From Candidatus Bathyarchaeia archaeon (GTDB lineage Archaea > Thermoproteota > Bathyarchaeia > 40CM-2-53-6): a DNA stretch of 64,000 bases. Below, one piece after another: positions 1 to 64,000 of this stretch. How positions within the stretch are numbered: the stretch's first letter is position 1; each line of letters starts with the position of its first letter. Under the pieces are notes generated by a model that worked only from the letters and a program-made list of their open reading frames with translations, ran no database searches and had not been told where the DNA came from. The position numbers were made by a program, and so were the translations under genes. Location of the stretch: contig JBEKFP010000003.1 in the NCBI GenBank assembly GCA_050013255.1, forward strand, positions 96,001-160,000, in the 5' to 3' direction.

Positions 1-253
1 CTTCCTTGAGTTCAGTTTCAAGACCCCTCAGGGTGTTAATCTCCCTTCCCGAGACCATGATTAGAGCGTTGGGCCGAGGGTCCGAAGTCGTACTGTCCAT
101 GAGTAATGATCTGAGAGTCCTAAACTCTCCTAGCGCAAATATTCGCTCGATCGCAGACTTGACAGTGCGTTCATTCTCAGGAAGCTCAACGGTGAGACTG
201 TTCGCGCTGGCGGCTGACCTGAAGACGCCGTACAGTTTTAGTTGTACTCGCAT
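1..253 (-). CDS. MoaD/ThiS-family ubiquitin-like (SAMP) protein, C-terminus outside the window
   Basis: Manual translation from ATG at 253: MRVQLKLYGVFRSAA...PRPNALIMVSGREINTLRGLETELKE; beta-grasp MoaD pattern; absent from the ORF track because truncated. Confidence 0.8.
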   Translation of the reverse strand, partial: MRVQLKLYGVFRSAASANSLTVELPENERTVKSAIERIFALGEFRTLRSLLMDSTTSDPRPNALIMVSGREINTLRGLETELKE

Positions 254-467
254 CACTATTCTTCCGGAGGCCCGTCGAGTTTGCCCGCACTTATAGGATT
301 TGCACGAGCAAACTATGGTTTTCTAACACATTAGCATCAAAGCTCCAACTAGGCTAATGCCGCGAGACCTTCAATTTTTGCCTTGAAATAAGCAAGAATT
401 CTAATTCACAAGCGTTCGTAAACGAGTCATCTTTGCGATAAGAATCTCGCCCTCGTTTTCCGCGATT

Positions 468-3368
468 TTGACACGTAATGCTTACTTAATGTTATTAATT
501 ATTGTCCGGACCTCGCTTCGTCGAACAAAACAGTGGTTGGTTCCAGTGGGCAAGACGAAGCTATCAATCATACTGATTACCGTATCATTAATTGTGTTGG
601 CTGTTGGCGCGATTCCCGCGAGTGCGCAAATGGGCGTTTGGCGCGACATCAACCCAGACGCTTACATCACCCCGGCTGCGAACCCGCAATTGAATTCCAT
701 CTATATGCTGTCATCGACAGAGGGATGGGCTGTCGGAGATTCCAGACCGACCACAAATACGATACTGGCGCTCCCAGCAATATTCCACTATGACGGATCA
801 ACATGGAATATTGTCCCAGCGCCCAAATTCCCAAGCTTCCCCTATACGCAAGCCGCTTACAATTTGACCTCAGTAACGTTTGGGTCCCCAAACAATCCGA
901 TTAGTAGAAACGATGGTTGGGCGGTCGGTTTCAATGGTACACTAGGCGCTGTCGTTGTGGGCCCGCCATTAACCCAACCATGTTCTGTTGTACCCACTCC
1001 GACTTTGAATCCCTGCCAGTCGGTTGCTCTACACTGGGACGGCGTTACTTGGCGTGCGGAAACCGCCGGCTTAAGCGGCGCGGATGCGGGACCGCTGTGG
1101 TCAGCGTTCATGGTCAGTTCAACTGATATTTGGGCCGTAGGACAGAACGAGCTGGGAACTGCTGGGACATTTTGGCATTGGACTGGCGTTCCGGGACTCG
1201 GCGGAGGATGGAATGAACCACAAATACCAGTCAAGGGCACATTCTTCTATGGCGTGTTCATGGTGAGCGCAACTGAAGGTTGGGCCGTCGGGTCAGGTGG
1301 CGCAATCTACCATTACTTCGGCGGCGTTTGGACCGCTTCCAGTTCTCCCATAACGGTTCCGCTAAGATCCGTATACATGCTGAGCCCAACGGAGGGATGG
1401 GCGGCTGGCGACGGAGGCACTATCGCTCACTATGCAGCGGGTACGTGGACAGGTCCCGTTAGTCCGGGAACGACGTTCAACAACCTGTTGTCAGTATTCA
1501 TGATTTCCTCAACCGAAGGTTGGGCCTTCGGAAAAGCTGGCACGATACTTCATTATTCGGGCGGTTCATGGACGGCACTTCCACCTAACCTCGTACCAAC
1601 GACCCCAGTAGCATCATTGAACTTCAACTCAGCATATTTCACAAGCGCCACCGACGGATGGGGCGTTGGAACTGATGGAGTGGTTCTTCATTTCGACGGG
1701 ACAAACTACGGGACTATAACTAGCCCGACGATTAATAATTTCACATCAATTTCCTTCGGGCCACCCTTGACGGGTCCTATCGACCCGAATAATGGTTGGG
1801 CCGTAGGTAACGCGTCCACAACGGGAACCAACGAGCCGACGATTTATCATTGGAACGGATTTGTGTGGACGAAGGGTGTTGCTATTGGCGTTCAGAACAA
1901 TCTGAATTCCGTCTTCATGGTGAACGGTGGCGACGCGTGGACTGTGGGTGGCGGAGTCACGCACCTGACTGCTACGTGCGCGGTACTTCCATGCCCAGTG
2001 ATCCTGCATTTCACAGGAGGATCCTGGAATACCCTTACTCCGCCGTCAGGGTCCTACTTCCTCAATTCGGTTTTCATGGTGAGTTCGACCGAGGGATGGG
2101 CAGTTGGCCAGCAATCCGTGCCGCCGTACCTGTGCCCGCCGAGGCTGACAATGTGTACTACTGCCGGGATAATCCTTCATTACACAGTTACTGGAGGTGT
2201 AGGAACTTGGGCCATCTTTCCTGCTCCCTCGAGCCCCGCCCCTACGCCACCACTCAAATCAGTTTTCATGCTGGGCGCAAATGAGGGTTGGGCTGTAGGA
2301 GACAATGCGACGATCCTTCATTATACGGTGACCGGTGGCATCGGTACATGGAATCCTATAGTGGTTAGTGGAACGCCGGGGCTGAGCCCGAACGCGAATC
2401 TCACGTCCGTGTTCATGCTAAGCCCGACGAGCGGATGGGCTGTTGGTGGCATACAGGTATGCCCGGTTGGCTGTCTGGGTGCACTAAACGACGCCCCCGT
2501 TATCATTTACTGGGATGGAACAAAATGGGAACCGATAACCACGCCGCCAATTCCGGGCTTCATCACGCCGAGCGGACATACAAGTGGGATTCTCAAATCA
2601 GTCTTCTTCACTACGCCTAATGATGGTTGGGCGGTGGGCTATCCTGGAATGCTTGTGGCCAACATAATGCATTGGGATGGTACCGCTTGGAACCTTGTCA
2701 CCTTGTCCCCCTCTTTGCTCGGCGCCACCGCTACTGGTCTAGGAGGTGCGCCACCAATCCTCACGTCCATATACATGACCACTGAAACCAGTGGCTGGAT
2801 TGTTGGCGCTGAACCTGAATTCGGTTCTTCCACCTCCGACCCAACATTCTTCACTGATCCCACGATCCCACGGCAGGAATTCATGAAACCGCTTTCAACT
2901 ATCCTTAGGTTCGCGCCGTTCGGAGGTATTTTCTCAACGACCTCCACAAACACGCTAGTATCAACGGTGTCTACTTCCACGACTGCTCTGACAACAACCA
3001 TCACGACCTCGGTATCTACGGTGCCGGGCAGCGTGCCGATAACGATCAAGGTAGTCGACAGTCTAGGCAACCCGGTTCAGGGCGCAACCGTCAGTATTCC
3101 ATCACTAGGGATGCAAGGCCAAACGGATTCCCAGGGCACAATTACTTTCACAGTACCACTAGGAACATATACGGTGAATATCGCTAAAGGTTCAACTTCA
3201 GCGTCTCCTTCGATTAACGTCGTAAGCGGAGGTCAAACGTTTACCCTCACCTTAGCGGTGGGGGGCGCTGGTATTCCAGGGTTCCCGGTTGAATCAATCG
3301 CCGCGGGATTATTCTTGGGCATGATGGCGCTCCTGCTAGCGCGTCGTAAGCGGAGATCGAGAGTTTGA
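468..3368 (+). CDS. Large secreted surface protein with GWAVG (Ycf48/BNR-like beta-propeller) repeats, Thr-rich linker and PGF-CTERM-like anchor; likely start GTG 546
   Basis: Signal peptide, more than 10 'L.SVFM.S..EGWAVG' repeats, S/T tract, IPGFP + TM helix + RRKRR. Confidence 0.85.
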   Translation: MTRNAYLMLLIIVRTSLRRTKQWLVPVGKTKLSIILITVSLIVLAVGAIPASAQMGVWRDINPDAYITPAANPQLNSIYMLSSTEGWAVGDSRPTTNTILALPAIFHYDGSTWNIVPAPKFPSFPYTQAAYNLTSVTFGSPNNPISRNDGWAVGFNGTLGAVVVGPPLTQPCSVVPTPTLNPCQSVALHWDGVTWRAETAGLSGADAGPLWSAFMVSSTDIWAVGQNELGTAGTFWHWTGVPGLGGGWNEPQIPVKGTFFYGVFMVSATEGWAVGSGGAIYHYFGGVWTASSSPITVPLRSVYMLSPTEGWAAGDGGTIAHYAAGTWTGPVSPGTTFNNLLSVFMISSTEGWAFGKAGTILHYSGGSWTALPPNLVPTTPVASLNFNSAYFTSATDGWGVGTDGVVLHFDGTNYGTITSPTINNFTSISFGPPLTGPIDPNNGWAVGNASTTGTNEPTIYHWNGFVWTKGVAIGVQNNLNSVFMVNGGDAWTVGGGVTHLTATCAVLPCPVILHFTGGSWNTLTPPSGSYFLNSVFMVSSTEGWAVGQQSVPPYLCPPRLTMCTTAGIILHYTVTGGVGTWAIFPAPSSPAPTPPLKSVFMLGANEGWAVGDNATILHYTVTGGIGTWNPIVVSGTPGLSPNANLTSVFMLSPTSGWAVGGIQVCPVGCLGALNDAPVIIYWDGTKWEPITTPPIPGFITPSGHTSGILKSVFFTTPNDGWAVGYPGMLVANIMHWDGTAWNLVTLSPSLLGATATGLGGAPPILTSIYMTTETSGWIVGAEPEFGSSTSDPTFFTDPTIPRQEFMKPLSTILRFAPFGGIFSTTSTNTLVSTVSTSTTALTTTITTSVSTVPGSVPITIKVVDSLGNPVQGATVSIPSLGMQGQTDSQGTITFTVPLGTYTVNIAKGSTSASPSINVVSGGQTFTLTLAVGGAGIPGFPVESIAAGLFLGMMALLLARRKRRSRV

Positions 3369-3547
3369 CCGCGGAGGAAAATCCGATGCACAACCGCCGT
3401 ATCAGAATGGCGAACATCACTGCCACGCTTCCAGTCCAATTGCTGGATAGGGTGGATGAGCTAATCGATAATGACAGGGCACCATCTAGGTCATACGTGA
3501 TACGAGAGGCTGTTACGAAATACCTGAAGGACTTTGAGAGGAAGTAA
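3365..3547 (+). CDS. CopG/ribbon-helix-helix DNA-binding protein
   Basis: ITATLPVQLLDRVDELI...SRSYVIREAV RHH signature. Confidence 0.75.
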   Translation: MTAEENPMHNRRIRMANITATLPVQLLDRVDELIDNDRAPSRSYVIREAVTKYLKDFERK

Positions 3548-3568
3548 TGTATTTGTGTGGCATAAGAA

Positions 3569-3659
3569 AACGAACTCATCGACGAGCAGGGCTCCCTCTC
3601 GCTGATACATTATTAGAGAGGCTGTAAGGAAGTATCTCAGGGAGCTCAAGCATAATTGA
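3569..3659 (+). pseudogene. Degenerate tandem duplicate of the 3' part of the RHH gene
   Basis: NELIDE/RAPSR*YIIREAVRKYLRELKHN parallels DELIDNDRAPSRSYVIREAVTKYLKDFERK, with a frameshift and a TGA. Confidence 0.75.
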
Positions 3660-3722
3660 CGTGTTCGTGTGGCACAGGACAACACTCAAATAGCATGACG
3701 TACACCTCAGCGACCAGTTGGT

Positions 3723-6320
3723 ATGAAGGTCAGGTCTGAATTGTCTAAGAGGAAGCTTCCGATTCTCCTAGCACTCGCGGTTTCCGTCATTATTTTGGTG
3801 TCGAGTTTAGTGCCTTCAACAGTCGCGACAGCCGGACAATGGCGGCTGCTGAACCCCACCGAGTATGTGCCGGTTCCCGGTCCGACATCAAATCTGAAGA
3901 GCGTGTTCATGATTAACGGTGGAACAAGCGGGAAAGGCAGCGGCAACGGTTGGGCCGTGGGTGAAGATGGGCTGATATTCTTCTGGGACGGATTTTCATG
4001 GAACCAAGCCACTCCACCTTCTTCGACATGCACCTATGATTCGGTCAATTTCGGAGGGCCACTGAACCCCATTTCGAACGGTGTACAGACAACCTCTGGA
4101 TGGACAGTCGGACTGTGCGGGACTGCCGCGACTTCACTCTACTGGAGCGGGGTTGGATGGCAAAGCTACCCAGTTCCCGCGTCGGGAGCATCTGAAGCGA
4201 GGTCCGTTTTCCTGATCAAGTCGGCATCATCGACCACCGACAACGTGATTGCGATTGCCGTAGGCAACGATGCAGGTTTTCCTGGCGGGGCGATCTGGAC
4301 TTGGAACGGAGTTCCAGGAAACGGCGGAGGCTGGGTTGAACTCCCTTCAGCGCCTACACCGAATAATCTCAACTCGGTATACATGACACAAGCTTACCTT
4401 TCGACCTGCGTCGGGCCCGGTGTTCAAGGAGTCGCCGTAGGTGACTTGGGGACTATACTCACAGATTGCGGGACTTGGAGTGCTGCTGCGACCCCCGTGG
4501 CCGCAAACCTGTACGGCGTCGCGATGTCTTCCTCGACGAGCGGCTGGGCCGTTGGAGCCTCCTGCACGATTATACGCACAACTAACGGTGTAACCTGGGC
4601 TCAGTATACGCCGATACCGTGCCTCGACCCCACCAAAACGTTAAGGTCCGTCGTACTGCTAAGCTCATCAGAAGGTTGGGCCGTAGGCGATTCAGACGCC
4701 AATGGTCATCCCGCTATACTTCACGGGACATCCCTAGATTCATCGCCTCAATGGACACAGGTTCCGGTCAATCAAGTAACCCCCACAGGACCGGTATCAG
4801 GTATAGGCCTCAATTCCATAACCTTCGCCACTTCGGGCGGAAACCTATGGGCGGTTGGTGCGTCGGGTGTTGCTGCTTTCTGCCAGAACAACTGCAGTTC
4901 AATGTCAAGCTCGATTTGGAGTACCACAACATCCCCATTGACGGGCGCCGCTACTCCCTATCAGCTGAATTCCGTATACATGGACAGTGACAGCGACGGA
5001 TGGGCCGTAGGCCAAGCCAATCCTTTGGGCGCGCCTGTCTTGATTCAGTGGAACGGATACAGCTGGACTCAAGCCGCTTCTGTGCTTCCTGTTGTTACAG
5101 CGCCTCTGTACGGCGTGGCCATGTCGGGCTCATCGAACGCGTGGGCAGTAGGTGGAACGAGTACGAACGTTCCATCAACCCTCTATTTCAACGGTAACAC
5201 ATGGACCGGAGTCGCCGCTCCAAGCTGCACCTGCATTCTCAAGTCTGCATTCATGATAAGCGGGTCCGAAACTTGGTCAGTTGGGACAAATGGAGTAATC
5301 ATGCACTCTACTACACAGGGTGGAACCTTCTCGTCTACCACCAGTCCTGTCCCGGCAGCAGCGACTCTGGATACTGTCTTCTTCACGGATTCGCAGAACG
5401 GCTGGGCCGGTGGAACATGTACCGCAGTTACAGCTAACTGCTTGGCTGTTGGTGATCCGATAATAATCCACACGGCGACCGATGGGGGCGATAACTGGGG
5501 CACGATTTTTACGGCCAGCCTCGGCCTACCCGTAACATCACCTACCTCCTATACTATTACATCGTTGTTCTTCCAAGACAACACCCACGGTTGGGCGACT
5601 GCGTCAAGCGGGTTCGCGAATCCCACCCTCATCCTTTTCTGGAACGGCGTTTCGTGGACTAAGGCTTCCCCAATAACGACGCATCCAAACGACGACTTGT
5701 TCGGTATCTCAGTGGAAGGAGGCACTCCTGCAACCGACGGTTGGGCAGTCGGACAGGATAGCGCCACAAGTATTCCGATGACGCTTCACTATGATGGTAC
5801 CTCGTGGACGGAGATGTCTCTGACCCCCGCCATTCCAAATCCGGCGGTGCCGTCCCCGAACGGTGGGCTACTTGCGCTCTATCTTAGGTCAAGCACTAAC
5901 GGTTTGGCCGTCGGCACGGGCTTTGGTGCTAATACGCTCGCAACAATTCTTCACCTCGACCCTCCGGGCTCATTCCAGAACACCGTTGTACAACAGACAA
6001 CTGTAACGAACATCGTCACGACAACTCCAAGTGCAACTTCAATTACGAGCAGCACATCGGTCACTTCAACGAGTTCATCAACGACGGCGAGTAGTTCATC
6101 AACGACGACGAGTACCTTACCACCGACTACGATAGTGAGCACATCGATGGCGACAGTCACGGTCGGGAACACACCCACAACTACGACTTCGCAGGCTACA
6201 AGTTCGGTTTCAACGCCTATGGCGCTGCCCCCAATCCCAGGCTTCCCACTGGAATCGATCCTTGCAGGCATACTCGTTGGCATCGCGGCCCTGACAATTC
6301 TCAGACGACGCAGAAAGTAG
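3723..6320 (+). CDS. Paralogous secreted GWAVG-repeat surface protein with Ser/Thr stalk and PGF-CTERM-like anchor
   Basis: Signal peptide, repeated GWAVG, long S/T linker, IPGFPLES + TM + RRRRK. Confidence 0.85.
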   Translation: MKVRSELSKRKLPILLALAVSVIILVSSLVPSTVATAGQWRLLNPTEYVPVPGPTSNLKSVFMINGGTSGKGSGNGWAVGEDGLIFFWDGFSWNQATPPSSTCTYDSVNFGGPLNPISNGVQTTSGWTVGLCGTAATSLYWSGVGWQSYPVPASGASEARSVFLIKSASSTTDNVIAIAVGNDAGFPGGAIWTWNGVPGNGGGWVELPSAPTPNNLNSVYMTQAYLSTCVGPGVQGVAVGDLGTILTDCGTWSAAATPVAANLYGVAMSSSTSGWAVGASCTIIRTTNGVTWAQYTPIPCLDPTKTLRSVVLLSSSEGWAVGDSDANGHPAILHGTSLDSSPQWTQVPVNQVTPTGPVSGIGLNSITFATSGGNLWAVGASGVAAFCQNNCSSMSSSIWSTTTSPLTGAATPYQLNSVYMDSDSDGWAVGQANPLGAPVLIQWNGYSWTQAASVLPVVTAPLYGVAMSGSSNAWAVGGTSTNVPSTLYFNGNTWTGVAAPSCTCILKSAFMISGSETWSVGTNGVIMHSTTQGGTFSSTTSPVPAAATLDTVFFTDSQNGWAGGTCTAVTANCLAVGDPIIIHTATDGGDNWGTIFTASLGLPVTSPTSYTITSLFFQDNTHGWATASSGFANPTLILFWNGVSWTKASPITTHPNDDLFGISVEGGTPATDGWAVGQDSATSIPMTLHYDGTSWTEMSLTPAIPNPAVPSPNGGLLALYLRSSTNGLAVGTGFGANTLATILHLDPPGSFQNTVVQQTTVTNIVTTTPSATSITSSTSVTSTSSSTTASSSSTTTSTLPPTTIVSTSMATVTVGNTPTTTTSQATSSVSTPMALPPIPGFPLESILAGILVGIAALTILRRRRK

Positions 6321-6529
6321 GCCGCCGTGCTTCGTCTCAGGTTACAACCTGACACGCTCTTTGCGCCATCCCAACGATGCTCTCTATGGCTGAGACAATC
6401 AACGTTAGGCTTCAACTACGCAACAGACTGTTAAACCACCGCATCATGGCCACTGGAAAATGACATGGGTTTGAGGGTTTTTGCGGGTAGCTTTATCTTC
6501 CGAGCTTCCAACACGACTGTTGATTTCGG

Positions 6530-7081
6530 TTGAGGCTCAAATCACTAATCACAATGTGCATCGTTCTGGCGGCTTTAGTTGGTACGTTGAGTTTAACCGC
6601 CCCTGCCTCAGCTAACAGCCCGCAAGAGACAACCAGCATTAGTTTCACAATCACAACGACAACGAACTACCCAGTCCAAACGGGCGGCATGTTACAGGTG
6701 AATTTTAACTCGGTTCAAGTGGACACTGTTCCCCCGCAGGCCTACTCGTTCGGGGTTAACGCCAAGACTTCTCTAGGCTTGTGGATAACCAGGCTGCACT
6801 GGGAGTTTGGCGACGGTGCATTCCTGGATGTTCCATATTGTTGCCAGAGCCAGGTCAGCGAGGTACAGAACCACGCTTACTCTCAACCAGGCTCATACAC
6901 GGTAGTCGTAGTGGCTTATGATAACTCGGGGAACTTTGGCGACGCATTCGTCACCGTAAACTGGGTACAACCTGTCCCAGAGTACCAAACCCCCGGCCTA
7001 CCACTCTTAATGTCCGTGTTTGCAGTCCTCGTAGTCGCGACATATGCAAAGAGCAAACGCCCCGTCCGCAGGCCTGTCTAA
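6530..7081 (+). CDS. Secreted PKD-domain protein with PEF-CTERM-like anchor
   Basis: WEFGDG and HAYSQPGSYTV PKD motifs; VPEY + TM + basic tail. Confidence 0.8.
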   Translation: MRLKSLITMCIVLAALVGTLSLTAPASANSPQETTSISFTITTTTNYPVQTGGMLQVNFNSVQVDTVPPQAYSFGVNAKTSLGLWITRLHWEFGDGAFLDVPYCCQSQVSEVQNHAYSQPGSYTVVVVAYDNSGNFGDAFVTVNWVQPVPEYQTPGLPLLMSVFAVLVVATYAKSKRPVRRPV

Positions 7082-7220
7082 TTCACCAAGGGTTACCTTC
7101 CCTTGGCACCGTTTGGCACCACCCCTTGATGGGTGGATCCACCCTAGCCCATGCCAGCTTGGTGCAACAGAACCCTTTTTCCCAGCTTAAAAAGGCCTTA
7201 TATATTGAAGGTGGTTACGA

Positions 7221-7838
7221 GTGCCCAATTCCCCCCTATATAAGGTGACCAATCTGCCGGTCAAGAAGGCATTCATCAACGTCGAAAACGTCGTCGCCTC
7301 CGCGACCCTTCACCAGAATATCGACCTAAATTCAATCGTTCGCGTTTTCCCCGGCGTCGAATACCGACCCGAACAATTCCCCGGGCTCGTGTACAGGCTG
7401 AAGAAACCGAAAACGGCCACACTGATCTTCAGCTCGGGAAAGATGGTATGCACCGGTGCGAAGTCGGAGCGGCAAGCTAGGAAGGCTGTAATGAAAGTTG
7501 TCGATGAACTGAAGAGGAATGGCATCGTCATACTTGGCAAGCCGGAAATTATGATTCAGAATATTGTTGCGTCAGCCGGCCTCGGCGGAGCCATCGACCT
7601 GGAAAAGTCCACCTACTCGCTTAAACGCACGATGTACGAGCCAGAACAATTTCCAGGCCTAATCTACCGAATGGACGACCCGAAAGTCGTCATACTTCTA
7701 TTCGCGAGCGGAAAATTAGTCTGCACAGGGGCGAAGAAGGAAACAGAAGTTCACAGGGCCGTCAATAAGCTTCAAGAAACACTTGAGGAAAAAGTTCTCA
7801 TAGCATACGAAGCACCCGAGGCGACCCCCAAATCCTAA
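7221..7838 (+). CDS. tbp: TATA-box binding protein
   Basis: Two TBP repeats: ENVVAS, YRPEQFPGL, LIFSSGKMVCTGAKS / QNIVAS, YEPEQFPGL, LLFASGKLVCTGAK. Confidence 0.98.
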   Translation: MPNSPLYKVTNLPVKKAFINVENVVASATLHQNIDLNSIVRVFPGVEYRPEQFPGLVYRLKKPKTATLIFSSGKMVCTGAKSERQARKAVMKVVDELKRNGIVILGKPEIMIQNIVASAGLGGAIDLEKSTYSLKRTMYEPEQFPGLIYRMDDPKVVILLFASGKLVCTGAKKETEVHRAVNKLQETLEEKVLIAYEAPEATPKS

Positions 7839-7883
7839 GGGCGGAAGCGAAAATGAGCAAGGCCCGCCAGTAGCCTCTATTGA

Positions 7884-8153
7884 TTGGCAATGGCGGAGAA
7901 ACGAAAGATCGCGGCCTACATTCTGATTAAGATCGCTCCAGGCAAGTCGAGGAACATTACCGATCAGTTATCGAAGATCGAAGGCGTAAAGACAGCGCAC
8001 CCGGTCACGGGTATGTTCGATATCATCGCATACCTTGAAGCTGCCGACATCAACAACCTCACCGGAACCGTTAGGACACGCATACAAACATTAGGCGGCG
8101 TGCTTCGCACACACACTGCAATAGTGGGTGAACTCGTCACTACAGGTGACTGA
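7884..8153 (+). CDS. Lrp/AsnC ligand-binding (RAM) domain protein
   Basis: AYILIK..PG, VTGMFDII, GVLRTHT motifs. Confidence 0.88.
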   Translation: MAMAEKRKIAAYILIKIAPGKSRNITDQLSKIEGVKTAHPVTGMFDIIAYLEAADINNLTGTVRTRIQTLGGVLRTHTAIVGELVTTGD

Positions 8154-8198
8154 GACCCAAACACGCTTTGTTTCTTGAGGTATTCGCGAAGCTATGCT

Positions 8199-8741
8199 CT
8201 ACTTGTGCTTCCTAGCAGATTTCGATTCGCTATATTCAACAAAGATGATTAACGCAATTAATAGAATTATGAGAGTAATCCCTAGAGGTCCGCGGAGTTC
8301 TAGGCTTATCAGCCCGATGTAAGGGATTTTCATTACGTACACTCCCATGAGGTTCTCAGCGGGCACCCTCCAGCCATCCTGAACGCCATTGTGGTCGCCC
8401 TTAGTTTCGAAGAAAAGTGAGCCTCCATCGTTGAGCACAGCAATAACGCGATGGACTATCGGCATGTCATATTCGTACGGGCTGTGGAAGATGATGATTG
8501 TTCCCACCGTCACGCTTTGTGGGTCTACGCCCCGAACAATGATGATGTCCCCAACGTTCAGTACGGGCACCATGCTTCCCGATGAGACGACCATTAACGG
8601 GGAATCTGTGTGAAGCGCTAAACGCATCACCTCAACCCCTCCATAGGTTGCCGCGAAAAGTATGGCGATGAGAATCAGGACGCGCACAGTAGGATTCTTG
8701 AATGCTCGGACGGCTTTTGAGAAAGGACTGTCCTTAGACAA
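8199..8741 (-). CDS. Signal peptidase I (Sec11/S26B)
   Basis: VSSGSMVP, GDIII, IVHRV, TKGDHN motifs. Confidence 0.93.
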   Translation of the reverse strand: MSKDSPFSKAVRAFKNPTVRVLILIAILFAATYGGVEVMRLALHTDSPLMVVSSGSMVPVLNVGDIIIVRGVDPQSVTVGTIIIFHSPYEYDMPIVHRVIAVLNDGGSLFFETKGDHNGVQDGWRVPAENLMGVYVMKIPYIGLISLELRGPLGITLIILLIALIIFVEYSESKSARKHK

Positions 8742-8806
8742 GCTTAGGTCGCAACCTCGAAACCACCCATCATTGATATTACTTTCGCATTTCCTACGCG
8801 CCTGAG

Positions 8807-9151
8807 TCAGGGCTTTGAACCCGACGGCTGCCCTTGCATGAGTCGGGCAAGTTCAAGCGTGGCGCGCTCCCCCGCCTCTAAGAAACTGATTCCGCCTTCG
8901 GTGATTTTGTAGATGCGACGGCCGCGGCCCTTTTCCGATTCCCATTCTCCCTGAATGTAACCATCCTCTTCAAGTGAATGTAGCAACGGATAGAGTGTTC
9001 CCGCGCTCAGGTAGACTCGATACTTGTCTCGGATTGCAATATTTACTTCGTAACCCCATTGAGGCTTCGCGCGTAGGAGCCTAAGTATGATTAGGTCAAG
9101 GTTGTTCTTGACCACCCGCTCTCGCCAATCTTTCTCCATGTTTCTTATCAA
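8807..9151 (-). CDS. PadR-family transcriptional regulator
   Basis: GYEV, GTLYPLLHSLEEDGYI, RRIYKITEGG. Confidence 0.92.
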   Translation of the reverse strand: MIRNMEKDWRERVVKNNLDLIILRLLRAKPQWGYEVNIAIRDKYRVYLSAGTLYPLLHSLEEDGYIQGEWESEKGRGRRIYKITEGGISFLEAGERATLELARLMQGQPSGSKP

Positions 9152-9281
9152 GCGTTAAGCCTCGCGACTTCTTGACATGCAAGCGATTAGTGGAATACGG
9201 TTACTCCCTTCATGCCCTGAATTATAAGTTCCCATTGGTTTCGGGCAATATGGCAGGAGGTCGGTCGGTGATGTTTACTGT

Positions 9282-9509
9282 TTATTCAACTATGTTGACT
9301 TGGCTTCCTTGACCGAGGCCAAGTGGCTGCTCTTCGAATTTCACTACGAGAAAGTCTGTCTCAATCCCGATGACTTTGCCTTTGAAATCCTTGGTCTTCG
9401 AGAATTGGAAGCTTGCATCGTGACCGATGAAACGGTCCAAGTCTGTCTCGGAGACTGTTATCCATGCCTTGTTTTCAGCGTCGTCAAATGTGATAACCAC
9501 GCCTATCAA
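9282..9509 (-). CDS. Small acidic protein resembling the ribosomal L35Ae fold
   Basis: MIGVVITF...FIG...FKGKV...VVKFE..PLG..QGSQVNIV parallels the archaeal L35Ae pattern; by-eye alignment only. Confidence 0.45.
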   Translation of the reverse strand: MIGVVITFDDAENKAWITVSETDLDRFIGHDASFQFSKTKDFKGKVIGIETDFLVVKFEEQPLGLGQGSQVNIVE

Positions 9510-9604
9510 TTTAGCCGACCTAGTTGGGTAGGTAACAGTTGTGAGTCTTGAAGTTTTCCAACAGACTCAGTCTAACTGCCGGCATGGCTTCGGTATTTAG
9601 CCCT

Positions 9605-10090
9605 CTACTCACCATTCCCTATTTCCTCCAGCCTTTGCCTTCGTCTTTCCTCAGCCTCCTTCCAGCGGCGTTTTTCCTCGTCCGTCTCGAGTTTCAAGAG
9701 GGGGACTTGGATGGGTCTATGAGACTTGTCGAGGGCGACGTAGGTGAGGAAACATGTGCCCGTGTGCCTAACTTCTCCTGTTATGGGATTTTCAGCTTCG
9801 ACGCGGACACCAATTTCCATCGAAGTTCTGTGAACGTAATTGATGGAACCGATTAGACGTAGCATGTCGCCGATGTAGACTGGGGAATAGAAGTCCATTC
9901 GGTCTATTGATGCAGTTACCACGTTGCTGCGGGCGTGCTTGAGGGCGACAATGGATGCTGCTTCATCAATCATCCTGAGTATGCTGCCGCCGAATACGTT
10001 TCCCGCTACATTCGCATCCATGGGCATCATTATTCGGACCATGGTGGTTGACGATTGACTTGGAGTCTTCGCGGTTTGAGCCATAATCAT
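9605..10090 (-). CDS. Acyl-CoA thioesterase (hotdog fold)
   Basis: DANVAGNVFGGSILRMIDE, VVTASID, RTSMEIGV. Confidence 0.93.
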   Translation of the reverse strand: MIMAQTAKTPSQSSTTMVRIMMPMDANVAGNVFGGSILRMIDEAASIVALKHARSNVVTASIDRMDFYSPVYIGDMLRLIGSINYVHRTSMEIGVRVEAENPITGEVRHTGTCFLTYVALDKSHRPIQVPLLKLETDEEKRRWKEAEERRRQRLEEIGNGE

Positions 10091-10291
10091 TGACCGAATG
10101 TCAAGGGTAGTAATCTTATGGAATAACGGTTTCTCTGGTTGAATTCAGGGCCGTGGGTCGATTCGAGAGCCTTCACGAGTGGATCTACTCAAGAATTGGT
10201 TGTTTGGGCAGCCACACCTTTCACCTTAGTTTTGGTTTGGAAAGAATTAATATAGATAAGAGCCTAGGCCCGCCTTAGTTCACTTTGTACG

Positions 10292-11968
10292 GTGGTTAAT
10301 ATGGAGACAATTCAGGTAGAAAGGGCTGAGACTAAGCTAATCAGGGAAACCAGAAGCATCTGCCCTGATTGCAACAGGATTCTTGCCGCAAATGTCTTCG
10401 AACGTGAAGGCAAAATTTGGTTAGGCAAAACTTGTCCAGAACATGGCGAGATAGAGGAACTGTACTTCGGTTCCGCCGACATGTACTACAAGTTCTCTAA
10501 GTTCTCCCACAATGGTAAGGGTATCGAGAACCCGAACGTTCCCTTGGAGAAGTGTGCCTGCCCAACTAACTGCGGCCTTTGTACGAGTCACCTTAGCCAC
10601 TCAGGGCTAACGAACCTCGTAATCACCAACCGCTGCGACCTAACCTGTTGGTACTGTTTCTTCTACGCTAAGAAAGGAGTTGAGGGCGCATACGTCTATG
10701 AACCTACACAGGCAAAGATTCGTGAAATGGTTCAAGTCCTCCGCGCGGAGAGGCCTGTACCAGGCAATGCAATCCAAATCACAGGCGGAGAACCAACGCT
10801 ACGGGAAGACCTACCCGAAATCATCCGAATATGCAAGGAAGAAGGCGTTGAGCACATCCAGCTGAACAGTAACGCAATCAATATGGCGCAAGATTCCGGC
10901 TGCGCAAGGCGAGTCAGGGAAGCCGGAGTCAATACAGTTTACATGAGCTTCGACGGTGTCACCCCAAGAACGAACCCGAAGAACCATTGGGAAGCGCCGA
11001 TTGCAATTGAAAACTGCCGACAAGCAGGACTAGGAGTCGTCCTCGTCCCAACAGTCATCAAGAGCATAAATGACCATGAATTAGGGGGCCTCATCAGATT
11101 CGGCCAAAGAAACATGGACGTAATCCACGCAGTGAACTTCCAGCCAGTCTCGTTGACAGGTCGGCTCAGCAAGTCCGAGCGAGAGAAATACCGAATAACG
11201 ATCCCAGACTGCATCCAACGCATCGAAGAGCAGACGAACGGAGAGGTTCGAAGTGAAGACTGGTTCCCAGTCCCAAGTTGCGTTCCAATAACACACTTCG
11301 TCGAAGCCCTAACGAAACGCCCAAGATACGAGCTCTCAATCCACTTCGCCTGCGGAGCGGGCACCTACGTATTCAAAGAGGGCGACAAGCTAGTTCCGCT
11401 CTCATCGTTCGTTGACCTAGAAGGTCTCCTCGAATACTTGGATGAGAAGGCGGATGAGCTTAAGGCTGGCAAGAACAAATACCTAGTCGTTGCGAAAGTC
11501 CTCGCCAAGATGGGAACTTTCATCGACAGAAGCAAACAACCAAAGGGCCTAGCACTCAGCAAACTCCTCTTCAATGCACTAGTAAAGAACGACTACAGCT
11601 CCCTCGGAGCATTCCACCACAAATCCATGTTCCTAGGCATGATGCACTTCATGGACAAGTACAACCACGACGAAGAACGTCTCCGAAGATGCGACATACA
11701 CTACCTAAGCCCAGACATGAGAATCATCCCATTCTGCGCATTCAACGTAATTCCAGAATGGTACAGGGACGCGATACAGCCAAAGTACGGAATTCCAATC
11801 GAACAATGGGAGAAGGAACACAAGACAACCCTCGAACAAGGATTGTACAAGGGCACACTCAGAAAAGGTAAGGGACACGCAGCAGGCTGCGGATGCCCAC
11901 TCGGCGCGCTCAACACACCAAGCTCAGAACTACTCTCAATCGAGAACGGCATGATAAAGGGCAAGTAA
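10292..11968 (+). CDS. tes: Radical SAM tetraether lipid synthase (Tes/GDGT-MAS family)
   Basis: N-terminal CPDC..CPEHG, CPTNCGLC, CxxxCxxC (CDLTCWYC), HFACG and C-terminal C..H..IPFCAFN. Confidence 0.88.
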   Translation: MVNMETIQVERAETKLIRETRSICPDCNRILAANVFEREGKIWLGKTCPEHGEIEELYFGSADMYYKFSKFSHNGKGIENPNVPLEKCACPTNCGLCTSHLSHSGLTNLVITNRCDLTCWYCFFYAKKGVEGAYVYEPTQAKIREMVQVLRAERPVPGNAIQITGGEPTLREDLPEIIRICKEEGVEHIQLNSNAINMAQDSGCARRVREAGVNTVYMSFDGVTPRTNPKNHWEAPIAIENCRQAGLGVVLVPTVIKSINDHELGGLIRFGQRNMDVIHAVNFQPVSLTGRLSKSEREKYRITIPDCIQRIEEQTNGEVRSEDWFPVPSCVPITHFVEALTKRPRYELSIHFACGAGTYVFKEGDKLVPLSSFVDLEGLLEYLDEKADELKAGKNKYLVVAKVLAKMGTFIDRSKQPKGLALSKLLFNALVKNDYSSLGAFHHKSMFLGMMHFMDKYNHDEERLRRCDIHYLSPDMRIIPFCAFNVIPEWYRDAIQPKYGIPIEQWEKEHKTTLEQGLYKGTLRKGKGHAAGCGCPLGALNTPSSELLSIENGMIKGK

Positions 11969-12138
11969 GCAAGCCATAACACGGCTTCGCCCTTCACCCT
12001 TTTTTCCTTCCACCTCCAAAGTTACTGTAGACTCTGCGTCGGATTTGCTTGAAGAAAATCCGACGGTCTGTAAACCTGAACGTTTTTGTGTTGAACCAAT
12101 TCTTAGTTCAGATAGCATTTCGGTGAGGCGGCTCTAGA

Positions 12139-13596
12139 ATGGAACCCGATTATGATGTCATAATCGCCGGGGCTGGAATTGCAGGAATGATTACCGCAGC
12201 ATCTGCTGCAAAGCACTCTAATCAGAATCTTAGGATTTTGGTTGTTGACCGAAACCCTAGGTCTCAAGCAGGAATGAAAACCGCGACTGGTTGGGTTTGC
12301 GGAGACGCAGTCAGCAAGAACAGCGTAGACTATCTGGCCTCAGAGGTAGGGATACACTATGGCAAACCTGAACTTGAGCGACCCGTTCACGGCGTAGTTG
12401 CATATTCCCCGGACCACGAATCAAAGGCCATGTTCGACGGGGAGGGTTTCGTCTTAAACCGCAAACTCCTGCCTCAAAGGCAGTTGAACGACGCGGAGAA
12501 ACTTGGCGTAGAATTCTTGTTCGAGGCCTATGCTGACGCACTCGTCCATGAGGGCGGTTTCATCAAGGGCATTCATTGTAGGTCGTCGAAGGATAACTCC
12601 AGTTTCAAGAAGACTGCGAAGCTAATCGTAGACGCCACGGGATCAGCCTCGCGGCTTCGAACAAGCCTTCCAATAGACAGCCACATCGAGAAAGAGATCG
12701 ACAAGGAAAACGACCTGGAATCAACGGGACGATACATTCTCAGGTTTGACGTTGCCAAGAAGGACGGAACGTTCTTCGACCCTGATTATTGTATCATTCA
12801 CTTGGACCGGGAGATCGCGCCAGGCGGGTATGCTTGGGTGTTTCCGAAGGGCGAGGACAAGGTGAACATCGGCCTCGGTGTCCAGAAGAGACTGCTTGAA
12901 CAACGAAATAGACAATTGGGGCGAAACGATACCTTACAGTCCTTAATCGATGAGTACGTGCGCACGAATCCAGTCATTAAGAATTGGAAGCTTGCGGACG
13001 GTTCGGAGGATATTGGAAACGAGAAAGGGAGCTGGCAGGTGCCTGTCCGAAGACAGAACGATTGCATGGTCGCAAACGGGTACATGATTGTGGGCGATGC
13101 CGCCTGGATGGCACGACCAATCGACGCGGGCGGAATTGGACCCGCGATATATGCTAGCACCATAGCTGGCAAAGTGGTTGCTGAAGCATTGCAAACGAAC
13201 GATACTTCTGAGCGGGGGCTCTGGAAGTTCAATACGGAATATGTACGCACATACGGCTACAGAATGGCCAGCTTCGAAATCCTGAGGCGTTTCCTGCAGA
13301 TACTGAGCAATGATGACCTAAACTATGGAATGAAACATTTCCTCGGACAAGATGATGTAGACAGCATCACCCGAAGAGAGCATCCAGAATTCAAACACGT
13401 CGGCTTTGCCAGTCCCGCAAGAATTCTCTGGGCTCTCCCACGCCTCGCGTTGGCGAGAGGTCTGCGCTACACGGCTGAAAAAAGCAGGAAACTTATTCAA
13501 CACTACATGGACTACCCGACCTCTCCGGATGGGTTCCCTGAATGGCATAACCGGTTCACCGAGGAACTGCATGAGGCGTACACGCGATTCTCCTAA
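12139..13596 (+). CDS. Digeranylgeranylglycerophospholipid (geranylgeranyl) reductase family flavoprotein
   Basis: GAGIAG FAD motif, CGDA, PGGYAWVFPKG, GDAA...GGIG. Confidence 0.88.
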   Translation: MEPDYDVIIAGAGIAGMITAASAAKHSNQNLRILVVDRNPRSQAGMKTATGWVCGDAVSKNSVDYLASEVGIHYGKPELERPVHGVVAYSPDHESKAMFDGEGFVLNRKLLPQRQLNDAEKLGVEFLFEAYADALVHEGGFIKGIHCRSSKDNSSFKKTAKLIVDATGSASRLRTSLPIDSHIEKEIDKENDLESTGRYILRFDVAKKDGTFFDPDYCIIHLDREIAPGGYAWVFPKGEDKVNIGLGVQKRLLEQRNRQLGRNDTLQSLIDEYVRTNPVIKNWKLADGSEDIGNEKGSWQVPVRRQNDCMVANGYMIVGDAAWMARPIDAGGIGPAIYASTIAGKVVAEALQTNDTSERGLWKFNTEYVRTYGYRMASFEILRRFLQILSNDDLNYGMKHFLGQDDVDSITRREHPEFKHVGFASPARILWALPRLALARGLRYTAEKSRKLIQHYMDYPTSPDGFPEWHNRFTEELHEAYTRFS

Positions 13597-13722
13597 AGTA
13601 GATAATGCCTACTCGTTCGCGTGCTAAACGCCGAGGCGAGCCTCTCCCAATGAAAACACGCATCAAATTCAAATAGGGCCAAGAATGCACCAGAAAGAGA
13701 CAGCAAAGGGCACTGAGCTGAA

Positions 13723-14109
13723 ATGCAGGAATTCCTCGAGAAAGTCAAGCCTAAACAGAAGAAATACTTCACCCAACTACGAACAGCGATCCGCGGCCTT
13801 CCTGAAACTGAAGAGTCTATTGAAATCGACGAGGTTTCAGGGGAATGGTGTCCAGTATACCGCGTCAAGGGCTCCGACTTAGTTTGGGTTCACTTCGATG
13901 AGCACTTGTGGATCAACTTTCCAGTAGAACCGAACTTTGAGAAGAAAGTCCTTCAAGATGAAAACCTCGACACCGAGGTCGTTGATTTCGTGAAAGAAGC
14001 CGAGGAGACCGGTGGGGTAAAATGGGCAACGGCCGAAATAAAATCAGTTGAAGGCGTCGACCAGGTCATCCCAATATTGAAGCTCAGGCATTCCGTATTG
14101 GTTTCATAG
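13723..14109 (+). CDS. Hypothetical acidic protein
   Basis: 128-aa ORF with protein-like composition. Confidence 0.6.
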   Translation: MQEFLEKVKPKQKKYFTQLRTAIRGLPETEESIEIDEVSGEWCPVYRVKGSDLVWVHFDEHLWINFPVEPNFEKKVLQDENLDTEVVDFVKEAEETGGVKWATAEIKSVEGVDQVIPILKLRHSVLVS

Positions 14110-14204
14110 AATCAATCCCATTCAATCGGAGTTGCACTCGGCTCCTGTGAGAGCCGATGGAAACATCGAAAGTATCTTATACGATGTGGGACAGAAACTG
14201 AAAA

Positions 14205-14624
14205 ATGCCCACTCTTAGTTACCAGGGAATTGGGCCGCGGCTGGTCGCGCAGATAATCGATTCTGTGGTACTTGTTGTCCTCTTCCTGTTGGTCGGGTTC
14301 GCGCTTTCAGGCTCATTCACATTCGAATTCCAAGGTGAGGCCGCTTATCCCTTCCTGATCGCCTACGGTTTAATCGTAATACTGTACTACGCAATCCTTG
14401 AGGGTACTATGGGTGCAACATTCGGCAAGAAGCTTGTCAAAATCAAGGTCGTTAAGGACGATGGGTCTGCGTGTGGTATTGGACCCGCTTTCGTCCGCAC
14501 CTTACTGCGTTTCATTGATGCTTTGCCATTCCTCTACATCATTGGCTTGGTCCTCATCGCCCGATCAGAAAAGAAGCAGAGGCTCGGGGACCGCTTAGCG
14601 AGAACAGTCGTTGTGAAAGCCTGA
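14205..14624 (+). CDS. RDD-family membrane protein
   Basis: R..A.IID, T.GKK...IKVV, QRLGDRLARTVVV. Confidence 0.93.
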   Translation: MPTLSYQGIGPRLVAQIIDSVVLVVLFLLVGFALSGSFTFEFQGEAAYPFLIAYGLIVILYYAILEGTMGATFGKKLVKIKVVKDDGSACGIGPAFVRTLLRFIDALPFLYIIGLVLIARSEKKQRLGDRLARTVVVKA

Positions 14625-14680
14625 GGATACCGGGGCGAATCTCTGTACTCCGGACACCGAATCCTTTCCTAAGTTAGAAT

Positions 14681-15463
14681 CTATTGTTTGCCTTTGGGCG
14701 TTTTCTGATCAGGCGTACTGTCGGCCCACAGGTATTCGAAGTAGGTCTTAGCGAATTTTGCGAGGCCAATATGGTCGGACCAAATGGCTAGGCCTATCGC
14801 CTCTTCTCCTTCCTGTCCGAGGAGGAGGATGACTTCGTGGCCATCGGCGATTATTCCGCCGCCGAACATCTGTTCACGGATGCGCACATCACAGAACTTC
14901 GCCAGTTTGTCCATGGTTTCACTCATTGGGGTCTTCATAGTCATTATTTGCACCTTGACGCCCCTTTCCACAATGGTTTTGACGATCGGGATCAGCATTT
15001 CCGCGGTTGCGTCAGGTATCCCGGGAACTGCAACGAGGATCTCTTTCTGCACGTGTTCCACGGTTTCCCTGATCTTGGCGAGAACGTTGAAGGTTCCGCG
15101 CACGATCCAGATATCTGGGCGTTCCCTCACGCCTTTCTTCTCATATATTGGTTGAAGTTCATCTAGGACTAATCCTTCGTTCGTCTTGAGTGAGTTCTCA
15201 AGTTGGGATTTCGTAATTTCGAGTGCTACTGAGGGCGGTTTCGGATAGTACTTGCTTGGTCGCCCGTGTTCCATTTCAATCCAGCCTTTCTTTTCGAGCG
15301 ACCCCAGCACTTCGTAGATTTTCGAATAGGGCACATCGGAGGCTTCGCTTAGCTGGCTTGCCGTTGCAGGGCCAATTTCAAGGAGTGAGGTGTATGAGCG
15401 TATTTCGTAGTCGGTTAGTCCGAATTCTTGGAGCGAACGCCTTGCTTTGTCGCTTATTGTCAC
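14681..15463 (-). CDS. TrmB-family transcriptional regulator
   Basis: FGLTDYE, VPYSKIYEVLGSLEKKGW, RPSKY. Confidence 0.92.
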   Translation of the reverse strand: MTISDKARRSLQEFGLTDYEIRSYTSLLEIGPATASQLSEASDVPYSKIYEVLGSLEKKGWIEMEHGRPSKYYPKPPSVALEITKSQLENSLKTNEGLVLDELQPIYEKKGVRERPDIWIVRGTFNVLAKIRETVEHVQKEILVAVPGIPDATAEMLIPIVKTIVERGVKVQIMTMKTPMSETMDKLAKFCDVRIREQMFGGGIIADGHEVILLLGQEGEEAIGLAIWSDHIGLAKFAKTYFEYLWADSTPDQKTPKGKQ

Positions 15464-15546
15464 TGCTAGCAGGCCTACGAATTGCGCTGATGGAGCTTTC
15501 TAGCTGGGATTGAATATAAGATTTCACTACTGAAAGTGGTTAACGA

Positions 15547-15999
15547 TTAGTGGTTTTGTCGGGGTTCGTTTGAAACCCAATATGATTCCTTCGTCGTGAA
15601 TTCCTTCTTCCAAATCGGGACTTCCTTCTTCACCCTCTCAACAGTTTCGGAAAGTGCGGAAAAAACGTCGTGGCGGTGTTTTCCAAGCACAGCGACGAAG
15701 AGGCTTGGTTCACCAACGTTCAAAGTATCAATAATGTGATGGATCGACACCTCGAGTATCCCTGCGCGTTTCTTGATCGTATCTCTAATTTCTTGCATGC
15801 GTTTGAGGGCAACATCAGTGTAGGCTTCGTATTCAAGGCGAACCACTTTCGCTTCAGACTCACGTACCGGATCTTCGCGAACCACACCGACGAAGCACGC
15901 TACTGCCCCGGCCTCATGATAACCAGCAAGCTGAGAAAGGTCACCCATTATTCTGTTCAGGTCAACCTCCCCCTTCTTGTGAAGTCCGATAACGTCCAT
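15547..15999 (-). CDS. moaE: Molybdopterin synthase catalytic subunit
   Basis: GAVACFVGVVR, LEYEAY, HR, VKKEVPIWKKE. Confidence 0.93.
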   Translation of the reverse strand: MDVIGLHKKGEVDLNRIMGDLSQLAGYHEAGAVACFVGVVREDPVRESEAKVVRLEYEAYTDVALKRMQEIRDTIKKRAGILEVSIHHIIDTLNVGEPSLFVAVLGKHRHDVFSALSETVERVKKEVPIWKKEFTTKESYWVSNEPRQNH

Positions 16000-16083
16000 C
16001 GGGGTTGGCGTCCAAGAATTACGTTGTCATGCTCAGGATGAAAAATGTTCTTTGAGGCTGAAGAGCAGAGGCGATTCTGTGAC

Positions 16084-16365
16084 CTACGTTTTCTGCTGTA
16101 TCTCGGTTTTCATTTTCTCGAGGTGTTGATTTTCAGAGTCAAACTTCGTTCCGACGATCTGCACTTGGTAGATGGTTTTGGGAGCGTTACAGAAATCGCA
16201 CGGGGGCCCAAACCCTTCGGGGCTCGGTGAAACCCTAAGCCAGAGCTGGTTTATCCCAGCATAAGTAAGGTCAAGTCTGACTTTATCGCGGGCACAGTTC
16301 TCGCAAAGATAGAAAGGCATCGCGTACACTAGGGGACGCGATAGGCTTAGACCCGTTATTAACAC
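16084..16365 (-). CDS. Small Zn-finger-like hypothetical protein (likely start ATG 16320)
   Basis: CENC and CDFC pairs. Confidence 0.55.
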   Translation of the reverse strand: MLITGLSLSRPLVYAMPFYLCENCARDKVRLDLTYAGINQLWLRVSPSPEGFGPPCDFCNAPKTIYQVQIVGTKFDSENQHLEKMKTEIQQKT

Positions 16366-16380
16366 TTCGAATCCGCGGGC

Positions 16381-16593
16381 GTGATCTACTTATGGGAAAC
16401 TGCGTGCTTTCACAGGAGGCGTTATCTTCTGCTGGCCCTGCCAATGGGGTTAGTGGACTTCTTCGTCCCATTCGTAGGAAGCCTAACACTGCCCGTATTC
16501 GAGTCGTTCCTCTTTGCACTGGGGCTGGGATGTCTGGGTTTGACTTTGATAGTTGGGAGAGGCTTGGATTCCCCCAGCCGGCGACGACGTTAG
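16381..16593 (+). CDS. Possible small two-TM membrane protein
   Basis: Two hydrophobic segments and a basic tail. Confidence 0.35.
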   Translation: MIYLWETACFHRRRYLLLALPMGLVDFFVPFVGSLTLPVFESFLFALGLGCLGLTLIVGRGLDSPSRRRR

Positions 16594-16823
16594 TGAGTCC
16601 CAGTTCCGTTCGGCATTATGCGACTCAGGGTAAATGCCTTATCAACACAAAATGTTCAGGTTAACTCTGATTCCCTCATCGTCGCATTTCAAGTATGGGT
16701 TTGAACTTGGTTTAAACTTTCCCAGTTTCGAGAGGGTCCGAATAGAAGCTCTCCGACAGCCCAACTTAAATACAAACTGTGCCTATTTAGCTGCATTCGG
16801 TATCTCGCAAAGTTGGAATCTCT

Positions 16824-18356
16824 TTGAGATCTTCGAGTTTAGTTATCATACTGGGTGTTATGCTTGTGGCTTTGTTGCTTCCGACGAACGTACACGCCCC
16901 CCCTCCCCCTGTATTCTTGACGCTTACTCCTAGCCCGCAGACAATTTCTCAAACTCAAACTGCTACTTACCATATCGGCATCACCTCAACCCCGAGCACT
17001 TCTTTCACGATGTCAGTTTCGGGTGTTGTGGGGTCTTTCACCGCCAATCCTGTGACAACTGATCCCATCGGCGGGTTAGCCTCGGTAGACCTTGTTGCGG
17101 ATGCGAGCACTCCTCCAACCTATTGCCCGGGAACATACAGCTTCACTGTTACGGCCACAGGCCCAGGGTCAGCGTCCATTGGGGGCGTGCTCACGGTTAA
17201 CCAGGTAGGACCCCCTCTAATAGCTACGGTGTTTACAGACAAAACGAACTACCAGACGGGACAAACCATCAGAATATCCCTCTCGGTTTCTAGGCCAGCC
17301 GAAGGCCAAATCACGGTTACGGGGCCTTCCGGGTACTCTCCTTTAGGCTACCCATTCCAGACGTCAAGTGCTGGCAGCGGTGCCGTAGCGAGCTTCACCG
17401 CCGGAGCCATAGGAACGTATTCCGTTAGCGTGCAGGCGGATGATTATTGCAGCGGCTTCAGTAGCACCCAAACGACTTTCACCGTTAGCCCCAACAGTTA
17501 CGACGTATCAATCACTGCCTCGGGAATACCTTCTCAGTATTCAACAAACGTGCAGATTGATGGGCACAACCAGGGGACAATCCAAGGTTCCCAGACCAAG
17601 TCGCTCAGCTTCCCAATTGGTTCCACACACTCAATAATGGTGGATCAATATGTTGCAGGGGACACGGGAGTGAGGTACTATGCATCACAAAACTCTTGGT
17701 CCGTATCGTCCACGGACAGTCACACGTTCAACTATCAGATCCAGTACCAGTTCAATGTGCTTACCGATCCGAGCGGCGTTACTCCTACGACAGGGGGAGG
17801 ATGGTACCCTGACGGCCAATCGGTGCAGACGAACCAAGCTCCCCCGACCGTGGCAGGCCCAAGCGGCACTCAATTCGCTTTCAAGGACTGGGAACTTGAT
17901 GGGGCACCCCAGAGCGGCAACCAACTAACTGTCACGATGAATGCGCCCCATACCGCTGTGGCCAAGTATTCAACTCAGTATCAGCTCGTGGTTGATTCAC
18001 CCGGTGGACTTGGCAACCCACAAGGAGCGGGATACTACGATGCTGGGTCGACCGCAACCTTCTCTGTAACCTCACCCGTAGGCTTCCTGGTGCAGCAAGT
18101 CCTCGTCCATTGGCAAGGCGACTATACTGGGACTAACCCGCAAGGCACAGTCACTATGGACCAACCAAGAACCGTGCACGCAGTTTGGACGACAAGTTAC
18201 ACGCAAGCCTACATCGTTGGAGGCATTCTAGCAGTTGTTATAGTTGCAGCTGCAATCATGATGATGCGGCGAGGGAAGGGCGGCACGAAGGCTGATAAGC
18301 CGGCTAAGAAGAAAGGGTTCGGTTTGCGTATAGGTAAACCGAAAACCGAGAGTTAG
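16824..18356 (+). CDS. Membrane-anchored Ig-like surface protein with InlB-B-like repeats
   Basis: Signal peptide, TDK..Y..G motif, G.G.Y..G...F..W.GD repeats, C-terminal TM and Lys-rich tail. Confidence 0.8.
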   Translation: MRSSSLVIILGVMLVALLLPTNVHAPPPPVFLTLTPSPQTISQTQTATYHIGITSTPSTSFTMSVSGVVGSFTANPVTTDPIGGLASVDLVADASTPPTYCPGTYSFTVTATGPGSASIGGVLTVNQVGPPLIATVFTDKTNYQTGQTIRISLSVSRPAEGQITVTGPSGYSPLGYPFQTSSAGSGAVASFTAGAIGTYSVSVQADDYCSGFSSTQTTFTVSPNSYDVSITASGIPSQYSTNVQIDGHNQGTIQGSQTKSLSFPIGSTHSIMVDQYVAGDTGVRYYASQNSWSVSSTDSHTFNYQIQYQFNVLTDPSGVTPTTGGGWYPDGQSVQTNQAPPTVAGPSGTQFAFKDWELDGAPQSGNQLTVTMNAPHTAVAKYSTQYQLVVDSPGGLGNPQGAGYYDAGSTATFSVTSPVGFLVQQVLVHWQGDYTGTNPQGTVTMDQPRTVHAVWTTSYTQAYIVGGILAVVIVAAAIMMMRRGKGGTKADKPAKKKGFGLRIGKPKTES

Positions 18357-18367
18357 GTGAAATCGTC

Positions 18368-18610
18368 TTGTCAACCGAAAAGGATGCGCAGAAAGACCTG
18401 CTGAAACTCTACGCCTACGGCACCCTAGCAAACTTCTGGGTAACCGTCGGGGCTAAGGACGCCGTAGACGAGGACGAGGCTCAAGCATTTCTTCAGCTTC
18501 AACAGTCTCTAGTCAAACGCTTCGAAGAGACATTAGAACCGCACTTGGATGAAGACTCAATGGAAGCCTTTCGAAAATTCGTCAGCCACTACAGAATCCG
18601 AATGGGATGA
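18368..18610 (+). CDS. Hypothetical protein
   Basis: 80-aa ORF preceded by GGTGA RBS. Confidence 0.6.
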   Translation: MSTEKDAQKDLLKLYAYGTLANFWVTVGAKDAVDEDEAQAFLQLQQSLVKRFEETLEPHLDEDSMEAFRKFVSHYRIRMG

Positions 18611-18714
18611 CTTCAGAACTCTAATCTCAGCTGAGCATGCATCATCAGCGTGAGATTTGAGCTACGCGTAGCCAACCTGCGAATCTCGCCTGCTCAGAGG
18701 GACAGATATATTAG

Positions 18715-20391
18715 ATGTCGGCCACGAGGCATACCAAGATAATTCAGGTAGGGTTTGCCTTGAAATACTCGAAGGCCATGTTCCTGACCGCGTTCATAAT
18801 TCTGGCGTTGATGGTTCCAAGCGTTCGAGCCCCCGGGCCGCCTGTCTCCGTAACAGTGACTCCAAGTTCGCAAGCCGCCGCTCAGGGCAGTCAGGTGACC
18901 TATACAGTGAACCTTGCAGGCGCTCAGAACCCCAGTGGACAATATACCCTCAGCTTGTCAGGGTTGAACTCTGGACAATATTCATTTTCCCCGAATCCTC
19001 TAACTGTCTCAGGTGGATCCGGAGTCAGCACGCTAACAGTAAACACGAGTAGCGCCCCTGGGCTGTACTGTCCAGGTAGCTATCCATTCACTGTGACCGC
19101 GCAATACACTGGCCCACCGGCAATTCCAGACTCAGGCACAAGTTCAACAACCTTCCTGACAGTGACTCAGGTGGGACCACCACTGTCGATTTCTGTAAAC
19201 ACGGACAAACCAGCCTACATGATCGGAGATAAAGTAACCATATTGGTCACTCTTAACAGGCCCGCCGAAGGGTCAGTACAAATCTTGCCTCCTGGAGCAA
19301 CGCCGCAGACATATTCCTTCACCACGAATGGGCCACAGACATTACAGAAAACCCTCTCCGCCTCTCAGTACATTGGCCGCTGGACCGTGCTTGTTCAAGC
19401 TGATGACTACTGCAGTGGGGGGGCTAGCGGAACCGCCTACTTCGACGTAACGCCGAATGCCTATGATGTTTCAATCTCGCTTTCCGGCGTGGCCACATCC
19501 GTTTCGGTTAACCTCCAGGTTGACGGCCAGAATGCGGGGTCGATGCTTGGTTCCGATGTTAAGACATTGAGTTTCAAGATTTCGACGCAACATTCCATAT
19601 CAGTCGATCAGTATGTCCAAGGCGATACGGGGGTAAGATTCTACGCGGCACAGAATACCTGGACTACCAGTTCCGCCAGCAGCCATACCTTCTCGTACCA
19701 AGCGCAGTACTTGCTCACGGTCGCGACCGATCCGGATGGTATAACTCAGGTAAGTGGAGGGGGCTGGTATAATGCGGGTACTCCGGTTCCAATCGGACAA
19801 CTCCCGCAAACGGTGAATGGTACAAGTGGCACTCGCTATAATCTGGTTGGCTGGTTCTTGGATGGAGCCGCGCAATCCGGAAATCCATTGACCGTTACCA
19901 TGGACAAATCTCACAAGGCTGTTGCGAAATATGAGACGCAGTACCAGCTTCTAATCGACTCGCCTTTTGGGGATCCGAAAGGCCAAGGCTACTACACGGC
20001 CGGGTCAACGGCGACCTTCTCGGTAACTACCCCCTGGGGATTCCCAGTGCAACAAATCTTCCTCGGATGGCAAGGTGATTACACAGGCACGTCGCCACAA
20101 GCTTCCATCACAATGGATGGGCCGAAAGTTCTTCGCGCTACGTGGTCAACCAGCTACATACCACTCATAGCCCTAATCGTGGTGGCACTTGCAGTCGTGG
20201 CCGGGATCTTGTTTTGGAAGAAGCGAAAAAAGCCTCCTCCCGAAACTAAACCGACACCAAGCGCGGCCGCGGGGGAAGAGGCAGCCAAGAGCGTGAAATG
20301 CGCCTCGTGCGGAACCGACAACTCCACCGACCAGAAATTCTGCACAAACTGCGGAGAAAAACTGACAGAGAGCAAAAAGCATCACACTTAA
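18715..20391 (+). CDS. Paralogous surface protein with C-terminal cytoplasmic zinc ribbon
   Basis: Same architecture as 16824 (YCPG, QADDYCSG, VDQYV.GDTGVR) plus TM and CASC...FCTNCG. Confidence 0.82.
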   Translation: MSATRHTKIIQVGFALKYSKAMFLTAFIILALMVPSVRAPGPPVSVTVTPSSQAAAQGSQVTYTVNLAGAQNPSGQYTLSLSGLNSGQYSFSPNPLTVSGGSGVSTLTVNTSSAPGLYCPGSYPFTVTAQYTGPPAIPDSGTSSTTFLTVTQVGPPLSISVNTDKPAYMIGDKVTILVTLNRPAEGSVQILPPGATPQTYSFTTNGPQTLQKTLSASQYIGRWTVLVQADDYCSGGASGTAYFDVTPNAYDVSISLSGVATSVSVNLQVDGQNAGSMLGSDVKTLSFKISTQHSISVDQYVQGDTGVRFYAAQNTWTTSSASSHTFSYQAQYLLTVATDPDGITQVSGGGWYNAGTPVPIGQLPQTVNGTSGTRYNLVGWFLDGAAQSGNPLTVTMDKSHKAVAKYETQYQLLIDSPFGDPKGQGYYTAGSTATFSVTTPWGFPVQQIFLGWQGDYTGTSPQASITMDGPKVLRATWSTSYIPLIALIVVALAVVAGILFWKKRKKPPPETKPTPSAAAGEEAAKSVKCASCGTDNSTDQKFCTNCGEKLTESKKHHT

Positions 20392-20424
20392 CCAACACAA
20401 ACGCTCCCTCAGCTTTGTTGCGCG

Positions 20425-21501
20425 ATGGCCTCGCTAACGGAGTCACTCCCAGAACAGAATCAAACCGACAGACTATTCTTCGTTCTTTCAGGCGAGCACG
20501 CATCCCTCCCCGCCGCAGAAGTAAAAGCGATTCTAGAAGCGAGTGGCGCAAAATTCTCCGGACCGACTCTGAGCTACAGGTTACTCACTCTAAACGCTCC
20601 ATTCAGTGCCTTGAAGGCGGTTTCGGAAAGGAGCTTAATGTACGATTGGTGCGGCCTATGCTTGGGAGAATGTGAGGCCAATGAGCGGCAAATTGAGGCA
20701 TTCGTGAAGAGTCAGCCGAATGAACGGTTAACTCGCGGCGCTGAAAGTTTTGCGGTTCGGTCTGTGCGGTTGGGTGGGGCTGCCAAGTCGGTCCGGCGCG
20801 TACCTTTGGAAGGGAGGATTGGGTGTGTTTTGAAAGAGTCGGTTCCACGGTTACGTGTTCAACTCGAGAACCCTGACCTCGTCTTTGCTTGCGTGTTGTA
20901 TGAGGACAAGTTTCTGCTCGGTTTATCGAGCTATTCGAAGCCGTCTGGCCTCATCGCGCCTAGGCTGCCACGTAGGCGTCCCGCATTTCACCCGTCCACG
21001 ATGCCGCCGAAGATAGCGAGGTGCATGGTCAACTTAGCGCGATCAGTTCCGGGCACAAGATTTGCCGATCCATTCTCAGGAGTGGGCGGTATTGCCATCG
21101 AGGCTGCGGTGATCGGTTGTAAAGTTCTAGGAGTGGATGCTAACCTTCGCATGCTTAGGGGCGCTCGGAGAAACATAAACTATTTTGGCTATGAGGCTGA
21201 AGGCTATCTCAATGCTGATGCCCGCCATCTCCCCATGCATGACTTGGACGCCATCGCAACTGACCCCCCCTACGGGCGGGGCTCGTCAACCATGGGAACT
21301 AAAGTAGCCGCTTTGGTTAAGGAGTTCCTAGAAGGAGTGAAGAGCTCGTTGAAAAAAGATGCCCACCTCTGCATATCCGCCCCCGTCGAAGTTCAAATTG
21401 AAGAATACGCAAAACAAGCAGGTTTCACGCTGAGGGAAAGACATCTCGCGAAAGTTCACCGCAGCTTAACTAGACAATTCGTCGTATTGCAAAACTCTTA
21501 G
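20425..21501 (+). CDS. tRNA m2G10 methyltransferase (Trm11/TrmG10; THUMP + MTase)
   Basis: LSGEH, FHPSTM, DPFSGVGGI, TDPPYG. Confidence 0.9.
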   Translation: MASLTESLPEQNQTDRLFFVLSGEHASLPAAEVKAILEASGAKFSGPTLSYRLLTLNAPFSALKAVSERSLMYDWCGLCLGECEANERQIEAFVKSQPNERLTRGAESFAVRSVRLGGAAKSVRRVPLEGRIGCVLKESVPRLRVQLENPDLVFACVLYEDKFLLGLSSYSKPSGLIAPRLPRRRPAFHPSTMPPKIARCMVNLARSVPGTRFADPFSGVGGIAIEAAVIGCKVLGVDANLRMLRGARRNINYFGYEAEGYLNADARHLPMHDLDAIATDPPYGRGSSTMGTKVAALVKEFLEGVKSSLKKDAHLCISAPVEVQIEEYAKQAGFTLRERHLAKVHRSLTRQFVVLQNS

Positions 21502-21502
21502 A

Positions 21503-22435
21503 ATGGCTTCGAAAATGCCAATTTCCGTAACCTTTCTCGGGACGGGAGGAAGCGTCCCAAGCAAGTATCGAAACCTCCCAAGCGTCCTCGTGCGGAGAGG
21601 CCCAGAGGTAATGCTCTTCGATTGTGGGGAAGGTACGCAACGCCAATTCCTCCAAGCCAAAGCAGGAACCAACCGAAAGATGCGCATATTCATCAGCCAT
21701 ATGCACGGAGACCACGTATTCGGATTACCAGGATTACTCCACACCCTCTCCTTCATGGGAAGAACAAATGAGCTGGAGATTGTGGGCCCAAAAGGAATCG
21801 CAGACCTTGTAACCTCGGTTAATCGGGTTGTCAAATTATATTCGCGATTTCCCATTCGAATAAAGGAGGCACAACATGGCCGCGTTGTCAGTGACGAGGA
21901 ATACGAAGTGCACGCTGCCCCGGCCGAGCACGGCATGCCTTGCTTGGCGTATGCATTCGTGGAGAAACCACGGCCTGGGAAGTTTGACCCTTCCAAAGCG
22001 CTGAAACTTGGCATTCCGGAGGGCCCGATGTGGAAGAAATTACAGGCCTCTGGTTCCGTGAAGATAGGAAGAAAACTGATTCCGTCAAGGCTTGTTGTTG
22101 GACCGCAAAGGCCCGGTGTGAAAATAACGTACGCTGTTGACACACGACCGTGCGCGGCCGTCGTAAAATTGGCGGCTAGGTCAGACCTTTTAATTCATGA
22201 CAGCTGCTTCGCGGAAGCAGCTTCGGCGAAAGCAAGAGATTATGGCCACTCGACCGCGAGCGAAGCCGCGGGTGTTGCGAAGAGGAGTAAGTCCCGGAAA
22301 TTAGCGCTCTTCCACATTAGCGCCATGTATGAGAATCCCGCGCCACTGCTGGCGCAGGCCAAAAGAATATTCCGCGAAACAATTCTCTCGAGAGATATGG
22401 CTACCGTCTACGTCTCCCCACATACTCTTGACTGA
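21503..22435 (+). CDS. rnz: Ribonuclease Z
   Basis: FLGTGG, DCGEGTQ, SHMHGDH, exosite PGKFD..GIPEGP, DTRP, GHST. Confidence 0.96.
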   Translation: MASKMPISVTFLGTGGSVPSKYRNLPSVLVRRGPEVMLFDCGEGTQRQFLQAKAGTNRKMRIFISHMHGDHVFGLPGLLHTLSFMGRTNELEIVGPKGIADLVTSVNRVVKLYSRFPIRIKEAQHGRVVSDEEYEVHAAPAEHGMPCLAYAFVEKPRPGKFDPSKALKLGIPEGPMWKKLQASGSVKIGRKLIPSRLVVGPQRPGVKITYAVDTRPCAAVVKLAARSDLLIHDSCFAEAASAKARDYGHSTASEAAGVAKRSKSRKLALFHISAMYENPAPLLAQAKRIFRETILSRDMATVYVSPHTLD

Positions 22436-22838
22436 GGCCTGGTCCGGGGCGTGCCAAGAAGTCTATGACCGATTGAGGGTCCGACGACTCTATCTCGATA
22501 GAAATTGGTCCATTAGGAGATTCCCCCGTCGGTTCACAGAACGAGACTCGTCCCACGAACGCCGCTTGTTTGTTAAGATAGATCCTAATTCGTTGCCCTT
22601 CAGTTCGGCTGAAGAGAATCGACCTCGCGGCTGTCCGAATCCTCTCCTGCCTAATCAGATTCTGCAAGGTGGAAAGGAAGGTCAAACCGTCCCCTTGAAT
22701 CCTGAGAACGACTTCGTTCCCCCGCATGCTGGTCTTGTGTATAGGTTCTGATGGGAACAGGTTGTGAAGTGCGCGTTCCACTTTCGCCTCATCTTCGGTT
22801 GGATTAACAACGGACTCGGCAGTGACGTCTGTGTCCAT
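22401..22838 (-). CDS. UPF0201/DUF54 RNA-binding protein
   Basis: NPTED..KV, LNKQAAFVG, GPI motifs. Confidence 0.88.
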   Translation of the reverse strand: MDTDVTAESVVNPTEDEAKVERALHNLFPSEPIHKTSMRGNEVVLRIQGDGLTFLSTLQNLIRQERIRTAARSILFSRTEGQRIRIYLNKQAAFVGRVSFCEPTGESPNGPISIEIESSDPQSVIDFLARPGPGLSQEYVGRRRR

Positions 22839-23389
22839 TATGTTTTCAACTTATTGAGAATGCCTTTGACGGTCGATTGAAGTTCGGTAATTGAATTTTC
22901 GTTGACGGCCAAATGATCAGCCAGAGCAATGACCTGTCCTAATCCCACCGTCAGCTCTCGATTATCGCGCTCGTAGAATGTGTCCCATGTCTTAGGATCA
23001 TCGCTTCTTCCCCGCGACAGGAGCCGCTGAAAACGCGTCTTGGGTGAGGCGTGAATTACTAAGGTGATCACTTCAAACTTCGATTTGAGTTCGGTAAGCT
23101 CATGGAAGCTTCTGACTCCCTCCACGATGACTACGTTGGATTGGCATTGTTCAATCTTAGGAAGTAGCCTTTTGGCTACTGCGGCAGACCCCTCAAGTTC
23201 CCTAACCTGCAACATAACAGCGCCGATGTTTTGGGGGGTTGGGTCGAGCCCCCTGCGCTCAGTTTCTTCTCTGATTACGTCGCCGAGAACCAACACGTCG
23301 AAGCCAAGTTGCTTCGCCGCCGCTGATGCTACCCCCTTCCCAGCGCCGGGCATGCCGGAGATCGCGATGACTTTCTTTCTTGGCTGCAT
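22838..23389 (-). CDS. UPF0200 P-loop kinase (dephospho-CoA kinase-like)
   Basis: GMPGAGKG, GDVIRE, EGVRS, RGRSDD, RDNREL. Confidence 0.88.
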   Translation of the reverse strand: MQPRKKVIAISGMPGAGKGVASAAAKQLGFDVLVLGDVIREETERRGLDPTPQNIGAVMLQVRELEGSAAVAKRLLPKIEQCQSNVVIVEGVRSFHELTELKSKFEVITLVIHASPKTRFQRLLSRGRSDDPKTWDTFYERDNRELTVGLGQVIALADHLAVNENSITELQSTVKGILNKLKT

Positions 23390-23481
23390 TTGCCGGCAAA
23401 CGTCTCCGAGGTCTTCCCGCCCAATGGCTATGAACCGTTAAATTAGGTCATTCAATATTAGCCTTCGCTGACGGGAATCAT

Positions 23482-24054
23482 ATGTCGCAGGAACGCATAC
23501 GGAGCTTCATCGCAGTTGACCTCGATGAGGCTTCAATACGCGAGCGAATAGTCGCGGTTCAGAGGGGTTTGGAGCAGACACGCGCACAACTGAAAATCGT
23601 GGAGCCAGAGATAATGCATCTGACACTCCGCTTTCTAGGAGAGGTTCCACAGACAACGGTTGGGAAAGTTGAGGAGGCGATGGATTCTGTGCGTTTTCCG
23701 CCGTTCGAAGCAGAGTTCACCGGCCTCGGAGTGTTCCCAAACCCGAGGCGAATCAACGTTGTCTGGGTGGGAATGAAGCATGGGCAAGAGCAATTGAACG
23801 GTATTTTCCAGCAGCTTGAACCGAAGCTTAGGCAGATTGGCTTGCCACCCGACGACAAGGGTTTCAGCCCTCACATGACAATCGCTCGCGTCAAGTCCGC
23901 TATGAACAGGGATGCCTTGGCGCAGTATGTTGAGAGTAAGCGTAGCGAAGAGTTCGGGAAGATGGCGGTAAAGGCTGTGCGATTAAAGAAGAGCACATTG
24001 ACCCCTAGGGGGCCGATTTACACAACAATCCACGAGGTAATAGCTTCGCCCTAA
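23482..24054 (+). CDS. thpR: RNA 2',3'-cyclic phosphodiesterase (2H family, LigT)
   Basis: Two HxT motifs: HLTLRFLG and PHMTIAR. Confidence 0.93.
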   Translation: MSQERIRSFIAVDLDEASIRERIVAVQRGLEQTRAQLKIVEPEIMHLTLRFLGEVPQTTVGKVEEAMDSVRFPPFEAEFTGLGVFPNPRRINVVWVGMKHGQEQLNGIFQQLEPKLRQIGLPPDDKGFSPHMTIARVKSAMNRDALAQYVESKRSEEFGKMAVKAVRLKKSTLTPRGPIYTTIHEVIASP

Positions 24055-24062
24055 CGGATCAA

Positions 24063-25502
24063 GTGTACGTCTTGGACAAGTTCGGAGAGGTTTGTGATGC
24101 CGTTAAGAAGAAGATTGCTCCTTCACTGAAATTGAAAAGCGCAGTTGAGACAAGGGCTGAGCAGATTAGGGCTGCTGTCGAGCAGGAGTGCGTTAAGGCG
24201 AATCTCGAAGCTGAGGTCCGCTTGGACGGCTCCGTCGCGAAGGACACATGGATACGGGATCATGCCGACGTCGATATTTTCATGAGAGTAAGCCCACAGC
24301 TAACCAAAACGCAACTGCGAGATGTGTGCTTGCCAATTGCACGCGAGGCGCTTCTCCCTCACACAATCGTCGAGAGGTATGCGGAGCACCCGTACATAGA
24401 ATCAACAGTAGAATTGGGTAGTAAGAGTGAGCTTCGGGTCAACGTTGTCCCATGCTACAAAGTCGAGAAAGGTAAATGGCTAAGCGCCACAGACAGGAGC
24501 CCCTACCACACCGAGTACATTAACCAACACTTCACTAAGGAGCAGCACGACGAAGTTCGCTTGCTCAAGGCCTTCATGAGGGGGATAGGGAGCTATGGAG
24601 CAGACATCAAAACTGGCGGCTTCAGCGGCATGCTATGCGAGACGCTCATAGTTTCGCGCAAGGATTTCCATCGTGTTGTTCAAGATTTCATGGGATGGCA
24701 TGAGGACGAAGTCATAGACATTGAGAACTACTACGAGGGCAGGCGTGCAGAAGCGCACCGCGTCTTTCGAGAACCATTGATCGTCATCGATCCTGTGGAC
24801 AAAGGCCGCAATTTAGCAGCCGCGGTCCGAGAGAACCAGCTCTGCAATTTTGTCGCTGCATGCAGGCAACTTGACTGGAAACCCACATCTGCTCTATTCG
24901 CGCAACCAAAAGTGAAGGCGTTGACCCCCGCTAATTACCGGAAACTCATTCGAACCCGTGGGTCGACAATCATCTGCCTAGTCGTGGGAAGAATAGATGC
25001 AGTTGTCGACATTCTATGGAGCCAACTCTACCGCACGCAGAGAGCGCTCGTCAACCTTCTGGAGAACAACGATTTCAAAGTGGTCCGATCATGGGCGTGG
25101 AGCGATGAAAAATCGTTGAACATAATTCTCTTCGAACTGGAGCAAGGATGTTTGCCTCGTCCGAAACGCCACGATGGTCCTTCAGTTTACGGGTTTGATG
25201 AGAGTGCTTCGTTCCTATCAAAACACGCGCCGAATCCCAATACAATCTCGGGCCCTTGGATTGAAAATGGCCATTGGGTTGTAGAAAAGAGGAGGTCAGT
25301 TGTTTCCGCAAATGCCTTGCTCAAGTCAGCACTTCGTTCTGGAGGGAAAGACGTCGGCGTTGCTTCTTTGCTTGCTGAGTCCTTCAGGAAGAGGTTACAA
25401 ATTCTTGAAAATGAAAGGATTGTAAGGCTGATCGTCTCAAATACGGAGTTTGCCAAGGCCATGAGAACTTACCTCTCAGGAAGGCCAGCATGGTTTGCAT
25501 GA
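24063..25502 (+). CDS. cca: Class I CCA-adding tRNA nucleotidyltransferase
   Basis: GSVAKDTW..DVDIF, YAEHPY, VPCY, DRSPYHT, GFSG, DPVD..RNLAAA. Confidence 0.95.
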   Translation: MYVLDKFGEVCDAVKKKIAPSLKLKSAVETRAEQIRAAVEQECVKANLEAEVRLDGSVAKDTWIRDHADVDIFMRVSPQLTKTQLRDVCLPIAREALLPHTIVERYAEHPYIESTVELGSKSELRVNVVPCYKVEKGKWLSATDRSPYHTEYINQHFTKEQHDEVRLLKAFMRGIGSYGADIKTGGFSGMLCETLIVSRKDFHRVVQDFMGWHEDEVIDIENYYEGRRAEAHRVFREPLIVIDPVDKGRNLAAAVRENQLCNFVAACRQLDWKPTSALFAQPKVKALTPANYRKLIRTRGSTIICLVVGRIDAVVDILWSQLYRTQRALVNLLENNDFKVVRSWAWSDEKSLNIILFELEQGCLPRPKRHDGPSVYGFDESASFLSKHAPNPNTISGPWIENGHWVVEKRRSVVSANALLKSALRSGGKDVGVASLLAESFRKRLQILENERIVRLIVSNTEFAKAMRTYLSGRPAWFA

Positions 25503-26253
25503 AAACGAAATACCCCTACATGGGCTTCTGCAGTCCCGTTACTCACACATACTCACCTATCCTGGTACAGATCCCGATGAAGCGAAGGAAAGGATAATGG
25601 AGCTTTCAGAGATTGGGATTTCCGCTCTTCGTTTCCGAGGGGTCACCCAGATAGGCGGTATCCCAATTCTTGGGAAAGGTTGCGTTGGCGTCGTGACGCA
25701 GGCTCGTCTTGAAGGGAAACTTGTCGCTTTGAAGATCCGGCGTCTGGACGCCGACCGGCCATCGATGAACGACGAGGCTAGGCTGTTGCGGTTGGCGAAT
25801 AGCGTTGATGTTGGGCCGCGTTTGATTTCTGCATCAAAGAACTTTCTAGCAATGGATTTTTTCCGAGGCATTCCACTATTCCGATGGGCAGAGGGTTCAA
25901 GGACAGGTGGAAGAGTGTTGAGGGAGCTAGTCACACGCCTCGTTACATGTTGCTTCATGCTTGACTCGATTGGGCTTGACCACGGGGAGTTGAGCCACGC
26001 CCCCAAGAATGTTCTTGTTAACAAGTTTGGCCATCCCTGTATTGTTGATTTCGAGAGCGCGAGCACGGCAAGGCGCGTCGCAAACGTCACATCACTACTT
26101 CAATACTTCCTGTTCGGAAGGGTGTCGAAAACGCTTCACGCTTCACAACTCTTCCCGGACAGAAGGAAGATCGTGAAGGCCCTAGGCGAATACAAGCACG
26201 ATGGGTCGGTTGAAAATTTCCAGAGCGTGTTAGGCGCGCTTGGCCTGTTATGA
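25495..26253 (+). CDS. RIO-like Ser/Thr protein kinase
   Basis: GKGCVG, VALKIRR, HGELS, IVDFESAS. Confidence 0.88.
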   Translation: MHENEIPLHGLLQSRYSHILTYPGTDPDEAKERIMELSEIGISALRFRGVTQIGGIPILGKGCVGVVTQARLEGKLVALKIRRLDADRPSMNDEARLLRLANSVDVGPRLISASKNFLAMDFFRGIPLFRWAEGSRTGGRVLRELVTRLVTCCFMLDSIGLDHGELSHAPKNVLVNKFGHPCIVDFESASTARRVANVTSLLQYFLFGRVSKTLHASQLFPDRRKIVKALGEYKHDGSVENFQSVLGALGLL

Positions 26254-26292
26254 AAGGTTCTTATGAGCGCTCATTTCTTTTCTGCCTCGAAC

Positions 26293-26472
26293 GGGGCCGT
26301 CGTCTAGAAGAGACTGCTTAGCAACTCTCTGGACAACTTGGTCTGGGAACACGATTCCGCCAACAGGATACCAGAGCGCAAATGCGCGCGGTGAACCTGG
26401 GGCGCTGGCGTCCCTAAGAACGAAAAGTCTCAGGGCCAGAGGTCGTGGGTTCAAATCCCACCGGCCCCACCA
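26293..26472 (+). tRNA. tRNA-Pro(GGG) with four introns (26308-26336, 26345-26364, 26375-26395, 26411-26441) and encoded CCA
   Basis: Removing four BHB-bounded inserts gives GGGGCCG TC GTCT AGCTTGGTCTA GGAT A CCAGC CTGGGGC GCTGG CGGTC GTGGG TTCAAAT CCCAC CGGCCCC A CCA, a complete cloverleaf. Confidence 0.92.
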
Positions 26473-26610
26473 TCTAACGAACCGTCTACCCTCAGCGAAA
26501 TTGCAACATTCGCATTCCATCTCAAAAAGAACGGCTAACGAGACTCCACGATTAGAGGAACAGTCCAGACACTCAAAGCCATAGGAAGAAACGTAAACCT
26601 GTTAGAACGA
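26473..26610 (+). pseudogene. Integrase remnant fused to the tRNA 3' end
   Basis: IPPAPPSNEPSTLSEIATFAFHLKKNG*RDSTIRGTVQTLKAIGRNVNLL matches the N-part of 35049..36086; TAA at 26536-26538. Confidence 0.88.
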
Positions 26611-26622
26611 ATAGCCACGATA

Positions 26623-26713
26623 AATTTCTGAGTAGAGACATAGTGCTAACGGCAGAGTAGTTTATCCACTTGTTAGCAGAAAACACTTGTGATAGGGACT
26701 CCAAGGACTTTAT
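26623..26713 (+). repeat. Conserved post-integrase element, copy 1
   Basis: Shares AATTTCT.AGTAGAGACAT, TGTTAGCAGAAAACACTTGTGAT and CAAGGACTTTAT with 36277-36377. Confidence 0.8.
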
Positions 26714-26737
26714 CCTATAATTGATACGCTAGAGGGC

Positions 26738-27526
26738 CTACCTCTTTCTCTTCCGCTGCCTAAGCAGCATAACTAGAGTGACCACGAACAGAGCAGCGAA
26801 TACTACAGCTCCGCCAGCATAGAGCTGGTCTGCTGAAAACGTGAATGCCTGGGTCAGGGGCTGCGAGATAGCTTCGGTTTTGAGAAGGTTCATCGTCGTA
26901 GACGCAGGAATGGGGTTCGTAGCAGTGGTGTACATTGTGAAAGTTTCGACTTGAGACTTTGCGGACCACACGTTCAATGTGTACTGGACAGACTTTCTGC
27001 TATTTCCGGTCGTTAGAATCCAATAGTACTGGCCATCGCCCGGAGCTGTCCAGGCGGTTTCATAGGATGTCAAGATTTGAAACATTGCAAACACCGCAGG
27101 CCAAGCGCCGTTGTAACCATTTTGTGTGCCACATACAACGACATTGGGTGTTATAGGAGAATAATCGGGTTCATTTATGATGTTCAGAGAAGCAAACTGA
27201 GCTGCCGTCATAATATAGAAAACAAGCGGATTGTTGTTCGACGTTATCGAAAAGGAAACTTCAGCGCCCTGGGTCACGACAAAATAGTCATACACGATGG
27301 GACAGAGTTGAAGCAAGGAACCCTGGGAGTACACATAGATTCCAGGTGTTCCACCCAGCTTGCCTGCATAAGGAGAGGAACCATAATCGGTAGTGTAGGT
27401 TGTTGTCCCATAGCTTGTAGCTACAGGGGTGGTGACCGTGGTATACGCCTGACTTTGAACTGCTGGCAAACTGACAACTGGAAGCATAAGTAGAATCGTT
27501 ACTAGAAGGCGAATAAATTTCGACAA
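26738..27526 (-). CDS. Secreted membrane-anchored hypothetical protein
   Basis: Signal peptide, Thr-rich segments, C-terminal TM + RQRKRKR. Confidence 0.75.
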   Translation of the reverse strand: MSKFIRLLVTILLMLPVVSLPAVQSQAYTTVTTPVATSYGTTTYTTDYGSSPYAGKLGGTPGIYVYSQGSLLQLCPIVYDYFVVTQGAEVSFSITSNNNPLVFYIMTAAQFASLNIINEPDYSPITPNVVVCGTQNGYNGAWPAVFAMFQILTSYETAWTAPGDGQYYWILTTGNSRKSVQYTLNVWSAKSQVETFTMYTTATNPIPASTTMNLLKTEAISQPLTQAFTFSADQLYAGGAVVFAALFVVTLVMLLRQRKRKR

Positions 27527-28163
27527 GGCTACTAAGTAGCTTTCATGGTTTACAATAAATCGCTTTGTATATCATACGGCATTGTTCTCGACTGATTGTG
27601 AGTCAGACGACTTCGTACCGAACGTTACAAGGACCGTTATAATACGATTAAGGACTACATGCGTCTTCGAGACGCCTAATCCATACTTTATCATCAGAGC
27701 GGCCAACTCTCAACAGCTTCAAGAATTGGAAGTTCCCGCCACTATCCGAAAGAGTCTTCAGCAAAGGCAGCTGCACGCTGGTTTGTTCCGGCAACGCCAT
27801 AGTATGGTCATTCAGATTGAGAATGGCACTCTAGGTTAAATCGTGACTCGTAATTGATTCTTTCCCAAGAATCAGCCCAAGAGACAGTTTTGGGTTCCTC
27901 TCGCTCGTCATGCTCGTCTACTTTCACAATTCACTGACCGTTAGACAGAAGCATCGAGTCCAGTTATTTGCTTACATGATTCACGGCAAGAACCGTGAAT
28001 GAAGTTGAGCTGTCCGATTTGTGACCTGGAACTTCTCGGCCAAGATAAATGCCCGCTGAAACGTTGCGAACGATGTTGCTTATGGTTTGAGCTGCAGGAT
28101 GACGGCAAGCTCATTCCCCTACGAATTGATAATCTAGCGAAATATCTCTAGAGCTGTCTAAGA

Positions 28164-28346
28164 TTGCTATTCGAGAACAAGTCAACTAGAAGTCCTAACT
28201 GCAAGAACCAACTAGTGTGGATTAGCCACGTTAAACTGTGGAAGCGTGCGAGGGAGATTAACGAATTCAATTTCTCCTGTGAAACATGCAAGCGCCAGTA
28301 CCAATTCATAGATAACAAGATTATCGAGAAGATACTCTCCTCCTAG
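28164..28346 (+). CDS. Possible small Zn-ribbon protein
   Basis: SPNC...CETC. Confidence 0.35.
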   Translation: MLFENKSTRSPNCKNQLVWISHVKLWKRAREINEFNFSCETCKRQYQFIDNKIIEKILSS

Positions 28347-28574
28347 ATAACCTGGTTTTTGTTTCGGAGAATTTTCTCAATGCTGCAATTCCTACTGTTG
28401 CAACCAAGAGGGACGCAGCCATTCCGCGTTTTGCTATTGGATTCTGCTGTGATGGCCAATGAGAACAGAGAAGTTATGGGCCTGAGAGGCCACTGGGGTC
28501 AAGGAAAACGGGGAGGATTTGGCAAGTATTAAGAGCCTTCGACTTCAACTTATAGATTCTCTAGGTTTGAAGTT

Positions 28575-29309
28575 ATGAAGAGATTCATCCCAGTCACCTT
28601 AGTCCTACTGTTCCTATTCGCGTTGCCCCATGTGGCGGCATCTCCAAGTGCCGTCATTCACAACAACACTAGCAACTACATAGATGAGGTTGGTTACCTT
28701 CATGTGGTGGGCGAAGCGCAAAATACCGGCGATGTTTGGTTACAATCTGTGCGCATCGGCGCCACCTTCAAAGACCAGAACGGCGCCGTAGTGGGTACTT
28801 CCTTCACTTACACGTTGCTCGACCGCCTGCCCCCCGGTGTTACTTCAGGCTTTGACGTGTTCGAATTTGACAAGGGGAAGTCGGCGATGATTCGAAGTTA
28901 CACACTCGCAATAGAGTTCGAGACGGCCGAACCATTGACCACTGCCCTAGAGATTATCAATACGTCCTCATCAAAGGATAGCTTTGGATTTTTGACTATA
29001 GTGGGCGAAGTCAAGAACAACGGTGACACAATCAGCGAATACACGGAAGTCGTAGCCATCTTCTACGGCGCCAACGGCAATGTGGTCGACGTGGGCTACA
29101 CGTTCACTGAACCGACCACCGTTCAACCGCGCAGCCAACAATCCTTCAAACTTATACCAACAAGTGACCCCCAGAGCAACTTAGCCACTAGGTGGGTCTT
29201 GGACACGCAAAGTAATCAGTATGCAAGTGTCTCCGAAACCATTTGGCCAGCACTCATGTTGGCCGCAGCCCTGTCCCTATGTGGTTTTGCTATGCGAAAA
29301 AAGAACTGA
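28575..29309 (+). CDS. Secreted protein with two FxLYD-like domains and C-terminal anchor
   Basis: Two 'VVGE.KN.GD....V.A.F...NG.VV' repeats; signal peptide; TM + RKK. Confidence 0.8.
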   Translation: MKRFIPVTLVLLFLFALPHVAASPSAVIHNNTSNYIDEVGYLHVVGEAQNTGDVWLQSVRIGATFKDQNGAVVGTSFTYTLLDRLPPGVTSGFDVFEFDKGKSAMIRSYTLAIEFETAEPLTTALEIINTSSSKDSFGFLTIVGEVKNNGDTISEYTEVVAIFYGANGNVVDVGYTFTEPTTVQPRSQQSFKLIPTSDPQSNLATRWVLDTQSNQYASVSETIWPALMLAAALSLCGFAMRKKN

Positions 29310-29400
29310 CAAGCGGATATCAGTGTGTTCGTGAGAGCTTCGCCCAACAAAATTGAGCTCATAAGGCCTGCCCGAAGTTTCTGACTAGGCTTTGGAGTCC

Positions 29401-29444
29401 CATGATTCCCACGATTCGTGGATTCGAATCCCATCGGCCCGACA
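29401..29444 (+). repeat. att-like tRNA-derived repeat, type A (degenerate)
   Basis: catgattCCCACgattcGTGGAttcgaatCCCATcggcccgaca. Confidence 0.8.
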
Positions 29445-29531
29445 AAAATCAAGGCTTCACAAAGATAATTAACACAAAGGCGAGGATTAAGATACTGGAA
29501 ACAGGTTTCGTCCAGCCTTTGAGTTGGAAAC

Positions 29532-30848
29532 TTGCCCTTTCCCGATCCTAAGGCTCTTGTGGCACTGGCTATTTTCGTCGCAACTTATGGTGTTCTAGCT
29601 TTTCGCAATGTGAAAGGATGGAAGTTTCCAATTTGGCTGATTCTGCTGATTGGTGCAGCTGCGATGGTTTTGTCAGGGTCGATCAGTGTAACCGACGCCT
29701 ACAAGGCAGTTGACCTTCATGTCATTCTATTTCTCTTCAGCATGTTCACTCTCGTCACAGCACTCGACATCGCAGGCGTCCTGGACGCATTTACAACTAG
29801 GCTCTTGCTTAGGGCGAAAAAACCCGAGGACGTCTTGTATCTCACATTCTTCGGCTTTGCAGCAGCCAGCGCCGTTCTGATGAACGACACCCTAGCCCTC
29901 ATGGGTACACCAGTCATGATTTCGCTCGCCAAGAAGATGAAGATTTCCTCACGACCTCTTCTTCTCACCTTAGCATTCGCTGTTACTATTGGCAGCGCCG
30001 TAACACCGATGGGAAATCCGCAGAACTTACTCGTAGCTTTGGGCAGCGGAATGCGTGCCCCCGTTCTCACCTTTGCGAGATACCTCCTCATTCCTACAAT
30101 AGTCAACCTCCTGCTAACCTACTATCTTCTGAGGCATCAGCTCCGCAACGAGTTTGCGAAAGCACGAAAAGGTTTCCGTGACCTGGTCGATTTCGAAGCG
30201 TCAACACAGAAAGACGTGATGAAAGACGGTGGACTGGCAAAGCTTGCCATCTCTGTCACCTGTCTAACTATTGCGGCAATCTTTCTCATAAACATCCTTG
30301 AAGAGGCAGGTGTTCCAACGCCTTTCGGAATCGCAGAGGTATCACTTTTCGGAGCAGCCCTGCTTTTGGCCCTCTCCGGTCGAAGCAGGGAGATCATTCA
30401 ATCGATCGATTGGGGTATCCTTGTTTTGTTCGCTTCTCTCTTCGTGCTTACGCAGGCCGTTTGGGATAATGGGATCATCGCGGCGATGGCGAGCTACTTG
30501 CCTACGATCAGTGCTCAGAATCCGCATTCTTCGATACTCGCAATTCTGGTTTCTAGCGTTGGGCTTAGCCAAGTCTTGAGCAATGTGCCGATGGTTGCGC
30601 TCTATATTCCGCTCATGAAATCATTGAATTTTGGTCCCCAGAACGTGTACGCCTGGATTGCGCTTGGAGGCGGAAGCACGCTGGCAGGTAATTTCACGCT
30701 CCTTGGGGCAGCCAGTACCCTCATAATTATCGAAGAAGCTGAAAAACAAGGGCACACCTTAGGATTCTTCGACTTTCTAAAAATCGGGATCATCGTAACA
30801 GCGGTCACAGTCGGGGTGCTCTACTTCTTCCTGCTTCTCGTAAGTTGA
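29532..30848 (+). CDS. ArsB/NhaD (CitMHS-like) ion transporter
   Basis: MND, GSAVTPMGNPQN, LSNVP, GSTLAGNFTLLGAAS; many TM helices. Confidence 0.9.
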   Translation: MPFPDPKALVALAIFVATYGVLAFRNVKGWKFPIWLILLIGAAAMVLSGSISVTDAYKAVDLHVILFLFSMFTLVTALDIAGVLDAFTTRLLLRAKKPEDVLYLTFFGFAAASAVLMNDTLALMGTPVMISLAKKMKISSRPLLLTLAFAVTIGSAVTPMGNPQNLLVALGSGMRAPVLTFARYLLIPTIVNLLLTYYLLRHQLRNEFAKARKGFRDLVDFEASTQKDVMKDGGLAKLAISVTCLTIAAIFLINILEEAGVPTPFGIAEVSLFGAALLLALSGRSREIIQSIDWGILVLFASLFVLTQAVWDNGIIAAMASYLPTISAQNPHSSILAILVSSVGLSQVLSNVPMVALYIPLMKSLNFGPQNVYAWIALGGGSTLAGNFTLLGAASTLIIIEEAEKQGHTLGFFDFLKIGIIVTAVTVGVLYFFLLLVS

Positions 30849-30853
30849 GTTGA

Positions 30854-30924
30854 TTCTCAGTATCGAGGGTTCGAGAGTCTCATTGGTCCCACGATTTGTG
30901 GGTTCAACTCCCATCGACTCCACG
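30854..30924 (+). repeat. att-like repeats: partial type C (30854-30874) plus type A (30881-30924)
   Basis: ttCTCagtatcGAGGGTTCga; cattggtCCCACgatttGTGGGttcaactCCCATcgactccacg. Confidence 0.78.
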
Positions 30925-30937
30925 AGTGATTGGATGG

Positions 30938-31250
30938 GGTCTTGCTAGAACTCAGGAAGCAGAAACGGCTCAAAATGGGACGATTTAGAAGTAGCCCCAC
31001 CGTACATTACAATTAAGTCCCACCGGCCCCACCACGAATTCTTGCGGTTCACGCGGCGGGTCTCAGATGGCATGACTTGAGGGATTATTTCCACACATCC
31101 TGCGTGAAGGTTGGCATTCCACACCGTGTAGTCCATTTCATGCTTGGACATGTGGCTGAACGAGAGGATCATTTCAGGGACATGATGTCTCGCGACATTG
31201 ACTATCTGCGGAAGGAGTACCTCAAAGTGGAAACACAGTGTTTCGCCTGA
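30938..31250 (+). pseudogene. Tyrosine recombinase remnant interrupted by the tRNA 3'-end sequence (31018-31034)
   Basis: RWHDLRDYF...HFMLGH...DIDYLRKEY (HxLR and LGH motifs); upstream KWDDLE-like segment in another frame. Confidence 0.72.
31018..31034 (+). repeat. Exact 17-nt copy of the tRNA 3' end
   Basis: TCCCACCGGCCCCACCA. Confidence 0.85.
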
Positions 31251-31427
31251 TCAAAACGAATAGTAAAACCATCATGTGTGAATGAGGGCACTTTGTCTGA
31301 CGAGAAAATCCCACAGACCCAGAAACGTCCGGTGATCAATCCGCCAAGAACGGGTAGTACGGGAGGTTCCCTGAGATGTTATCGATGAGTCAAGCGAACA
31401 TGGCCATGACTATCCTGGCGCTAGCTT

Positions 31428-31778
31428 TTGTGGGGGTGGGCTGTCTGTGCGGCGATCATTGGAGTTGGAATGATGTTTTCTTCTCAGATCAACGCCCTGA
31501 TAGCGCACGCAATTGGAGCACCTGTCGTCTTTGCGATTATATCCTTACTCTACTTCAAGAAATTCAGGTATACAACGCCGTTACAGACCGCCCTGATTTT
31601 TCTTGCATTCGTTTTCCTGATGGATTTCTTTGTCGTGGCTTTCGCAATCATGAGGAGTTTCCAAATGTTCATGAGCGTTCTCGGAACATGGATTCCTTTT
31701 GCTCTGATCTTTATCTCGACCTATGCGACAGGAGTGTATGTGACGATGACGCAGCAACAGAAAGGGGGTCACGTGTGA
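31428..31778 (+). CDS. Small multi-TM membrane protein, possibly N-truncated or frameshifted
   Basis: Four hydrophobic segments. Confidence 0.6.
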   Translation: MWGWAVCAAIIGVGMMFSSQINALIAHAIGAPVVFAIISLLYFKKFRYTTPLQTALIFLAFVFLMDFFVVAFAIMRSFQMFMSVLGTWIPFALIFISTYATGVYVTMTQQQKGGHV

Positions 31779-32482
31779 GAACTTTGGGAATGGAGTCCAT
31801 TCTCCTTTTCGGCTTTTATTGCTTCTTCTAGTTTCCTTTCTAACTCAGCAACTTCTTTTCTTTTTTCTGTTAGTTGTTCGGCAAGCAGGACTTTTAGTTT
31901 GGCTTTTTTTTGAACCGTCAAATAATATCCTTTTTCAATCTCTTTCCCTCCAGTCAATGCTGTTGCATTTTTAGAGCCGAATACAATAAGTTCTCCCGGA
32001 TTGGCCTCCAAGAATGCGGTGTTTGCAAGCACTTCTGATGCGTCTGCAAGTCTTTTGCCTTTATCTACGGCCTTTTCGACCTTAGTTGGAGGATCTGTTG
32101 AACTTACTTTTTTCTTTGCAAAGCTCAAGTTTCCGGCTTCGTCAACCTGCACCACCCGAGCACGAAAGCCGCCCCCGATGCCCGAAAAGATGCTAACCAT
32201 GCCCCTGCCGTTTTTGTGGTAGTAGACGCCCGCGGCCAAAGGCCTTCCAGCCCTTATGCTTTCAGTAGCATTCTTGTAAAAAAAAGTTCTTTGGCTCCAT
32301 TTAGTGCCTTCTGCAAAGGCTTCATCACTAGTTACTTTAGTAGCAAGTACTTTTGATTCTGTCCTTTCTCTTGCGGATGCGCTCATATTATCACCTTGAA
32401 ATTTCACTGATAATAAGGGTGCTGCCTTTCGATAGTTCACCATGCTCACGATGTCGAATGAACAGATGATTCGATAAGGCAT
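31769..32482 (-). CDS. Lys/Glu-rich hypothetical protein (likely start ATG 32387)
   Basis: Long ORF with AGGTGA before MSASARER; AT-richer than flanks. Confidence 0.6.
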   Translation of the reverse strand: MPYRIICSFDIVSMVNYRKAAPLLSVKFQGDNMSASARERTESKVLATKVTSDEAFAEGTKWSQRTFFYKNATESIRAGRPLAAGVYYHKNGRGMVSIFSGIGGGFRARVVQVDEAGNLSFAKKKVSSTDPPTKVEKAVDKGKRLADASEVLANTAFLEANPGELIVFGSKNATALTGGKEIEKGYYLTVQKKAKLKVLLAEQLTEKRKEVAELERKLEEAIKAEKENGLHSQSSHT

Positions 32483-32489
32483 TCAAGCT

Positions 32490-32653
32490 TCCTCCCGCAC
32501 AATATATTGTGCTGAAGTCCCACCCCCACGCCCCACGACGTGCACCTGTTGCGTTAAGGGCTAGAATGCGGCTAGTCGACTTCACGGGCTTCGAAAGAAA
32601 CCGACTTTATGCGGAAGGAATACGCCAAAGTCGAAAAACGGTTCTTCGTATGA
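32490..32653 (+). pseudogene. Second remnant of the 30938-type integrase
   Basis: YIVLKSH resembles YITIKSH; ETDFMRKEYAKVEKRFFV* resembles DIDYLRKEYLKVETQCFA*. Confidence 0.55.
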
Positions 32654-32816
32654 GTGTTGTCCGTTAATGCTATTTGGGCGTGTGGAGTAGTGATTGCGTT
32701 CGACGGGAGAGTGGCCCTTGGTCTGGTTGCAAACGACCTGACGAAGTGGTCTAACCTTCATATGAAAACATGCGGGGGTTGCCAAACCTTCGCTTGTTTA
32801 ACTTGGCTAACAATCC

Positions 32817-32873
32817 GTGGAACCCTCATAGAACCCACGATATTGGTGGGTTCGTATCCCACGGGCCCCACCA
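32817..32873 (+). repeat. att-like repeat, type B
   Basis: gtggaaccctcataGAACCCACgatattgGTGGGTTCgtatcccacgggccccacca; 54/57 identical to 42134-42190. Confidence 0.9.
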
Positions 32874-33057
32874 AAAATTTATTAATTTCACGAACCCGCA
32901 ACAATCACGGACAATTCCCTGATGGCCTTTTGACTCGTTGCTTAACTTTCGGTTTCACGAAATTAACCGACATCAGTCGAAGAGTTCAGAGAACCGTAAC
33001 CCTAGAAAGTAGTCAGATGACTCAAGAAACCCATATATTCTCAGTGTTGGTGAACTG

Positions 33058-34941
33058 TTGAAAGGGCTTGACTTGCTCAAGTCGCTTTTCATGCTAGTTC
33101 TAATCCTTTTCACATCAAGTGTGGTCTATGTTGCTGGTTCAACCCCGTCTTCGCCGAATCTGACAGTCGCAGAGATATACCCAACATGGAATGAGCAGGC
33201 GTCTACTCCAATCCTTCCGGGTTCGAAGGAGCAATTCCGTATCTACGTTCTGGTGACTAATTCGGGTGGCTACGAACCGCGGAACGCCACCTTGAACCTC
33301 AAGGTCTCATGGCAAGGAGCAAATGCCCAGGGACCAACCGAATATCAAGACAGCGTTGATGTGAAAAGTGGATCTGATGCTTTTGCCTACTTCGGACCGT
33401 TTGTAGCGGATTCGCCCACGAATATGACGGTGCTGGCCACTATTAACCCGAATCGCACCATTCAGGAATCAGATTATTCTGACAACGGCATGAGTGCCAC
33501 GTTCCACGTTGGTAAACTGTTTCCAACGGTCTCCCTTTTATCCGCTGGAACTCTTTGGCACGAAAACGAGACGCCGTCATTTTACTATACCTCTAGCGTT
33601 AGTTCTAGTGGTAACTATGAGAATCGGCTTCACGTCACGATGTCCCGCAACGGAGAAATTGTTGCAGTCCGCTCGGATTCTGGGCACATCAGTCTTTACA
33701 AGAACGGGACATTGATTTACGATCTACAGTCTACAACATTCTCGGATTCTGCTCTTTCGGATTCCGGAAAATACTTCGCCGTGAAGACTGACTCCATCAA
33801 ATTATTCGATGTGGATCAACTTGCTATGGGCAACAAGGCCCCGCTTGCTTCTGTCTCCGGAATGACAAAACTGGGGATGCTATCCTTCTGGAGGGTCGCG
33901 GTATCTGACAATGGCACGTTGGCGATTGCTGGATTCGCGAACTCAATCTTGAGCTTTGGTATCCTCAAAGTAATCGGCGACCCACAAAGATTCCAAGACT
34001 TTGGGACGGGAGTCTCGTGGGGGAAAGTTTTCGACGGAGATTCCCCGCATTTCGGTCCGAACTTTTATTATCTTATAGAAAGCCTAAGCTTTGACGACAC
34101 TGGTCAACTTCTGGTCGGACTAAGTGGATTTTTTGTTGGCAACCCCCATTCGCTGTCAAGACTTTACGGACCTAATCCATGGTTATACCTACTCGATTCT
34201 CTTGGAAATGTTGTATGGACTGGAAACGTTTCATCACGCGTCTCCGAGGATAGTGCAATTTCCTCCGATGGAAAGGCCCTGCTCACAGCCACGGATGACG
34301 GCCGTATCCATTACTTCGATAGATCAACAAACACCAATTTCAGTTTCTTCCTGGGGTTCAACACAGGGCCGAAGGGAAGCATAGGGACGAGCAATTCCCA
34401 GTTTGCGATTTCTCCTACCGGCGACTATCTAGCTGTAGCGGATTCGTCGAGCATCTACATCTTGGACGCAACCGGGGCACCGCTCTTCATGTTCCCCATG
34501 TCAAATGTCACTAGTCTCGCCCTTGGCGGAGGCTATCTCGTGGCTGGAAGATTAGGCGGTGCCGAGGAAATTTCTCTTTGGCAACCTGTTGATCAGGCAA
34601 TCGTTGAAGCTCAATCCCTCATAAACCAGGCACTTGGTGCGGGAGCCAACGTGACCCAAGCCGCGTCCATTCTGGCTTCAGCACAGGAGCAGAGGCGAGA
34701 GGGTGAATGGTACAAAGCATATTCGTATGCTGAAAGCTCGATTATTACTGCCAATCAGGCGTTGGCTTCGAGAACACTTTTCGCTACAGCTACAACAAGC
34801 TCATTAACACTGCCCAGCGGGCCGCCTGCCGAATTGCTCCCGATCGCAGTCATCTTGCCAATTGGAATTGCAGTGGTCATTCTTGTTGCAGTAACCTTGC
34901 TTATTACTGTCAGAAGGAAACGTCGGAAGACCGCCGAATAG
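33058..34941 (+). CDS. Secreted CARDB + beta-propeller surface protein with C-terminal TM
   Basis: Signal peptide, INPNRTIQESDYSDN (CARDB), 'AISSDG/AISPTG' WD-like repeats, TM + RRKRRK. Confidence 0.8.
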   Translation: MKGLDLLKSLFMLVLILFTSSVVYVAGSTPSSPNLTVAEIYPTWNEQASTPILPGSKEQFRIYVLVTNSGGYEPRNATLNLKVSWQGANAQGPTEYQDSVDVKSGSDAFAYFGPFVADSPTNMTVLATINPNRTIQESDYSDNGMSATFHVGKLFPTVSLLSAGTLWHENETPSFYYTSSVSSSGNYENRLHVTMSRNGEIVAVRSDSGHISLYKNGTLIYDLQSTTFSDSALSDSGKYFAVKTDSIKLFDVDQLAMGNKAPLASVSGMTKLGMLSFWRVAVSDNGTLAIAGFANSILSFGILKVIGDPQRFQDFGTGVSWGKVFDGDSPHFGPNFYYLIESLSFDDTGQLLVGLSGFFVGNPHSLSRLYGPNPWLYLLDSLGNVVWTGNVSSRVSEDSAISSDGKALLTATDDGRIHYFDRSTNTNFSFFLGFNTGPKGSIGTSNSQFAISPTGDYLAVADSSSIYILDATGAPLFMFPMSNVTSLALGGGYLVAGRLGGAEEISLWQPVDQAIVEAQSLINQALGAGANVTQAASILASAQEQRREGEWYKAYSYAESSIITANQALASRTLFATATTSSLTLPSGPPAELLPIAVILPIGIAVVILVAVTLLITVRRKRRKTAE

Positions 34942-35031
34942 GCGCCTGGATGCCGAGAGGTTATCAGCCGTAAAGCGAGAGTCGGGCCGTCAATAACTAC
35001 CGTTCGTGTGCGTTAGAGCTTCGAAAATGGC

Positions 35032-35076
35032 CATTAGTCCCACAAATCGTGGGTTCAAATCCCTCCGGGCCCACCA
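35032..35076 (+). repeat. att-like repeat, type A left arm joined to a CCCTC-type right arm
   Basis: cattagtCCCACaaatcGTGGGttcaaatCCCTCcgggcccacca. Confidence 0.88.
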
Positions 35077-36086
35077 CCTTTGGCAACTTCAAGACTGCAA
35101 CTGACAATATTGCCGACCTAGTGGAACCCGCATGGAACCCACGATATTGGTGGGCTCGTATCCCACCGGCCCCACCATTTAACGAACCGACCCCACTCAG
35201 TGAACTAGCGGCATTTGCTTTCTATCTGAAGAAGAACGGCTACCGGGATTCCACGATTAGAGGAACCGTGCAGGCTCTAAAGGCGTTAACGCATCACGTT
35301 AACCCCCTAGACCCTGAATTAGTGAAAGGCTACCTAGCTAGAGCAGACTGTTCCATTAATCGAAAAGGGAAGGTTTGCGAGGACCTAGACCGGTTCTATA
35401 AGTACAAAGGTATTCAGTGGGCCAAACCGAATTATCAACGAGTAGATACTCTGCCTTTTGTTCCCACAACCCAAGAAGCAAACGACCTGATAGCCTGCCT
35501 TGGCCCGAAAATGTCCGTGTTCGCTCTTTTGCTGAAAGAAATAGGTTGCCGGTTCAATGAGGGTTTCGGCCTGAGATGGCAAGACATCAACGTAGAAAAT
35601 AGTACCGTAACGATTACTCCGTTGAAGGGGTCCTATGCAAGGCAAATGAAGATAAGCCCCAAACTAATGGGACTACTCAATAGCCTTCACAAGAAATGGC
35701 CAACATACGTTTTCAGAAATCATAAAATTGAATTGTGGAAATCCTCTAAGCGATTTAGAACCGAATACATGTTTCAGAGACGCAGAGCCTCAATCAAGCT
35801 GAATCAGCCCAGACTAAACCTAGTCAGTTTCAAGAGCCTACGACATCACTACGCATGTAGGCTCTATGAATCAACGAAAGATATTCTCTTTGTTCAAAGA
35901 CAGATGGGACATAGAAGCCTGTCAAACACGGTTCGCTATACTCGGATGGTCAATTTCGATGCTGAAGACGATTTCATAGTGAAAGCGGCCAAAAATAAGA
36001 GCGAAGCGGAACCTCTGATAGAAGCGGGATACCAATACGTCGTTACCACGCCGGAAGGTTACATGTTATTCAGTAAGAGGAAATAA
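35049..36086 (+). CDS. Tyrosine recombinase/integrase; start codon lies within the att repeats (GTG 35049 or GTG 35121)
   Basis: GCRFNE (R), LKGS (K), FKSLRH, QMGH, TVRY (Y). Confidence 0.93.
   Translation: MGSNPSGPTTFGNFKTATDNIADLVEPAWNPRYWWARIPPAPPFNEPTPLSELAAFAFYLKKNGYRDSTIRGTVQALKALTHHVNPLDPELVKGYLARADCSINRKGKVCEDLDRFYKYKGIQWAKPNYQRVDTLPFVPTTQEANDLIACLGPKMSVFALLLKEIGCRFNEGFGLRWQDINVENSTVTITPLKGSYARQMKISPKLMGLLNSLHKKWPTYVFRNHKIELWKSSKRFRTEYMFQRRRASIKLNQPRLNLVSFKSLRHHYACRLYESTKDILFVQRQMGHRSLSNTVRYTRMVNFDAEDDFIVKAAKNKSEAEPLIEAGYQYVVTTPEGYMLFSKRK
35121..35177 (+). repeat. att-like repeat, type B, inside the integrase ORF
   Basis: 56/57 identical to 42134-42190. Confidence 0.92.
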
Positions 36087-36088
36087 CC

Positions 36089-36160
36089 GAGTTGATAGAG
36101 GCGGGGTTCGACTTCATCTTGCAGAAAGATGGGTTAGCATATTTTAGAAAACGGAAGTAA
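36089..36160 (+). pseudogene. C-terminal tail of another integrase of the same family
   Basis: ELIEAGFDFILQKDGLAYFRKRK* parallels PLIEAGYQYVVTTPEGYMLFSKRK*. Confidence 0.75.
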
Positions 36161-36276
36161 GACCTTGATAGCGCCTCTTGATGGCGACTCATCACGACCA
36201 TAATGGCGCTAATAATGCCGATAATCGTATACATAAATTCCCACCCATTTCTACTTACCGATTAACATTGTTTTGG

Positions 36277-36377
36277 AATTTCTTAGTAGAGACATGGAGT
36301 CTCGCCAGGGGCACAATGGTTGAACCGCCTGTTAGCAGAAAACACTTGTGATGCCATAAGGACTACAAGGACTTTAT
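36277..36377 (+). repeat. Conserved post-integrase element, copy 2
   Basis: Matches 26623-26713, with a 23-nt identical core at 36330-36352. Confidence 0.8.
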
Positions 36378-36387
36378 TCTTGCGAAG

Positions 36388-36852
36388 TTGGGAGAGCTTG
36401 TAGATTACATCGAAGACCGAGATGGTCTCCGAGTCGTTTTGGGCTACTACTACATGACCAGTACCAGCGTAGACGCATTGCGAAGTAGAAGATTGTTTGT
36501 AGGATTCAAGGAACAGTTAAGACAGTTGGGCATTGAGATGGTGATTGTGGAGAAGCGGAATGATAAGTCTGGGAACATTGACCCTCGTCTGATCTCCGAT
36601 GCTTATAGACGCCTGCTTATTGAGAGGAAAGCGCCTTCAAACTTGGTTCTTGTGTGCGGTGATAAGGACTATGAGCCGATGCTCGTCGATTATGAGAAGC
36701 AAGGTCGAAGAGTAGCTGTATGCTTCTATCAACCGGTGGGCGGGGGCGCATCGATAGACCTATTGACCATCAGTGGAGCAGAATTCATCGAATTCACCAA
36801 TCCGAAACAATCTTGGACGCTTCAGAAATGCTCTCTTTTGCCGAGCTTTTGA
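36388..36852 (+). CDS. NYN (PIN-like) domain protein, probably N-truncated
   Basis: D..L..D, LVLVCGDKDYEPML...GRRV. Confidence 0.72.
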   Translation: MGELVDYIEDRDGLRVVLGYYYMTSTSVDALRSRRLFVGFKEQLRQLGIEMVIVEKRNDKSGNIDPRLISDAYRRLLIERKAPSNLVLVCGDKDYEPMLVDYEKQGRRVAVCFYQPVGGGASIDLLTISGAEFIEFTNPKQSWTLQKCSLLPSF

Positions 36853-36936
36853 CCTCCCAAAACATCGCTTTCCTTTACCGAGCAACATGAAGGAAGGCAG
36901 ATAAGTCATAAATAGACAGCGGTAAACCTCCTCAAT

Positions 36937-37734
36937 ATGAAGCACGTTCTGGTTCTTGTTACTGCGTTTCTTTTGCTCATCGTGACCCTACCTTCGATAA
37001 GGGGCCAAGTGAACAATCCGGTAGCTTATCCACTGTTAAACCAAGTTACTGTTGACGGAAAATACACCAGTCCAAGGGAATGGAACGATACGATTGTGTT
37101 CGAGGCGGTGGCGGGATTGGGCGAGACGGTGTACTTCAGCGCAAAGTACGATTCAACTTACCTCTACACCATCTGGGATTTCCCTGAGTGCAAAACATCG
37201 TTCACAGGCAGCGACACAAAGGGTGCAAACCAAGTATTACTCTACTTAAATCCTCTCAACAAGCGTTCAGCCACTGTTGATAATACCATGTACCGCATCG
37301 CTGCTTGGGAGTACGGTGCCCCCGTCGCTCGTGTCTCGGGCTCTCAGGGCTTGACAGGAGGCGGATGGGCAGAATGGGCTCATATAGACGGCCATTTCCT
37401 CGCTGCCTTGCAGTACACCTCTTCGCCACACTCTCAAACTCCCCATTTTGTCCTCGAACTTCGCATCGCATTAACATTCGCTAATCTGAAGTCAGCGACC
37501 ACAAATAGCAGCATCGGAATCGCCTTAGGATGGGTGGACAACTTTGGGAATGGCTTCGAGGTCGATTATCCAAGCGACTATAATTACAAGGATCCGAGTA
37601 CTTGGGGAACTATGTCGTTCTCTCACATGGCAGTACCAGAATTTCCTTTGAGTCCCACAGTGCCGTTCTTGGTCACGATTTTTGTCACAATACTCGCATG
37701 TAAGATAGCAAGGAAGAAACTCGAGGGGCGGTAA
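36937..37734 (+). CDS. Secreted CBM9/DOMON-like protein with PEF-CTERM anchor
   Basis: VDGKYTSPREW, ELRI, PSTWG; VPEFP + TM + RKK. Confidence 0.75.
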   Translation: MKHVLVLVTAFLLLIVTLPSIRGQVNNPVAYPLLNQVTVDGKYTSPREWNDTIVFEAVAGLGETVYFSAKYDSTYLYTIWDFPECKTSFTGSDTKGANQVLLYLNPLNKRSATVDNTMYRIAAWEYGAPVARVSGSQGLTGGGWAEWAHIDGHFLAALQYTSSPHSQTPHFVLELRIALTFANLKSATTNSSIGIALGWVDNFGNGFEVDYPSDYNYKDPSTWGTMSFSHMAVPEFPLSPTVPFLVTIFVTILACKIARKKLEGR

Positions 37735-37987
37735 GAACTCATCTTCGTTCCGCTGATCAATCAGCAACGTTATTTGTGGTCTAACCCCGACACTGTTGGG
37801 CAACCCCAACCGAGTCTGTTTACTGGAAACCAGTACTACATGAAGCTCTTCGACTCGTTTCAAAGTGTGCGTGATATGCTCTATGCCGGAATACTAAACG
37901 CTACTATGAGTATTTATTTCGCTGAAAGAAACAATCAATGAAAGTACACGACACGTGCTAGCCGTATTCAGATACAGCGTTTTGTAG

Positions 37988-38010
37988 CTCAATAATTGAG
38001 GGTTCGTACC
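37988..38010 (+). repeat. Partial type C att-like site
   Basis: CTCaataattGAGGGTTCgtacc. Confidence 0.55.
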
Positions 38011-38082
38011 GCTTCGAGCTATCTTTCTCGTGTCCTTGCATTGATAGCTACCGAAGTTTCTCGTGAATCTAGTTGGAGATGT

Positions 38083-38123
38083 CATTAGTCCCACGAATCG
38101 TGGGTTCAAATCCCACCGGCCCC
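38083..38123 (+). repeat. att-like repeat, type A
   Basis: cattagtCCCACGAaTCGTGGGttcaaatCCCACcggcccc. Confidence 0.92.
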
Positions 38124-38212
38124 TATTAAGAAGACTTTGTCGTCTGTTCACAGCCATTTTCGCTTGGAAATGTTCCGTCATAATTCATTTAATCGGGTTT
38201 GTAATGGTTCGG

Positions 38213-38587
38213 TCAGAACTGAGATTCGGAAAACATTCTCTCGAAAGAGGCTTGAGGTAAAGGTTTGCCTTTTGACAACAGTAACAACCGCTGTCTGAAC
38301 CTGTCGGTCTTCTTACCAGATATTACCAAGGCTACGAGGGCTATGATAGTCGAGAAGCCGAGAGAGAAGAGAAAAAACCCAACTGTTAATGTTGACCTGG
38401 CATTACTCAGCCAGGAGCTGGTCAAGCCCCCGAGTGAAAATATGAAAACAATCATGATAATATTGATGGCTTTATCAATCGTCAACGTTCGTGATTCTAA
38501 CGCAGCCCGAAGCACGTCCAGTTGCCATTCTGCTTTTCGGGAGGGCACGCCTCTAGTAGAACGCTTCCTCGCTGCCATCTTAACCAA
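38213..38587 (-). CDS. Two-TM hypothetical protein
   Basis: Two hydrophobic helices flanked by basic regions. Confidence 0.6.
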   Translation of the reverse strand: MVKMAARKRSTRGVPSRKAEWQLDVLRAALESRTLTIDKAINIIMIVFIFSLGGLTSSWLSNARSTLTVGFFLFSLGFSTIIALVALVISGKKTDRFRQRLLLLSKGKPLPQASFERMFSESQF

Positions 38588-38745
38588 CTGAGAATAGATC
38601 TCTCTCCCTCCTAAATATCATGTAGCATTGAAGTTGCTTTGCTCGCCACCGGAATTCGACATTAGGGTACGTGTGTACGTTTCGTAAATTGGAAAGACTC
38701 ATTTGGGGCCCATTCGTTATTCTACTTGATTCGAGTGACTAAGCG

Positions 38746-39576
38746 TTGGAATCCACGCCAGAATTGGTTCGCAAGTTTGCACCTGAGATATCGTTCAGCA
38801 AGAACGAACCATATTTCCCTTGTCCGATTTTCTTCAGTGGTGCTGACATAGTTAGTAACAGGGAGAAGTACGAACCGCTTACGCCAGACCAGAAAAGGAA
38901 TTTGATCTCTTGCTATTATCACGTTTCTCGTTATGAATCTCATACTGCATACGAGTACTGGTACTACTATGTTTACAACGATTATTCTGGAGGATGGGAC
39001 TTGGGTGCTCCAGACATACACGACCACGATATGGAATTTGCGATAGTGTACGTCGATAATGCATCGGGCACTGTATACGCTCTAGCATTAAACCAGCACC
39101 ATTGGCGAAATTGGGTTTGGATGTCAAATGATTTGAAAGTGTTTGCCGAAGAAGGAGGGCACGGTTTATTCCGAAAAAGGACTCTACTTGACTCTTGGAA
39201 ACCTGGTGGCCTCACAATCAAGGTAGACCCAAAGGAATCGGTTGAATCACTCCGCAACAAATTCATTGATCCCGAACCTGCGAATCTCATGGAAAATGAC
39301 GGGACAATAAAGGGCCAAACAGCGATTTTTCTGGGAGCGTGGGCTAAACCAAAGGTTCCGTGGGTTCGACAAGAGTATGTCTTTCCTATTTCGCAACTTC
39401 TAGCAGACGCTGATAAAGACAAGGCACGCATGCTTTCCGCAGCTCCTCGTGCTATGATGTACCCAAGAGAGATTACGCTTAGTATTCCCTACAACAAACC
39501 TACACGAAAAGAGAACTTGGATGAAGCACTTCGGCTCCAACTGATTTCGGATCATCAATACAAAGCCATGCTATGA
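38746..39576 (+). CDS. Vps62/NPP1-like domain protein
   Basis: KFAP...E.YFP, YWYYY..ND, HDHDME, GGHG pattern. Confidence 0.55.
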   Translation: MESTPELVRKFAPEISFSKNEPYFPCPIFFSGADIVSNREKYEPLTPDQKRNLISCYYHVSRYESHTAYEYWYYYVYNDYSGGWDLGAPDIHDHDMEFAIVYVDNASGTVYALALNQHHWRNWVWMSNDLKVFAEEGGHGLFRKRTLLDSWKPGGLTIKVDPKESVESLRNKFIDPEPANLMENDGTIKGQTAIFLGAWAKPKVPWVRQEYVFPISQLLADADKDKARMLSAAPRAMMYPREITLSIPYNKPTRKENLDEALRLQLISDHQYKAML

Positions 39577-40398
39577 CAGCTTACACTTGGGACAAAGCCA
39601 TGTCACACCTTGGGGTCTCTCAGGGTGATTCTTATTGTCGAGTTTGCCTTCCGGCCCCCGGAAGTCATGGTATAATTCACATTCCTTTCTGAAAGCATCC
39701 TCAGGAGACTTTGAGTATTCGAACTTAAACCGATCATATCTGCCTATGTACTCCTTCAAGCGAGCCTTCACATCGACATCAGTGCGACTCATAAATTGAA
39801 CATAGAAAGTCTTGCCCTTCTTGAGCCCGAGAACATATACTCCAGCCGAAACATTAGAAACTTCCTTGTCAATCGTGCCTTCATCAAGCGGAAACGAACC
39901 CCTCAAACCAGTACTCCGGCGTCGCTCCTCAGTTAAGAAAGACAGGTCGTCTTGACTTTCTCGTGAATCCCTTCTTACGAGAGCTAGGATCCCGGCAACT
40001 AGCAGCAAGAGACCCCCAACATAGAAACCTGAAGCAACTATGACGCCGATGATTCCGCATATCACTAGACAGATGCCCCAGTTTCTGGGCTTGCTCTTAA
40101 CAAGGACTGCTGCAACAAGTCCAATGATAGAAATCAGAGCGGAAACTGCGGCCTGCGCATAGAGAGTCGTTGGGTTTCCGGAGAAAGCCTCCATGAAACC
40201 TCCGAGGAAGACCAATACAGGTACGAATAGAAGCCCCAGCACTCCACCAATCAAACCGAGAATAAGTTCAGGCATCCGACTAATGGGGGGTTTAGATGCA
40301 GCTTGTGATGACTTCGCATTCCACATGTCTGCTCCACATTTCGGACAGAATCTCATCCCAACTGCAGTTGATTCGCCACAATTCGGACAAAAGGGCAT
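39571..40398 (-). CDS. Zinc-ribbon + multi-TM + GIY-YIG-like C-terminal domain fusion
   Basis: CPNCG..FCPKCG; TM bundle; GVYVLG...RL...ECELYH...NHP...CPKC. Confidence 0.6.
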   Translation of the reverse strand: MPFCPNCGESTAVGMRFCPKCGADMWNAKSSQAASKPPISRMPELILGLIGGVLGLLFVPVLVFLGGFMEAFSGNPTTLYAQAAVSALISIIGLVAAVLVKSKPRNWGICLVICGIIGVIVASGFYVGGLLLLVAGILALVRRDSRESQDDLSFLTEERRRSTGLRGSFPLDEGTIDKEVSNVSAGVYVLGLKKGKTFYVQFMSRTDVDVKARLKEYIGRYDRFKFEYSKSPEDAFRKECELYHDFRGPEGKLDNKNHPERPQGVTWLCPKCKLS

Positions 40399-40520
40399 TG
40401 GCTGAACCTCGCATCTAACCCTCTAAGCCTTCGTATTTCAAACTATGCAAGACGGCCATTTCCTTACCGCATGCGAAATCTTAAGATGCGGATTGATAGA
40501 CACGCAATACTCGGTAAGAC

Positions 40521-41216
40521 TTGCCTTTCTGTATGAAATGTGGAAGCGAGTTTGCTGCTGGCGTGAAATTCTGTCCATCTTGTGGCACGCCAGTGACCTC
40601 ATCAGATGCTTCAAGTCATCAAGAACGTTACGGCACTAGAAACGTCCAACAGAGCGCCAGTCCAATTTCTGTGCCGTCAAAACCAAGGAACCTGTCAGCA
40701 AAACTGCTGGCCTTGTTATTCATTGTGTTCATCTTGGGTGTAGGACTGGGGGCTGGTTCGACTCACAGCGGAACGACAACTGTAACGGAGACGACTCAGA
40801 CCACGTATACGTTGCCAATCATAGTCACGGCAGAAACTAATGTTACAGAATACAAAACTGCAATGTCAGCCATATTCTCCGAATTTCACAACATAACGAC
40901 TCAGACCGCAGATAACTTTCATGCGTTCAGTATCGGGCAGATGTCTCGAACTGAATTAATCTCATTCGTGAGCCAGCAGAAGGACAACCTCAAAGTTCTG
41001 ACGGAACGCACCCTCAGATTACACCCTCCCCCAGCCTTCGCCGAAGCCCATGTCCATGTCGTCAACGCCTTGAGCCTTTGCTACTCAGCGTTTACGCTTT
41101 ATGAAGATGGCCTTATCCAGAACAACCCATCGTTGATCACAGAAGGCAACGACTTCGTTAACGAAGCGACAAACGAACTGCAAACCGCTACGTCAATCCT
41201 CAATTCCAACACCTAG
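40521..41216 (+). CDS. Zinc-ribbon, single-TM protein with helical external domain
   Basis: CMKCG..FCPSCG, TM, Thr-rich linker. Confidence 0.75.
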   Translation: MPFCMKCGSEFAAGVKFCPSCGTPVTSSDASSHQERYGTRNVQQSASPISVPSKPRNLSAKLLALLFIVFILGVGLGAGSTHSGTTTVTETTQTTYTLPIIVTAETNVTEYKTAMSAIFSEFHNITTQTADNFHAFSIGQMSRTELISFVSQQKDNLKVLTERTLRLHPPPAFAEAHVHVVNALSLCYSAFTLYEDGLIQNNPSLITEGNDFVNEATNELQTATSILNSNT

Positions 41217-41308
41217 TCGCTTTTTCCTAATGTCTCAAGTTTCATTTTCTAGCGAAAGTCGAGCCATCAATAACGAGTGTGCGTAGGCGTTCGGGCTCTG
41301 ACATTGGT

Positions 41309-41352
41309 TATTAGTCCCACGATTTGTGGGTTCAAATCCCACCGGCCTCACC
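41309..41352 (+). repeat. att-like repeat, type A
   Basis: tattagtCCCACgatttGTGGGttcaaatCCCACcggcctcacc. Confidence 0.9.
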
Positions 41353-41441
41353 GCTTTCGTGGGTATAATCAGCAACGCCATAGATGGAAGTGGTTCATAC
41401 GGCGTGAGAAGTATGAACCGATTGCCAAATGTCGGAGCTAT

Positions 41442-41720
41442 TTACATAGAGCCAACGAATTTCTTCGCAGCCTCAAGAATTGCCTGTTCCTGTTGTTTGA
41501 CCATGTCTTCCAACTCTTTTGCCTTTGCCGGGTCAAATTTCGGCAATGCTTTGGTTATCTTAGCGGCAACTTGTCCAAGCGATTGTACATTTGCGTGAAA
41601 TTCTCTCTTCGTGTTCGATGTAGTAAGTTTCCGAAGCGCCTCTTGGAATTCCCGCTTGAATGCCTCGAAGTCTCCAATTGCCCCAGTTTGTGCCAAGCTC
41701 CACTCCTCAGCGAACCTCAC
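41442..41720 (-). CDS. Small helical hypothetical protein
   Basis: 92-aa ORF with amphipathic helical composition. Confidence 0.5.
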   Translation of the reverse strand: MRFAEEWSLAQTGAIGDFEAFKREFQEALRKLTTSNTKREFHANVQSLGQVAAKITKALPKFDPAKAKELEDMVKQQEQAILEAAKKFVGSM

Positions 41721-41800
41721 TCATTCGTGAATTATAAGAAGTTGGTTCGTCTCTTTATTTTATATCACTTTGCCTCCGCTTAACTCTGCGCCTTATCTCA

Positions 41801-42247
41801 TTGTTTAGTTTACAGCAAGCAATCATGAAAGAATTGAACTGCCCAATGTGTCTAAGCCCGTTATCGTTAGCGAGCTTAGAGCAAATTTGGCGAGGCCCAG
41901 ATTTCGAACATCGGTTAACGTACTACTGTCATCTGAACCTACTACTGCAATCTGAACCTCTAGGTCAGCATGCGGAGAGGTTTAAGATATTTGATATTGA
42001 GTGCAAAATTCAGCGAGACAATTGCGCGAGGGACTTACTTGACACTCGAACCCTCAATATTGAGGGTTCGTATCCCTCCGGCCCCTTCACGTTTCGAAGC
42101 TTTAGGACTGCGGCTGACAATGTCGTCAGCCTAGTGGAACCCGCATGGAACCCACGATATTGGTGGGTTCGTATCCCACCGGCCCCACCACTTTCCTCTT
42201 TTCGAAAACCGTCAGAGTCCAGAACGCGAGGAGGATTAAATAGTTAA
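41801..42247 (+). CDS. ORF reading through two att repeats; candidate int(N) fragment
   Basis: GSYPSGPFTFRSFRTAADNVVSLVEPAWNPRYWWVRIPPAPP matches the integrase N-terminus. Confidence 0.45.
   Translation: MFSLQQAIMKELNCPMCLSPLSLASLEQIWRGPDFEHRLTYYCHLNLLLQSEPLGQHAERFKIFDIECKIQRDNCARDLLDTRTLNIEGSYPSGPFTFRSFRTAADNVVSLVEPAWNPRYWWVRIPPAPPLSSFRKPSESRTRGGLNS
42047..42085 (+). repeat. att-like repeat, type C, with perfect 24-bp palindrome
   Basis: CGAACCCTCAATATTGAGGGTTCG tatccctccggcccc. Confidence 0.88.
42134..42190 (+). repeat. att-like repeat, type B (last copy seen)
   Basis: gtggaacccgcatgGAACCCACgatattgGTGGGTTCgtatcccaccggccccacca. Confidence 0.92.
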
Positions 42248-42266
42248 ATATTTATTGAAAAAAAAT

Positions 42267-42533
42267 CTACTTTGTCCTGTACACCCTGTCATGGTGTTCA
42301 TAATCTTCGAGAATGACGGTCTTTCGTTGTTCGTCGATTGAAAAGAGGAGGACAAAGCTGCCGAAGTGGGCCCTCCTCATTCCGCCGAGTGGAAAGCGCA
42401 TTGGCTTGAATCTATGCGGGTCTTCGAGTATCTCCTCTATCTTCTTGGCTATGACTTCCATTTGATTACGATTCCTTTTGGCGAGCTTCTTGAAAATTCT
42501 GTCGACGTGCTCTCTTGCCTCTAAGGCGTACAT
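42267..42533 (-). CDS. RelE/ParE-superfamily toxin
   Basis: FKKL..., P..FKP...L.G.RR.H...FVLLF.ID...V....HHD. Confidence 0.85.
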   Translation of the reverse strand: MYALEAREHVDRIFKKLAKRNRNQMEVIAKKIEEILEDPHRFKPMRFPLGGMRRAHFGSFVLLFSIDEQRKTVILEDYEHHDRVYRTK

Positions 42534-42776
42534 TCATTTCAAGCCGTATTTTCTCTTGAAGTCGCCGGCGTTGCCGATCCTGATAATTGGTTCTTTGTGT
42601 ATCTTGTCGAGTTTCTTCAGGTATTCGGGCCTTACCTCAGACTCTAGGACGAGCACCTTGTACTGCTTGGCCATTTCGTTTATCGCCTGTGATTTGTCCT
42701 TCAAGCCGTACTGGGCCTTGAGGACGTTGATGACCCTGTTAGCTTCTTCGTCTATCTCAACGATTGCTTTGACCAT
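42534..42776 (-). CDS. Antitoxin (DUF2683-like)
   Basis: Directly upstream of the toxin; NRVINVLKAQYGLKDKSQAI, RPEY. Confidence 0.75.
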   Translation of the reverse strand: MVKAIVEIDEEANRVINVLKAQYGLKDKSQAINEMAKQYKVLVLESEVRPEYLKKLDKIHKEPIIRIGNAGDFKRKYGLK

Positions 42777-42899
42777 ATTAATGTCATATTAATACGGCAA
42801 TATAAGGCTGATTTCGGTGCGGTTGCCGAGATCTCGACGCTGAGGTTGTTGTAGACTTAGTTTTCTAGCAACCAGGGGAGCTAGCTGCTCCATCCCAGA

Positions 42900-43178
42900 A
42901 AGGCATACAAGAAATTCACAGCCCTTGCTCGCGTAAAAGAAGGCGACGTGTATCAGGGGGACATGGGTGGTGGTTTCATGCCTTATCGGAGAGATGTGGA
43001 ATTTCTTCCCTGCGAAGAGGCGGACATTCTACCTTTGATTCCGCAACTAACCTTCATTCATAATAAGTGAAGCTGGGGTTTTGTATTTCGATTCGGATTT
43101 TTCGAAATAGCCGAGGACGATTTCGAACGAATCACCAAATATGTGAAAAAGAAACTGAATGATCTTGGGCAAGGGTGA
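42900..43178 (+). pseudogene. EVE-domain protein remnant
   Basis: KFTALARV...YQ.DM...FMPYRRDV...LIPQLTFI..K*SWGFVFRFGFFEI..DDF; internal TGA, no start. Confidence 0.72.
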
Positions 43179-43365
43179 TGTGAGCCCGCGAAAAGCCTTC
43201 AAAGTTAGTCGTTTCGGTACGTGCCCCACTGTATTGATGCGATACCGCCCACTGGCCCCACTATGAATTCCGGTACGTAACTTGCTTTGTGCTGAGTAGG
43301 CTGGAGGTTTGAGGCTTGCCTGTATGCTTCCCTGAGTTCGATTTCCTATGAAGTACGGGGGCTGG

Positions 43366-43698
43366 TTACTCGGCACTTGTCAGGTTTCCATCTTTGATGC
43401 CGTATTTCTGCTTGAAGTTGTGTATTGCTAGGCGGATTAGGTCGGTTCTGTGTACCCCGTAGGTCTTTGCGCACTCGTTCAACCTGCCTAGCTTATCAGG
43501 CCTCATGGCGAGGTTGATTTTTCGTTTCTTGCACATCTGAAAATCCCGTTCCTTAGGTGAGTGAAGGAATTCCTCTATTGCAATGTTCACGAGGCTGCTA
43601 CGGGGCAACCCGCCATACACCCTAACGAGGCTGTCTAATTCCTCCAACTCATACTCACAGAAACGCAAAATAACGCTCACACGACGCCGCCCACCCAT
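43366..43698 (-). CDS. Tandem ribbon-helix-helix protein (start ATG 43698)
   Basis: Two RHH units: VSVILRF...RSSLVNIAI and KINLAM...RTDLIRLAI. Confidence 0.7.
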   Translation of the reverse strand: MGGRRRVSVILRFCEYELEELDSLVRVYGGLPRSSLVNIAIEEFLHSPKERDFQMCKKRKINLAMRPDKLGRLNECAKTYGVHRTDLIRLAIHNFKQKYGIKDGNLTSAE

Positions 43699-43987
43699 AC
43701 CAAGCCCAGCCTTCGAAGCTACGCTTCGCCAAGTGCATGAAAACCCAAGAGGCCCCGCTGACCCAGCAGGGTGGGCGGTGAAAAAGGCTCCAAGGCAGCG
43801 GGAAACACAGAAAACCCAGCTCCTCCCATAAACCGTGAGCACAAAACTACCGACCCCCCCACCAACCCCCACCCAAGCAGGCGCGCAAAAATGCGTCAAT
43901 TTGGTGGGCCGAAGCGACTCATTTTAGAACATGGGTATTACGTGAGTCGTGGTGATGGCCTACTGCCTAGGAGCTTGAACGCTGAAA

Positions 43988-44860
43988 TTACACGATTTTC
44001 GCCATGAGGCTACCCTTCCTCGACGTTCCCCATTTTGGTAGGCCTCTTCCTTGCAAGACGAATATTGTGCCCTTACGTGTTCTAGGCGGGATACGAAGAA
44101 GAGCAGTTGAACCATCTAGGGTGGGGATGCTGATTTCTCCTCCACGTCTCAATTTGGTAATCGAAACGGGTACCTCGCAGTAAATGTCATCAACAATCCT
44201 GCGGAAGAGTTGATGGGGTCTCATCACAATCTCCACGAAAACATCCTCCCCAAAGTTTTCTCCCGCTAATCTGATCTGCATACCTTCCTCAACACCCGCA
44301 GGAATTGTGAACGAAAGGGATTCAACCTTCTCTGTAACTCCTTTGCCCTTGCAATGTTTGCATGGAGCCTTGAATTTGATTCCATGACAAAATTGGCAAA
44401 CGCTTCTCCGGGTCGCAAAGATGGACTTTCTTGCTCCTGTTGCAACTTCTCTAAGTGAAACTTCCAAAGTAAACTTGAGGTTTCCCTTCGGCCCTTCTTC
44501 TACTGTGAGTATTCTTCTACCGTCACGGAGGTCGAGAACTGGTTCTTCGCGAAATGCTTCCTCGCGAAATGGTTCTTCGCGAACTGGTTCTTCACGGTGT
44601 GCGATGGAAACAGGGATCTGGTCCCATGCTTCTTCGTCAGTATCTAACTCTCGGTTCTGCAGAGCCGCACATGCTTCCGCATAGGCCTGTGATATTTCCT
44701 TGAACTTTTCATGTGCTGCAGGATTCTTATTTCTGTCGGGGTGGTATCGGAGGGCAAGTCGCCTGTAGACTGCTTTCACTTGTTCTTTTGTGGCGTCTTC
44801 CGGAACCCCCAAGACCTCATAATATTCTCTCTTGGCTCCGGTCCCGGTCACACTTTCCAC
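43988..44860 (-). CDS. DnaJ-family protein (J domain, shortened Zn finger, DnaJ C-terminal domain)
   Basis: [50 protein letters not shown]. Confidence 0.88.
44536..44595. repeat. 4 x 15-bp tandem repeat encoding [20 protein letters not shown]
   Basis: gaactggttcttcgc gaaatgcttcctcgc gaaatggttcttcgc gaactggttcttcac. Confidence 0.9.
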
Positions 44861-45084
44861 GTGCCGTTCCTTTTTGAATCGTGAGTTATCAGTAGCCCAT
44901 CGGGCACTATTCGTATGTAGATTTGTTCGCTAAAGTTAAGTGGAAACTCGGCGTCTTCAAGCAAAATCTTCGGGATGGTCAGTCGAACAATTTTCCCCGT
45001 CTTGGTTTTCGACTTACTTATCCTAATTGGTGCCACATGGGCCATGATAAATTCCTTCGCCTTATGGGGGTAGGCTCGGGACAT
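44848..45084 (-). CDS. AbrB/MazE-like small protein
   Basis: RLTIPK...F....IYIRI...GLLI. Confidence 0.55.
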
Positions 45085-46696
45085 CGGAAGGCCTCTCAGG
45101 TATACGTCGCACTTCTCTGCCCCTCGGCAAGCCTATGAAAGCGATGAGGCTCACTACGGCAATTATGACGACAACAACCAACACAATCGGCCATATTTGT
45201 CCAACGCCTGCCCGTACCAGAACAGTCAGCACAGTGGTCTTGGATGCTGTGACCCCTGTATTGCTCACTATGGATACGCTATAAGTACCCGGCTGAATAT
45301 TAGAGCCTGCAACGATCGTTAGAGTTACCGTGATAGGCCCCGATTGCTGTATTTGGAGACTTTGAGGGCTGAATGTTGCTGAGAAGCCGACTGGTAGATT
45401 CAATGCAGTTAGGTTGATGTTTGATCTGAAACCATTTTGCGGTGTGATAGTCAAGGTTACAGTTTTTGATTGACCGGAGCCTGTGAAACTCAGGAGTGTT
45501 TGATCGGCCTGTACACTGTAGTCTCCTGTAGGTAGTAATGTGAATATCACGGTGACTGTGTTAGTTATCCCAGCTGCCGTAGCGGAAATCGTCACAGTTG
45601 TTGTGACCGGAAATGTTGAAGGTGGGGCTTGAACCACCAGGTTTGTGGTTATTGGTTGGAGGCCGTTGGGTGTGAGTGGGTTCGTCTGAAATGTCGCAAG
45701 TATGCCAGCAGGTAGGCCTTGAACTGACAATACGATAGGGTCCGTAAGGCCTGACGTAATCGGCGTAACGACTATTCCCAATTGTTGAGAGGGACCGCCC
45801 ACTAAGACATCCATTATCGTAGGGCTAGCTTCGATGTTGAAGGCAGGTGGGATGATTATCGTTAGCGTTGTTACCTTGCTTATGAAGTAATTCTGGTAAG
45901 AGGAATAGCTGCTAAGCAGAGGGCTCTGCATCAAGGCGTTAATTCCAATCGCGAAAATGTAGGTTCCACCCGTTTGAAGGAATGACGGCGTCATCAGAAC
46001 GCTCAGCGTTACGGTCGCCGTTTGACCAGATACTATGTTGACAGTGTTCGGCGTGAAAGTGATCATCAGACCGCTCGGTACGTCATAGGCTTGCAAGGTG
46101 GCTGCGAGTAATGTTTGTCCAGTCATCGTAGTAGCGCCCGAACTCAAACTCAGCTGCAGAGTAGCACTTTGCGATTGCGTTATGCTTGCCGTGGTTTGAA
46201 TAATGTTCGGGGCGAGGCTGAGAGAAACGTCGCTTAATTGAACTGTCGATTGGCTGCCATAGAAAATGTCTACTGCCAGTGGCGCACTATGGACAATTCC
46301 GTTCGCCGTTGCAGTTACAGCGAAATTGGATGTTCCAATCGTATTGGCTGAGAGAGTGACGTATTGGTAACTTATTGTTAATGTAAGCATGGAGTATACC
46401 ACCGCGTTGGGAGCCAATTGCAGTGTGCTGGGTTGAAATGTGGCATAATACTGGGATTGAATGTTTTGAGCGATGCCCGTAACTGCCAACTGAAGTGGGC
46501 CAGAAAACCCATTTACTGAAGTTATCTTGACAACGAAGTGGGCTGTTCCGTCTGTTCCAATTGAAACATGCGATGGGTCTGCAGTAATCTGAAAATCCCC
46601 AGTCTGAGCATTGACACGTAGCGTTGGGATTAGGCTAGTACTGGCGATTATTACGAGCAGAAGGAGCAGTAAGCTGATGCTTTTCATCCTAAACAT
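45062..46696 (-). CDS. Secreted multi-Ig-like surface protein with C-terminal TM
   Basis: Signal peptide; repeated 'NGFSG.I.L...GLP.G..ATF.P' domains. Confidence 0.8.
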   Translation of the reverse strand: MFRMKSISLLLLLLVIIASTSLIPTLRVNAQTGDFQITADPSHVSIGTDGTAHFVVKITSVNGFSGPLQLAVTGIAQNIQSQYYATFQPSTLQLAPNAVVYSMLTLTISYQYVTLSANTIGTSNFAVTATANGIVHSAPLAVDIFYGSQSTVQLSDVSLSLAPNIIQTTASITQSQSATLQLSLSSGATTMTGQTLLAATLQAYDVPSGLMITFTPNTVNIVSGQTATVTLSVLMTPSFLQTGGTYIFAIGINALMQSPLLSSYSSYQNYFISKVTTLTIIIPPAFNIEASPTIMDVLVGGPSQQLGIVVTPITSGLTDPIVLSVQGLPAGILATFQTNPLTPNGLQPITTNLVVQAPPSTFPVTTTVTISATAAGITNTVTVIFTLLPTGDYSVQADQTLLSFTGSGQSKTVTLTITPQNGFRSNINLTALNLPVGFSATFSPQSLQIQQSGPITVTLTIVAGSNIQPGTYSVSIVSNTGVTASKTTVLTVLVRAGVGQIWPIVLVVVVIIAVVSLIAFIGLPRGREVRRIPERPSDVPSLPP

Positions 46697-47324
46697 CTTG
46701 AGGCGCTCCGCATGCAGGGCAATATGAAGTTCCCGGTTTCAATTCGGTTCCACAATCAAGACACCTTGTGACATTGCGCTTAGCAACTACGGGAAGACGT
46801 TTGTGCTCTGTAGGGGCAGGTTGCGGAGAATAAGTCTCAGTGGTGATGTACTCGGAATATCTTCTCACCGTATTCCCTTGTCTTTGGAGATAGGCTAATC
46901 CAATCAATCCAGTGCCGATTCCAAAGATTAGCAACCAGGCTACCATTCCATACAGAATAAATGTAGAGTCTAATGCGGATACATCGTAAGCCGTGTATAC
47001 GCCCAAAACCGAACCGATGGCCGCCCAACCAACTAAGACTGCGGAAATCATCTTGGCTATCCCTATGGCCCATTTCGCACCGCTGACCATTCCGATAGCG
47101 ACAAGGAAGACAATACTTCCCAGAACAAGCAGAGCCAGTCCTTGCGCGATCAGCAACGATTGAACATCGTAGAACGTTTCATAAAACCCTTGATTCACAC
47201 CCAACACGCCTATCATAATACCAGACAGGCCAGCCACCCAATATAGGGCAACAAGAACTCGCATTCCGAAGGGCATGAAAATTTCTATTACGGCCTCTCG
47301 CTTGGCCGGGGCACGTCTACTCAA
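46689..47324 (-). CDS. Four-TM membrane protein with C-terminal zinc ribbon
   Basis: TM segments; CLDCG...CPACG. Confidence 0.75.
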   Translation of the reverse strand: MSRRAPAKREAVIEIFMPFGMRVLVALYWVAGLSGIMIGVLGVNQGFYETFYDVQSLLIAQGLALLVLGSIVFLVAIGMVSGAKWAIGIAKMISAVLVGWAAIGSVLGVYTAYDVSALDSTFILYGMVAWLLIFGIGTGLIGLAYLQRQGNTVRRYSEYITTETYSPQPAPTEHKRLPVVAKRNVTRCLDCGTELKPGTSYCPACGAPQDV

Positions 47325-47395
47325 TCAAACCACCCACTTGGCAATCATTGGCACTGGCTTCCAATGAATTTAAGCTTGCGGTCATTAAACGCGGC

Positions 47396-48421
47396 TCAAC
47401 TCTGAGCAGCATCAGAACCAACCAGGTTCTCAAGCGCTTTCAAATCTTCCGTCATTGCTCTAATCCTAAAGTCGTCTTCCGCTAGTCTCTGGCTGAGTTC
47501 GGCCCTTTGCTTGCCTAGGCTTCGGTTTTCCTTGTACCAAGGAACGCGGCTAAGTCCGTTAAGTTGTTCTTTATGAATATCCCTCGCTCTGATGCTCTCG
47601 CGCAGGTTATTCTTGGTTGCAGCGAGCTTTGTACGCAAATTGGTGAACCCTTCCAGGCGGTTCAGGGATGCAGCTAGTTTCTCGATATTTGCCCTCGATC
47701 CTGCTACGCTAAGAACGATTTTCTCAGGGGAATAAGAATACTTAGCCTGATCCAGTGAAAGTTCGAATTGCGCAAGGAGTTTGGAAAGCTCAGTATTCCA
47801 GTCTGCATTTCCATTGTAGCTGCATACGAAAGTGTGGGTTATCTGCTTAGCCGTAAGATTTTCTTTTGGCTTGGTTGGAACCTGATGTCGATGGGCACTT
47901 CTCACGGGACGACGTTTAATTTCGCGTTGCATCTCAACTCTTTCCTTATGCAATGAGTCAATGGTAAGGGCCTCAGATTTTGTATCCTTCTCTAACTTCT
48001 GTTTCTCACTAAGGAGGGCTTCGACTTCCTGGGCGAGTGCTTCCTTCCTAGTCCTCAATGATTCGACTTGAAGCGTCAGTGGTTGTAGCGCAGATGTTAG
48101 TGTCTTTATCTTATCGTCCAGTGACTCAAGCTCTATTTTTTGAGTCAACTTGGCCTTCTCCGAGGCGTTCTCTAACTCTTTAATCTCATTTGCCAGGGCG
48201 TTCCTTCTAGTCTCCAATGACTGCAGTGTGGCGGTCAGCATGTCAATGTTCCTCTGCATTTCAGACCTAACCCGGAAAACTTGGCTCACATCCTGAGGAG
48301 TACCACACACATCGCAGAAGAGTGCGTTACTGCCTATCAGATTGTGACAGAAGGAACAGACCTTGCCGCGTGTCTGCGGTTGAGGACTAAAGCTCGCCAA
48401 TCTTACACCCTCCATACCCAC
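47396..48421 (-). CDS. Zinc-ribbon + coiled-coil protein
   Basis: CSFC...CDVCG; long heptad regions. Confidence 0.7.
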   Translation of the reverse strand: MGMEGVRLASFSPQPQTRGKVCSFCHNLIGSNALFCDVCGTPQDVSQVFRVRSEMQRNIDMLTATLQSLETRRNALANEIKELENASEKAKLTQKIELESLDDKIKTLTSALQPLTLQVESLRTRKEALAQEVEALLSEKQKLEKDTKSEALTIDSLHKERVEMQREIKRRPVRSAHRHQVPTKPKENLTAKQITHTFVCSYNGNADWNTELSKLLAQFELSLDQAKYSYSPEKIVLSVAGSRANIEKLAASLNRLEGFTNLRTKLAATKNNLRESIRARDIHKEQLNGLSRVPWYKENRSLGKQRAELSQRLAEDDFRIRAMTEDLKALENLVGSDAAQS

Positions 48422-48817
48422 TGGGATTCACGTGGAATCTGTTTCAAAACCGGAACTTAACTATTACCCAGAACCAGCAAACCCCCGTGGCAAGGAATGG
48501 ATTGATTGAATGGAAGTGTTGCTTTGGAAATGCGCAGTGAAATTTCTCGTTGACAACTGACCCGCGGTTCAAATGAGTCGGCACATCTTGACTTTAAGCA
48601 CGGGAAGTGCTACGAGTGGCGAAAGTGATGATAGCTATTTTGACAGTGTTTACGTTGTATGGTATCAGATGGCCTAAACATCACGAACTTGTCTACGTCC
48701 TCATTCCCAGATGCGCAGAGGCACTTCTCGTTCGGAAAATAGGCCGTTGGGGCAACAGACTGCACGGTCTGAACTACGCGTACTATAAAGGGATGCTATC
48801 GTCGATACTTGTTCAGT

Positions 48818-50875
48818 CTACTTCCGACTTTCTGTTAGTGTGACTGCTTCGATAGAAATCGGCGTTTCTCGTAGTCGTCTGCCGATAACCGTCTCAATGG
48901 CTCTTAACACCGCAGGCGGAACGCCCATGGTTGGGCTCTCTCCTACACCTTTTGCACCGTGTGGGAGGGACGATGGAATGCTCGCGAGTTTGATCGAAAC
49001 TTGGGGCATCATCAGTGAGGTTAGCAACCCAGCGTCAGCGATGGTAGCCGTGAGCAGCTGTCCGTCTTCATCGTATTTTACCTGCTCATAGAGCACTTGG
49101 CCGATGCCTTGCGCGGTGCCGCCAATGATCTGGCTCTGAATCATAGTTGGGTTAAGTTGTCGTCCGACATCATAGTAAGCTCTGCATTCCTTCAACCGTA
49201 CGTTACCTAACTCATCAGATTCGGCAGTTACAAGGTTAGCTCCGAACGCGTTCAACTGTTCCTTCTCGGAGTGAAACACGGTCACATCAAACTCATGTCT
49301 CATGAGTTCCGCGGGAGAATACTTCCCAAGCTTCGTCTTCGCTTCGTCTCTTATCTTCCGTGAGGCTTCAACCAGTGCGGCTCCGCCGACCGCGGCTGTT
49401 CTGCTTCCCCAGGACCCAACTCCTTCATCCAATTCATCCGTGTCAGATTTCCCAAAGTCTATGAGAGATTGAGCTACGCCCAACTCCTCGCTTACAAGGA
49501 GTCGTGCGAATACGTCGTGTCCCTGCCCGTGTGAGCTTCCCCCCATCCATACTTTGACTCTTCCTTGTTTGATGGCTATTCTCGCTGATTCTCCTGGTTG
49601 CACTGCTGGAATGAGGACAAAGCATGAGAAACCCACGCCCATTTCTTTCCTCCTCTCATTGTATCCCAGTTCCTTTACCGCCGACTCAAGGAAGGGTTTG
49701 AATGGGTCGAGCCTAAGTCCAAGCGGCGAAACAAACCTCTCTGGGCTTGCGTTTCTCAACCTGACCTCGACGGGATCCATCTGCAGTTCATCAGCGAGCA
49801 GATCCATCATCCGCTCAATGAACATGGCCGCTTCAGGGCGCCCTGCACCCCTGTAGGGACCCAGAGGAACTTTATTCGTGTAAACAGCATTCGCGTCTAC
49901 GAATACGTTTGAAATTGCATATGGCCCTGTGATCTGAAATCCTATCCACCGGGGCGCCATCATTCCCATGCCAGGCGCGTACGCCCCCGCGTCGATTAGC
50001 AACTCTGCCCTGAGGCCGAGAACCTTTCCTGTTCGGTCTGCGTGAATTTTCATTTTGGCCCTCGCTCCCCTGCCTTGATGCGTTGCCATCAAGTGTTCCA
50101 TGCGTGTTTCGATCCACTTCACGGGCTTTCTCATCTTCATCGCGGCGTAGCATGCGATTACATACTCGGGGTAAATACCGCCCTTACTGCCAAAGGCGCC
50201 GCCCGTATCCACTTGGACAATCCGTACTGAGCTTGGAGCGAGTCCCATAGACTCACACAACCCCTCCTTCCAGGCGTGCACGGACTGCGTTGACGCCCAC
50301 ACGGTCAATCTGGAACCATCGTACTGGGCAACTAACCCTCGGGGCTCAAGAGGATTGGGAGATATCCTTCTGTTGACGAGTGTGTCCTCCAAAACCAGCG
50401 GAGAATCGTTGAGGTGGAACTCTCTGCCCAGCTGAAAGCTTGCCAGAATATTCGACTTCGTACCAGGATGAATCGGCGGCGCAACCAACGCCTCCTCCGG
50501 ATCGATAACGGCCTTCAGTGGCTCGTAGTCCACCTCCACTTCATCCATCATATCAATTGCTGAATAGAGGTCCTTTCCAAGAACCGCTGCCACCGGCTGG
50601 CCGACATAGTTCACGTAACCAGTTGCGAGGACTGGTTGAGCAGCACCCGAACCCTCCGAAGCTCCTTCTCCAACTGACGTGAGAGTTGCCTTGAGTTCTG
50701 AGGCATTTATGCCACCATGCACTTTCAGCAGCCTAGCTCTTGCGTGCGGGCTACGGACTACGGCCAAATGTAACGTGTCAGGTAAGTGAATGTCATTAAC
50801 GAATTGGCCGCGACCTTCAACGAGTTTCCGGGGTTCATCTTCCATGGATGGCGCAACTCCCACTACCAAATACAA
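48818..50875 (-). CDS. Xanthine oxidase-family molybdopterin-binding large subunit (CoxL/CutA-like)
   Basis: RSPHARA, GGAFGSK, PYRGAGRPEA, HGQG, QIIGG..QG, KGVGE. Confidence 0.93.
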   Translation of the reverse strand: MYLVVGVAPSMEDEPRKLVEGRGQFVNDIHLPDTLHLAVVRSPHARARLLKVHGGINASELKATLTSVGEGASEGSGAAQPVLATGYVNYVGQPVAAVLGKDLYSAIDMMDEVEVDYEPLKAVIDPEEALVAPPIHPGTKSNILASFQLGREFHLNDSPLVLEDTLVNRRISPNPLEPRGLVAQYDGSRLTVWASTQSVHAWKEGLCESMGLAPSSVRIVQVDTGGAFGSKGGIYPEYVIACYAAMKMRKPVKWIETRMEHLMATHQGRGARAKMKIHADRTGKVLGLRAELLIDAGAYAPGMGMMAPRWIGFQITGPYAISNVFVDANAVYTNKVPLGPYRGAGRPEAAMFIERMMDLLADELQMDPVEVRLRNASPERFVSPLGLRLDPFKPFLESAVKELGYNERRKEMGVGFSCFVLIPAVQPGESARIAIKQGRVKVWMGGSSHGQGHDVFARLLVSEELGVAQSLIDFGKSDTDELDEGVGSWGSRTAAVGGAALVEASRKIRDEAKTKLGKYSPAELMRHEFDVTVFHSEKEQLNAFGANLVTAESDELGNVRLKECRAYYDVGRQLNPTMIQSQIIGGTAQGIGQVLYEQVKYDEDGQLLTATIADAGLLTSLMMPQVSIKLASIPSSLPHGAKGVGESPTMGVPPAVLRAIETVIGRRLRETPISIEAVTLTESRK

Positions 50876-50947
50876 ACTTACCTCAGGGATACCAGTTCAT
50901 GGACAAGTCTTTAAACCGGTTCTTCGCGTTTCCCAAAGAGACAATCC

Positions 50948-51820
50948 TTGCGACCGAGGACCTTCGAGTATTACGCTCCATCATCTCTGAGCGAAGCCGT
51001 AAGTCTGTTGCACTCAAGAGACGAAGCAAAAATACTCGCTGGAGGACAGAGCCTCATCACCCTGATGAAGCTCCGCTTAGCCTCGGCCAAGATGCTCATC
51101 GACATTAACGGCATAGCAGAGCTAACTCAAATACGCAAAGAAAACGGCACAATCGTAGTCGGTGCTCTCGCTCGCCATGACCAAATCGCCCATAGCAGTC
51201 TCATGCACGAAACATGTCTTCTCATTTCAGAGGCCGCTGGCGTAATTGCCGACCAACAGGTAAGAAATCGCGGTACCATTGGAGGTTCACTCGCACATGC
51301 TGATCCAACGGCCGACCTTCCTACCGCTTGTACAGCAGCTCGGGCAAAAGTGGTTACAGTCAACGTTAATGGTTCGCGCTCGATCGAATCCGCGGATTTC
51401 TTCCGCGGATACTACAACACCGCTCTAGAGCGGGACGAGATAATTCGAGAAATTCGTATTCCGGTTCCGCCCCCAAGGTCCGGGGGTTCCTACATGAAAT
51501 TGAGCAAGGGTCACAACGATTTCGCGATCGTCGCGGTCGGATCTTTGTTAACCTTCGCCAGTGATAATGTTTGCAGGGCTGCAAGTGTAGTCCTCGGCGG
51601 CGTAGCACCTACCCCCATTCACGCGAAAAATGCAGAAAACGTCCTAATCGGACGAAAACTCGAGGATAAGGTGATTGAGGAGGCGTCCCAAAAGGCGTCC
51701 GATGACCTGAGCCCTCCTTCCGACCTGCGCGCGTCAGCCGAATACAGGTTGGAAATGGCGAAGGTTCTCACAGAACGGGCGGTCAGAAATTCCGCTAGCC
51801 GCGCACTTGGGAGTAATTAG
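50948..51820 (+). CDS. FAD-binding medium subunit (CoxM-like)
   Basis: AGGQSL, VRNRGTIGGS, ADP.AD. Confidence 0.93.
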   Translation: MRPRTFEYYAPSSLSEAVSLLHSRDEAKILAGGQSLITLMKLRLASAKMLIDINGIAELTQIRKENGTIVVGALARHDQIAHSSLMHETCLLISEAAGVIADQQVRNRGTIGGSLAHADPTADLPTACTAARAKVVTVNVNGSRSIESADFFRGYYNTALERDEIIREIRIPVPPPRSGGSYMKLSKGHNDFAIVAVGSLLTFASDNVCRAASVVLGGVAPTPIHAKNAENVLIGRKLEDKVIEEASQKASDDLSPPSDLRASAEYRLEMAKVLTERAVRNSASRALGSN

Positions 51821-52295
51821 TTTGGAGAAAGAATTCGCCGTCAGTGTCAAGGTGAACGGTCAGCAATACGAGCGAAGAATCGATCCTCGCACGTTACTAG
51901 TTGATTTCCTACGCGATGAACTTGGCTTAACAGGAACTCACATAGGATGCGATACCGGACATTGTGGTGCTTGCACTGTCATGCTGAATGGGGTAACTGT
52001 CAAGTCCTGTCTCTTGCTTGCAGCCCAAGTCAACAATTCCGAACTCAAGACGATCGAGGGCGTCGCCGTCAAGGGCAAATTGCATCCAATTCAAGAGGCT
52101 TTCTTAGAACATCAAGCATTGCAATGCGGTTATTGTACGCCAGGAATGATTCTCTCAAGCCTTTTCTTGCTCCAAAGAAACCCGAACCCGAACGAGGAAG
52201 AAATTAAGAGAGGCATCGAAGGCAACCTCTGTCGATGCACCGGTTATCTCAACATCGTGAAAGCTGTAAAAGCTGCTTCGGCTAAGATGAAGTAG
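51807..52295 (+). CDS. [2Fe-2S] small subunit (CoxS-like)
   Basis: GCDTGHCGACTV, QCGYCTPG, GNLCRCTGY. Confidence 0.96.
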   Translation: MGVISLEKEFAVSVKVNGQQYERRIDPRTLLVDFLRDELGLTGTHIGCDTGHCGACTVMLNGVTVKSCLLLAAQVNNSELKTIEGVAVKGKLHPIQEAFLEHQALQCGYCTPGMILSSLFLLQRNPNPNEEEIKRGIEGNLCRCTGYLNIVKAVKAASAKMK

Positions 52296-52303
52296 GTTAG
52301 GCT

Positions 52304-52876
52304 TCATTGCATCTGGTTTCGGATGCGATCGAAGATTCCTATAACCGTCTTTTCCGCTGTATCCTTGATTACGAGTTGCCCAAGGCTCGCTATCATACCA
52401 GTCACCTTGACATCTGTCTCATAGTCGAGTTCACTGCCTTCAGGGGTCTCTTTGAGTTCAATCGCTAAGTCCATGTTGATGTTGCTTCCCGATCCTGTTC
52501 CAATCGCTCTAAGTTGTACTCTACTAGGCGGTTCTTTCCCCACGATTTCGATTTTGAACCTGAAATCAGCTTTTATGAAACCGACACCGACAGCAATGAC
52601 AGCCCTAAACTTGTCCTCGCTCTCAATGCTCAAGCTCTTCAGGTCTGGCAAGCACTTGCCGATCTTATTGGGATCGATGATGAATTCCCAGAGCCTTTCA
52701 CGAGGCGTCTTCAACAAGTACTTTCCTTCGAGGATCATTCTTAGCCCACAACTGCATTGATGATGAGGTTGCGGTACCACTTGATTAACAAGCTTGCTGG
52801 TGGTGTACGCCCCAACCCTATGCAGGGGGAGGTTCCTTTGAGGATTATTCAGGTCCATTCCCAGGAGGGGATTCAA
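52304..52876 (-). CDS. CoxG/SRPBCC-family protein (true start probably about 52738)
   Basis: W..I.DP..IGKCLP, VGVGFI, V.G.IASLG. Confidence 0.85.
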   Translation of the reverse strand: MNPLLGMDLNNPQRNLPLHRVGAYTTSKLVNQVVPQPHHQCSCGLRMILEGKYLLKTPRERLWEFIIDPNKIGKCLPDLKSLSIESEDKFRAVIAVGVGFIKADFRFKIEIVGKEPPSRVQLRAIGTGSGSNINMDLAIELKETPEGSELDYETDVKVTGMIASLGQLVIKDTAEKTVIGIFDRIRNQMQ

Positions 52877-53299
52877 CAGGTCAAGTTTCTCTTTTCAGAA
52901 TACGCTTCTTCACTCGACTTCGACCTTTCCTTTCAAAATTTCAAGAATGAATTGGCAGACCTACCGGGGGAGTATTCTGCGCCGGGCGGGGCCATTCTCC
53001 TTGCCTACTATGAGGGGAGTGCTGCCGGTTGTGTCGCCATGCGGAAATTGGCCGAAGATGTTTGTGAAATGAAAAGGCTCTACGTGCGGCAGGCGTTCAG
53101 AGGGAAGAAAATTGGCAAAGCGTTGTCTGTGGCAATTATTGAGGAAGCAAGGAAGCGCGGGTTCTCGCGCATGCGCTTAGATACCGTGCCTTCGATGAAG
53201 GAAGCGATTAAGCTTTACCGCACTTTAGGCTTCAAAGAGACCTCTCCATACCGGTACAACCCCAGAGCAGGTGCAATGTTTCTCGAACTCGTTTTATAG
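52757..53299 (+). CDS. GNAT N-acetyltransferase
   Basis: LPGEY..P.G, CEMKRLYV, FRGKKIG, RLDT...AIKLY..LGF. Confidence 0.92.
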   Translation: MMMRLRYHLINKLAGGVRPNPMQGEVPLRIIQVHSQEGIQQVKFLFSEYASSLDFDLSFQNFKNELADLPGEYSAPGGAILLAYYEGSAAGCVAMRKLAEDVCEMKRLYVRQAFRGKKIGKALSVAIIEEARKRGFSRMRLDTVPSMKEAIKLYRTLGFKETSPYRYNPRAGAMFLELVL

Positions 53300-53354
53300 A
53301 CTATCGAGCATGATGTTGGCCTGGCGTTGGAGTTCCCGTGGTTACACCCGGTTT

Positions 53355-54782
53355 CTAATTTGGTCGGAGCTTCTGTTTCAGATACGCCCCGGCCAGGGTT
53401 GGAATGAGTGCGGTCGCGTTCAAGGCCGCTAGCCACAAGTAAGCCGTCTTTAGGCCGTCCATGAAAACCGCCCGATCAACAAGCAAATTGCCTATTGGAG
53501 TAACCGATGAAATTAGAGTCGTGATCACTCCAAACGGGACTCTGAATGTCATGATCCAAAGTACGAGGTTCAGGCTGACTGTGAAACCAATGTTCCAGAA
53601 GGTGGACCTGACGGAGGCCGCGACACCCCGCCTTAGAGCTGGAACCGCGGCCATGCAGAGGCTCGCGTTTGGCGCAAGGAAGACGCTTACGCCAATCCCT
53701 AACAAAACCATGTAGACCAGACTATAGACGTACGGCGTTGAAGGGTCAACGGTCGAAAACAAGTAGGTCGTGATGCTCGTCAAGGTAAGGCCCCCAACTA
53801 AAAATCCTGTTTGGCCGAACCGGTCGGAAAGCTTACCGCTCAAAGGAGCCATCAGAACTGCGGTCAAATCCAAAGGCACCAGCCTAAGCCCAGCCTCGAG
53901 CGGGCTCAAGCCGAGTTCCAATTGGAAGAAGAGGCTCAAGAGTAACGCCAGGCTGCTGAAAGCGGTCACGGCGATCACTAGAGCCACCACGGCGCTACCG
54001 AATTCCCTTATCTTAAGCAGCCCCAAGTCGAGGAGTGGATGCGTTGATCGGCGCTCCCACATTACAAATGTCACGATAGCGACGGCGCTCAAGATGAGGA
54101 GGTAATAGACCGTAGTTTCTTCCGCGATCCCATAAACGGCGTAGGTTAATGCGAGAAGAAATGCGGTGATGGAAACAACGAATGCCGCAAAACCTTTCCA
54201 ATCAATGGGCGCCCCCTTCTCAAGGGTCGCAATCTCACGCAATCGAAGGCGCGCCCATACTGTCCCGAAAATACCGATTGGGATATTGACGTAGAAGAGA
54301 AACCTCCAATCGAAGAAGAACAGAATCAAGCCACTCACGGTCAATCCGAGAACAGAACCTAGGTTGTATGCGATTGCATTTACTCCGAGTGAAAAGCCTA
54401 ATTCTTTCATGGGAGTAGCATCTGTTATCATTGCTATGCTGTTCGACCATATCATTGACGAGCCAAGGCCCTGCATTATCCTGAAGGCGATTATCTGTTC
54501 GGGCGATTGGGATAGGCTAGTCAGTAGTGAGCCAACGGTGAAAATTATGAATCCTGCATTGTAGAGTTTCACTCTACCGAAAATATCAGTAACTCTTCCT
54601 ATCAGGAGGAGCATTATGGTGCTCGCCAATGCGTAACCTTGTGTGAACCAAACTGCTTGCTCAGCATCTGCGTGCATCGCGCTCGCAATTTGTGGGAGTC
54701 CAATAACGAGTATTCTTGAGTCGATGCCCGACATCAGTACGCCAACCGTCGTTACCGTAAGAACTGTCCACTTGTATTCCAA
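53355..54782 (-). CDS. MFS drug:H+ antiporter (DHA2/EmrB type)
   Basis: GRVTDIFGR, R..QGLG, WRFLFYVNIPIG; about 14 TM. Confidence 0.92.
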   Translation of the reverse strand: MEYKWTVLTVTTVGVLMSGIDSRILVIGLPQIASAMHADAEQAVWFTQGYALASTIMLLLIGRVTDIFGRVKLYNAGFIIFTVGSLLTSLSQSPEQIIAFRIMQGLGSSMIWSNSIAMITDATPMKELGFSLGVNAIAYNLGSVLGLTVSGLILFFFDWRFLFYVNIPIGIFGTVWARLRLREIATLEKGAPIDWKGFAAFVVSITAFLLALTYAVYGIAEETTVYYLLILSAVAIVTFVMWERRSTHPLLDLGLLKIREFGSAVVALVIAVTAFSSLALLLSLFFQLELGLSPLEAGLRLVPLDLTAVLMAPLSGKLSDRFGQTGFLVGGLTLTSITTYLFSTVDPSTPYVYSLVYMVLLGIGVSVFLAPNASLCMAAVPALRRGVAASVRSTFWNIGFTVSLNLVLWIMTFRVPFGVITTLISSVTPIGNLLVDRAVFMDGLKTAYLWLAALNATALIPTLAGAYLKQKLRPN

Positions 54783-55021
54783 GTCTAAAGCGCCGTTTTC
54801 ATAATTGTCCGTGCCAGTAGCTCGGGAGGTGTCCGTCCTGAGCTTAGTTTGATGTTGATATTCCTAGTGGTTGCTGCAGACAGGATTTCTAACTAACGAC
54901 TCCATTGAGTCAGGTCATTTATTGAGCTGGCTTCGCTCCCGACGCGCTTATTGTGGACTTTATTTATTCTGAAACTTCCCGAGACCTGAATCCCTCATCA
55001 TCTGAGAGTCCGTTTTCGCCG

Positions 55022-55669
55022 TCATTTCACAATTCGGATGTTAAAGTTCGGGGTCTGATTGACCGCCATCAACCGTACCCACAGCGCCAAATACATCTCC
55101 GGGCCTCTTGCAGTGGTAATGTCGCCTAGGTCGATGACGGATTTCCAGCCAAACCAATCGGTCACTATCTCGCGAACCTTCGCTTTTGCCTTTGCGTCAT
55201 TTCCGCTCATGAAGATATCATGGGGCCCCGGGACAATGTGAGGGGTTACCATTACATTACAGTTTATGGTGTTGAGTGTTTTGACGACCTTTGCGTCAGG
55301 GAACGCCCGTTGTATTTGCTCGCCAATCGAATCGGTATTGCACACAGTGAGGGTGGGTGGCATGCCCTTAGAGAAATCCAGTGGGTTGGATATGTCTACT
55401 AGAATTTTCCCCTTGAGGTTTTTTGCACCAGCCAACTTTAATGCCTCCAGCGACGCTGAGCCGGCAGTGCAATTGAAAATGATTTCGCCGAATTCGGCGG
55501 TTTCAGCGAAAGTACCATTCGAAGCCTTTGCCCCATTGGCCTTGGCCCATTGCACAGCCTTCTCGTTCCCTGCCGTGCGGGAACCCATTTTCACTTCATG
55601 GCCCAACTGAACAAGCTTAGTAGCAATGGTATTTCCAACCATTCCCGTCCCCAGGACCCCAAGCTTCAA
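55022..55669 (-). CDS. F420-dependent NADP oxidoreductase family protein
   Basis: LGTGMVG, GSR, VDISNPL, VVKTLNT, DLGDI. Confidence 0.88.
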   Translation of the reverse strand: MKLGVLGTGMVGNTIATKLVQLGHEVKMGSRTAGNEKAVQWAKANGAKASNGTFAETAEFGEIIFNCTAGSASLEALKLAGAKNLKGKILVDISNPLDFSKGMPPTLTVCNTDSIGEQIQRAFPDAKVVKTLNTINCNVMVTPHIVPGPHDIFMSGNDAKAKAKVREIVTDWFGWKSVIDLGDITTARGPEMYLALWVRLMAVNQTPNFNIRIVK

Positions 55670-55748
55670 AGTAACGACTCCCCGTGCTCAGCTGAAGGGA
55701 GGGAGGTCTAGCTATTTATTGACTACCAACAGCATATGGTCGAAGCTC

Positions 55749-56519
55749 TCAAAACGATTTCACAAAGAACCAGGCTGAGACAATCAAACCGATTGCAACA
55801 ATAATGAAGTGAAGCGGGCGAGGGTTCACGTGCTTCGCAAGCCTTGCGCCTCCGTAGCCACCAATGATCGCGCCAGCCATCATGAGGAAAGCCAAGTACC
55901 AGACGACCAACCCTTTGTATGCGAAGAAGACGAATGCAGTTAGGTTGATTATCGCGGTGAGAGGGGTCTTCATCGCGTTCATCTTGTGGATGTCACGGAG
56001 GCCCATAATGCTGAACGACCCTAGCATTAGGATCCCGATGCCCGCCCCAAAGTATCCTCCGTACGCCGCCACAAAGAGCTGGAAGACGGTCCCCCATATG
56101 CGTCCAGCAGTCGTTACATGCTCATCGCCTGAACTACGGCGTAGTCTTCGGGAGATCAAGTCTTGTGATGCAAGCATTAGCGTGGCAAAGAGCACTAAGA
56201 ATGGGACTACGAGTTTGAATAGTGCTGGCGCTGTGAAAACCAGAATTGCAGCCCCCATGAGTCCGCCGATGAAGCTAGGAATGGCAAGCATTAGTAGTAG
56301 GCTGCGTTGGATCTTGGTATCTTTTCGATATCCAACCGCGGCACTAAGGGAACCAGGCCACAACGCGGCTGTGTTCGTGGCATTGGAGATGATTTCAGGT
56401 TCGCCGAAAGCTACGAGGGACGGAAAGGAGATCAACGTGCCGCCACCCGCCACCGAATTGATGCCGCCAGCAAGCATGCCGGCAAAAAACAGGCCGAACA
56501 ATCCGACTAGGTCATTCAT
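55749..56519 (-). CDS. TauE/SafE-family sulfite exporter
   Basis: AGGINSVAGGG, NATN, YGGYFGAGIG. Confidence 0.9.
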   Translation of the reverse strand: MNDLVGLFGLFFAGMLAGGINSVAGGGTLISFPSLVAFGEPEIISNATNTAALWPGSLSAAVGYRKDTKIQRSLLLMLAIPSFIGGLMGAAILVFTAPALFKLVVPFLVLFATLMLASQDLISRRLRRSSGDEHVTTAGRIWGTVFQLFVAAYGGYFGAGIGILMLGSFSIMGLRDIHKMNAMKTPLTAIINLTAFVFFAYKGLVVWYLAFLMMAGAIIGGYGGARLAKHVNPRPLHFIIVAIGLIVSAWFFVKSF

Positions 56520-56567
56520 GGTGGCTAGCCTGTACCACGACCGTTAGTGAATCTAGTTGAATTGAAT

Positions 56568-58010
56568 TTAGTTGTTTCCTACTTCCTTCTTGAAAGCGTC
56601 GGCTAGGTTTCTCCCCCAATCGGCGAGTGGTTCGAGTCTCCCGTCGAAGAAGCGGAGGACTGGGGGCTCCCACACGAACTTCAGTCCTTTGACAAGGTCT
56701 CGGTGCTTGTAGAGCCAATTTATTCTATCAATGGCATATTCAACGTGCGAAATTGAGTAGACCCTCCTTGGAAGAGCAATCCTAGTTAGTTCAACGTCGG
56801 CTGGGACCTCCTTCCCTTCCCTGTCTCTGTCCATTGAGACACTTCCTCTTTCCATGCTCCTGATTCCCGAGGCGATGTACAGAGCGGCTGATAGGGCCCC
56901 TGCCGGGTACTGGGATTGAGGGATGTGCGGAAGGAACTTCATCGCGTCCAAGTGGCACGCCAACCCGCCCGGCGGAGTGACCACTGGGATACCAGTTTCA
57001 TGGAGTTTGTTGACAAAATATTTGATCTGTTCAACTGAGCAACCTGCGACCGATGGGTCCACCATTTCCCGCATTCCCACAGCCATGGCACCTACCTCTC
57101 GCATTGACATGCCTCCATAGGTGTAGAATCCTTCGTAGACGGGGAGCCAGGGTCTGATCTTGTCGAACAGTTCCTTATTGTTAGTCGCTATCGCGCCTCC
57201 TCTAACAGACGTGTTCTTCCTGCCGCTCATGTAGAACAGGTCAGGTATACTGCAAATCTCACGGACTATTTCGGCAACGGTTTTGGTTTGGTATCCCTTC
57301 TCTCGTTGCATGATGAGGTAGGCGTTTTCGCAGATGAGACTTCCATCTATGACGAGGGTCAAACCGTGTTCGTTGCAGATTTGGCGGACTTCTTTCAGAT
57401 TCGCTATGGAGAATGGTTGTCCGCCGATTAAGTTGGTTGTCGCTTCCATGCGAACGAATGCGATTTTTTCTTTTCCGTACTTCTTTATCACGTTCTTCAG
57501 TTTCTGTGGATCCATGTTGCCTTTGAAGAGATTTGTACTCTCAGTCTTCAGGGCGTCGTCGTAGTATATCTCTAGAACCGAGGCGCCTAGCAGTTCGATG
57601 TGGGCTCGGGTGGTCGTGAAATGGTAGTTCGTCGGAACTACATTGCCCGATTTGATGAAGACCTTCGCCAGGAGATGCTCCGCCGCTCTCCCCTGGTGCG
57701 TGTTCATGACATACTTGTAACCGAGAACATCCTTCACTGCGTCCGCGAATTCGTAGAAGGTCATGCTGCCGGCGTAGGCGTCATCCGCTCTCATGAAAGC
57801 TGCGAACTGGTTGTCGCTCATAGCGTTGACGCCGCTATCTGTGAGCATGTCCAAGAATATGTCCTTGGTTTTGAGCAGGAACGTATTGTAGCCGGCCTCT
57901 CCAATCGCCTTGAGCCGTTCCTCGACAGGTATCAGCGCAATTTTCTGCACCATCCGAGTCTTGTGCATTTCAATTGGAATCTCCTTTCCCGAAGACAACT
58001 TGATAGACAT
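56568..58010 (-). CDS. Tryptophanase/tyrosine phenol-lyase family PLP lyase
   Basis: GYNTFLL, DMLTDSG, DDAYAGS, HQGRAAE, HFTTTR, YEGF.TYGGM, R.ALPRRVY. Confidence 0.92.
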   Translation of the reverse strand: MSIKLSSGKEIPIEMHKTRMVQKIALIPVEERLKAIGEAGYNTFLLKTKDIFLDMLTDSGVNAMSDNQFAAFMRADDAYAGSMTFYEFADAVKDVLGYKYVMNTHQGRAAEHLLAKVFIKSGNVVPTNYHFTTTRAHIELLGASVLEIYYDDALKTESTNLFKGNMDPQKLKNVIKKYGKEKIAFVRMEATTNLIGGQPFSIANLKEVRQICNEHGLTLVIDGSLICENAYLIMQREKGYQTKTVAEIVREICSIPDLFYMSGRKNTSVRGGAIATNNKELFDKIRPWLPVYEGFYTYGGMSMREVGAMAVGMREMVDPSVAGCSVEQIKYFVNKLHETGIPVVTPPGGLACHLDAMKFLPHIPQSQYPAGALSAALYIASGIRSMERGSVSMDRDREGKEVPADVELTRIALPRRVYSISHVEYAIDRINWLYKHRDLVKGLKFVWEPPVLRFFDGRLEPLADWGRNLADAFKKEVGNN

Positions 58011-58188
58011 TAGCGGTCACCACTAGGATTTCTACTGTAATTTCGGGACCACAAACGCCGGGTACTTACGCATTTGGATGGGTTTTCTTGAGCGGAGATT
58101 ACCTGAGTCGGCGGAAGGGGTAGACTCCTGTAAGGCACAACAGTCATGACGCGGTCCGTTGTGTACGATTAAGAATCAGTGAGATGCT

Positions 58189-58506
58189 GTGGAAATTCGT
58201 TTTCTCTATTCGGACCAGTGCCCCTCGCATGACGAAGCGATTGAACGACTGCGCAAAGTCCTAGATGAGGAGGGAATAAACGCTAAGATTGAAGTCATCA
58301 GAGTTGAGACGTTTGAAGATGCGAAGCGGTATCGTTACCCAGGGTCGCCGACAATTTTGATTGATGGGCATGATATCGACCCGGTTCCGAATTATGGATA
58401 TGCTCCGACCTGCCGTGCTTACCGCCTTGAAGATGGGCGTATCTCCCCTTTGCCATCGGTCTCAATGATTCGCAAGGCCGTCCGTGCTGCGAAAGGAGAA
58501 TCTTAA
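58189..58506 (+). CDS. Thioredoxin-fold protein (DUF2703-like)
   Basis: CPSH, GSPTILIDG.D, CRAY. Confidence 0.8.
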   Translation: MEIRFLYSDQCPSHDEAIERLRKVLDEEGINAKIEVIRVETFEDAKRYRYPGSPTILIDGHDIDPVPNYGYAPTCRAYRLEDGRISPLPSVSMIRKAVRAAKGES

Positions 58507-58554
58507 GAACAGAACCCAGCACTAAACGGTAGACGCATTCGCGGGAATGAGACC

Positions 58555-59088
58555 ATGACGAACCTTAAGATCGGGGATAAGGCCTTACCCTTCAACCTAT
58601 CCGGCGTCGACGGAAAGAATCATTCGCTCGCCGAATATTCTGGAAAGAATGCTGTGGCGGTAATTTTCAGTTGCAACCACTGCCCCTACGTTCGTGCGTG
58701 GGAGGACCGTATGGTCCAGGTACAGGCAGACTACGATATGAAAGGCGTACAATTGATTGCAATAAACGCGAACGACGCCTCAAAATATCCTGATGACAGC
58801 TTCGAAAAAATGAAGGAGCGCGCAAAGGAGAAGCATTTCAACTTCCCCTACCTGCATGACGAAAGCCAGCAAGTAGCTCGCGCTTACGGAGCTGAGCGAA
58901 CACCTGAGGTTTTCCTCTTCGACAAGGCGGGAACGTTAAGGTACCATGGCGTAATAGATGACAACTACGACGAGCCAAAGGCTGTTAAAGTTAAATTTCT
59001 GCGGGAAGCCCTCGACGCCACGCTGAACGGGAAGGTGCCCGCGAACACTGAAACAGAACCAGTCGGTTGCACAATCAAGTGGAAATGA
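58555..59088 (+). CDS. AhpC/TSA-family redoxin
   Basis: CNHCPYV, FPYL.DESQ, TPEVF, GCTIKW. Confidence 0.92.
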   Translation: MTNLKIGDKALPFNLSGVDGKNHSLAEYSGKNAVAVIFSCNHCPYVRAWEDRMVQVQADYDMKGVQLIAINANDASKYPDDSFEKMKERAKEKHFNFPYLHDESQQVARAYGAERTPEVFLFDKAGTLRYHGVIDDNYDEPKAVKVKFLREALDATLNGKVPANTETEPVGCTIKWK

Positions 59089-59776
59089 TCCGCATTGACC
59101 TTTCTCGCAGTCTCTTGACAACCGCTGCACTGGTCAATTCGCGGAGAGCGTCTGAAGCGATCCACCGCGCGCCCTTAGAGTCCATTTTCTGAATCCTTTT
59201 GGCCGTTATTATCGCGGCGCGATTGAGTTCTAGGTTCCGCTTTCCAATCTGCCTTAAGGACCAGTTCATCGCCTTCCTTACGAAGTTTCTCTCATCAGCG
59301 GCTTCCCTCCTGACCGCCTTCAGAAACTTCAAGAACGTTGCATTTGGAGCTTCTTGGTCATGAACTGCTAACGTAGCCATTAGGGCAAATCCTGCCCTCT
59401 TGACGAACTCTTCCCGCCGTGAACTCCACTCATACGCCTTTTGGTATGCTACCTTGGTTTTGTCGAATAAGTTGCTGCAGCATTGGTCGCAAACGTCCCA
59501 CGAATCGAAATCCTTCACCCATTTTTGCATCTGGTTCTTCGTGACCTTGTCAGGCACATCGATCATCGAAGCAAGAATTCGTGCTTCGTGAATTCTAGAT
59601 TCCCAAAGTTCTAGAGCGAGCGAATGGCTCTTGCCCAGTTCCTTCGCCAATCCTCTGAGAACGGGAATAGATACTCCATAGGTATTCCTAGGGTTGATTC
59701 CAAACCGCGCCATGCCCTTGACTGCTTCGGGATTCGAGTGGGATTTTAGCCGCCTAAGTACCTCATTCGCTTCCAA
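59075..59776 (-). CDS. DNA alkylation repair protein (AlkD-like)
   Basis: DFDSWDVCD, EFVKRAGF, DERNFVRKA.NW.LRQIGKRN. Confidence 0.9.
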   Translation of the reverse strand: MEANEVLRRLKSHSNPEAVKGMARFGINPRNTYGVSIPVLRGLAKELGKSHSLALELWESRIHEARILASMIDVPDKVTKNQMQKWVKDFDSWDVCDQCCSNLFDKTKVAYQKAYEWSSRREEFVKRAGFALMATLAVHDQEAPNATFLKFLKAVRREAADERNFVRKAMNWSLRQIGKRNLELNRAAIITAKRIQKMDSKGARWIASDALRELTSAAVVKRLRERSMRIIST

Positions 59777-59872
59777 CTACAGCACATCAGTGATTGTTTG
59801 TCTTGGGGTCACGAGTAATTAGCCTTCAAGAATAGTCATATTTGAGAAACGGAAACTAATGTTAGAGTAGTT

Positions 59873-60541
59873 GTGGTGTGGTTGAAGTTATCAGCTAAAT
59901 CAACGAAAGTTACATCGGGTCATTGGGATTATCGACTACATACGGGGAGTTCGAATGTAGGCGTTGTTTTGATACACGAGATATTCGGCTTTGACGACTA
60001 TATGGACTCCGTCGCAGCCCGGCTTAGCCAGACGGGCACTTGGGTTGCGGCAGTTGACTTGTACCATGGGAAGTATGCCTCCAACCTTGACGAGGGGTTC
60101 AAACTCAGGTCGGCTTTGAAGGAGCAAGAAGCCTTGGATGCGTTAGGTTCAGGTCTTCAGCTGCTCCGAGAAAAGGTCGGCGGGAAGGCGAAGGTTGGGT
60201 CGATGGGCTTCTGTATGGGTGGTGGGATCGCCCTTCAAGGCGCCTGTAACTTGAACATGGCCTTTTGCGTGGACTATTATGGTATGATAGAGAATGTGGA
60301 GCAAGTAAACGGCGTTAAAGGCCCAATTCAACTTATGCTAGCTTCGGAGGACGAAAGGGTAACCCCTTGGGCGTACCAGCAGTTTCTTCCCGCCGCAACG
60401 AAATACAAGAAAAGGGTCGACGTGCACCTTTACCCCAATGCGCAACATGCCTTCCATCGGCCTAATTGGGAAGGGCATAACGCGGAAGCCGCGAAAGACG
60501 CGTGGGAGAAAACGGTTAGCTTTCTATCCCAATTTAAGTGA
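59873..60541 (+). CDS. Dienelactone hydrolase family protein
   Basis: HEIFG, GFCMGG, YPNAQHAF. Confidence 0.92.
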   Translation: MVWLKLSAKSTKVTSGHWDYRLHTGSSNVGVVLIHEIFGFDDYMDSVAARLSQTGTWVAAVDLYHGKYASNLDEGFKLRSALKEQEALDALGSGLQLLREKVGGKAKVGSMGFCMGGGIALQGACNLNMAFCVDYYGMIENVEQVNGVKGPIQLMLASEDERVTPWAYQQFLPAATKYKKRVDVHLYPNAQHAFHRPNWEGHNAEAAKDAWEKTVSFLSQFK

Positions 60542-60657
60542 CGGAGCAAAGCTCCTGCCAAGCTTGGCGAGGAAAACCAAGCAAATGGGGGAGCGTTGAC
60601 CGCCTAGGCTCCTTGTTCTTGCGCGACTTGTCTGCTGAGAACCATGCTAGTTTCAAG

Positions 60658-61416
60658 CTATCTTCTCCGACCGAAAATTACTGTACCCACCGAGATCATG
60701 GCCACGTCGAATACGATTAGAGCGAGAACGTCATACTGCAAGGGAAGGATGGGAGTCCAAGCCCCTCGAAGAATTATAATTCTCAATGCATCAACACCAT
60801 AAGTTAGTGGGTCTATGACGCTTACCCAGCTTAGCCATTTGGGAAAATTCGCTAGCGGAAACAAGGCGCCGCTCAGAAAGAACAAGGGAAGATTGACGAA
60901 GGTCTGAATTACACCGAAACTCTCCAGACTCTCCATCAACGAGGCTAATGTTAGACCGATGCTCACCATTCCAAAAGTGATTAGCAGCATTATGGGTACT
61001 GAGAAAAGGAAAACGCCAACGCTGACGCGGATTGAGACAAGAAAACTGAAAACGAAGACAAAGCTTCCTTGTATCACGGCATCAGTACTACCACCCAACA
61101 TCTTACCTACGAAAACAGAAACCCTAGAGATTGGGGCCACTAGAATTTCCTTGAGAAACCCGAACTCTCTGTCCCAGATCACAGATATACCCATGAACAT
61201 TGAGGTAAAGAGCAAGGTTTGCCCAACGATTCCCGGGAAGATGAATTGCTGGTAGTTTACGCTCGTGACGCCTAACGAGGTAAGGCGCATTCCAGAACCG
61301 AAGATCACCAACCATAAGAGCGGTTGGATGAAGGAACTGATCAGCCTACTCTTCTCTCTCCCATAACGCTTGACCTCTCGCAGCCACAGCGTGTAAATGC
61401 CACGTAATTCACTCAT
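60658..61416 (-). CDS. ABC-2 type permease
   Basis: DREFGFLKEILVAP, FLSGALFP, PLTYGVDALR. Confidence 0.93.
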   Translation of the reverse strand: MSELRGIYTLWLREVKRYGREKSRLISSFIQPLLWLVIFGSGMRLTSLGVTSVNYQQFIFPGIVGQTLLFTSMFMGISVIWDREFGFLKEILVAPISRVSVFVGKMLGGSTDAVIQGSFVFVFSFLVSIRVSVGVFLFSVPIMLLITFGMVSIGLTLASLMESLESFGVIQTFVNLPLFFLSGALFPLANFPKWLSWVSVIDPLTYGVDALRIIILRGAWTPILPLQYDVLALIVFDVAMISVGTVIFGRRR

Positions 61417-62420
61417 CGAATACTCCTTCTCTTGATGGCGGCCAACCCATGGTATTCCTCACCGCCTTCTGTACGAATCTCTCGTCCAGTAAAATGAAGG
61501 AAGACGTCCTCAAGCGTAGGCTGTCGAATGGACATAGACTCAATACGTATCCCTGACGCTGCGGCAATCTCTACAATTCGGGGAAGCGTCGCATTGCCGT
61601 TCTTCACAACTAACTTCAGCTTACCATTTATCTGTTTCAGGTCCTTTACCCATGTGATCTCATTTAGTTTCTCAGCAAGCTCTTTAGCAGCGCTTGTCCG
61701 AACCGAAATCACGTCGCCCTCCATTCCTTCCTTCAATCGCTTTGGTTCATCTAGCGCAATTATCCTCCCATAATCTATGATTGCAACTCGGTTGCACAGC
61801 TTGTCAGCCTCCTCCATATAGTGCGTCGTGAGAATCATCGTGATGTTTTCGCGTCTGCTCAGCTCTATGATGTAACTCCAGATGTGCTCCCGGGTTTGAG
61901 GGTCCAAGCCTATTGTTGGCTCATCAAGAAACAGAGCCTTCGGGTAATGGATGAGGCCTCTTGCTATTTCCAGCCGACGCCTCATCCCTCCGGAATATGT
62001 CCTCATCAGCAGGTCTGCTTTGTCCTCCAGTTCGACCAATCTCAAAACCTCGTTAATTCGCATCTTTTGCTCAGATCTAGGGACTCCGTAGAGGTTCGCA
62101 TGCATCTCCAAGTTCTCTCTTCCCGTGAGCCTATCGTCTATACTTGGTTCTTGGAAGACGATCCCTATGATTTGCCTTACTTGGGAAGGATGTTTCGCGA
62201 CATCAATCCCATTGACCAAGGCCACTCCGGAAGTCGGTTTCAGAATCGTACATAACATTGAGAGAGTTGTAGTCTTTCCCGCGCCGTTAGGTCCCAGTAA
62301 ACCAAATACTTCACCAGGTTGAACTGAAAAATTGAGCTTGTTGACCGCCACAAGGTTGCCGAAGTTCTTGGTCAAATCCCTAACTTCTATTACAGATTCC
62401 GATCTCATAGGCTTCATCAA
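61413..62420 (-). CDS. ABC transporter ATP-binding protein (DrrA-like)
   Basis: GPNGAGKTT, YSGGM, LDEPT, THYMEEA. Confidence 0.96.
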   Translation of the reverse strand: MMKPMRSESVIEVRDLTKNFGNLVAVNKLNFSVQPGEVFGLLGPNGAGKTTTLSMLCTILKPTSGVALVNGIDVAKHPSQVRQIIGIVFQEPSIDDRLTGRENLEMHANLYGVPRSEQKMRINEVLRLVELEDKADLLMRTYSGGMRRRLEIARGLIHYPKALFLDEPTIGLDPQTREHIWSYIIELSRRENITMILTTHYMEEADKLCNRVAIIDYGRIIALDEPKRLKEGMEGDVISVRTSAAKELAEKLNEITWVKDLKQINGKLKLVVKNGNATLPRIVEIAAASGIRIESMSIRQPTLEDVFLHFTGREIRTEGGEEYHGLAAIKRRSIR

Positions 62421-62563
62421 ACCTTTCTTGACCGTTTCTTGTTCTCCAACGGTAGCTCGCAGACGCCCTTACTCAAAATGATTCGTTTAGCTTGTCCCCA
62501 TAGATGAGAGGCATAGAGTAAGGTTTAGAAAGCCCTGAAAGTGCTGAGGGACGCTGAAGAAAA

Positions 62564-62836
62564 TTGGCTAAAAGCACAAAAAGTCTCCTAATGTACACCG
62601 GTATTGCAGCACTACTTCTAGGCATAATCACCTTCATTGTACCATACCTCGAGGACGCTGCGAACAGAATGATAAGGACGCCAGCCTGGTGGACGCACAA
62701 TAGCGGAGCTGTCGCTTGGTTCTGGGGTCCTGCAGATCCCACGATAGGGCTATTTGCACCATTCTGGGAGTTTTCGGTTGGCCTAATCATTGTCGGTCTA
62801 GTGCTATTCGGCATCTCCTTTGCAATCAAGGTGTAA
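62564..62836 (+). CDS. Small two-TM membrane protein
   Basis: Two TM segments; 6 nt from the next gene. Confidence 0.6.
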   Translation: MAKSTKSLLMYTGIAALLLGIITFIVPYLEDAANRMIRTPAWWTHNSGAVAWFWGPADPTIGLFAPFWEFSVGLIIVGLVLFGISFAIKV

Positions 62837-62842
62837 TTTGAT

Positions 62843-63628
62843 TTGGCAAGCTCAAAACCTAAGGGACGATTGTACATCTTCGGGACACCGATTGCTTGGA
62901 TTGCCGTCTATGGCGCTTTGATTGGGGTTACCTCACTTGTGCCAGTTCTACCCTACGCAGGGGGCGGAGGATTTTGGCCTCTGGCAACTCCACTCGCAGG
63001 TATTGCACCCCTAATCCTTGGTCCGGTCGGCGGAATAGTCGCGGCTGTAGTTGGAGGAATCATAGGCATGTTCATCGCCCCACCAGCATACCCGCTCGGA
63101 ATCATTGACGCAGTGTCTGTCGTCGTACTACCCGCCATCTTCGTCGGGTTAGCACTAAACATGAAGAAAGCCAAGTGGATATTTCTCGCTTGGCAGATCA
63201 TAATGAATGCAACTTTCTTCATCGTGCTATTCCTCTATCCCGGCGTTGTCGGTGGATGGCCCCCCATCTCGACGAGTTCATACGTCGTCGCGACCCTCTA
63301 CTACTGGCTACTCCCAATAGTCGTGCTATTATCACCAATAGGAACCAAATACATCTACAACTGGTCAAGAAGTGCTAACGCGAGACAGAGGTCAATCGGA
63401 ATATTCCTCGGATCCTGGATGGCAATGAACGCTTGGTTCGTATCTCCATCATACTGGATCTATTGGATCCTATTCGCGTTCCCGTCTCCGTTGCTCTACC
63501 TGATGGCCTGGGGAATCTACTCCTGGTACATGCCAGTCTTTGCAATACTGATAACGATAGTAACGGTGCCCATTACAGAAGCTCTAAGAAGAAGCGGAAT
63601 GGCGAAGCCCCCAGACGTTCTGTGGTAG
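62843..63628 (+). CDS. ECF transporter S-component-like membrane protein
   Basis: GPVGG..A..VGGIIG motif; multi-TM; precedes an ECF ATPase. Confidence 0.7.
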   Translation: MASSKPKGRLYIFGTPIAWIAVYGALIGVTSLVPVLPYAGGGGFWPLATPLAGIAPLILGPVGGIVAAVVGGIIGMFIAPPAYPLGIIDAVSVVVLPAIFVGLALNMKKAKWIFLAWQIIMNATFFIVLFLYPGVVGGWPPISTSSYVVATLYYWLLPIVVLLSPIGTKYIYNWSRSANARQRSIGIFLGSWMAMNAWFVSPSYWIYWILFAFPSPLLYLMAWGIYSWYMPVFAILITIVTVPITEALRRSGMAKPPDVLW

Positions 63629-63699
63629 GCTGGCCATTCTGCCTTCCCCTTTTCCTCTTTTCTTGTTAAGTTATCAGAGGCTGTTGCGTGGTGCAAGAA

Positions 63700-64000
63700 A
63701 TGGATGACTTAATCGTAGATGTTCAGAATCTTTCCTTCGCATACCCAGACGGCGGGAAGGCGCTAAAGAATATCACTTTCAAGGTCAGCAAGGGTCAAAT
63801 CGTTGCCGTTTTAGGCGCTAATGGCGCGGGCAAGACTACACTGTGCCACCACTTGACTGGTATAATCCCAAACATCTACCAAGGCACAACTGAAGGCAAG
63901 GCAATCGTTGCCGGTATGAATGTTTACGATCACCCGGTCTATGAACTAGCACAGAAGATCAGTTTTGTTACACAAGATCCGGAAGGGCAACTCATCAACC
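63700..64000 (+). CDS. ECF-type ABC ATPase, runs off the window
   Basis: Manual translation MDDLIVDVQNLSFAYPDG...GANGAGKTT...TQDPEGQL. Confidence 0.88.
   Translation, partial: MDDLIVDVQNLSFAYPDGGKALKNITFKVSKGQIVAVLGANGAGKTTLCHHLTGIIPNIYQGTTEGKAIVAGMNVYDHPVYELAQKISFVTQDPEGQLIN

Follow-up and report, generated by a model that had tools for sequence, protein, structure and literature searches.

The Bathyarchaeia form a major lineage of sediments and peat whose mobile elements have been little described. A locus of a Candidatus Bathyarchaeia archaeon from peat raises the question of whether one recombinase captures and shuffles small gene cassettes through tRNA-derived sites, as an archaeal analogue of the integron, or whether a tRNA gene has collected a stack of decayed integrative elements. 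Both readings were put forward in an initial annotation, the second as the more conservative one. The window analysed here is a stretch of 64,000 nt (assembly GCA_050013255.1, contig JBEKFP010000003.1, positions 96,001-160,000 of the forward strand), and the island in question occupies 15.7 kb of it (26473-42190) behind a tRNA-Pro(GGG) gene. We conclude, with a probability of about 0.78, that the island consists of stacked, mostly decayed integrative elements brought to tRNA-Pro by integrases of the suicidal type.

The end of a tRNA-Pro gene is repeated across the island

The tRNA-Pro(GGG) gene (26293-26472, plus strand) contains four non-canonical introns. ARAGORN and Rfam found no tRNA in the unspliced sequence; removal of the four introns gave a 79-nt tRNA-Pro(GGG) that ARAGORN accepted, with acceptor and T-arm aligning, and the gene is conserved in relatives. 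Its last exon (26442-26472) equals the repeated part and is the attachment core (attL). That this core is exactly the last exon of a four-intron tRNA touches the old proposal that introns in tRNA genes restrict integration. About 12 copies of the exon follow on the same strand, as far as position 42190. Seven plus-strand copies of the 17-nt T-arm were found at two mismatches or fewer, for 0.02 expected, and the repeat finder returned a nine-copy family of 41 nt and a three-copy family of 57 nt. A copy is present at every position listed in the initial annotation, and the repeat-finder families fall at the same places. The repeat finder and the sequence revealed a further degenerate site at about 32518, absent from that list, and 43247 is possibly one more.

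The initial annotation had itself raised the concern that the repeats might be assembly artefacts. The array could be a collapse or chimera at the repeated tRNA end, and De Bruijn contigs do break at every well-kept site. However, four JGI contigs from independent assemblies, the longest of 54 kb, agree in gene content and order, the stretch is present in 20 sequencing runs dating from 2017 to 2020, and each interval is unique sequence at even depth (Logan contigs). For practical purposes an assembly artefact is thus excluded.

Architecture of the sites

Nearly every non-tRNA copy carries a left arm that pairs with the T-stem as an inverted repeat, so that this part of the initial description was correct. 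Over the window and related loci, a perfect stem of 5-9 bp with the 5' strand of the T-stem was present in 29 of 43 element-borne sites and in none of the 10 genuine tRNA or attL copies. The palindrome is conserved, with compensatory changes, suggesting that the covarying left arm is an unrecognised part of attP architecture. Its function is left unexplained by the stacked-element model and counts against it.

All sites lie on the plus strand. The decayed type A site at 29401-29445 is composed of the left arm CCCAC, a 5-nt spacer, the T-arm and the acceptor. Other type A sites were found at 30881-30925, behind a partial site (30854-30880), at 38083-38123, behind a partial type C-like site (37988-38016), and at 41309-41352. 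A half-site made of the T-stem 3' strand, acceptor and CCA opens an integrase remnant at 31018-31250, and the degenerate site at 32518 is followed by a decayed integrase relic (32518-32653; repeats D8 and D11). The type B site at 32817-32873 (repeat family D4), where B units 1 and 2 meet, contains a GTG start, two GGAACCC repeats, an 8-bp palindrome with a 7-nt spacer, T-arm, acceptor and CCA. A start codon (GTG, ATG or TTG) occupies the same left-arm position in 9 of 11 type B sites. The right end of the island (42047-42190) is formed by a type C site with a 9-bp palindrome (CGAACCCTC/GAGGGTTCG), an 89-nt spacer and a type B site (42134-42190), and it shares a 135-nt repeat with 35046-35180. 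This last type B site is an attR carrying an integrase start, and amino acids 25-70 of the integrase match there at 72%.

The site at 35032-35076 (repeats D2 and D5) is a hybrid, combining a type A left arm and T-loop with a CCCTC right arm and the flank that follows the type C site at 42047. Comparable tRNA/site chimeras occur in relatives. Such hybrids take their left half from one site or tRNA and their right half from a different one, the change falling at the T-loop, and as judged from these sequences they would fit a crossover of duplex DNA in the T-loop. The T-loop itself reads TTCGTAT in type B sites and TTCAAAT in the tRNA, so that the overlap would be mismatched if the type B sites formed at this tRNA, which counts against the stacked-element model.

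The integrase gene contains its own attachment site

A single intact tyrosine integrase gene (35121-36086, plus strand; Pfam PF00589, E 4e-19) lies where B units 2 and 3 meet. The catalytic residues R193, K218, R290, H313 and Y322 are invariant in an alignment of 14 homologues. The gene had been taken to start at 35049. Only 35121 and 35049 are usable in-frame starts, the next being codon 50; the frame runs through sites A and B, and a start must lie within the site for the conserved N-terminal domain to be kept. Translation thus most likely begins at GTG 35121, inside the type B site, and not only at 35049. The first 19 codons are the type B site itself (35121-35177). Because the frame reads through a tRNA-like site, integration splits the integrase's own gene, as for SSV-type or 'suicidal' integrases. 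In a search of PDB sequences the best match was the XerA-like 4a8e (E 2.5e-9), with no SSV1 integrase chain among the matches; the enzyme thus appears nearest to XerA-like recombinases and not to a solved SSV1 integrase chain, which counts against the model. Its match to IntI4 covers 47 C-terminal residues only.

Remnants of integrase C-parts were found behind the tRNA and behind three internal sites. The tRNA 3' end is fused to a remnant corresponding to amino acids 60-113 (26446-26607, plus strand; 70% identity by tblastn, integrase-family HMM E 1.8e-10 and 3.4e-6; repeats D3, D9, D12 and D18). A deletion of about 950 nt follows, and 26623-26716 matches 36277-36380, a stretch beyond the end of the intact integrase. 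The intact gene is itself directly followed by the C-terminal relic of another integrase (36077-36157, plus strand; HMM E 1.5e-5), and two further integrase genes of this genome have 3' ends that match it. At 31018-31250, an in-frame remnant of 76 codons belongs to a second, divergent integrase type. It has no Pfam match of its own and shares 37% identity (E 3e-10) with an ORF of 461 aa in the relative G016, which in turn matches the PHROG integrase phrog_1. The relic at 32518-32653 is a C-terminal piece of this second type in a more advanced state of decay, with a weak tblastn match (53% over 19 aa, E 0.2). Two intervals had been described as devoid of integrase. This holds for 29444-30854, with none detected over 29445-30880; the interval 32873-35032 contains a short, weak integrase-like stretch after its site. 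Relics lie inside at least five intervals. The family HMM detected no remnants in 29445-30880, 38124-41308 and 41350-42046, which counts against the stacked-element model.

Cargo and the question of mobile cassettes

The intervals hold from zero to four genes. B unit 2 has a sole gene (33058-34941, plus strand; ORF list), encoding a secreted, membrane-anchored protein of 627 aa with a signal peptide and a C-terminal transmembrane segment with a basic tail, to which Pfam gives no confident family. The cargo of unit 3 (36388-37734, plus strand) comprises an NYN-domain protein (36388-36852, E 3.9e-9), a homologue of which lies in G003 within the island at tRNA-Pro, and a secreted protein (36937-37734). 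Genes on both strands fill 38265-41216 and encode unknown proteins and two zinc-ribbon membrane proteins (39571-40398, minus strand; 40521-41216, plus strand). Minus-strand ORFs are present at 26738, 31769 and 39571. Past the island, variable DNA (42191-43337, minus strand) encodes a ParE-type toxin (42267-42533) and a DUF2683 partner (42534-42776), both assigned by Pfam, with 95-96% identical copies in G033 and G004.

Part of this organisation is what a cassette system resembling integrons or the accretion-mobilisation of cis-mobilisable elements (CIMEs) would produce, in which the one intact integrase would excise integrase-less units of a gene and a 3' site as circles and re-insert them at any tRNA-derived site, the tripartite palindromic site being the recombination signal. 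Three tandem direct type B sites (32817, 35121, 42134) bound integrase-less units beside the intact integrase and, with five type A sites, flank units of as little as one gene; units that have sites at their ends but no integrase are frequent in the genome and across its genus. In three cases the stop of a cargo gene lies 91-93 nt ahead of a type A site, and the compensatory changes of the left arm point the same way. One candidate is the CitMHS unit (29460-30925, plus strand; transporter gene 29532-30848, Pfam CitMHS E 4e-54), which is 91.7% identical over 1466 nt to positions 9902-11362 of L127, where it sits in a different array. The homology ends on the right at the A core and on the left about 15 nt after the decayed A site, and the att site behind CitMHS is of three different types in four contexts. 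However, different later insertions around an inherited unit explain CitMHS equally well. Other cargo genes, such as the homologues of 38265-41216 in G013 and G011, occur in relatives without nearby att sites and with homology confined to the gene, and the piece shared with G018 at 98.6% identity is internal to a gene and lacks site boundaries. The order identical in four assemblies, the presence of the stretch in 20 runs over four years, the integrase relics within intervals, the mixed orientation and the several genes of some intervals also argue against such a system, and we consider it quite unlikely. Mobilisation of integrase-less units by the intact integrase is likewise doubtful. It is rather improbable, too, that the rebuilt integrase shuffles single-gene units (for example CitMHS or the 2.3-kb unit 32846-35177) with the palindrome of left arm, T-stem and T-stem as a dedicated signal; were it true, unit shuffling would be an archaeal functional analogue of the integron or of accretion-mobilisation, built on a suicidal integrase.

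Occupancy in relatives and proposed course of events

The closest relative (G014, about 91% flank identity) has an empty site. All 16.9 kb are missing there, between breakpoints at 26473 and 43338, and homology resumes only at 43338. In L051, with 94% flank identity, a full integrase C-part lies at the tRNA and flank homology runs to 26564. G017 and G016 also carry a full C-part at the same tRNA, while G018, G003 and G011 carry other arrays there. The locus differs even among relatives 91-94% identical in their flanks. Among 70 metagenome loci of the integrase family, an integrase C-part is fused directly behind the T-arm and acceptor end in about 35, almost all of which have a tRNA-type left flank. 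The att site inside the integrase ORF, the C-part remnants, the empty site and the fresh fusions in other species together support the conservative reading of a stack of decayed integrative elements.

These data also bear on whether the repeats act at the RNA level, as pseudo-tRNAs, 3' halves of split tRNAs or similar elements, instead of being recombination sites. The host's tRNA genes are heavily fragmented, and the copies retain T-arm, acceptor and CCA. Yet integrase frames contain or begin in such copies, which also mark the edges of DNA missing in relatives, neither matching 5' halves nor leader complementarity was seen, many copies are decayed and Rfam finds nothing, making this explanation very improbable.

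According to the stacked-element model, at least three units of one element family, and relics of others, would have accreted in tandem behind tRNA-Pro(GGG). The attP is a copy of the last tRNA exon within the first ~19 integrase codons, with the start codon supplied by the left arm. Crossover in or beside the T-loop would regenerate the tRNA and leave a promoter-less integrase C-part adjoining it, the left arm and site coming to lie at the element's other end. Integrases silenced in this way would then decay by deletion while cargo is retained ('gene capture'). Later elements would enter the tRNA or existing right-end sites, giving the three type B units (tRNA-32873, 32846-35177 and 35150-42190) with type A and C sites between. 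At 35121, the left arm of one unit would meet the C-part of the next and restore an intact, presumably active integrase. The order of these events is inferred, and the sites nearest the tRNA are the most decayed, the distal ones the best kept. This gradient is opposite to simple accretion of the newest element next to the tRNA and counts against the model.

Comparison with known systems

As in integrons, gene units are separated by partly palindromic recombination sites and a tyrosine recombinase is present. Unlike integrons, the island has no IntI-type integrase, attI or Pc at its head; the one intact integrase gene is in the middle of the array and has its own site inside it. The sites are copies of a tRNA last exon with a 5-9 bp left arm, not attC, and units show mixed orientation, several genes in some cases and internal integrase relics. 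Unit order is the same in four assemblies, with one unit (CitMHS) also found in another array, in a contig-level view to which rare forms are invisible. The proposal of an archaeal integron analogue is not supported by these features.

CIMEs beside ICEs in Streptococcus are bacterial and depend on non-suicidal integrases and excisionases, and their co-excision has been shown. In CIMEs, att-flanked islands without an integrase gather in tandem at a tRNA or attB site next to an element whose integrase works; on the contigs of the present locus, integrase-less units bounded by the same att sites likewise adjoin a unit with an intact integrase.

Thaumarchaeota have cryptic integrated elements, among them NitEve-E3, whose SSV1-like integrase is split (Krupovic et al. 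2019, PMC6563490). Like the present ones, these elements are small and integrase-only, occupy tRNA genes, some of which contain introns, and have transporter or surface cargo and no replication or virion genes. That survey has one split integrase and short att sites, and describes no multi-unit array of the present kind.

The closest counterpart is the SSV-type (type I, suicidal) element, known with gene capture from Sulfolobales and Thermococcales (She et al. 2001 Nature 409:478; Badel et al. 2020 PMC7253208; review PMC8371274). Shared features are a tyrosine recombinase catalytic domain (R-K-(H)-R-H-Y), an attP within the integrase ORF, a tRNA 3' part as target, a split gene whose C-part is found joined to tRNAs in relatives and in metagenomes, flanking of the element by direct repeats of the 3' part of the tRNA, which is regenerated (the site being empty in G014), lock-in, and decay with cargo kept. 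Tandem arrays and gene capture by such integrases have been reported (PMC8371274, PMC7253208, PMC6563490). The present elements differ in an N-part of only ~10-19 codons plus the start codon, in the extra left arm of the element-borne site, palindromic with the T-stem, in a mesophilic peat host, and in an enzyme that by sequence appears closer to XerA-like proteins. They also differ in standing in tandem, with the junction of two units restoring an intact integrase. Such a state had been predicted to occur as an intermediate on the way to excision and target switching and was reported as never observed in the data sets of Badel et al. 2020 (PMC7253208); the island is a natural example of it. 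The island represents a known route of archaeal gene capture, not an integron, with unusual details: the tandem suicidal-type units, the conserved left-arm palindrome and a single-gene unit (CitMHS) that recurs in another array. It shows SSV-type self-splitting integrases at work in mesophilic Bathyarchaeia, driving the capture of transporter and surface protein genes at a tRNA hot spot.

Attachment sites behind a tRNA-Pro gene

Self-splitting integrases built the island at 26473-42190, in which integrated elements and captured genes are stacked in tandem. No tRNA was detected when the raw window was searched with ARAGORN and Rfam. However, alignment to the tmRNA model showed that 26293-26472 contains an acceptor stem and a T-arm, and splicing out four introns (29, 20, 21 and 31 nt) gave a 79-nt tRNA-Pro(GGG) that was accepted by ARAGORN. 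Its last exon (26442-26472), the attachment core, is precisely the part that recurs in the island. Its CCA is encoded, and the gene lies a short way behind that for the CCA-adding enzyme (24063-25502).

The initial annotation had listed tRNA 3'-end repeats along the island, and these were borne out. The 17-nt T-arm gave seven matches on the + strand with at most two mismatches, against 0.02 expected, and a repeat finder returned a nine-copy family and a 57-nt family at the annotated coordinates. Four site forms were told apart. Type A sites (29401, 30881, 35032, 38083 and 41309) have the left arm CCCAC, the left arm being the non-tRNA part in inverted repeat with the T-stem, and a 5-nt spacer. 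Type B sites (32817, 35121 and 42134) carry GTG, two GGAACCC repeats, an 8-bp palindrome and a 7-nt spacer. Type C (complete at 42047, partial at 30854 and 37988) has a 9-bp palindrome and the T-stem GAGGG/CCCTC, and half-sites lie at 31018 and ~32518. A 'double-site' module, made of a full site, a ~90-nt spacer and a second site, recurs at 30881-31034, 35032-35177 and 42047-42190; the first has copies in numerous genomes across the genus. In the relative G011 and at loose contig ends, an extra T-arm-like site (AAGGGTTCGAATCCCTT...) stands ~25 nt ahead of the type A left arm. The stops of three unrelated cargo genes lie 91-93 nt upstream of a type A site (29309/29401, 34941/35032 and 41216/41309). 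Two of these three distances are explained by a ~75-nt conserved module upstream of the core, whose two copies (34974-35080 and 41251-41357) are 77% identical.

A perfect inverted repeat of 5-9 bp between the left arm and the 5' strand of the T-stem was found in 29 of 43 element-borne sites and in none of the 10 tRNA or attL copies. In some variants both sides were altered together, giving the pairs CCCTC/GAGGG and, in the relatives G018 and G004, GTACCCAC/GTGGGTAC. As reading frames and spacer lengths differ among copies, coding constraint is insufficient to account for the left arm. The arm, a GGGTTC variant at 42134 and a GGGCTC variant at 35121, may offer the integrase an additional binding site that marks attP and attR. 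Type A left flanks were also considered as coding for the N-terminal part of an integrase; this was rejected, only ~17 nt being conserved across copies and the start codon being inconsistent.

An integrase gene rebuilt at a unit junction

ORF 35049-36086 encodes a tyrosine recombinase (PF00589) with conserved catalytic residues. The frame is open from 34974 and passes through an A and a B site. The next in-frame start after GTG 35121 is codon 50, within the conserved N-terminal domain, which leaves 35049 and the type B left arm as the only places for the start. At other loci, the position of this GTG is occupied by GTG, ATG or TTG in nine of 11 type B left arms. Integrase residues 60-113 are encoded directly behind the tRNA (26446-26607), followed by a ~950-nt deletion and then by DNA resembling the region downstream of the intact gene, while residues 25-70 are found at the right end of the island (42059-42196). 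This layout is of the SSV type ('suicidal'), known from PMC7253208 and PMC8371274, with attP within the gene, the C-part beside the tRNA and the N-part at the other end of the element. ORF 41801-42247 was not supported as a long N-part, since only the site portion is widely shared and the initial 60 aa match separate homologues elsewhere. A query of IMG/VR with the single integrase returned no relative and thus did not yield a free circular element.

The three type B sites delimit tandem units running from the tRNA to 32873, from 32846 to 35177 (one cargo gene) and from 35150 to 42190 (integrase, NYN and membrane proteins). At one of the unit junctions the left arm bearing the start meets a C-part, and the intact integrase lies there. 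Tandem type B sites were also present in three relatives (G015, G014 and G018). Three sites are hybrids that change at the T-loop from one site or tRNA (left half) to another (right half). One is 35032; the two others, in G018 (L035:16401-16454) and G011 (L037:16032-16085), are similar chimeras in which a non-Pro tRNA body and T-stem 5' strand reach the T-loop junction and continue into the T-stem 3' strand and acceptor of the Pro type. They point to off-target integration, which would change the acceptor stem of that tRNA. The crossover would take place in the T-loop, over a 7-bp overlap, and the T-stem strands would serve as core binding sites; such is the classical tRNA-att arrangement (PMC8371274). 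A difficulty is that the island's type B sites read TTCGTAT in the T-loop and this tRNA TTCAAAT. These sites were probably formed at another tRNA-Pro, or through integration into earlier right-end sites.

Variation of the locus

The source organism is one of the Bathyarchaeia of peat or wetland, and the same tRNA-Pro locus had different content in each relative examined. In the closest species representative (G014), homology extends to 26473 and resumes from 43338; in that genome, 1.08 kb of other sequence separates the two points. In a metagenome contig with flanks 94% identical (L051), the integrase C-part at the tRNA is complete and the cargo differs; the homology of this contig to the window enters the integrase remnant as far as 26564. 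The C-part is fused to the same tRNA-Pro in G017 and G016; the order is tRNA, A site, B site in G018 and tRNA, NYN gene, site in G003. About half of 70 family loci from metagenomes, taken with upstream sequence, had the C-part directly behind a T-arm, and almost all of these had a tRNA-type left flank.

The same genome contains other site arrays and two further family members, one with its C-part fused to another tRNA and its repeat 9.4 kb away, forming a 9.4-kb element. The other att-repeat loci of the genome are C1:165388-171865, C1:122346-124730, C2:250620-260053 and C3:28299-29357. A fourth integrase homologue, a tRNA with three downstream copies of its own 3' end and a second tRNA-Pro with a type B site 2.3 kb away were also seen. 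Just beyond the last site of the island, variable DNA (42267-42776) encodes a ParE-type toxin and its DUF2683 partner. G033 and G004 have copies of these that are 95-96% identical and have no att sites close by.

Logan contigs from four runs, compared with the array, break at every good site. Their joints have sides of 23-51 nt and may originate in other organisms or repeats, and diagnostic circle or scar junctions would differ by only one base from existing sequence. A joint from 26473 to 43338, matching the empty-site breakpoints of G014, appeared in all four runs; with a side of 29-30 nt it fell below the bridging rule and was not counted as evidence.

Integrase relics and the origin of the intervals

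Behind half-site 31018, 76 codons follow in frame, with a box-II-like pattern (H..R..GH..Y); their product's identity to a 461-aa ORF of G016 is 37% (E 3e-10). This ORF and a 499-aa ORF of G018 match a PHROG integrase family. The 76-aa relic itself had no Pfam match and would belong to a second integrase, judging solely by the PHROG matches of its full-length relatives. A shorter integrase relic lies behind site 32518, and 36077-36157 is the C-terminal relic of yet another integrase. Because of such relics, at least five intervals trace to self-integrating elements. Three are without such a trace (29445-30880, 38124-41308 and 41350-42046): an integrase-family HMM run on six-frame pieces found no relic there, though one may once have existed.

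The initial annotation had favoured an integron analogue shuffling gene cassettes. This was not upheld: genes lie on both strands, with 0-4 per interval, the intervals contain integrase relics and the integrase is not at the array head. Gene order was the same in four independent assemblies, the stretch was present in 20 runs from 2017-2020, and several cargo genes have homologues in relatives without att sites. The more conservative alternative, a stack of decayed integrative elements, is supported by the site-in-gene layout, the relics and the variation of the locus.

With low probability, integrase-less units may nevertheless be mobile to some extent. The CitMHS unit (29460-30925) recurs with 92% identity in another array (L127), where the homology stops on the right at the A core and on the left just past a decayed A site, and att sites of different types stand behind CitMHS in four contexts; later insertions around an inherited unit explain this case equally well. 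A stretch shared with G018 and G016 (31820-32403) was rejected as a site-bounded cassette, being internal to ORF 31769-32482. This 584-nt piece, coding for part of an uncharacterised 237-aa protein on the minus strand, has 98.6% identity with G018 and 96% with G016, whereas for core genes of these species protein identity is only about 61-75%. Sharing does not extend to the gene ends.

Comparison with known systems

A stack of integrated elements and captured genes is an island of a kind already known, with three noteworthy variations. The core is the last exon of a four-intron tRNA, the left arm is palindromic, and the array is tandem with a rebuilt integrase. Badel et al. (PMC7253208) proposed just such a junction as a route to rebuilding a suicidal integrase, while stating that they had not seen tandem integration in any of their data sets; here, in contrast, type B units stand in tandem and the integrase is rebuilt at their junction.

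Follow-up and report, generated by a model that had tools for sequence, protein, structure and literature searches.

INTRODUCTION

Reviews and the paper describing tRNAscan-SE 2.0 place the maximum for archaeal tRNA genes at three introns, with Pyrobaculum calidifontis as the richest genome (PMC4033280, PMC8450103). In these sources, the multi-intron genes of the Thermoproteales are credited to Sugahara et al. 2008 (as relayed in PMC4033280 and PMC8450103). A preliminary description of the locus treated here relied on the same figure of up to three, which agrees with the textbook value (PMC4033280, PMC8450103) but is outdated, because genes with four introns (PMC11291895) and with five (10.64898/2026.10.13.758758) have been reported. 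Supplementary Data 4 of Valentin-Alvarado et al. 2024 contains columns for a fourth intron, and the genes that carry four are those for Arg-TCT, Ile2-CAT and Leu-GAG in Freyarchaeia and for Trp-CCA and Lys-TTT in Atabeyarchaeia (PMC11291895). A preprint by Goswami et al. 2026 describes as many as five intervening sequences per tRNA gene, and states that tRNAscan-SE misses 30% of intervening sequences, mostly in the D arm (10.64898/2026.10.13.758758). Outside the archaea, the ordered removal of three introns has been demonstrated experimentally in Cyanidioschyzon merolae (PMC3728597).

The gene described in this report lies in a 64,000-nucleotide stretch of DNA (hereafter the window) from an uncultured Candidatus Bathyarchaeia archaeon. 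Bathyarchaeia rank among the most abundant archaea of sediments and peat. When open-licence papers were searched for Bathyarchaeia or Bathyarchaeota in combination with tRNA introns or bulge-helix-bulge (BHB) motifs, no description was found, a result that leaves absence from the literature unproven. We assign a probability of roughly 0.9 to the reading that this locus is a functional, single-copy Bathyarchaeia tRNA-Pro(GGG) gene, whose predicted precursor of ~185 nt would make use of protein-only archaeal splicing four times.

RESULTS

A tRNA-Pro(GGG) gene in five exons

The features of the locus are collected in Table 1. When the exons were cut by script, every exon and intron size given in the preliminary description was reproduced, and the four insertion points were found to match in standard tRNA numbering, with no intron at the canonical 37/38 site. 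The five exons are colinear inside 180 nt, and the gene is neither split nor permuted.

Table 1. Coordinates of the tRNA-Pro(GGG) gene, its surroundings and other loci of the same genome discussed in the text. Positions without a prefix refer to the window; the slash within a bulge marks the predicted cut.
Feature	Position	Strand	Remarks
tRNA-Pro(GGG) gene	26293-26472	+	180 nt
Exon 1, 15 nt	26293..26307	+	tRNA positions 1-15; 5' acceptor strand, U8, C9, 5' D-stem strand, A14, G15
Intron 1, 29 nt	26308..26336	+	at 15/16; BHB geometry; central helix GTCT/GGAC, bulges AG/A and AA/C, 5-bp inner stem AGAGA/TCTCT
Exon 2, 8-nt micro-exon	26337..26344	+	positions 16-20b; D loop with G18 G19
Intron 2, 20 nt	26345..26364	+	at 20b/21; BHB geometry; central helix TGGT/GCCA, bulges CT/G and AC/A, inner stem GGAA/TTCC, 2-bp outer helix
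Exon 3, 10-nt micro-exon	26365..26374	+	positions 21-30; 3' D-stem strand, A26, most of 5' anticodon-stem strand
Intron 3, 21 nt	26375..26395	+	at 30/31; BHB geometry; central helix TACC/GGTG, bulges AG/A and AA/C, inner stem GCGC/GCGC
Exon 4, 15 nt	26396..26410	+	positions 31-45; anticodon loop CUGGGGC (anticodon GGG, G37), 3' anticodon-stem strand, C44, G45
Intron 4, 31 nt	26411..26441	+	at 45/46; BHB geometry; central helix CTGG/CCAG, bulges CG/T and AG/G, inner stem CCCT/AGGG
Exon 5, 31 nt	26442..26472	+	positions 46-73 plus encoded CCA; T arm with loop TTCAAAT, 3' acceptor strand, A73
Promoter-like element	26252..26266	+	putative; BRE-like GAAAGG, then TATA-like TTCTTATGA
ThpR/LigT, RNA 2',3'-cyclic phosphodiesterase	23482-24054	+	TIGR02258; directly upstream of the tRNA gene
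Archaeal CCA-adding enzyme	24063-25502	+	TIGR03671; directly upstream of the tRNA gene
252-aa ORF	25495-26253	+	faint protein-kinase match only
Antisense ORF, 90 codons	26248-26520	-	spans the whole tRNA gene
tRNA-Pro 3'-end copies	32848-32870, 35051-35073, 35152-35174, 38102-38124, 41328-41350, 42165-42187	+	two flank families
Integrase ORF	35049-36086	+	tyrosine recombinase (PF00589, XerA-like)
Isolated 3'-end copy	G000:C2:295574-295605	-	another contig
Partial RF00005 match	G000:C3:122401-122469		17.7 bits; 3' part of the tRNA-Pro(GGG) gene
tRNA-Trp(CCA)	G000:C2:632656-632884	+	solver: five BHB-type introns (28, 19, 61, 19, 25 nt)
tRNA-Leu(CAG), 192 nt	G000:C1:524984-525175	-	heuristic four-intron solution
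tRNA-Cys(GCA), 147 nt	G000:C2:242772-242918	+	heuristic four-intron solution
RtcB	G000:C1:110968-113778	-	single 1039-codon open frame

The joined exons form a molecule of 79 nt that ARAGORN recognizes over its full length (1-79) as tRNA-Pro(ggg), which bears out the clean cloverleaf first proposed. This product has a G-C-rich acceptor stem of 7 bp, a 4-bp D stem with two G-U pairs, an 11-nt D loop containing GG, an anticodon stem of 5 bp, a 5-nt variable loop, a 5-bp T stem and A73, and it scores 16/16 in our own cloverleaf check. The identity elements for archaeal prolyl-tRNA synthetase (ProRS) are an NGG anticodon with G35, G36 and G37, plus A73. The same pattern is found here in the loop CUGGGGC and the discriminator A.

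Splice-site motifs

All four splice sites follow one rule, by which the four exon bases before the last two pair with the four intron bases before the last two. Each intron accordingly shows 4/4 central pairs (Watson-Crick or G-U) and 3+3-nt bulges on opposite strands, and the helix and bulge sequences were re-read exactly as they had been given. Inner stems of 5, 4, 4 and 4 bp (introns 1-4) start directly after the first bulge, whereas outer helices reach merely 0, 2, 0 and 1 bp, and the motifs therefore belong to class HBh' rather than full hBHBh'. Three of the four central helices include a G-U pair. Given these pairs and the weak outer helices, all four motifs would depend on a broad-specificity endonuclease, an activity that homology predicts for this host.

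As a control for chance, the exons were held fixed and each intron was shuffled 200,000 times, counting the shuffles that produced a perfect 4-bp helix and an inner stem at least as long as the real one. The real motif was matched by 9, 76, 8 and 25 of the 200,000 shuffles for introns 1, 2, 3 and 4, respectively, and a chance origin of the four motifs is thus excluded.

The gene was also examined with our own SPLITS-like solver, which seeks all BHB-like sites between a T arm and a matching acceptor strand and retains only such subsets as give a cloverleaf when removed. Given 23 candidate sites in a 177-nt stretch, it returned exactly these four introns as the sole solution, with the maximum cloverleaf score. 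The 180-nt precursor, folded to minimum free energy, contains the acceptor stem and the T arm simultaneously with all four central helices (z = -4.0 versus shuffles). No intron requires the prior removal of another.

The suspicion that standard scanners would miss such a gene proved correct for two of them. ARAGORN reports 0 tRNA genes in the whole 64-kb window, and its intron option applied to the local stretch likewise returns none; Rfam gives no match to the unspliced gene at the gathering score, the tRNA model RF00005 producing a partial match to its 3' part (Table 1). Genes of this kind are missed entirely by ARAGORN and by Rfam at curated thresholds, so that genomes of the group will appear to lack essential tRNAs, and inferences about completeness or codon usage will be off.

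Conservation and covariation among related genomes

A search of 60 related species genomes yielded 30 Pro(GGG) loci. In a near relative (Candidatus Bathyarchaeia archaeon isolate SPRUCE 525), the tRNA locus is 93% identical over 273 nt, and all differences within the gene fall in introns, mostly in their loops, with none in exons. Within the same genus (g1), a locus was recovered from 17 other species genomes (L004-L020), and in all of them the four introns are retained at the same positions, with lengths of 24-31, 20-21, 21-24 and 31-33 nt for introns 1-4. Their mature sequences are identical or differ by 1-3 bases. Exons in the genus are near-invariant (exon 1 is invariant among 19 aligned orthologues, and exon 2 is conserved in the alignment), while intron loops vary in sequence and length and intron stems carry compensatory changes. 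Intron 1 is typical in that its loop varies and its stem covaries. Nearly all orthologues encode CCA. A mismatch in one central helix occurs in L009, L011, L014 and L031, and in the first inner-stem pair in L013.

Covariation was assessed on an alignment of 19 sequences for a precursor structure comprising the acceptor stem, the T stem, four central helices and four inner stems. The proposed structure is paired in 97.4% of cells, versus 33-46% when partners are slid by 1-3 columns, and for 12 pairs both partners have changed, most of these pairs lying within the inner stems of introns 1, 2 and 4. The inner stem of intron 4, which reaches 8 bp in some relatives, has compensatory changes in four pairs, and that of intron 2 is replaced by GACA/TGTC or GGGG/CCCC in relatives. 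None of 500 shuffles reaches the covariation values. Among related sequences, however, shuffling exaggerates significance, and more weight is carried by the slid control and by the compensatory pairs.

Stepwise gain of introns

Orthologues from more distant genomes differ in their number of introns. The intron at 20b/21 is present in every Pro(GGG) orthologue examined of families f1, f3 and f9, and the intron at 30/31 in every resolved orthologue of these families; in family f2, BLAST alignments place a sequence homologous to the 30/31 intron at the same site. Three other genera of the same family (g5, g2 and g3) have three introns, at 20b/21, 30/31 and 45/46, and a contiguous 15/16 junction. 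In one genome each of g2 and g3 (L029 and L032), a fourth intron is located at 7/8 instead; this insertion of 25 nt has a perfect motif and was resolved only after the solver's limit on intron start was lowered. One genome of family f9 has four introns at the positions seen here, the first being 41 nt long. Family f3 has just two introns, at 20b/21 and 30/31 (19 and 16 nt), and none at 45/46. Family f2 also lacks the 45/46 intron and carries ~17 extra nt inside the T loop. Orthologues from other families of the order are L037 (genome G037), L038 (G060), L040 (G046) and L039 (G038); the first three were missed by the regular-expression search because the T loop is interrupted (BLAST). For L031, a five-intron solution obtained at the strict setting was rejected for its poor D arm, and the accepted solution has four introns with one central-helix mismatch and restores the conserved mature sequence.

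With two introns in another family and three in sister genera, the Pro(GGG) orthologue has gained introns stepwise across the order, from two to three to four. Orthologues with two, three, four or an alternative set of four introns around a nearly unchanged mature sequence provide a datable series for the arrival of BHB introns. The T-loop insert of f2 and the two-intron state of f3 will be useful for dating these gains.

The same orthologues bear on the rival view of a genuine tRNA gene whose introns differ in number or in boundaries from those proposed, such that one insertion is retained as an enlarged D loop or two neighbours are removed as a unit. The boundaries were predicted from the motif alone, and that of intron 4 can be moved by one base (to 44/45) with no change in the product, the bulge geometry favouring 45/46. 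Insertions in the D arm are, moreover, the hardest to call (10.64898/2026.10.13.758758). We nevertheless regard other boundaries as very unlikely, because a complete motif accompanies every one of the four insertions and because relatives without intron 1 (g5, g2 and g3) or without intron 4 (f3 and f2) show the predicted junctions in their DNA. Those two exon-exon junctions are thereby confirmed without recourse to the motif.

tRNA genes and tRNA fragments elsewhere in the genome

A further point raised at the outset was whether the genome has another Pro(GGG) gene. The 13-nt core of exon 4 with its GGG anticodon was found once in the 2.46-Mb genome, the remaining Pro-like matches being a one-intron Pro(TGG) gene and solitary last-exon copies that lack a 5' part. 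Genome-wide, RF00005 recovers just 18 tRNA genes above threshold, and an anchor search yields 39 candidate 3' ends of tRNAs, almost all belonging to a gene that exceeds a mature tRNA in length. In a heuristic census, 25 of the 26 best-resolved tRNA genes are interrupted, averaging ~1.9 introns per gene at a median gene length of 117 nt; some of its solutions are doubtful (a 74-nt 'Leu' and a 228-nt 'Arg'), and it shows only that most genes are interrupted. The lone uninterrupted gene among about 30 resolved is that for Arg(CCG), at 75 nt.

The solver finds five BHB-type introns in the gene for tRNA-Trp(CCA), whose 77-nt product is accepted by ARAGORN and in which two of the five motifs have a central-helix mismatch. 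The tRNA-Pro(GGG) gene is therefore not the extreme case in its own genome, where heuristic solutions with four introns were also obtained for tRNA-Leu(CAG) and tRNA-Cys(GCA) (Table 1). The expectation that a gene with four introns would be exceptional fails on this tRNA-Trp gene as well as on the Asgard genes already known. BLAST searches with the four introns against the genome returned chance-level matches of 13-16 nt only, with no sign of recent copying of introns between genes.

Downstream of the tRNA-Pro(GGG) gene, the window contains six co-oriented copies of its T-arm/3' end (1-3 mismatches in 23 nt), whereas chance would give no such copy. Identity to the tRNA begins one base past the junction of intron 4 and exon 5. 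Two of the copies lie inside the 5' end of the tyrosine-recombinase gene. The array looks like a pile of att sites from integrating elements whose target is the last, uninterrupted exon alone. A further isolated copy is found on another contig.

These observations invite the suggestion that the locus is a decaying or silent pseudogene with insertions that are never removed, CCY codons being read by another tRNA-Pro. The one-intron tRNA-Pro(TGG) gene could read some proline codons, and the integrase-associated copies of the last exon show that the locus is a recombination target. In 19 genomes, however, the exons are near-invariant while the loops of the introns have diverged in sequence and in length, and the intron stems show compensatory changes; a pseudogene would not preserve eight intact splice-site geometries. 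The locus is also the sole gene with a GGG anticodon found in the genome. We consider a pseudogene very unlikely.

Splicing enzymes and a proposed route of maturation

The genome encodes two EndA paralogues and RtcB. For the first EndA paralogue (190 aa, G000:C2:171513-172085), the best matches are the catalytic alpha subunits of the heterotetrameric endonucleases from Aeropyrum pernix, Sulfolobus tokodaii and Pyrobaculum aerophilum (E 1.5e-38 to 2.4e-28), with its Tyr, His and Lys motifs aligned. One aligned segment is presumably the Crenarchaea-specific loop of published structures. The second paralogue (187 aa, G000:C1:301907-302470) is a divergent protein that fits beta-subunit models and in which no catalytic His is aligned. 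The host endonuclease is thus predicted to be an alpha2-beta2 heterotetramer of the crenarchaeal type. Endonucleases of this type have been linked to relaxed motifs at non-canonical positions (PMC4033280). At the level of genes, the host therefore encodes both a predicted relaxed-motif endonuclease and the RtcB ligase. Together with the cloverleaf, the motif geometry and the covariation in relatives, these genes back the original reading of the locus as Pro(GGG) with four non-canonical BHB introns.

In the RtcB gene, the Pfam match falls into two parts (profile positions 1-60 and 49-426) with ~480 codons between them, an insert of intein size.

A search for RNA sequencing runs covering positions 25000-28000 of the window returned none. 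From the anatomy and uniqueness of the gene, the geometry and covariation of its motifs and the enzyme genes, we infer the following course of transcription, cutting, ligation and order in the cell. Transcription from the BRE/TATA-like promoter would give a precursor of ~185 nt, in which the acceptor stem and T arm form and four BHB hairpin modules are chained between them. Each module would consist of a 4-bp helix between the exon end and the 3' part of the intron, two opposed 3-nt bulges and an inner intron stem (HBh', a relaxed BHB). The alpha2-beta2 endonuclease is expected to cut every bulge behind its second base, eight times in total, and RtcB would then join the 2',3'-cyclic-phosphate and 5'-OH ends. 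Trimming of the ends would come last, with the CCA already encoded.

The pairing of the exons suggests how these steps might be ordered. Three central helices use bases of the future D stem (10-13), positions 25-28 and the 3' anticodon-stem strand (40-43), and, within the introns, GGAC and CCAG imitate the partners of the mature fold (22-25 GGAU and 27-30 CCAG). Because of these shared bases and mimic strands, the precursor and mature folds are locally exclusive, and the cloverleaf could fold only as the introns leave. Exon 2 belongs wholly to the D loop and would be unpaired if all eight cuts came first. Since the two middle micro-exons have little or no pairing of their own, the precursor is probably processed by stepwise cutting and joining, intron by intron, or is held as a substrate throughout. 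The ordered removal known from Cyanidioschyzon offers a model for the handling of four introns, and the micro-exons pose the testable question of how an endonuclease and a ligase keep an 8-nt exon in place.

Upstream region and antisense reading frame

The putative promoter element lies 28-41 nt upstream of the mature 5' end, and its BRE part is purine-rich. It is the only conserved upstream block within the genus, and A/T-rich boxes like it are found at the same distance in other genera. The gene for the CCA-adding enzyme is 89% identical to that of isolate SPRUCE 525, where the tRNA locus follows as well. With ThpR/LigT and the CCA-adding enzyme encoded directly upstream, a neighbourhood of RNA-end processing adjoins a gene that needs eight RNA cuts repaired, which fits the theme and proves nothing.

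The antisense frame of 90 codons that spans the tRNA gene has no Pfam match, and no gene with that product is on record. It is likely to be a false gene call wherever the tRNA goes unannotated. That the tRNA-like locus is a chance resemblance or a mere part of this listed 90-aa frame is a negligible prospect, given shuffle odds of 4e-5 to 4e-4 per intron and orthologue indels of 1, 2 and 5 nt that fall inside the frame and would break it.

DISCUSSION

Although exceptional until 2024, four introns in one tRNA gene now have equals elsewhere and are no record. At the level of the lineage the result is more interesting than the single gene, presenting Bathyarchaeia as a further intron-rich group with a well-resolved series of gains for one orthologue. 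Heavy interruption of tRNA genes is thus not confined to the Thermoproteales and a few Asgard families. On balance, although by no large measure, we favour the view that this Bathyarchaeia family is a third independent and undescribed hot spot of tRNA introns, beside the Thermoproteales and the Freyr-, Jordi- and Atabeyarchaeia of the Asgard group, and that its introns are still being gained. This view is based on about two introns per gene, the interruption of nearly all genes, the presence of four- and five-intron genes and micro-exons of 8-10 nt, and on a fourth Pro(GGG) intron that occupies 15/16 in one genus and, in two genomes belonging to other genera, 7/8.

The nearest parallel is provided by the Asgard archaea (Freyarchaeia, Atabeyarchaeia and Jordiarchaeia), in which four BHB-type introns can occur in one gene, as in Freyarchaeia Arg-TCT and Ile2-CAT. 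There too, most introns occupy non-canonical positions, many in the D arm, scanners under-call them and nearly all tRNA genes are interrupted. The present host, in contrast, belongs to the Bathyarchaeia (Thermoproteota), and all four of its motifs are perfect in the central helix. Because the Asgard orthologues of Pro(GGG) have one or three introns, the Bathyarchaeia case looks like an independent accumulation.

The Thermoproteales (Pyrobaculum calidifontis, Thermofilum pendens and Caldivirga) are related at the level of the phylum and share the alpha2-beta2 type of enzyme, relaxed non-canonical BHB motifs and several introns per gene. As these genes are summarized in reviews, they reach a maximum of three introns, with 1.54 per gene in the richest genome, whereas four are present here in a genome that averages ~1.9 by the heuristic census. 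The same summaries describe intron sequences shared between tRNA genes, of which BLAST against the present genome gave no sign.

Two systems are more remote. In Cyanidioschyzon merolae, nuclear tRNA genes likewise contain several BHB introns, at D-arm, anticodon and T-loop positions (PMC3728597), but this red alga is a eukaryote, its genes have at most three introns and some of them are permuted, whereas the gene described here is colinear. The split and tri-split tRNA genes of Nanoarchaeum equitans and Caldivirga maquilingensis employ the same logic of endonuclease and BHB motif to join their pieces. Those pieces, however, are drawn from separate loci, whereas the five exons of the Bathyarchaeia tRNA-Pro(GGG) gene stand in order within 180 nt.

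Follow-up and report, generated by a model that had tools for sequence, protein, structure and literature searches.

Attachment-site scars and one working copy of a tRNA-derived site in the genome of a peat archaeon

The locus described here combines a proline tRNA gene, an array of short sites that repeat the 3' end of this gene, and a tyrosine integrase gene, all lying in the window, i.e. the whole stretch of 64,000 nt that was analysed and whose forward-strand positions serve as coordinates throughout (Table 1). The last 28 nt of the anchor tRNA, comprising the T-arm, the 3' strand of the acceptor stem and CCA, form an identity block that is copied in every site. ARAGORN and Rfam report no tRNA or family at gathering score in the window, only tmRNA-like matches, all below threshold, in the region of the T-arm and the acceptor end, and the anchor tRNA was overlooked by them because of its introns. 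We also considered the sites themselves as full tRNA genes and rejected this, as almost all of them lack a 5' acceptor strand within 450 nt (L095, with a strand at 169 nt, is a possible exception); in real tRNAs the matching 5' acceptor strand is found 61-95 nt upstream.

Table 1. Elements of the array and their positions in the window
Feature	Position	Strand	Remarks
Intact multi-intron tRNA-Pro gene, array anchor, acts as attL	26293..26472	+	acceptor pairing GGGGCCG/CGGCCCC
Decayed integrase 5' end (P' arm) directly behind the tRNA	26479..26607	+	tblastn 70% identity, 43 residues
Type A site, decayed: left arm intact, middle GTGGA, right CCCAT	29401..29443	+	
Partial Leu-type fragment GAGGGTTC, 15 nt on type A site (left arm 30888)	30865..30923	+	
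Type B site: GGAACCC, GAACCCAC box, 7-nt spacer, T-arm with loop TTCGTAT	32819..32873	+	
Hybrid site, type A left half	35032..35076	+	
Tyrosine integrase ORF running through both sites	35049..36086	+	Pfam PF00589
Type B site fused directly to intact integrase body	35123..35180	+	
Fragment of partial type C/Leu type (37998) ahead of a type A site (left arm 38090)	37992..38123	+	
Type A site (left arm 41316)	41309..41375	+	
ORF in integrase frame through type C and type B sites; P-arm leader, candidate Int(N)	41801..42247	+	
Type C site: 24-bp palindrome, loop TTCGTAT, right arm CCCTC, acceptor-like end	42047..42091	+	
Terminal type B site (attR), then T-rich host flank	42136..42190	+	

Three classes of sites, each with a left, a middle and a right arm, had been proposed in a first-pass annotation, and all three are found where it had placed them, in numbers far above chance. 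Type A reads CCCAC-N5-GTGGG followed by the T-loop, with CATTAGT or a near variant as left flank, and has four exact copies in the window (30888, 35039, 38090 and 41316; 0.06 expected by chance). The five type A copies counted initially thus hold as these four and a decayed one at 29408 with the middle arm GTGGA, with the correction that the 35039 site is a hybrid: its left half is type A, and its right arm, CCCTC, together with the acceptor end is identical to the 3' end of the tRNA-Leu(GAG) of the same genome. Type B has 8-bp arms around the spacer GATATTG and occurs three times (32831, 35135 with one mismatch, and 42148; 0.04 expected by chance in the window), and, as first described, every copy is preceded by a direct GGAACCC, at 32819, 35123 and 42136; in the first of these sites an in-frame TAG separates the two direct repeats. 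Type C is represented by a single perfect palindrome (42047-42070), by partial copies at 30865 and 37998 (GAGGGTTC) and by one at 32820 (GAACCCTC), which lies within the direct repeat of a type B site; the same type C site is also present in genome G202. The mirrored T-to-A change reported for its three arms is indeed present and extends to a fourth pentamer at the acceptor end, which is CCCTT, not CCCAC.

The only attP-like junction in the window, with P arm, core and P' arm, is the type B site that continues into the integrase body. Here the attachment site lies within the integrase frame, and since the 28-nt tRNA-identical core occupies the first codons, integration splits the gene. As candidate start codon the ORF offers GTG, at 35121 within the direct repeat or else at 35049, and no start codon is found between CCA and the conserved N-terminal domain of the integrase; a P' box, GAACCGAC, follows 6 nt past CCA in the ORF. 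The enzyme is a plain two-domain, weakly XerA-like protein without a separate arm-binding domain: residues 56-302 span the whole XerA model, its best NCBIfam match, although below the cut-off of that model, and PF00589 alone was matched at E up to 0.01, with no match to Phage_integr_3 (PF16795). In other genomes, homologues of the integrase adjoin the 3' end of the same tRNA directly, and one homologue, P0005, begins with M-S-W-V, as if from an ATG within a 6-nt spacer. The P-arm linker in the candidate Int(N) ORF shows coding-like conservation in five other genomes, and no integrase lies within 2.5 kb of any left-arm site in the other genomes.

Taken together, the sites are attachment-site scars plus one working copy, and they represent attR-type junctions that arose when related mobile elements inserted one after another at the 3' end of a single proline tRNA gene. 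The intact tRNA and, behind it, the integrase remnant mark one end of the array, and the 41316 and 42148 sites are each followed by a flank of host type. The flank behind the 41316 site, which also follows sites L136 and L137, matches the flank of the unoccupied tRNA-Pro genes in the relatives L147 and L155, and this identifies the 41316 site as a true attR. The middle and right arms are the T-stem of the tRNA, and the left arm is derived from the element, in whose P arm it lies, at the 5' terminus of the integrase ORF: neither the anchor gene nor its orthologues in 17 relatives carry it. The left palindrome was rejected as the point of crossover with the tRNA for the classes with the loop TTCGTAT, as the tRNA would otherwise have gained this loop; the terminal attR sites with native flanks keep TTCGTAT, and all 18 tRNAs keep TTCAAAT.

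The left arm, CCCAC, which is lengthened to GAACCCAC in type B, type C and the class with a 6-nt spacer, is the reverse complement of GTGGGTTC; it precedes the core by 5-7 nt and falls within the translation start of the integrase or directly behind it. In a survey of 23 genomes of the genus it was absent from all 18 real tRNA-Pro genes, whereas it was perfect in 28 of 46 fragments and carried a G.T wobble in four more (10 fragments lack it), at a chance rate of about 0.3% per site; as the sites share descent, these counts exceed the number of independent events. The arm is kept in at least four P-arm lineages with otherwise diverged flanks, and it is absent from the attR sites that belong to other integrase lineages of this genome. 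It is real, element-specific and conserved in related arrays, and the lack of conservation that the first-pass annotation had held against its own reading did not occur. A distant integrase lineage that uses another tRNA (L070) has a similar arm, TCCAC with a 6-nt spacer. Depending on the P-arm lineage the pentamer is translated as N-P-R, N-P-P or, in another frame, E-P-T, or stands behind an in-frame TAG. Its retention in two frames and a non-coding context shows that the constraint acts on the nucleic acid rather than on the protein, and we therefore rejected a protein-coding cause.

As noted initially, the middle arm can pair with the left or with the right arm, but never with both, so that each site has two mutually exclusive hairpins; in minimum-energy folds of single-stranded RNA or DNA the left hairpin forms in nine out of nine cases. 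Three compensatory variants are found: all arms of type C are changed together in G000 and G202, GAA to GTA is mirrored by TTC to TAC in the contiguous integrase gene of L166, and L184 reads CTCAC/GTGAA/CTCAC. One lineage (L130, L141) is a counter-example, having a CCCAC left arm beside an intact GAGGG/CCCTC T-arm, and L177 and L135 carry mismatches, too. Whether the pairing strand is RNA or DNA cannot be read from the ratio of wobble to non-wobble mismatches, as all left-arm transitions give a wobble on the plus strand.

Based on these sequence comparisons we propose, with a probability of about 0.38, that the left arm may form a start-site stem-loop that rivals the T-arm and gates integrase synthesis. 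The effect of the arm would rest on base pairing within one strand, most likely that of the integrase mRNA, where the stem-loop would beat the T-arm fold and cover or present the start codon, and might in this way throttle or gate integrase synthesis and strip the tRNA-like fold from the mRNA. The spacer lengths would correspond to separate P-arm lineages, each with the start codon kept in frame. Several 6-nt sites have an ATG in the loop, TTG is found in GATTT spacers, and the contiguous gene of L166 has a TTG start that overlaps the stem. In type B the likely start is 12 nt ahead of the stem, and occlusion would thus be indirect. Across 11 sites, the codon located in the direct repeat is always GTG, ATG or TTG and never CTG; the mere presence of a start codon carries little weight, being expected by chance in about 50% of cases.

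Alternatively, GAACCCAC/GTGGGTTC may be a recognition box that the integrase reads on duplex DNA, as the first-pass annotation had suggested with its extra recombinase-binding boxes; we regard this as somewhat unlikely. In attP the additional boxes would be the left arm, the direct GGAACCC further upstream and, 6 nt past CCA, a third copy in the P' arm, and they would help to build the synaptic complex or distinguish attP and attR from the tRNA. Several features are in line with such a role: the box occurs three times directly and once inverted around the core, the left and P' copies have an equal spacing of 6-7 nt from the 28-nt block, and the 36 nt from direct repeat to spacer are identical in the 35135 and 42148 sites (the linker further left is about 70-75% identical) and nearly invariant across genomes. 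Moreover, type C and the 6-nt class, with 8-9 bp arms and an AT-rich 6-nt spacer, share the geometry of archaeal dif sites (PMC8371274), and XerA is the best named match of the integrase. However, a rigid dimer should not tolerate a 2-bp difference in spacing from class to class (5, 6 and 7 nt all occur), the enzyme has no domain for binding such arms, and no single binding mode can fit both the left and the T-arm palindromes, as they present different sequences outward from their spacers. Likewise, the P' copy encodes a conserved E-P-T and does not track the T-stem in L062, and the symmetric change in L166 would be unexpected for a protein contact. On the sequences at hand, the variable spacing and the compensatory changes lean towards pairing rather than a recombinase-binding box.

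The left arm might also be a by-product of history without function, which we consider unlikely: capture of the tRNA segment in an integrase 5' end starting with M-E-P-T would have duplicated an 8-mer on both sides, and template-switch correction of quasi-palindromes would have kept the complementarity perfect. Such templated correction can produce compensatory changes without selection, and perfect palindromes of the type C kind are its expected product. The reading frames are compatible with this origin, since the codons of the second direct repeat are ATG-GAA-CCC-AC and those of the P' copy AAC-GAA-CCC-ACC (N-E-P-T), the insert of the 6-nt class is 48 nt and in frame, and type B, whose insert is out of frame, has another start, duplicated 11 nt upstream, that makes up for it. 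Against this origin stand type A, which retains CCCAC without the GAA extension behind a stop codon, the persistence of the arm in several diverged lineages and the similar arm of L070.

Still more doubtful is an extension of our proposal in which the three-arm site is a two-state switch of both DNA and RNA and the T-loop variants define heterospecific classes that permit scar-based cassette exchange. The choice between left stem and T-arm fold would determine translation of the integrase or the ability of the site to recombine, and TTCGTAT and TTCAAAT would act as compatibility classes, allowing elements and gene blocks to recombine at old scars while the tRNA stays untouched. Mesophilic archaea would then have a cassette-exchange system that is built from a tRNA fragment and driven by a self-splitting integrase of XerA-like kind and independent origin.

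It is very unlikely that the left arm and 5-nt spacer of type A are relics of the 3' strand of the anticodon stem and of the variable loop of a parent tRNA, the site being a longer tRNA 3' half. Five nucleotides are a normal length for a variable loop, many type A spacers end in TC (cf. AGGTC in the tRNA), and real tRNAs of related families, called tRNA-Pro(UGG) from an anticodon-loop-like stretch in the upstream flank, show CCCGC-6 nt-GTGGG at the matching place; yet none of the 23 genomes has a tRNA of that sequence, the 7 nt ahead of the arm form no anticodon loop, and types B and C are left unexplained. We hardly give credence to an integron-like system in which an attI-like site captures and shuffles cassettes with attC-like single-stranded hairpin substrates, the first-pass annotation having likened the sites to attI and attC: one or two unrelated genes do lie between successive sites, the sites can form hairpins and a single intact integrase is present, but this enzyme scores 60 bits on the integron-integrase model TIGR02249 (cut-off 265), an attC consensus is missing, the intervening genes lie on both strands, and the tRNA identity blocks, native tRNA flanks and the integrase remnant behind the tRNA fit serial integration.

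tRNA genes are the commonest landing sites of integrating elements, and to our knowledge the element-side half of such attachment sites has rarely been examined in archaea beyond a few hyperthermophile models. Here, an arm on this side is conserved, co-varies with the neighbouring copy of the T-stem and overlaps the integrase start. If functional, it would be a simple built-in control of integrase expression or site choice and would help to account for the persistence of elements with self-splitting integrases and for their stacking into arrays. Moreover, the three spacer classes, the compensatory and the mismatched variants would constitute a natural set of substrates for assays, which may serve the study of uncultured but abundant peat and sediment archaea.

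Compared with known systems, the array resembles integron attI/attC sites in having hairpin-capable palindromes, imperfect or perfect, between short gene blocks and direct repeats beside one site near a tyrosine recombinase gene. The attC core consensus is GTTRRRY and its inverse at the cassette ends, whereas the sites here have GTTCAAA or GTTCGTA, in both of which the fourth position is C; they are derived from a tRNA with native flanks, have no IntI-type enzyme, and the ORFs between them have mixed orientations, unlike the one-orientation cassettes of integrons. Native FRT has a third repeat beside the core, and a third repeat adjoins the core here, too. With dif/XerA and FRT-type sites in general the array shares 8-9 bp inverted arms around an AT-rich spacer of 6-7 nt; however, its palindrome is not the crossover with the tRNA in the classes with the loop TTCGTAT, and its spacing (5-7 nt) is not fixed. 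In a dif-like XerA site the strands are cut at the ends of the spacer. Archaeal dif sites are two 11-nt inverted repeats with a 6-nt spacer (11-6-11; PMC8371274).

A closer likeness exists to the suicidal integrases of the SSV, pTN3 and pT26-2 type as presented in Badel et al. 2020 (PMC7253208) and the review PMC8371274: the integrase gene contains attP and is therefore split by integration, the elements target a 3' portion of a tRNA gene that includes the T stem-loop, which these authors regard as the core, a T-loop mismatch between attL and attR is tolerated, and related elements pile up and exchange Int(N) and Int(C) parts. The SSV-type enzymes form a monophyletic superfamily with the PF16795 domain (PMC8371274), whereas the integrase here is a XerA-like PF00589 protein with a very short N-terminal piece; an element-borne arm that pairs with the T-stem was found neither in the searched passages of the two papers nor by a full-text literature search. 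Finally, in tandem accretion at tRNA and tmRNA genes (sublocation scheme of Williams 2002; Islander, PMC4383910) an intact tRNA is likewise followed by displaced 3' fragments that mark element ends, with an identity block extending to the tRNA 3' end, but the fragments of the present array additionally carry a conserved inverted arm, fall into spacer classes and contain T-loop variants that differ from the tRNA.

The final 28 nt of one intact tRNA gene, from the T-stem through the T-loop and the acceptor 3' strand to CCA, recur in every att-like site of the array, so the T-stem accounts for both the middle and the right arm. This tRNA is followed directly by a decayed integrase 5' end, and the type B site at 35135 by an intact PF00589 integrase whose reading frame passes through the site; homologues of the integrase in other genomes and in metagenomes immediately adjoin the same tRNA. 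As the flank behind the site at 41316 and behind two sites of other genomes (L136, L137) is of the kind seen behind the unoccupied tRNA-Pro genes of relatives, these sites are true attR junctions. The layout fits serial integration and, taking tRNA anchor, integrase pieces and attR flanks together, the array is an accumulation of integrated, self-splitting ("suicidal") elements. The relatives retrieved via the integrase are Bathyarchaeia MAGs without exception, and tRNA genes with introns are numerous in this archaeal genome. The native flank of unoccupied tRNA-Pro genes (L147, L155; window 41353-41375) starts CTTYGTGGGTTCAGAA and so contains a further copy of the T-stem 5' half immediately after CCA.

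Upstream of the tRNA block a left arm forms a second palindrome with the T-stem 5' half, and the three spacer classes of the first-pass annotation are all present where it had placed them. Type A (CCCAC-N5-GTGGG) occurs in four exact copies against 0.06 expected by chance in the window, the supposed fifth, at 29408, being decayed. Type B, a 23-nt palindrome, has the three copies (0.04 expected) and the direct GGAACCC before each that had been claimed. For type C the perfect 24-bp palindrome (42047-42070) stood, but there are three partial copies (30865, 37998, 32820) rather than two. In single-strand folds of all sites tested, the left arm pairs with the middle arm and the T-arm does not form.

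Positions and attributes of features in the array and related sequences (window coordinates unless a contig or locus is given; G000, the window's own genome)
Feature	Position	Remark
Intact tRNA gene	26293-26472	acceptor stem paired
Leu-type fragments	30865-30877, 37992-38012, 35049-35076, 42047-42091	
TTCGTAT loops, types B and C	32846-32862, 35150-35166, 42062-42078, 42163-42179	
Third 8-mer box	35187-35194; L009, L010 (~6 nt after CCA)	integrase 5' end; GAACCGAC in the window
Cargo between sites	29532-30848, 36388-36852, 39571-40398, 40521-41216	CitMHS-family transporter, NYN-domain protein, two zinc-ribbon membrane proteins
More left-arm sites	G000 C1:954191-954218, C1:1306687-1306713, C1:414039-414055 (minus strand)	far from any tRNA-Pro gene
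Pro-type fragments without left arm (n=2)	G000 C1:122346, C2:295602	
Two further integrase paralogues	G000 C3:28337-29357, C2:259100-260077	~39% identical; directly behind other tRNA genes
P-arm lineage, 5-nt class		ATTAGT precedes arm
P-arm lineage, 7-nt class		two direct GGAACCC repeats
P-arm lineage, 6-nt class		flank containing AGGAAT
P-arm lineage, fourth class		GCATTGAA precedes arm

To trace the arm we tallied, from the match rows, an unbiased sample of T-arm plus acceptor matches of Pro type (matching the 3' end of tRNA-Pro) in 23 genomes of the genus. None of the 18 real tRNA genes carries a left arm, while 28 of 46 fragments have a perfect one 5-7 nt upstream, the remainder showing a G.T-wobble arm (4), one mismatch (3-4) or no arm (10); chance would give an arm at ~0.3% of sites. 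A 5' acceptor strand, sought upstream of the att-like sites, was absent with one possible exception (L095). Judged from these sequences, the left arm is non-tRNA sequence. It recurs in at least four P-arm lineages that differ in their flanks. Non-conservation in related arrays, named beforehand as the adverse outcome, did not occur. Since the pentamer stands in two different reading frames across lineages, or downstream of an in-frame stop, the constraint acts on nucleic acid, not peptide. In the P arms of the 6-nt class (L102, L137, L106, L097) the left arm is preceded, at a distance of ~10 nt, by a conserved inverted repeat peculiar to this class, ATTCCT ... AGGAAT.

The arms also change together. 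In type C the mirrored change in left, middle and right arms was confirmed and extends to the acceptor-end pentamer, and type C recurs in genome G202. At L166, GAA to GTA on the left is matched by TTC to TAC on the right, and the arms of L184 read CTCAC, GTGAA and CTCAC. L070, where an integrase of a distant lineage (39% identical) is associated with a different tRNA, contributes an independent instance of T-stem pairing by a left arm, with one wobble: three fragments (12050, 12163, 13833) read TCCAC-6 nt-GTGGG. A counter-example is provided by L130 and L141, where a CCCAC left arm stands beside an intact GAGGG/CCCTC T-arm, and single mismatches occur in L135 and L177. With three supporting events and one clean contrary lineage, all among related sequences, covariation is suggested but not proven.

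The integrase contains no arm-binding domain and the arm spacing differs by 2 bp among the classes, which, together with the compensatory changes, favours a role through pairing. This leads us to commit, with a probability of roughly 0.38, to a stem-loop that would form at the 5' end of the integrase, compete with the T-arm fold and thereby gate translation or conceal the tRNA-like fold. Binding boxes on duplex DNA are a somewhat less likely alternative, and less likely still is that the arm arose as a side effect of capture and quasi-palindrome correction. The initially proposed integron analogy (attI- or attC-like) failed every test made, i.e. integrase profile score, attC consensus and gene orientation between sites.

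The position of the arm relative to the integrase start can be read in several classes. At the first direct repeat, sites of the 7-nt class form a codon in frame with the integrase, which is GTG, ATG or TTG in 11/11 and CTG in none; several 6-nt spacers contain an in-frame ATG, and in the GATTT spacers of type A an in-frame TTG comes after a TAG. In L166 the P arm, the core and the integrase gene are contiguous, with a frameshift further downstream; TGA precedes the TTG start, and the left stem begins within that start codon. A further copy of the 8-mer GAACCCAC, coding for E-P-T, stands where the integrase body starts, 6 nt past CCA, and thus the tRNA block lies between two direct copies at equal spacing; L062 keeps this box despite the GTGAG T-stem of that element. 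The complete integrase gene at 35121-36086 was put together again by tandem integration from the P arm of the resident and the body of the incoming element. For the integrase paralogues behind other tRNA genes of G000, a matching fragment at C3:41756 suggests a 13-kb element.

An older Leu-type fragment (tRNA-Leu 3' end) lies 15-100 nt upstream of every Pro-type site, the best preserved being type C, and the intervening linker has a conservation pattern like that of coding DNA. The same two-fragment module is found in L107, L098, L132, L134, L125, L129 and L095, and attachment sites seem to be stacked within the integrase leader. The search for another tRNA with a GAGGG/CCCTC T-stem, proposed as a check, yielded tRNA-Leu(GAG) and also tRNA-Thr(CGT) in this genome, and the hybrid at 35039 matches the 3' end of tRNA-Leu exactly over its right half.

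All tRNAs have the T-loop TTCAAAT, whereas attR sites with native flanks have TTCGTAT. A crossover with the tRNA at the left palindrome is thus ruled out for the TTCGTAT classes, because the tRNA would otherwise inherit the T-loop of the element. The TTCGTAT loop of types B and C (TTCATAT elsewhere) lacks A58 and cannot serve a real tRNA. Across genomes the sites vary most at loop positions 4-5, which is what one would expect of an overlap region or of classes of heterospecific sites, and hybrids such as GTGGG-TTCAAAT-CCCTC have their junctions at the T-loop or just right of it.

Both the array and its self-splitting integrase are of known types. The apparent novelty is an arm carried by the element that is conserved, co-varies and forms a second palindrome together with the T-stem, with spacers of three classes; no such arm turned up in the searched passages of PMC7253208 and PMC8371274 or in a full-text search. 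The junction position of the hybrids agrees with the T stem-loop core put forward for the pT26-2 integrases; attL and attR differ in the T-loop there too (PMC7253208). Self-splitting elements have been described for hyperthermophiles (PMC7253208, PMC8371274), and the archaeal integrases of this kind covered by the latter all belong to the PF16795 family. In contrast, the enzyme of the window is a XerA-like PF00589 protein without the PF16795 domain, which would mean an independent origin of self-splitting integration in a non-hyperthermophile lineage.

Follow-up and report, generated by a model that had tools for sequence, protein, structure and literature searches.

A XerA-like integrase family of Bathyarchaeia with its start codon apparently carried across the att core, and an attP-like junction in a tandem array

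The genomic comparison presented here supports the view that, in a family of XerA-like integrases of Bathyarchaeia, the start codon and the N-terminal leader lie on the far side of the att core from the integrase body. One member of the family resides in the window, by which we mean the whole stretch of DNA analysed (64,000 nt of a Candidatus Bathyarchaeia archaeon, contig JBEKFP010000003.1, positions 96,001 to 160,000), inside an array of att copies derived from a tRNA gene. A preliminary description, made from the sequence alone, had taken positions 35121–35177 of the window for an attP-like junction retained in the chromosome, and indeed arm, core and integrase at 35121–36086 have an attP-like anatomy within the chromosome. 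We consider it rather probable that the locus brings together a split XerA-like family, accretion of elements and a foreign arm that re-supplies the start codon at 35121.

The features on which the argument rests are the following, with coordinates in the window:
26293–26472, plus strand: intron-rich tRNA gene, acceptor stem and T-arm found by cmscan with a large insertion between them; its last 28 nt (26445–26472) are the att core
26473–26716, plus strand: relic of an integrase 5′ end directly 3′ of the tRNA; TAA at 26536, then sequence like the region downstream of the intact integrase
32817–32873, plus strand: type B arm and core, with an in-frame TAG
35032–35076, plus strand: second T-arm-like copy (type A left part, different acceptor), which holds GTG 35049 and matches another tRNA end at C1:25800
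35121–35177, plus strand: type B arm (35121–35149) and tRNA-derived core (35150–35177), with GTG 35121 and 19 codons in the integrase frame
35178–36086, plus strand: integrase body, 302 aa, intact, with all catalytic residues present and the fold starting at about residue 49 of the 345-aa ORF
38083–38127, plus strand: type A att-like copy inside a 7-kb unit
41309–41353, plus strand: type A att-like copy inside the 7-kb unit
41825–42019, plus strand: small zinc-ribbon gene, decayed; second CxxC and stop are lost and the frame continues into arm Y
42045–42190, plus strand: right-hand double site of a palindromic T-arm-like copy, type B arm and core, followed by non-integrase DNA

The tRNA gene, which we take to be tRNA-Pro, is missed by ARAGORN and by Rfam at the gathering threshold, and only a relaxed covariance scan recognises it. 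Nine to twelve co-oriented copies of its core lie within 26453–43263, where 0.05 would be expected; twelve such sites split 17 kb into segments of 0.1–3 kb, each holding one to three genes in both orientations, with one intact integrase among them. According to the preliminary description, a type B left arm occurs at 32817 (with an in-frame TAG), 35121 and 42134 (open), and a search with the 57-nt arm plus core returns these three matches against none expected in shuffles. The copy behind the tRNA gene itself had been called silent for want of a start codon after the TGA at 26392. No ATG, GTG or TTG is found in frame there, and the copy is a relic as well: 26445–26579 is 80% identical to 35150–35284, the TAA at 26536 interrupts it, and the match of 26623–26716 to 36277–36380 reveals an internal deletion. 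Split-integrase elements and their integrase-less relatives, accreted at one tRNA gene, would most simply account for the stretch from 26.3 to 43.3 kb.

Several other features of this region deserve mention in their own right. An att core at 31015–31034 is preceded by an in-frame ATG ORF of 13 codons, with TAA where the T-loop would be, which may be a decayed integrase head. Next to the integrase lies an NYN-domain gene (36388–36852) with 78% DNA identity to genes in the integrase-less islands of genomes G048 and G052 at the same tRNA; it may be a conserved cargo of the element family. Just past the right-hand arm, a ParE-type toxin gene (42267–42533, minus strand) has a probable partner gene upstream, also on the minus strand, and at 44532–44606 a 15-nt unit is repeated four times head-to-tail inside a minus-strand ORF. 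On another contig of the source genome (G000), an arm-like copy of the tRNA-Pro end (locus L069, C2:295575–295600, minus strand) is followed by the flank that trails att cores in other species, and may represent either an additional site or the result of a rearrangement between att copies.

The integrase ORF (35049–36086, plus strand) encodes 345 aa, with PF00589 at residues 156–299 (E = 4e-19). Its frame is open from the TAA at 34971–34973, that is from 34974, straight through the tRNA 3′-end copy at 35158–35177. Positions 35150–35177, a copy of the T-arm and acceptor end of the tRNA, are read as a peptide ending in IPPAPP, just as the preliminary description had it; all of its factual statements hold. 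Ahead of the integrase fold only two canonical in-frame starts are present, GTG 35049 and GTG 35121, and both lie to the left of the att core. The second is the GTG of the type B left arm, noted earlier as being in frame; a start there yields a protein of 321 aa, with the usual length and leader size of the family. Between the core and residue 74 no canonical in-frame start is found; the next one, GTG 35268, codes for residue 74 itself, and initiation there would remove helix 1.

An AlphaFold model built with 20 homologues has a mean pLDDT of 81; the fold opens with a helix at residues 49–62, and pLDDT stays below 50 for residues 1–4 and 9–46 of the 345-aa version. Where conservation begins among homologues was a check suggested beforehand, and in the alignment it sets in just ahead of this helix. 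The peptide encoded by arm and core is therefore, as far as model and alignment can tell, a disordered leader. The catalytic set (R168, K193, K262-x-x-R265, H288 and Y297) is invariant or nearly so in the 20 homologues. After the catalytic tyrosine the family carries a conserved tail of about 40 aa (residues 309–345, window 35973–36083), for which three strands and one helix are predicted with confidence and which ends in a basic motif; we know of no counterpart of it in XerA-type recombinases.

To which family does this integrase belong? It has the catalytic domain and residues of the tyrosine recombinase superfamily, and a Pfam search at E values up to 10 returned PF00589 only, with no match to PF16795 (Phage_integr_3). 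Matches in the PDB at E values up to 1 comprise XerA, an integron integrase, XerH and XerD, and no SSV integrase is among them; the best solved relative is XerA of Pyrococcus abyssi (4a8e, E = 2.5e-9, residues 30–278 of the 321-aa version). The 49 matches among phage records are bacterial XerD-like integrases with 21–28% identity and include no fusellovirus. Equivalog models are not reached either, with 65 bits against a cutoff of 220 for XerA (NF040815), and 60.5 against 265 (TIGR02249) and 40 against 435 (PRK15417) for integron integrases. By sequence, the protein belongs to the XerA-like tyrosine integrases of tRNA-targeting integrative elements in Bathyarchaeia, and not to the SSV type. 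The preliminary description had spoken of an SSV-like split integrase. Its split-gene layout, with the attP core inside the integrase ORF, stands and recurs in six of six relatives; the attribution to the SSV family does not, given PF00589 as the only domain match, XerA as the best relative and the lack of any fusellovirus match.

Of 104 other genomes of the order, 24 contain homologues of the integrase. Nearly all of these homologues follow a tRNA 3′ end directly, are oriented like it and have their frame open through it; relative to the T-arm, all three frames are in use. In about half, the stretch from the tRNA end to helix 1 contains no ATG, GTG or TTG; therefore a start downstream of the att sequence, which the preliminary description had set against its own proposal, is not a feature of the family. 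The source genome, a three-contig assembly with an estimated contamination of 8.6%, contains three intact integrase copies and one relic, each adjoining a tRNA end.

For six elements attL and attR could be paired: two paralogous ones in the source genome (C2:260018/250593 and C3:28346/41765) and one each in G043, G024, G052 and G047. In all six, the attR arm offers a start codon (ATG in five, TTG in one) that shares its frame exactly with the integrase body at attL, followed by a leader of 9–31 codons before the T-arm. The leader begins with Met-Thr in four arms; the arm with TTG has Thr as its next residue, and that of G047 has Met-Thr at the fourth codon. Most of the six arms also show an A/T-rich box 25–40 nt upstream of the start. 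The six bodies are only 40–57% identical to each other (39–73% to the window copy) and are therefore not one recent copy. For the family, the earlier proposal that start codon and N-terminal peptide are supplied across the att site is thus borne out in every reconstituted relative.

We thus propose that an attP core of about 30–45 bp, identical to the tRNA 3′ end, would lie inside the first 10–40 codons of the integrase gene. Integration would leave an integrase body without start codon directly behind the tRNA, while the start codon, and presumably the promoter too, would stay at the far end of the element together with a short disordered leader. A further attP-type junction, that is, an arm with T-loop variant joined to an integrase 5′ end, was found neither in genome contigs nor in viral contigs nor among 11 metagenome arms, and viral and genome collections yielded no free circular or episomal form of the element. 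Viral contigs gave six matches, five of which belong to an unsplit subfamily (33–36% identity, N-terminal zinc ribbon, no tRNA end upstream), the sixth being remote (25%); we rejected them as a guide to the subfamily of the window.

How did the junction at 35121 come about? Each new element entering the tRNA-proximal core would place its own right arm before whatever lay behind the tRNA, here an integrase body. The body at 35178 would in this way be abutted by the right-hand type B arm of the element to its left and an attP-like junction be recreated, at which the in-frame GTG 35121 of the neighbour's arm would open the 321-aa ORF. The 135 nt of arm X up to the core (35046–35180) and arm Y (42059–42193) are 84% identical, with unrelated DNA after arm Y; this makes them right ends of related units, as expected if neighbouring elements are related. 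The att-like copies at 38083 and 41309 fall within the 7-kb unit, so that the integrase may have another cognate arm than arm Y. Comparable junctions of arm, core and integrase relic occur in G047 (C3:503170, L066) and G045 (C42:3404, L128); the L066 arm of G047 also offers an in-frame ATG, yet the integrase there is a relic. Elements integrating one after another at the tRNA-proximal site would, we infer, have produced the junction in the window, with GTG 35121 serving as start codon; such use is plausible, and expression of the gene is a prediction from sequence.

The strongest alternative holds that the integrase at 35178 is a silent, headless body like those behind any other tRNA, that GTG and open frame of the type B arm are fortuitous, and that excision would need the integrase of another element. 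We regard it as unlikely but as a serious contender, and the type B arms themselves provide much of the case for it. We collected 26 further copies of this arm, 15 from eight genomes of the genus, the other 11 from metagenomes, and none is followed by an integrase. A block of 40 nt is invariant across the 26 copies, the variable sites fall on codon positions 1, 2 and 3 in the numbers 7, 6 and 4, which is not the variation of a coding sequence, and seven of 14 distinct variants have an in-frame TGA or TAG at codons 4–5. These stop-bearing positions lie within a spacer that separates two direct copies of a short motif, also found inverted in the T-arm. Together, the pattern points to protein-binding DNA and not to a coding region. 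Furthermore, in G046, G048 and G052 type B-like arms close islands of 5–9 kb at the same tRNA that contain no integrase homologue, and two of these three (G048 and G052) carry a counterpart of the window's NYN-domain gene, 78% identical to it in nucleotides. With stops in half of the variants and arms mostly on integrase-less islands, GTG 35121 may be fortuitous. No TATA-like box is found at the usual distance from GTG 35121, and the leader that starts there does not begin with Met-Thr, unlike those of the six other arms. Against a silent body stand 302 intact residues that retain all catalytic positions, an ORF from GTG 35121 that has the length and leader size usual in the family, and a first arm codon that is GTG, ATG or TTG in 14 of 14 variants.

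The short motif mentioned above, GGAACCC (window 35121–35190; arms L033–L058), has two direct copies in the arm, an inverted one in the T-arm and a further one about 6 nt past the core, an arrangement that looks like the grammar of putative integrase-binding sites. Depending on the relative, the copy past the core is read in one of two frames. Conserved codons just past the core had been considered as a peptide; with the same short DNA motif in two frames, a DNA site is at least as likely, and the peptide was dropped. The start context shared by the two arms of the source genome was searched in 59 genomes of the family, where its own two arms were the only real matches.

A stronger claim than the use of GTG 35121 is that the junction represents a working, expressed integrase kept in the chromosome, which serves the integrase-less segments and is set on or off by the upstream arm; this we hold to be quite improbable. 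From the anatomy, direct att copies that recombine would lead to excision or deletion of segments and thereby put a different arm before the integrase, the arms at 35121 and 42134 being open and that at 32817 carrying a TAG. The "recombination switch" of the preliminary description is speculation, and nothing beyond ordinary excision or deletion is indicated.

We judge it very unlikely that the array is an integron-like platform, in which a resident integrase serves cassettes between palindromic tRNA-derived sites and the upstream arm forms part of the primary recombination site. The co-oriented sites with their short segments and single intact integrase would suit such a platform, as would the integrase-less islands with the same arms in relatives. 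Yet the one to three genes per segment lie in both orientations, the integrase stands in the middle of the array here and directly behind the tRNA in G051 and G047, as at an ordinary element end, integron-integrase models score 60 bits against 265, and an integrase relic behind the tRNA is what successive element insertions would leave. A true integrase of 424 aa, the product expected if excision between 61-nt repeats joined the body in frame to the zinc-ribbon ORF at 41825, is most improbable: the ORF at 41801/41825–42247 does read arm Y in the integrase frame and distant unsplit relatives have an N-terminal zinc ribbon with a similar first motif, but homologues of the N-terminal 65 aa are free-standing (60–67 aa, own stop), a search of the 122-aa stretch against 1.84 billion representative proteins returned none joined to an integrase and, for the zinc-ribbon part, free-standing proteins with their own stops (four of them of 60–82 aa), the gene in G054 is followed by another small zinc-ribbon gene and no arm, the window copy lacks the second CxxC, and the BLASTP match to the unsplit form amounts to 8 of 19 residues (E = 0.005).

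The reading we prefer, a split XerA-like family with accretion and a foreign arm at 35121, can be set beside known systems. Self-splitting integrases have been described as one monophyletic SSV-related group of hyperthermophile elements, in which PF16795 marks the "suicidal" integrases of SSV, pTN3 and pT26-2 (PMC8371274). Like these type I systems (SSV1, SSV2, pTN3 and pT26-2; PMC8371274, PMC7253208), the window family has attP within the integrase ORF, targets the 3′ part of a tRNA gene with a core of tens of bp and, after integration, has the catalytic body behind the tRNA and the head at attR. It differs in belonging to PF00589, XerA-like and with no PF16795 match, in a head of only about 10–40 residues with predicted disorder where the SSV type has a functional N-terminal domain, and in its hosts, Bathyarchaeia instead of hyperthermophilic Sulfolobales or Thermococcales. 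With XerA and the classical pNOB8-type (type II) archaeal integrases it shares the two-domain fold and the catalytic set, 4a8e being the best solved relative. Unlike XerA, however, it is element-borne, lies beside a tRNA and stays far below the equivalog cutoff; unlike type II integrases, whose genes stay intact on integration, its gene is cut; and the alpha/beta tail after the catalytic tyrosine sets it apart from both.

In the CIME/ICE arrays of streptococci, integrative elements and derivatives lacking an integrase accumulate in tandem at a single att site. These arrays are similar to the present one in that co-oriented att copies part integrase-bearing from integrase-less elements and in that a resident or incoming integrase could move its neighbours. 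At the window locus, in contrast, it also depends on the junction whether or not the integrase body is given a start codon.

In summary, to judge from the sequences compared, the splitting of this gene works like that of the SSV-type "suicidal" integrases in a different sequence family. Tandem integration restoring an intact gene for a suicidal integrase has been modelled, as an unstable state, and was never observed in the data sets of that study (Badel et al. 2020). The locus at 35 kb resembles this tandem-restored state, but with a foreign arm; what is new is an intact-looking integrase ORF at a junction inside a tandem array, arrays of this kind not having been observed for SSV-type elements (Badel et al. 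2020). If a XerA-like family of Bathyarchaeia splits off no more than a start codon and a disordered leader, gene splitting would have originated there independently and in a minimal form, with expression of the integrase in effect wired on or off to the excised state. If the copy at 35121 is expressed, it would bear on how such elements escape from "suicide" and on the mobilisation of integrase-less elements. Should the reading as a working platform prove true, the locus would present the tandem-reconstituted suicidal integrase predicted by Badel et al. as a standing recombination platform.
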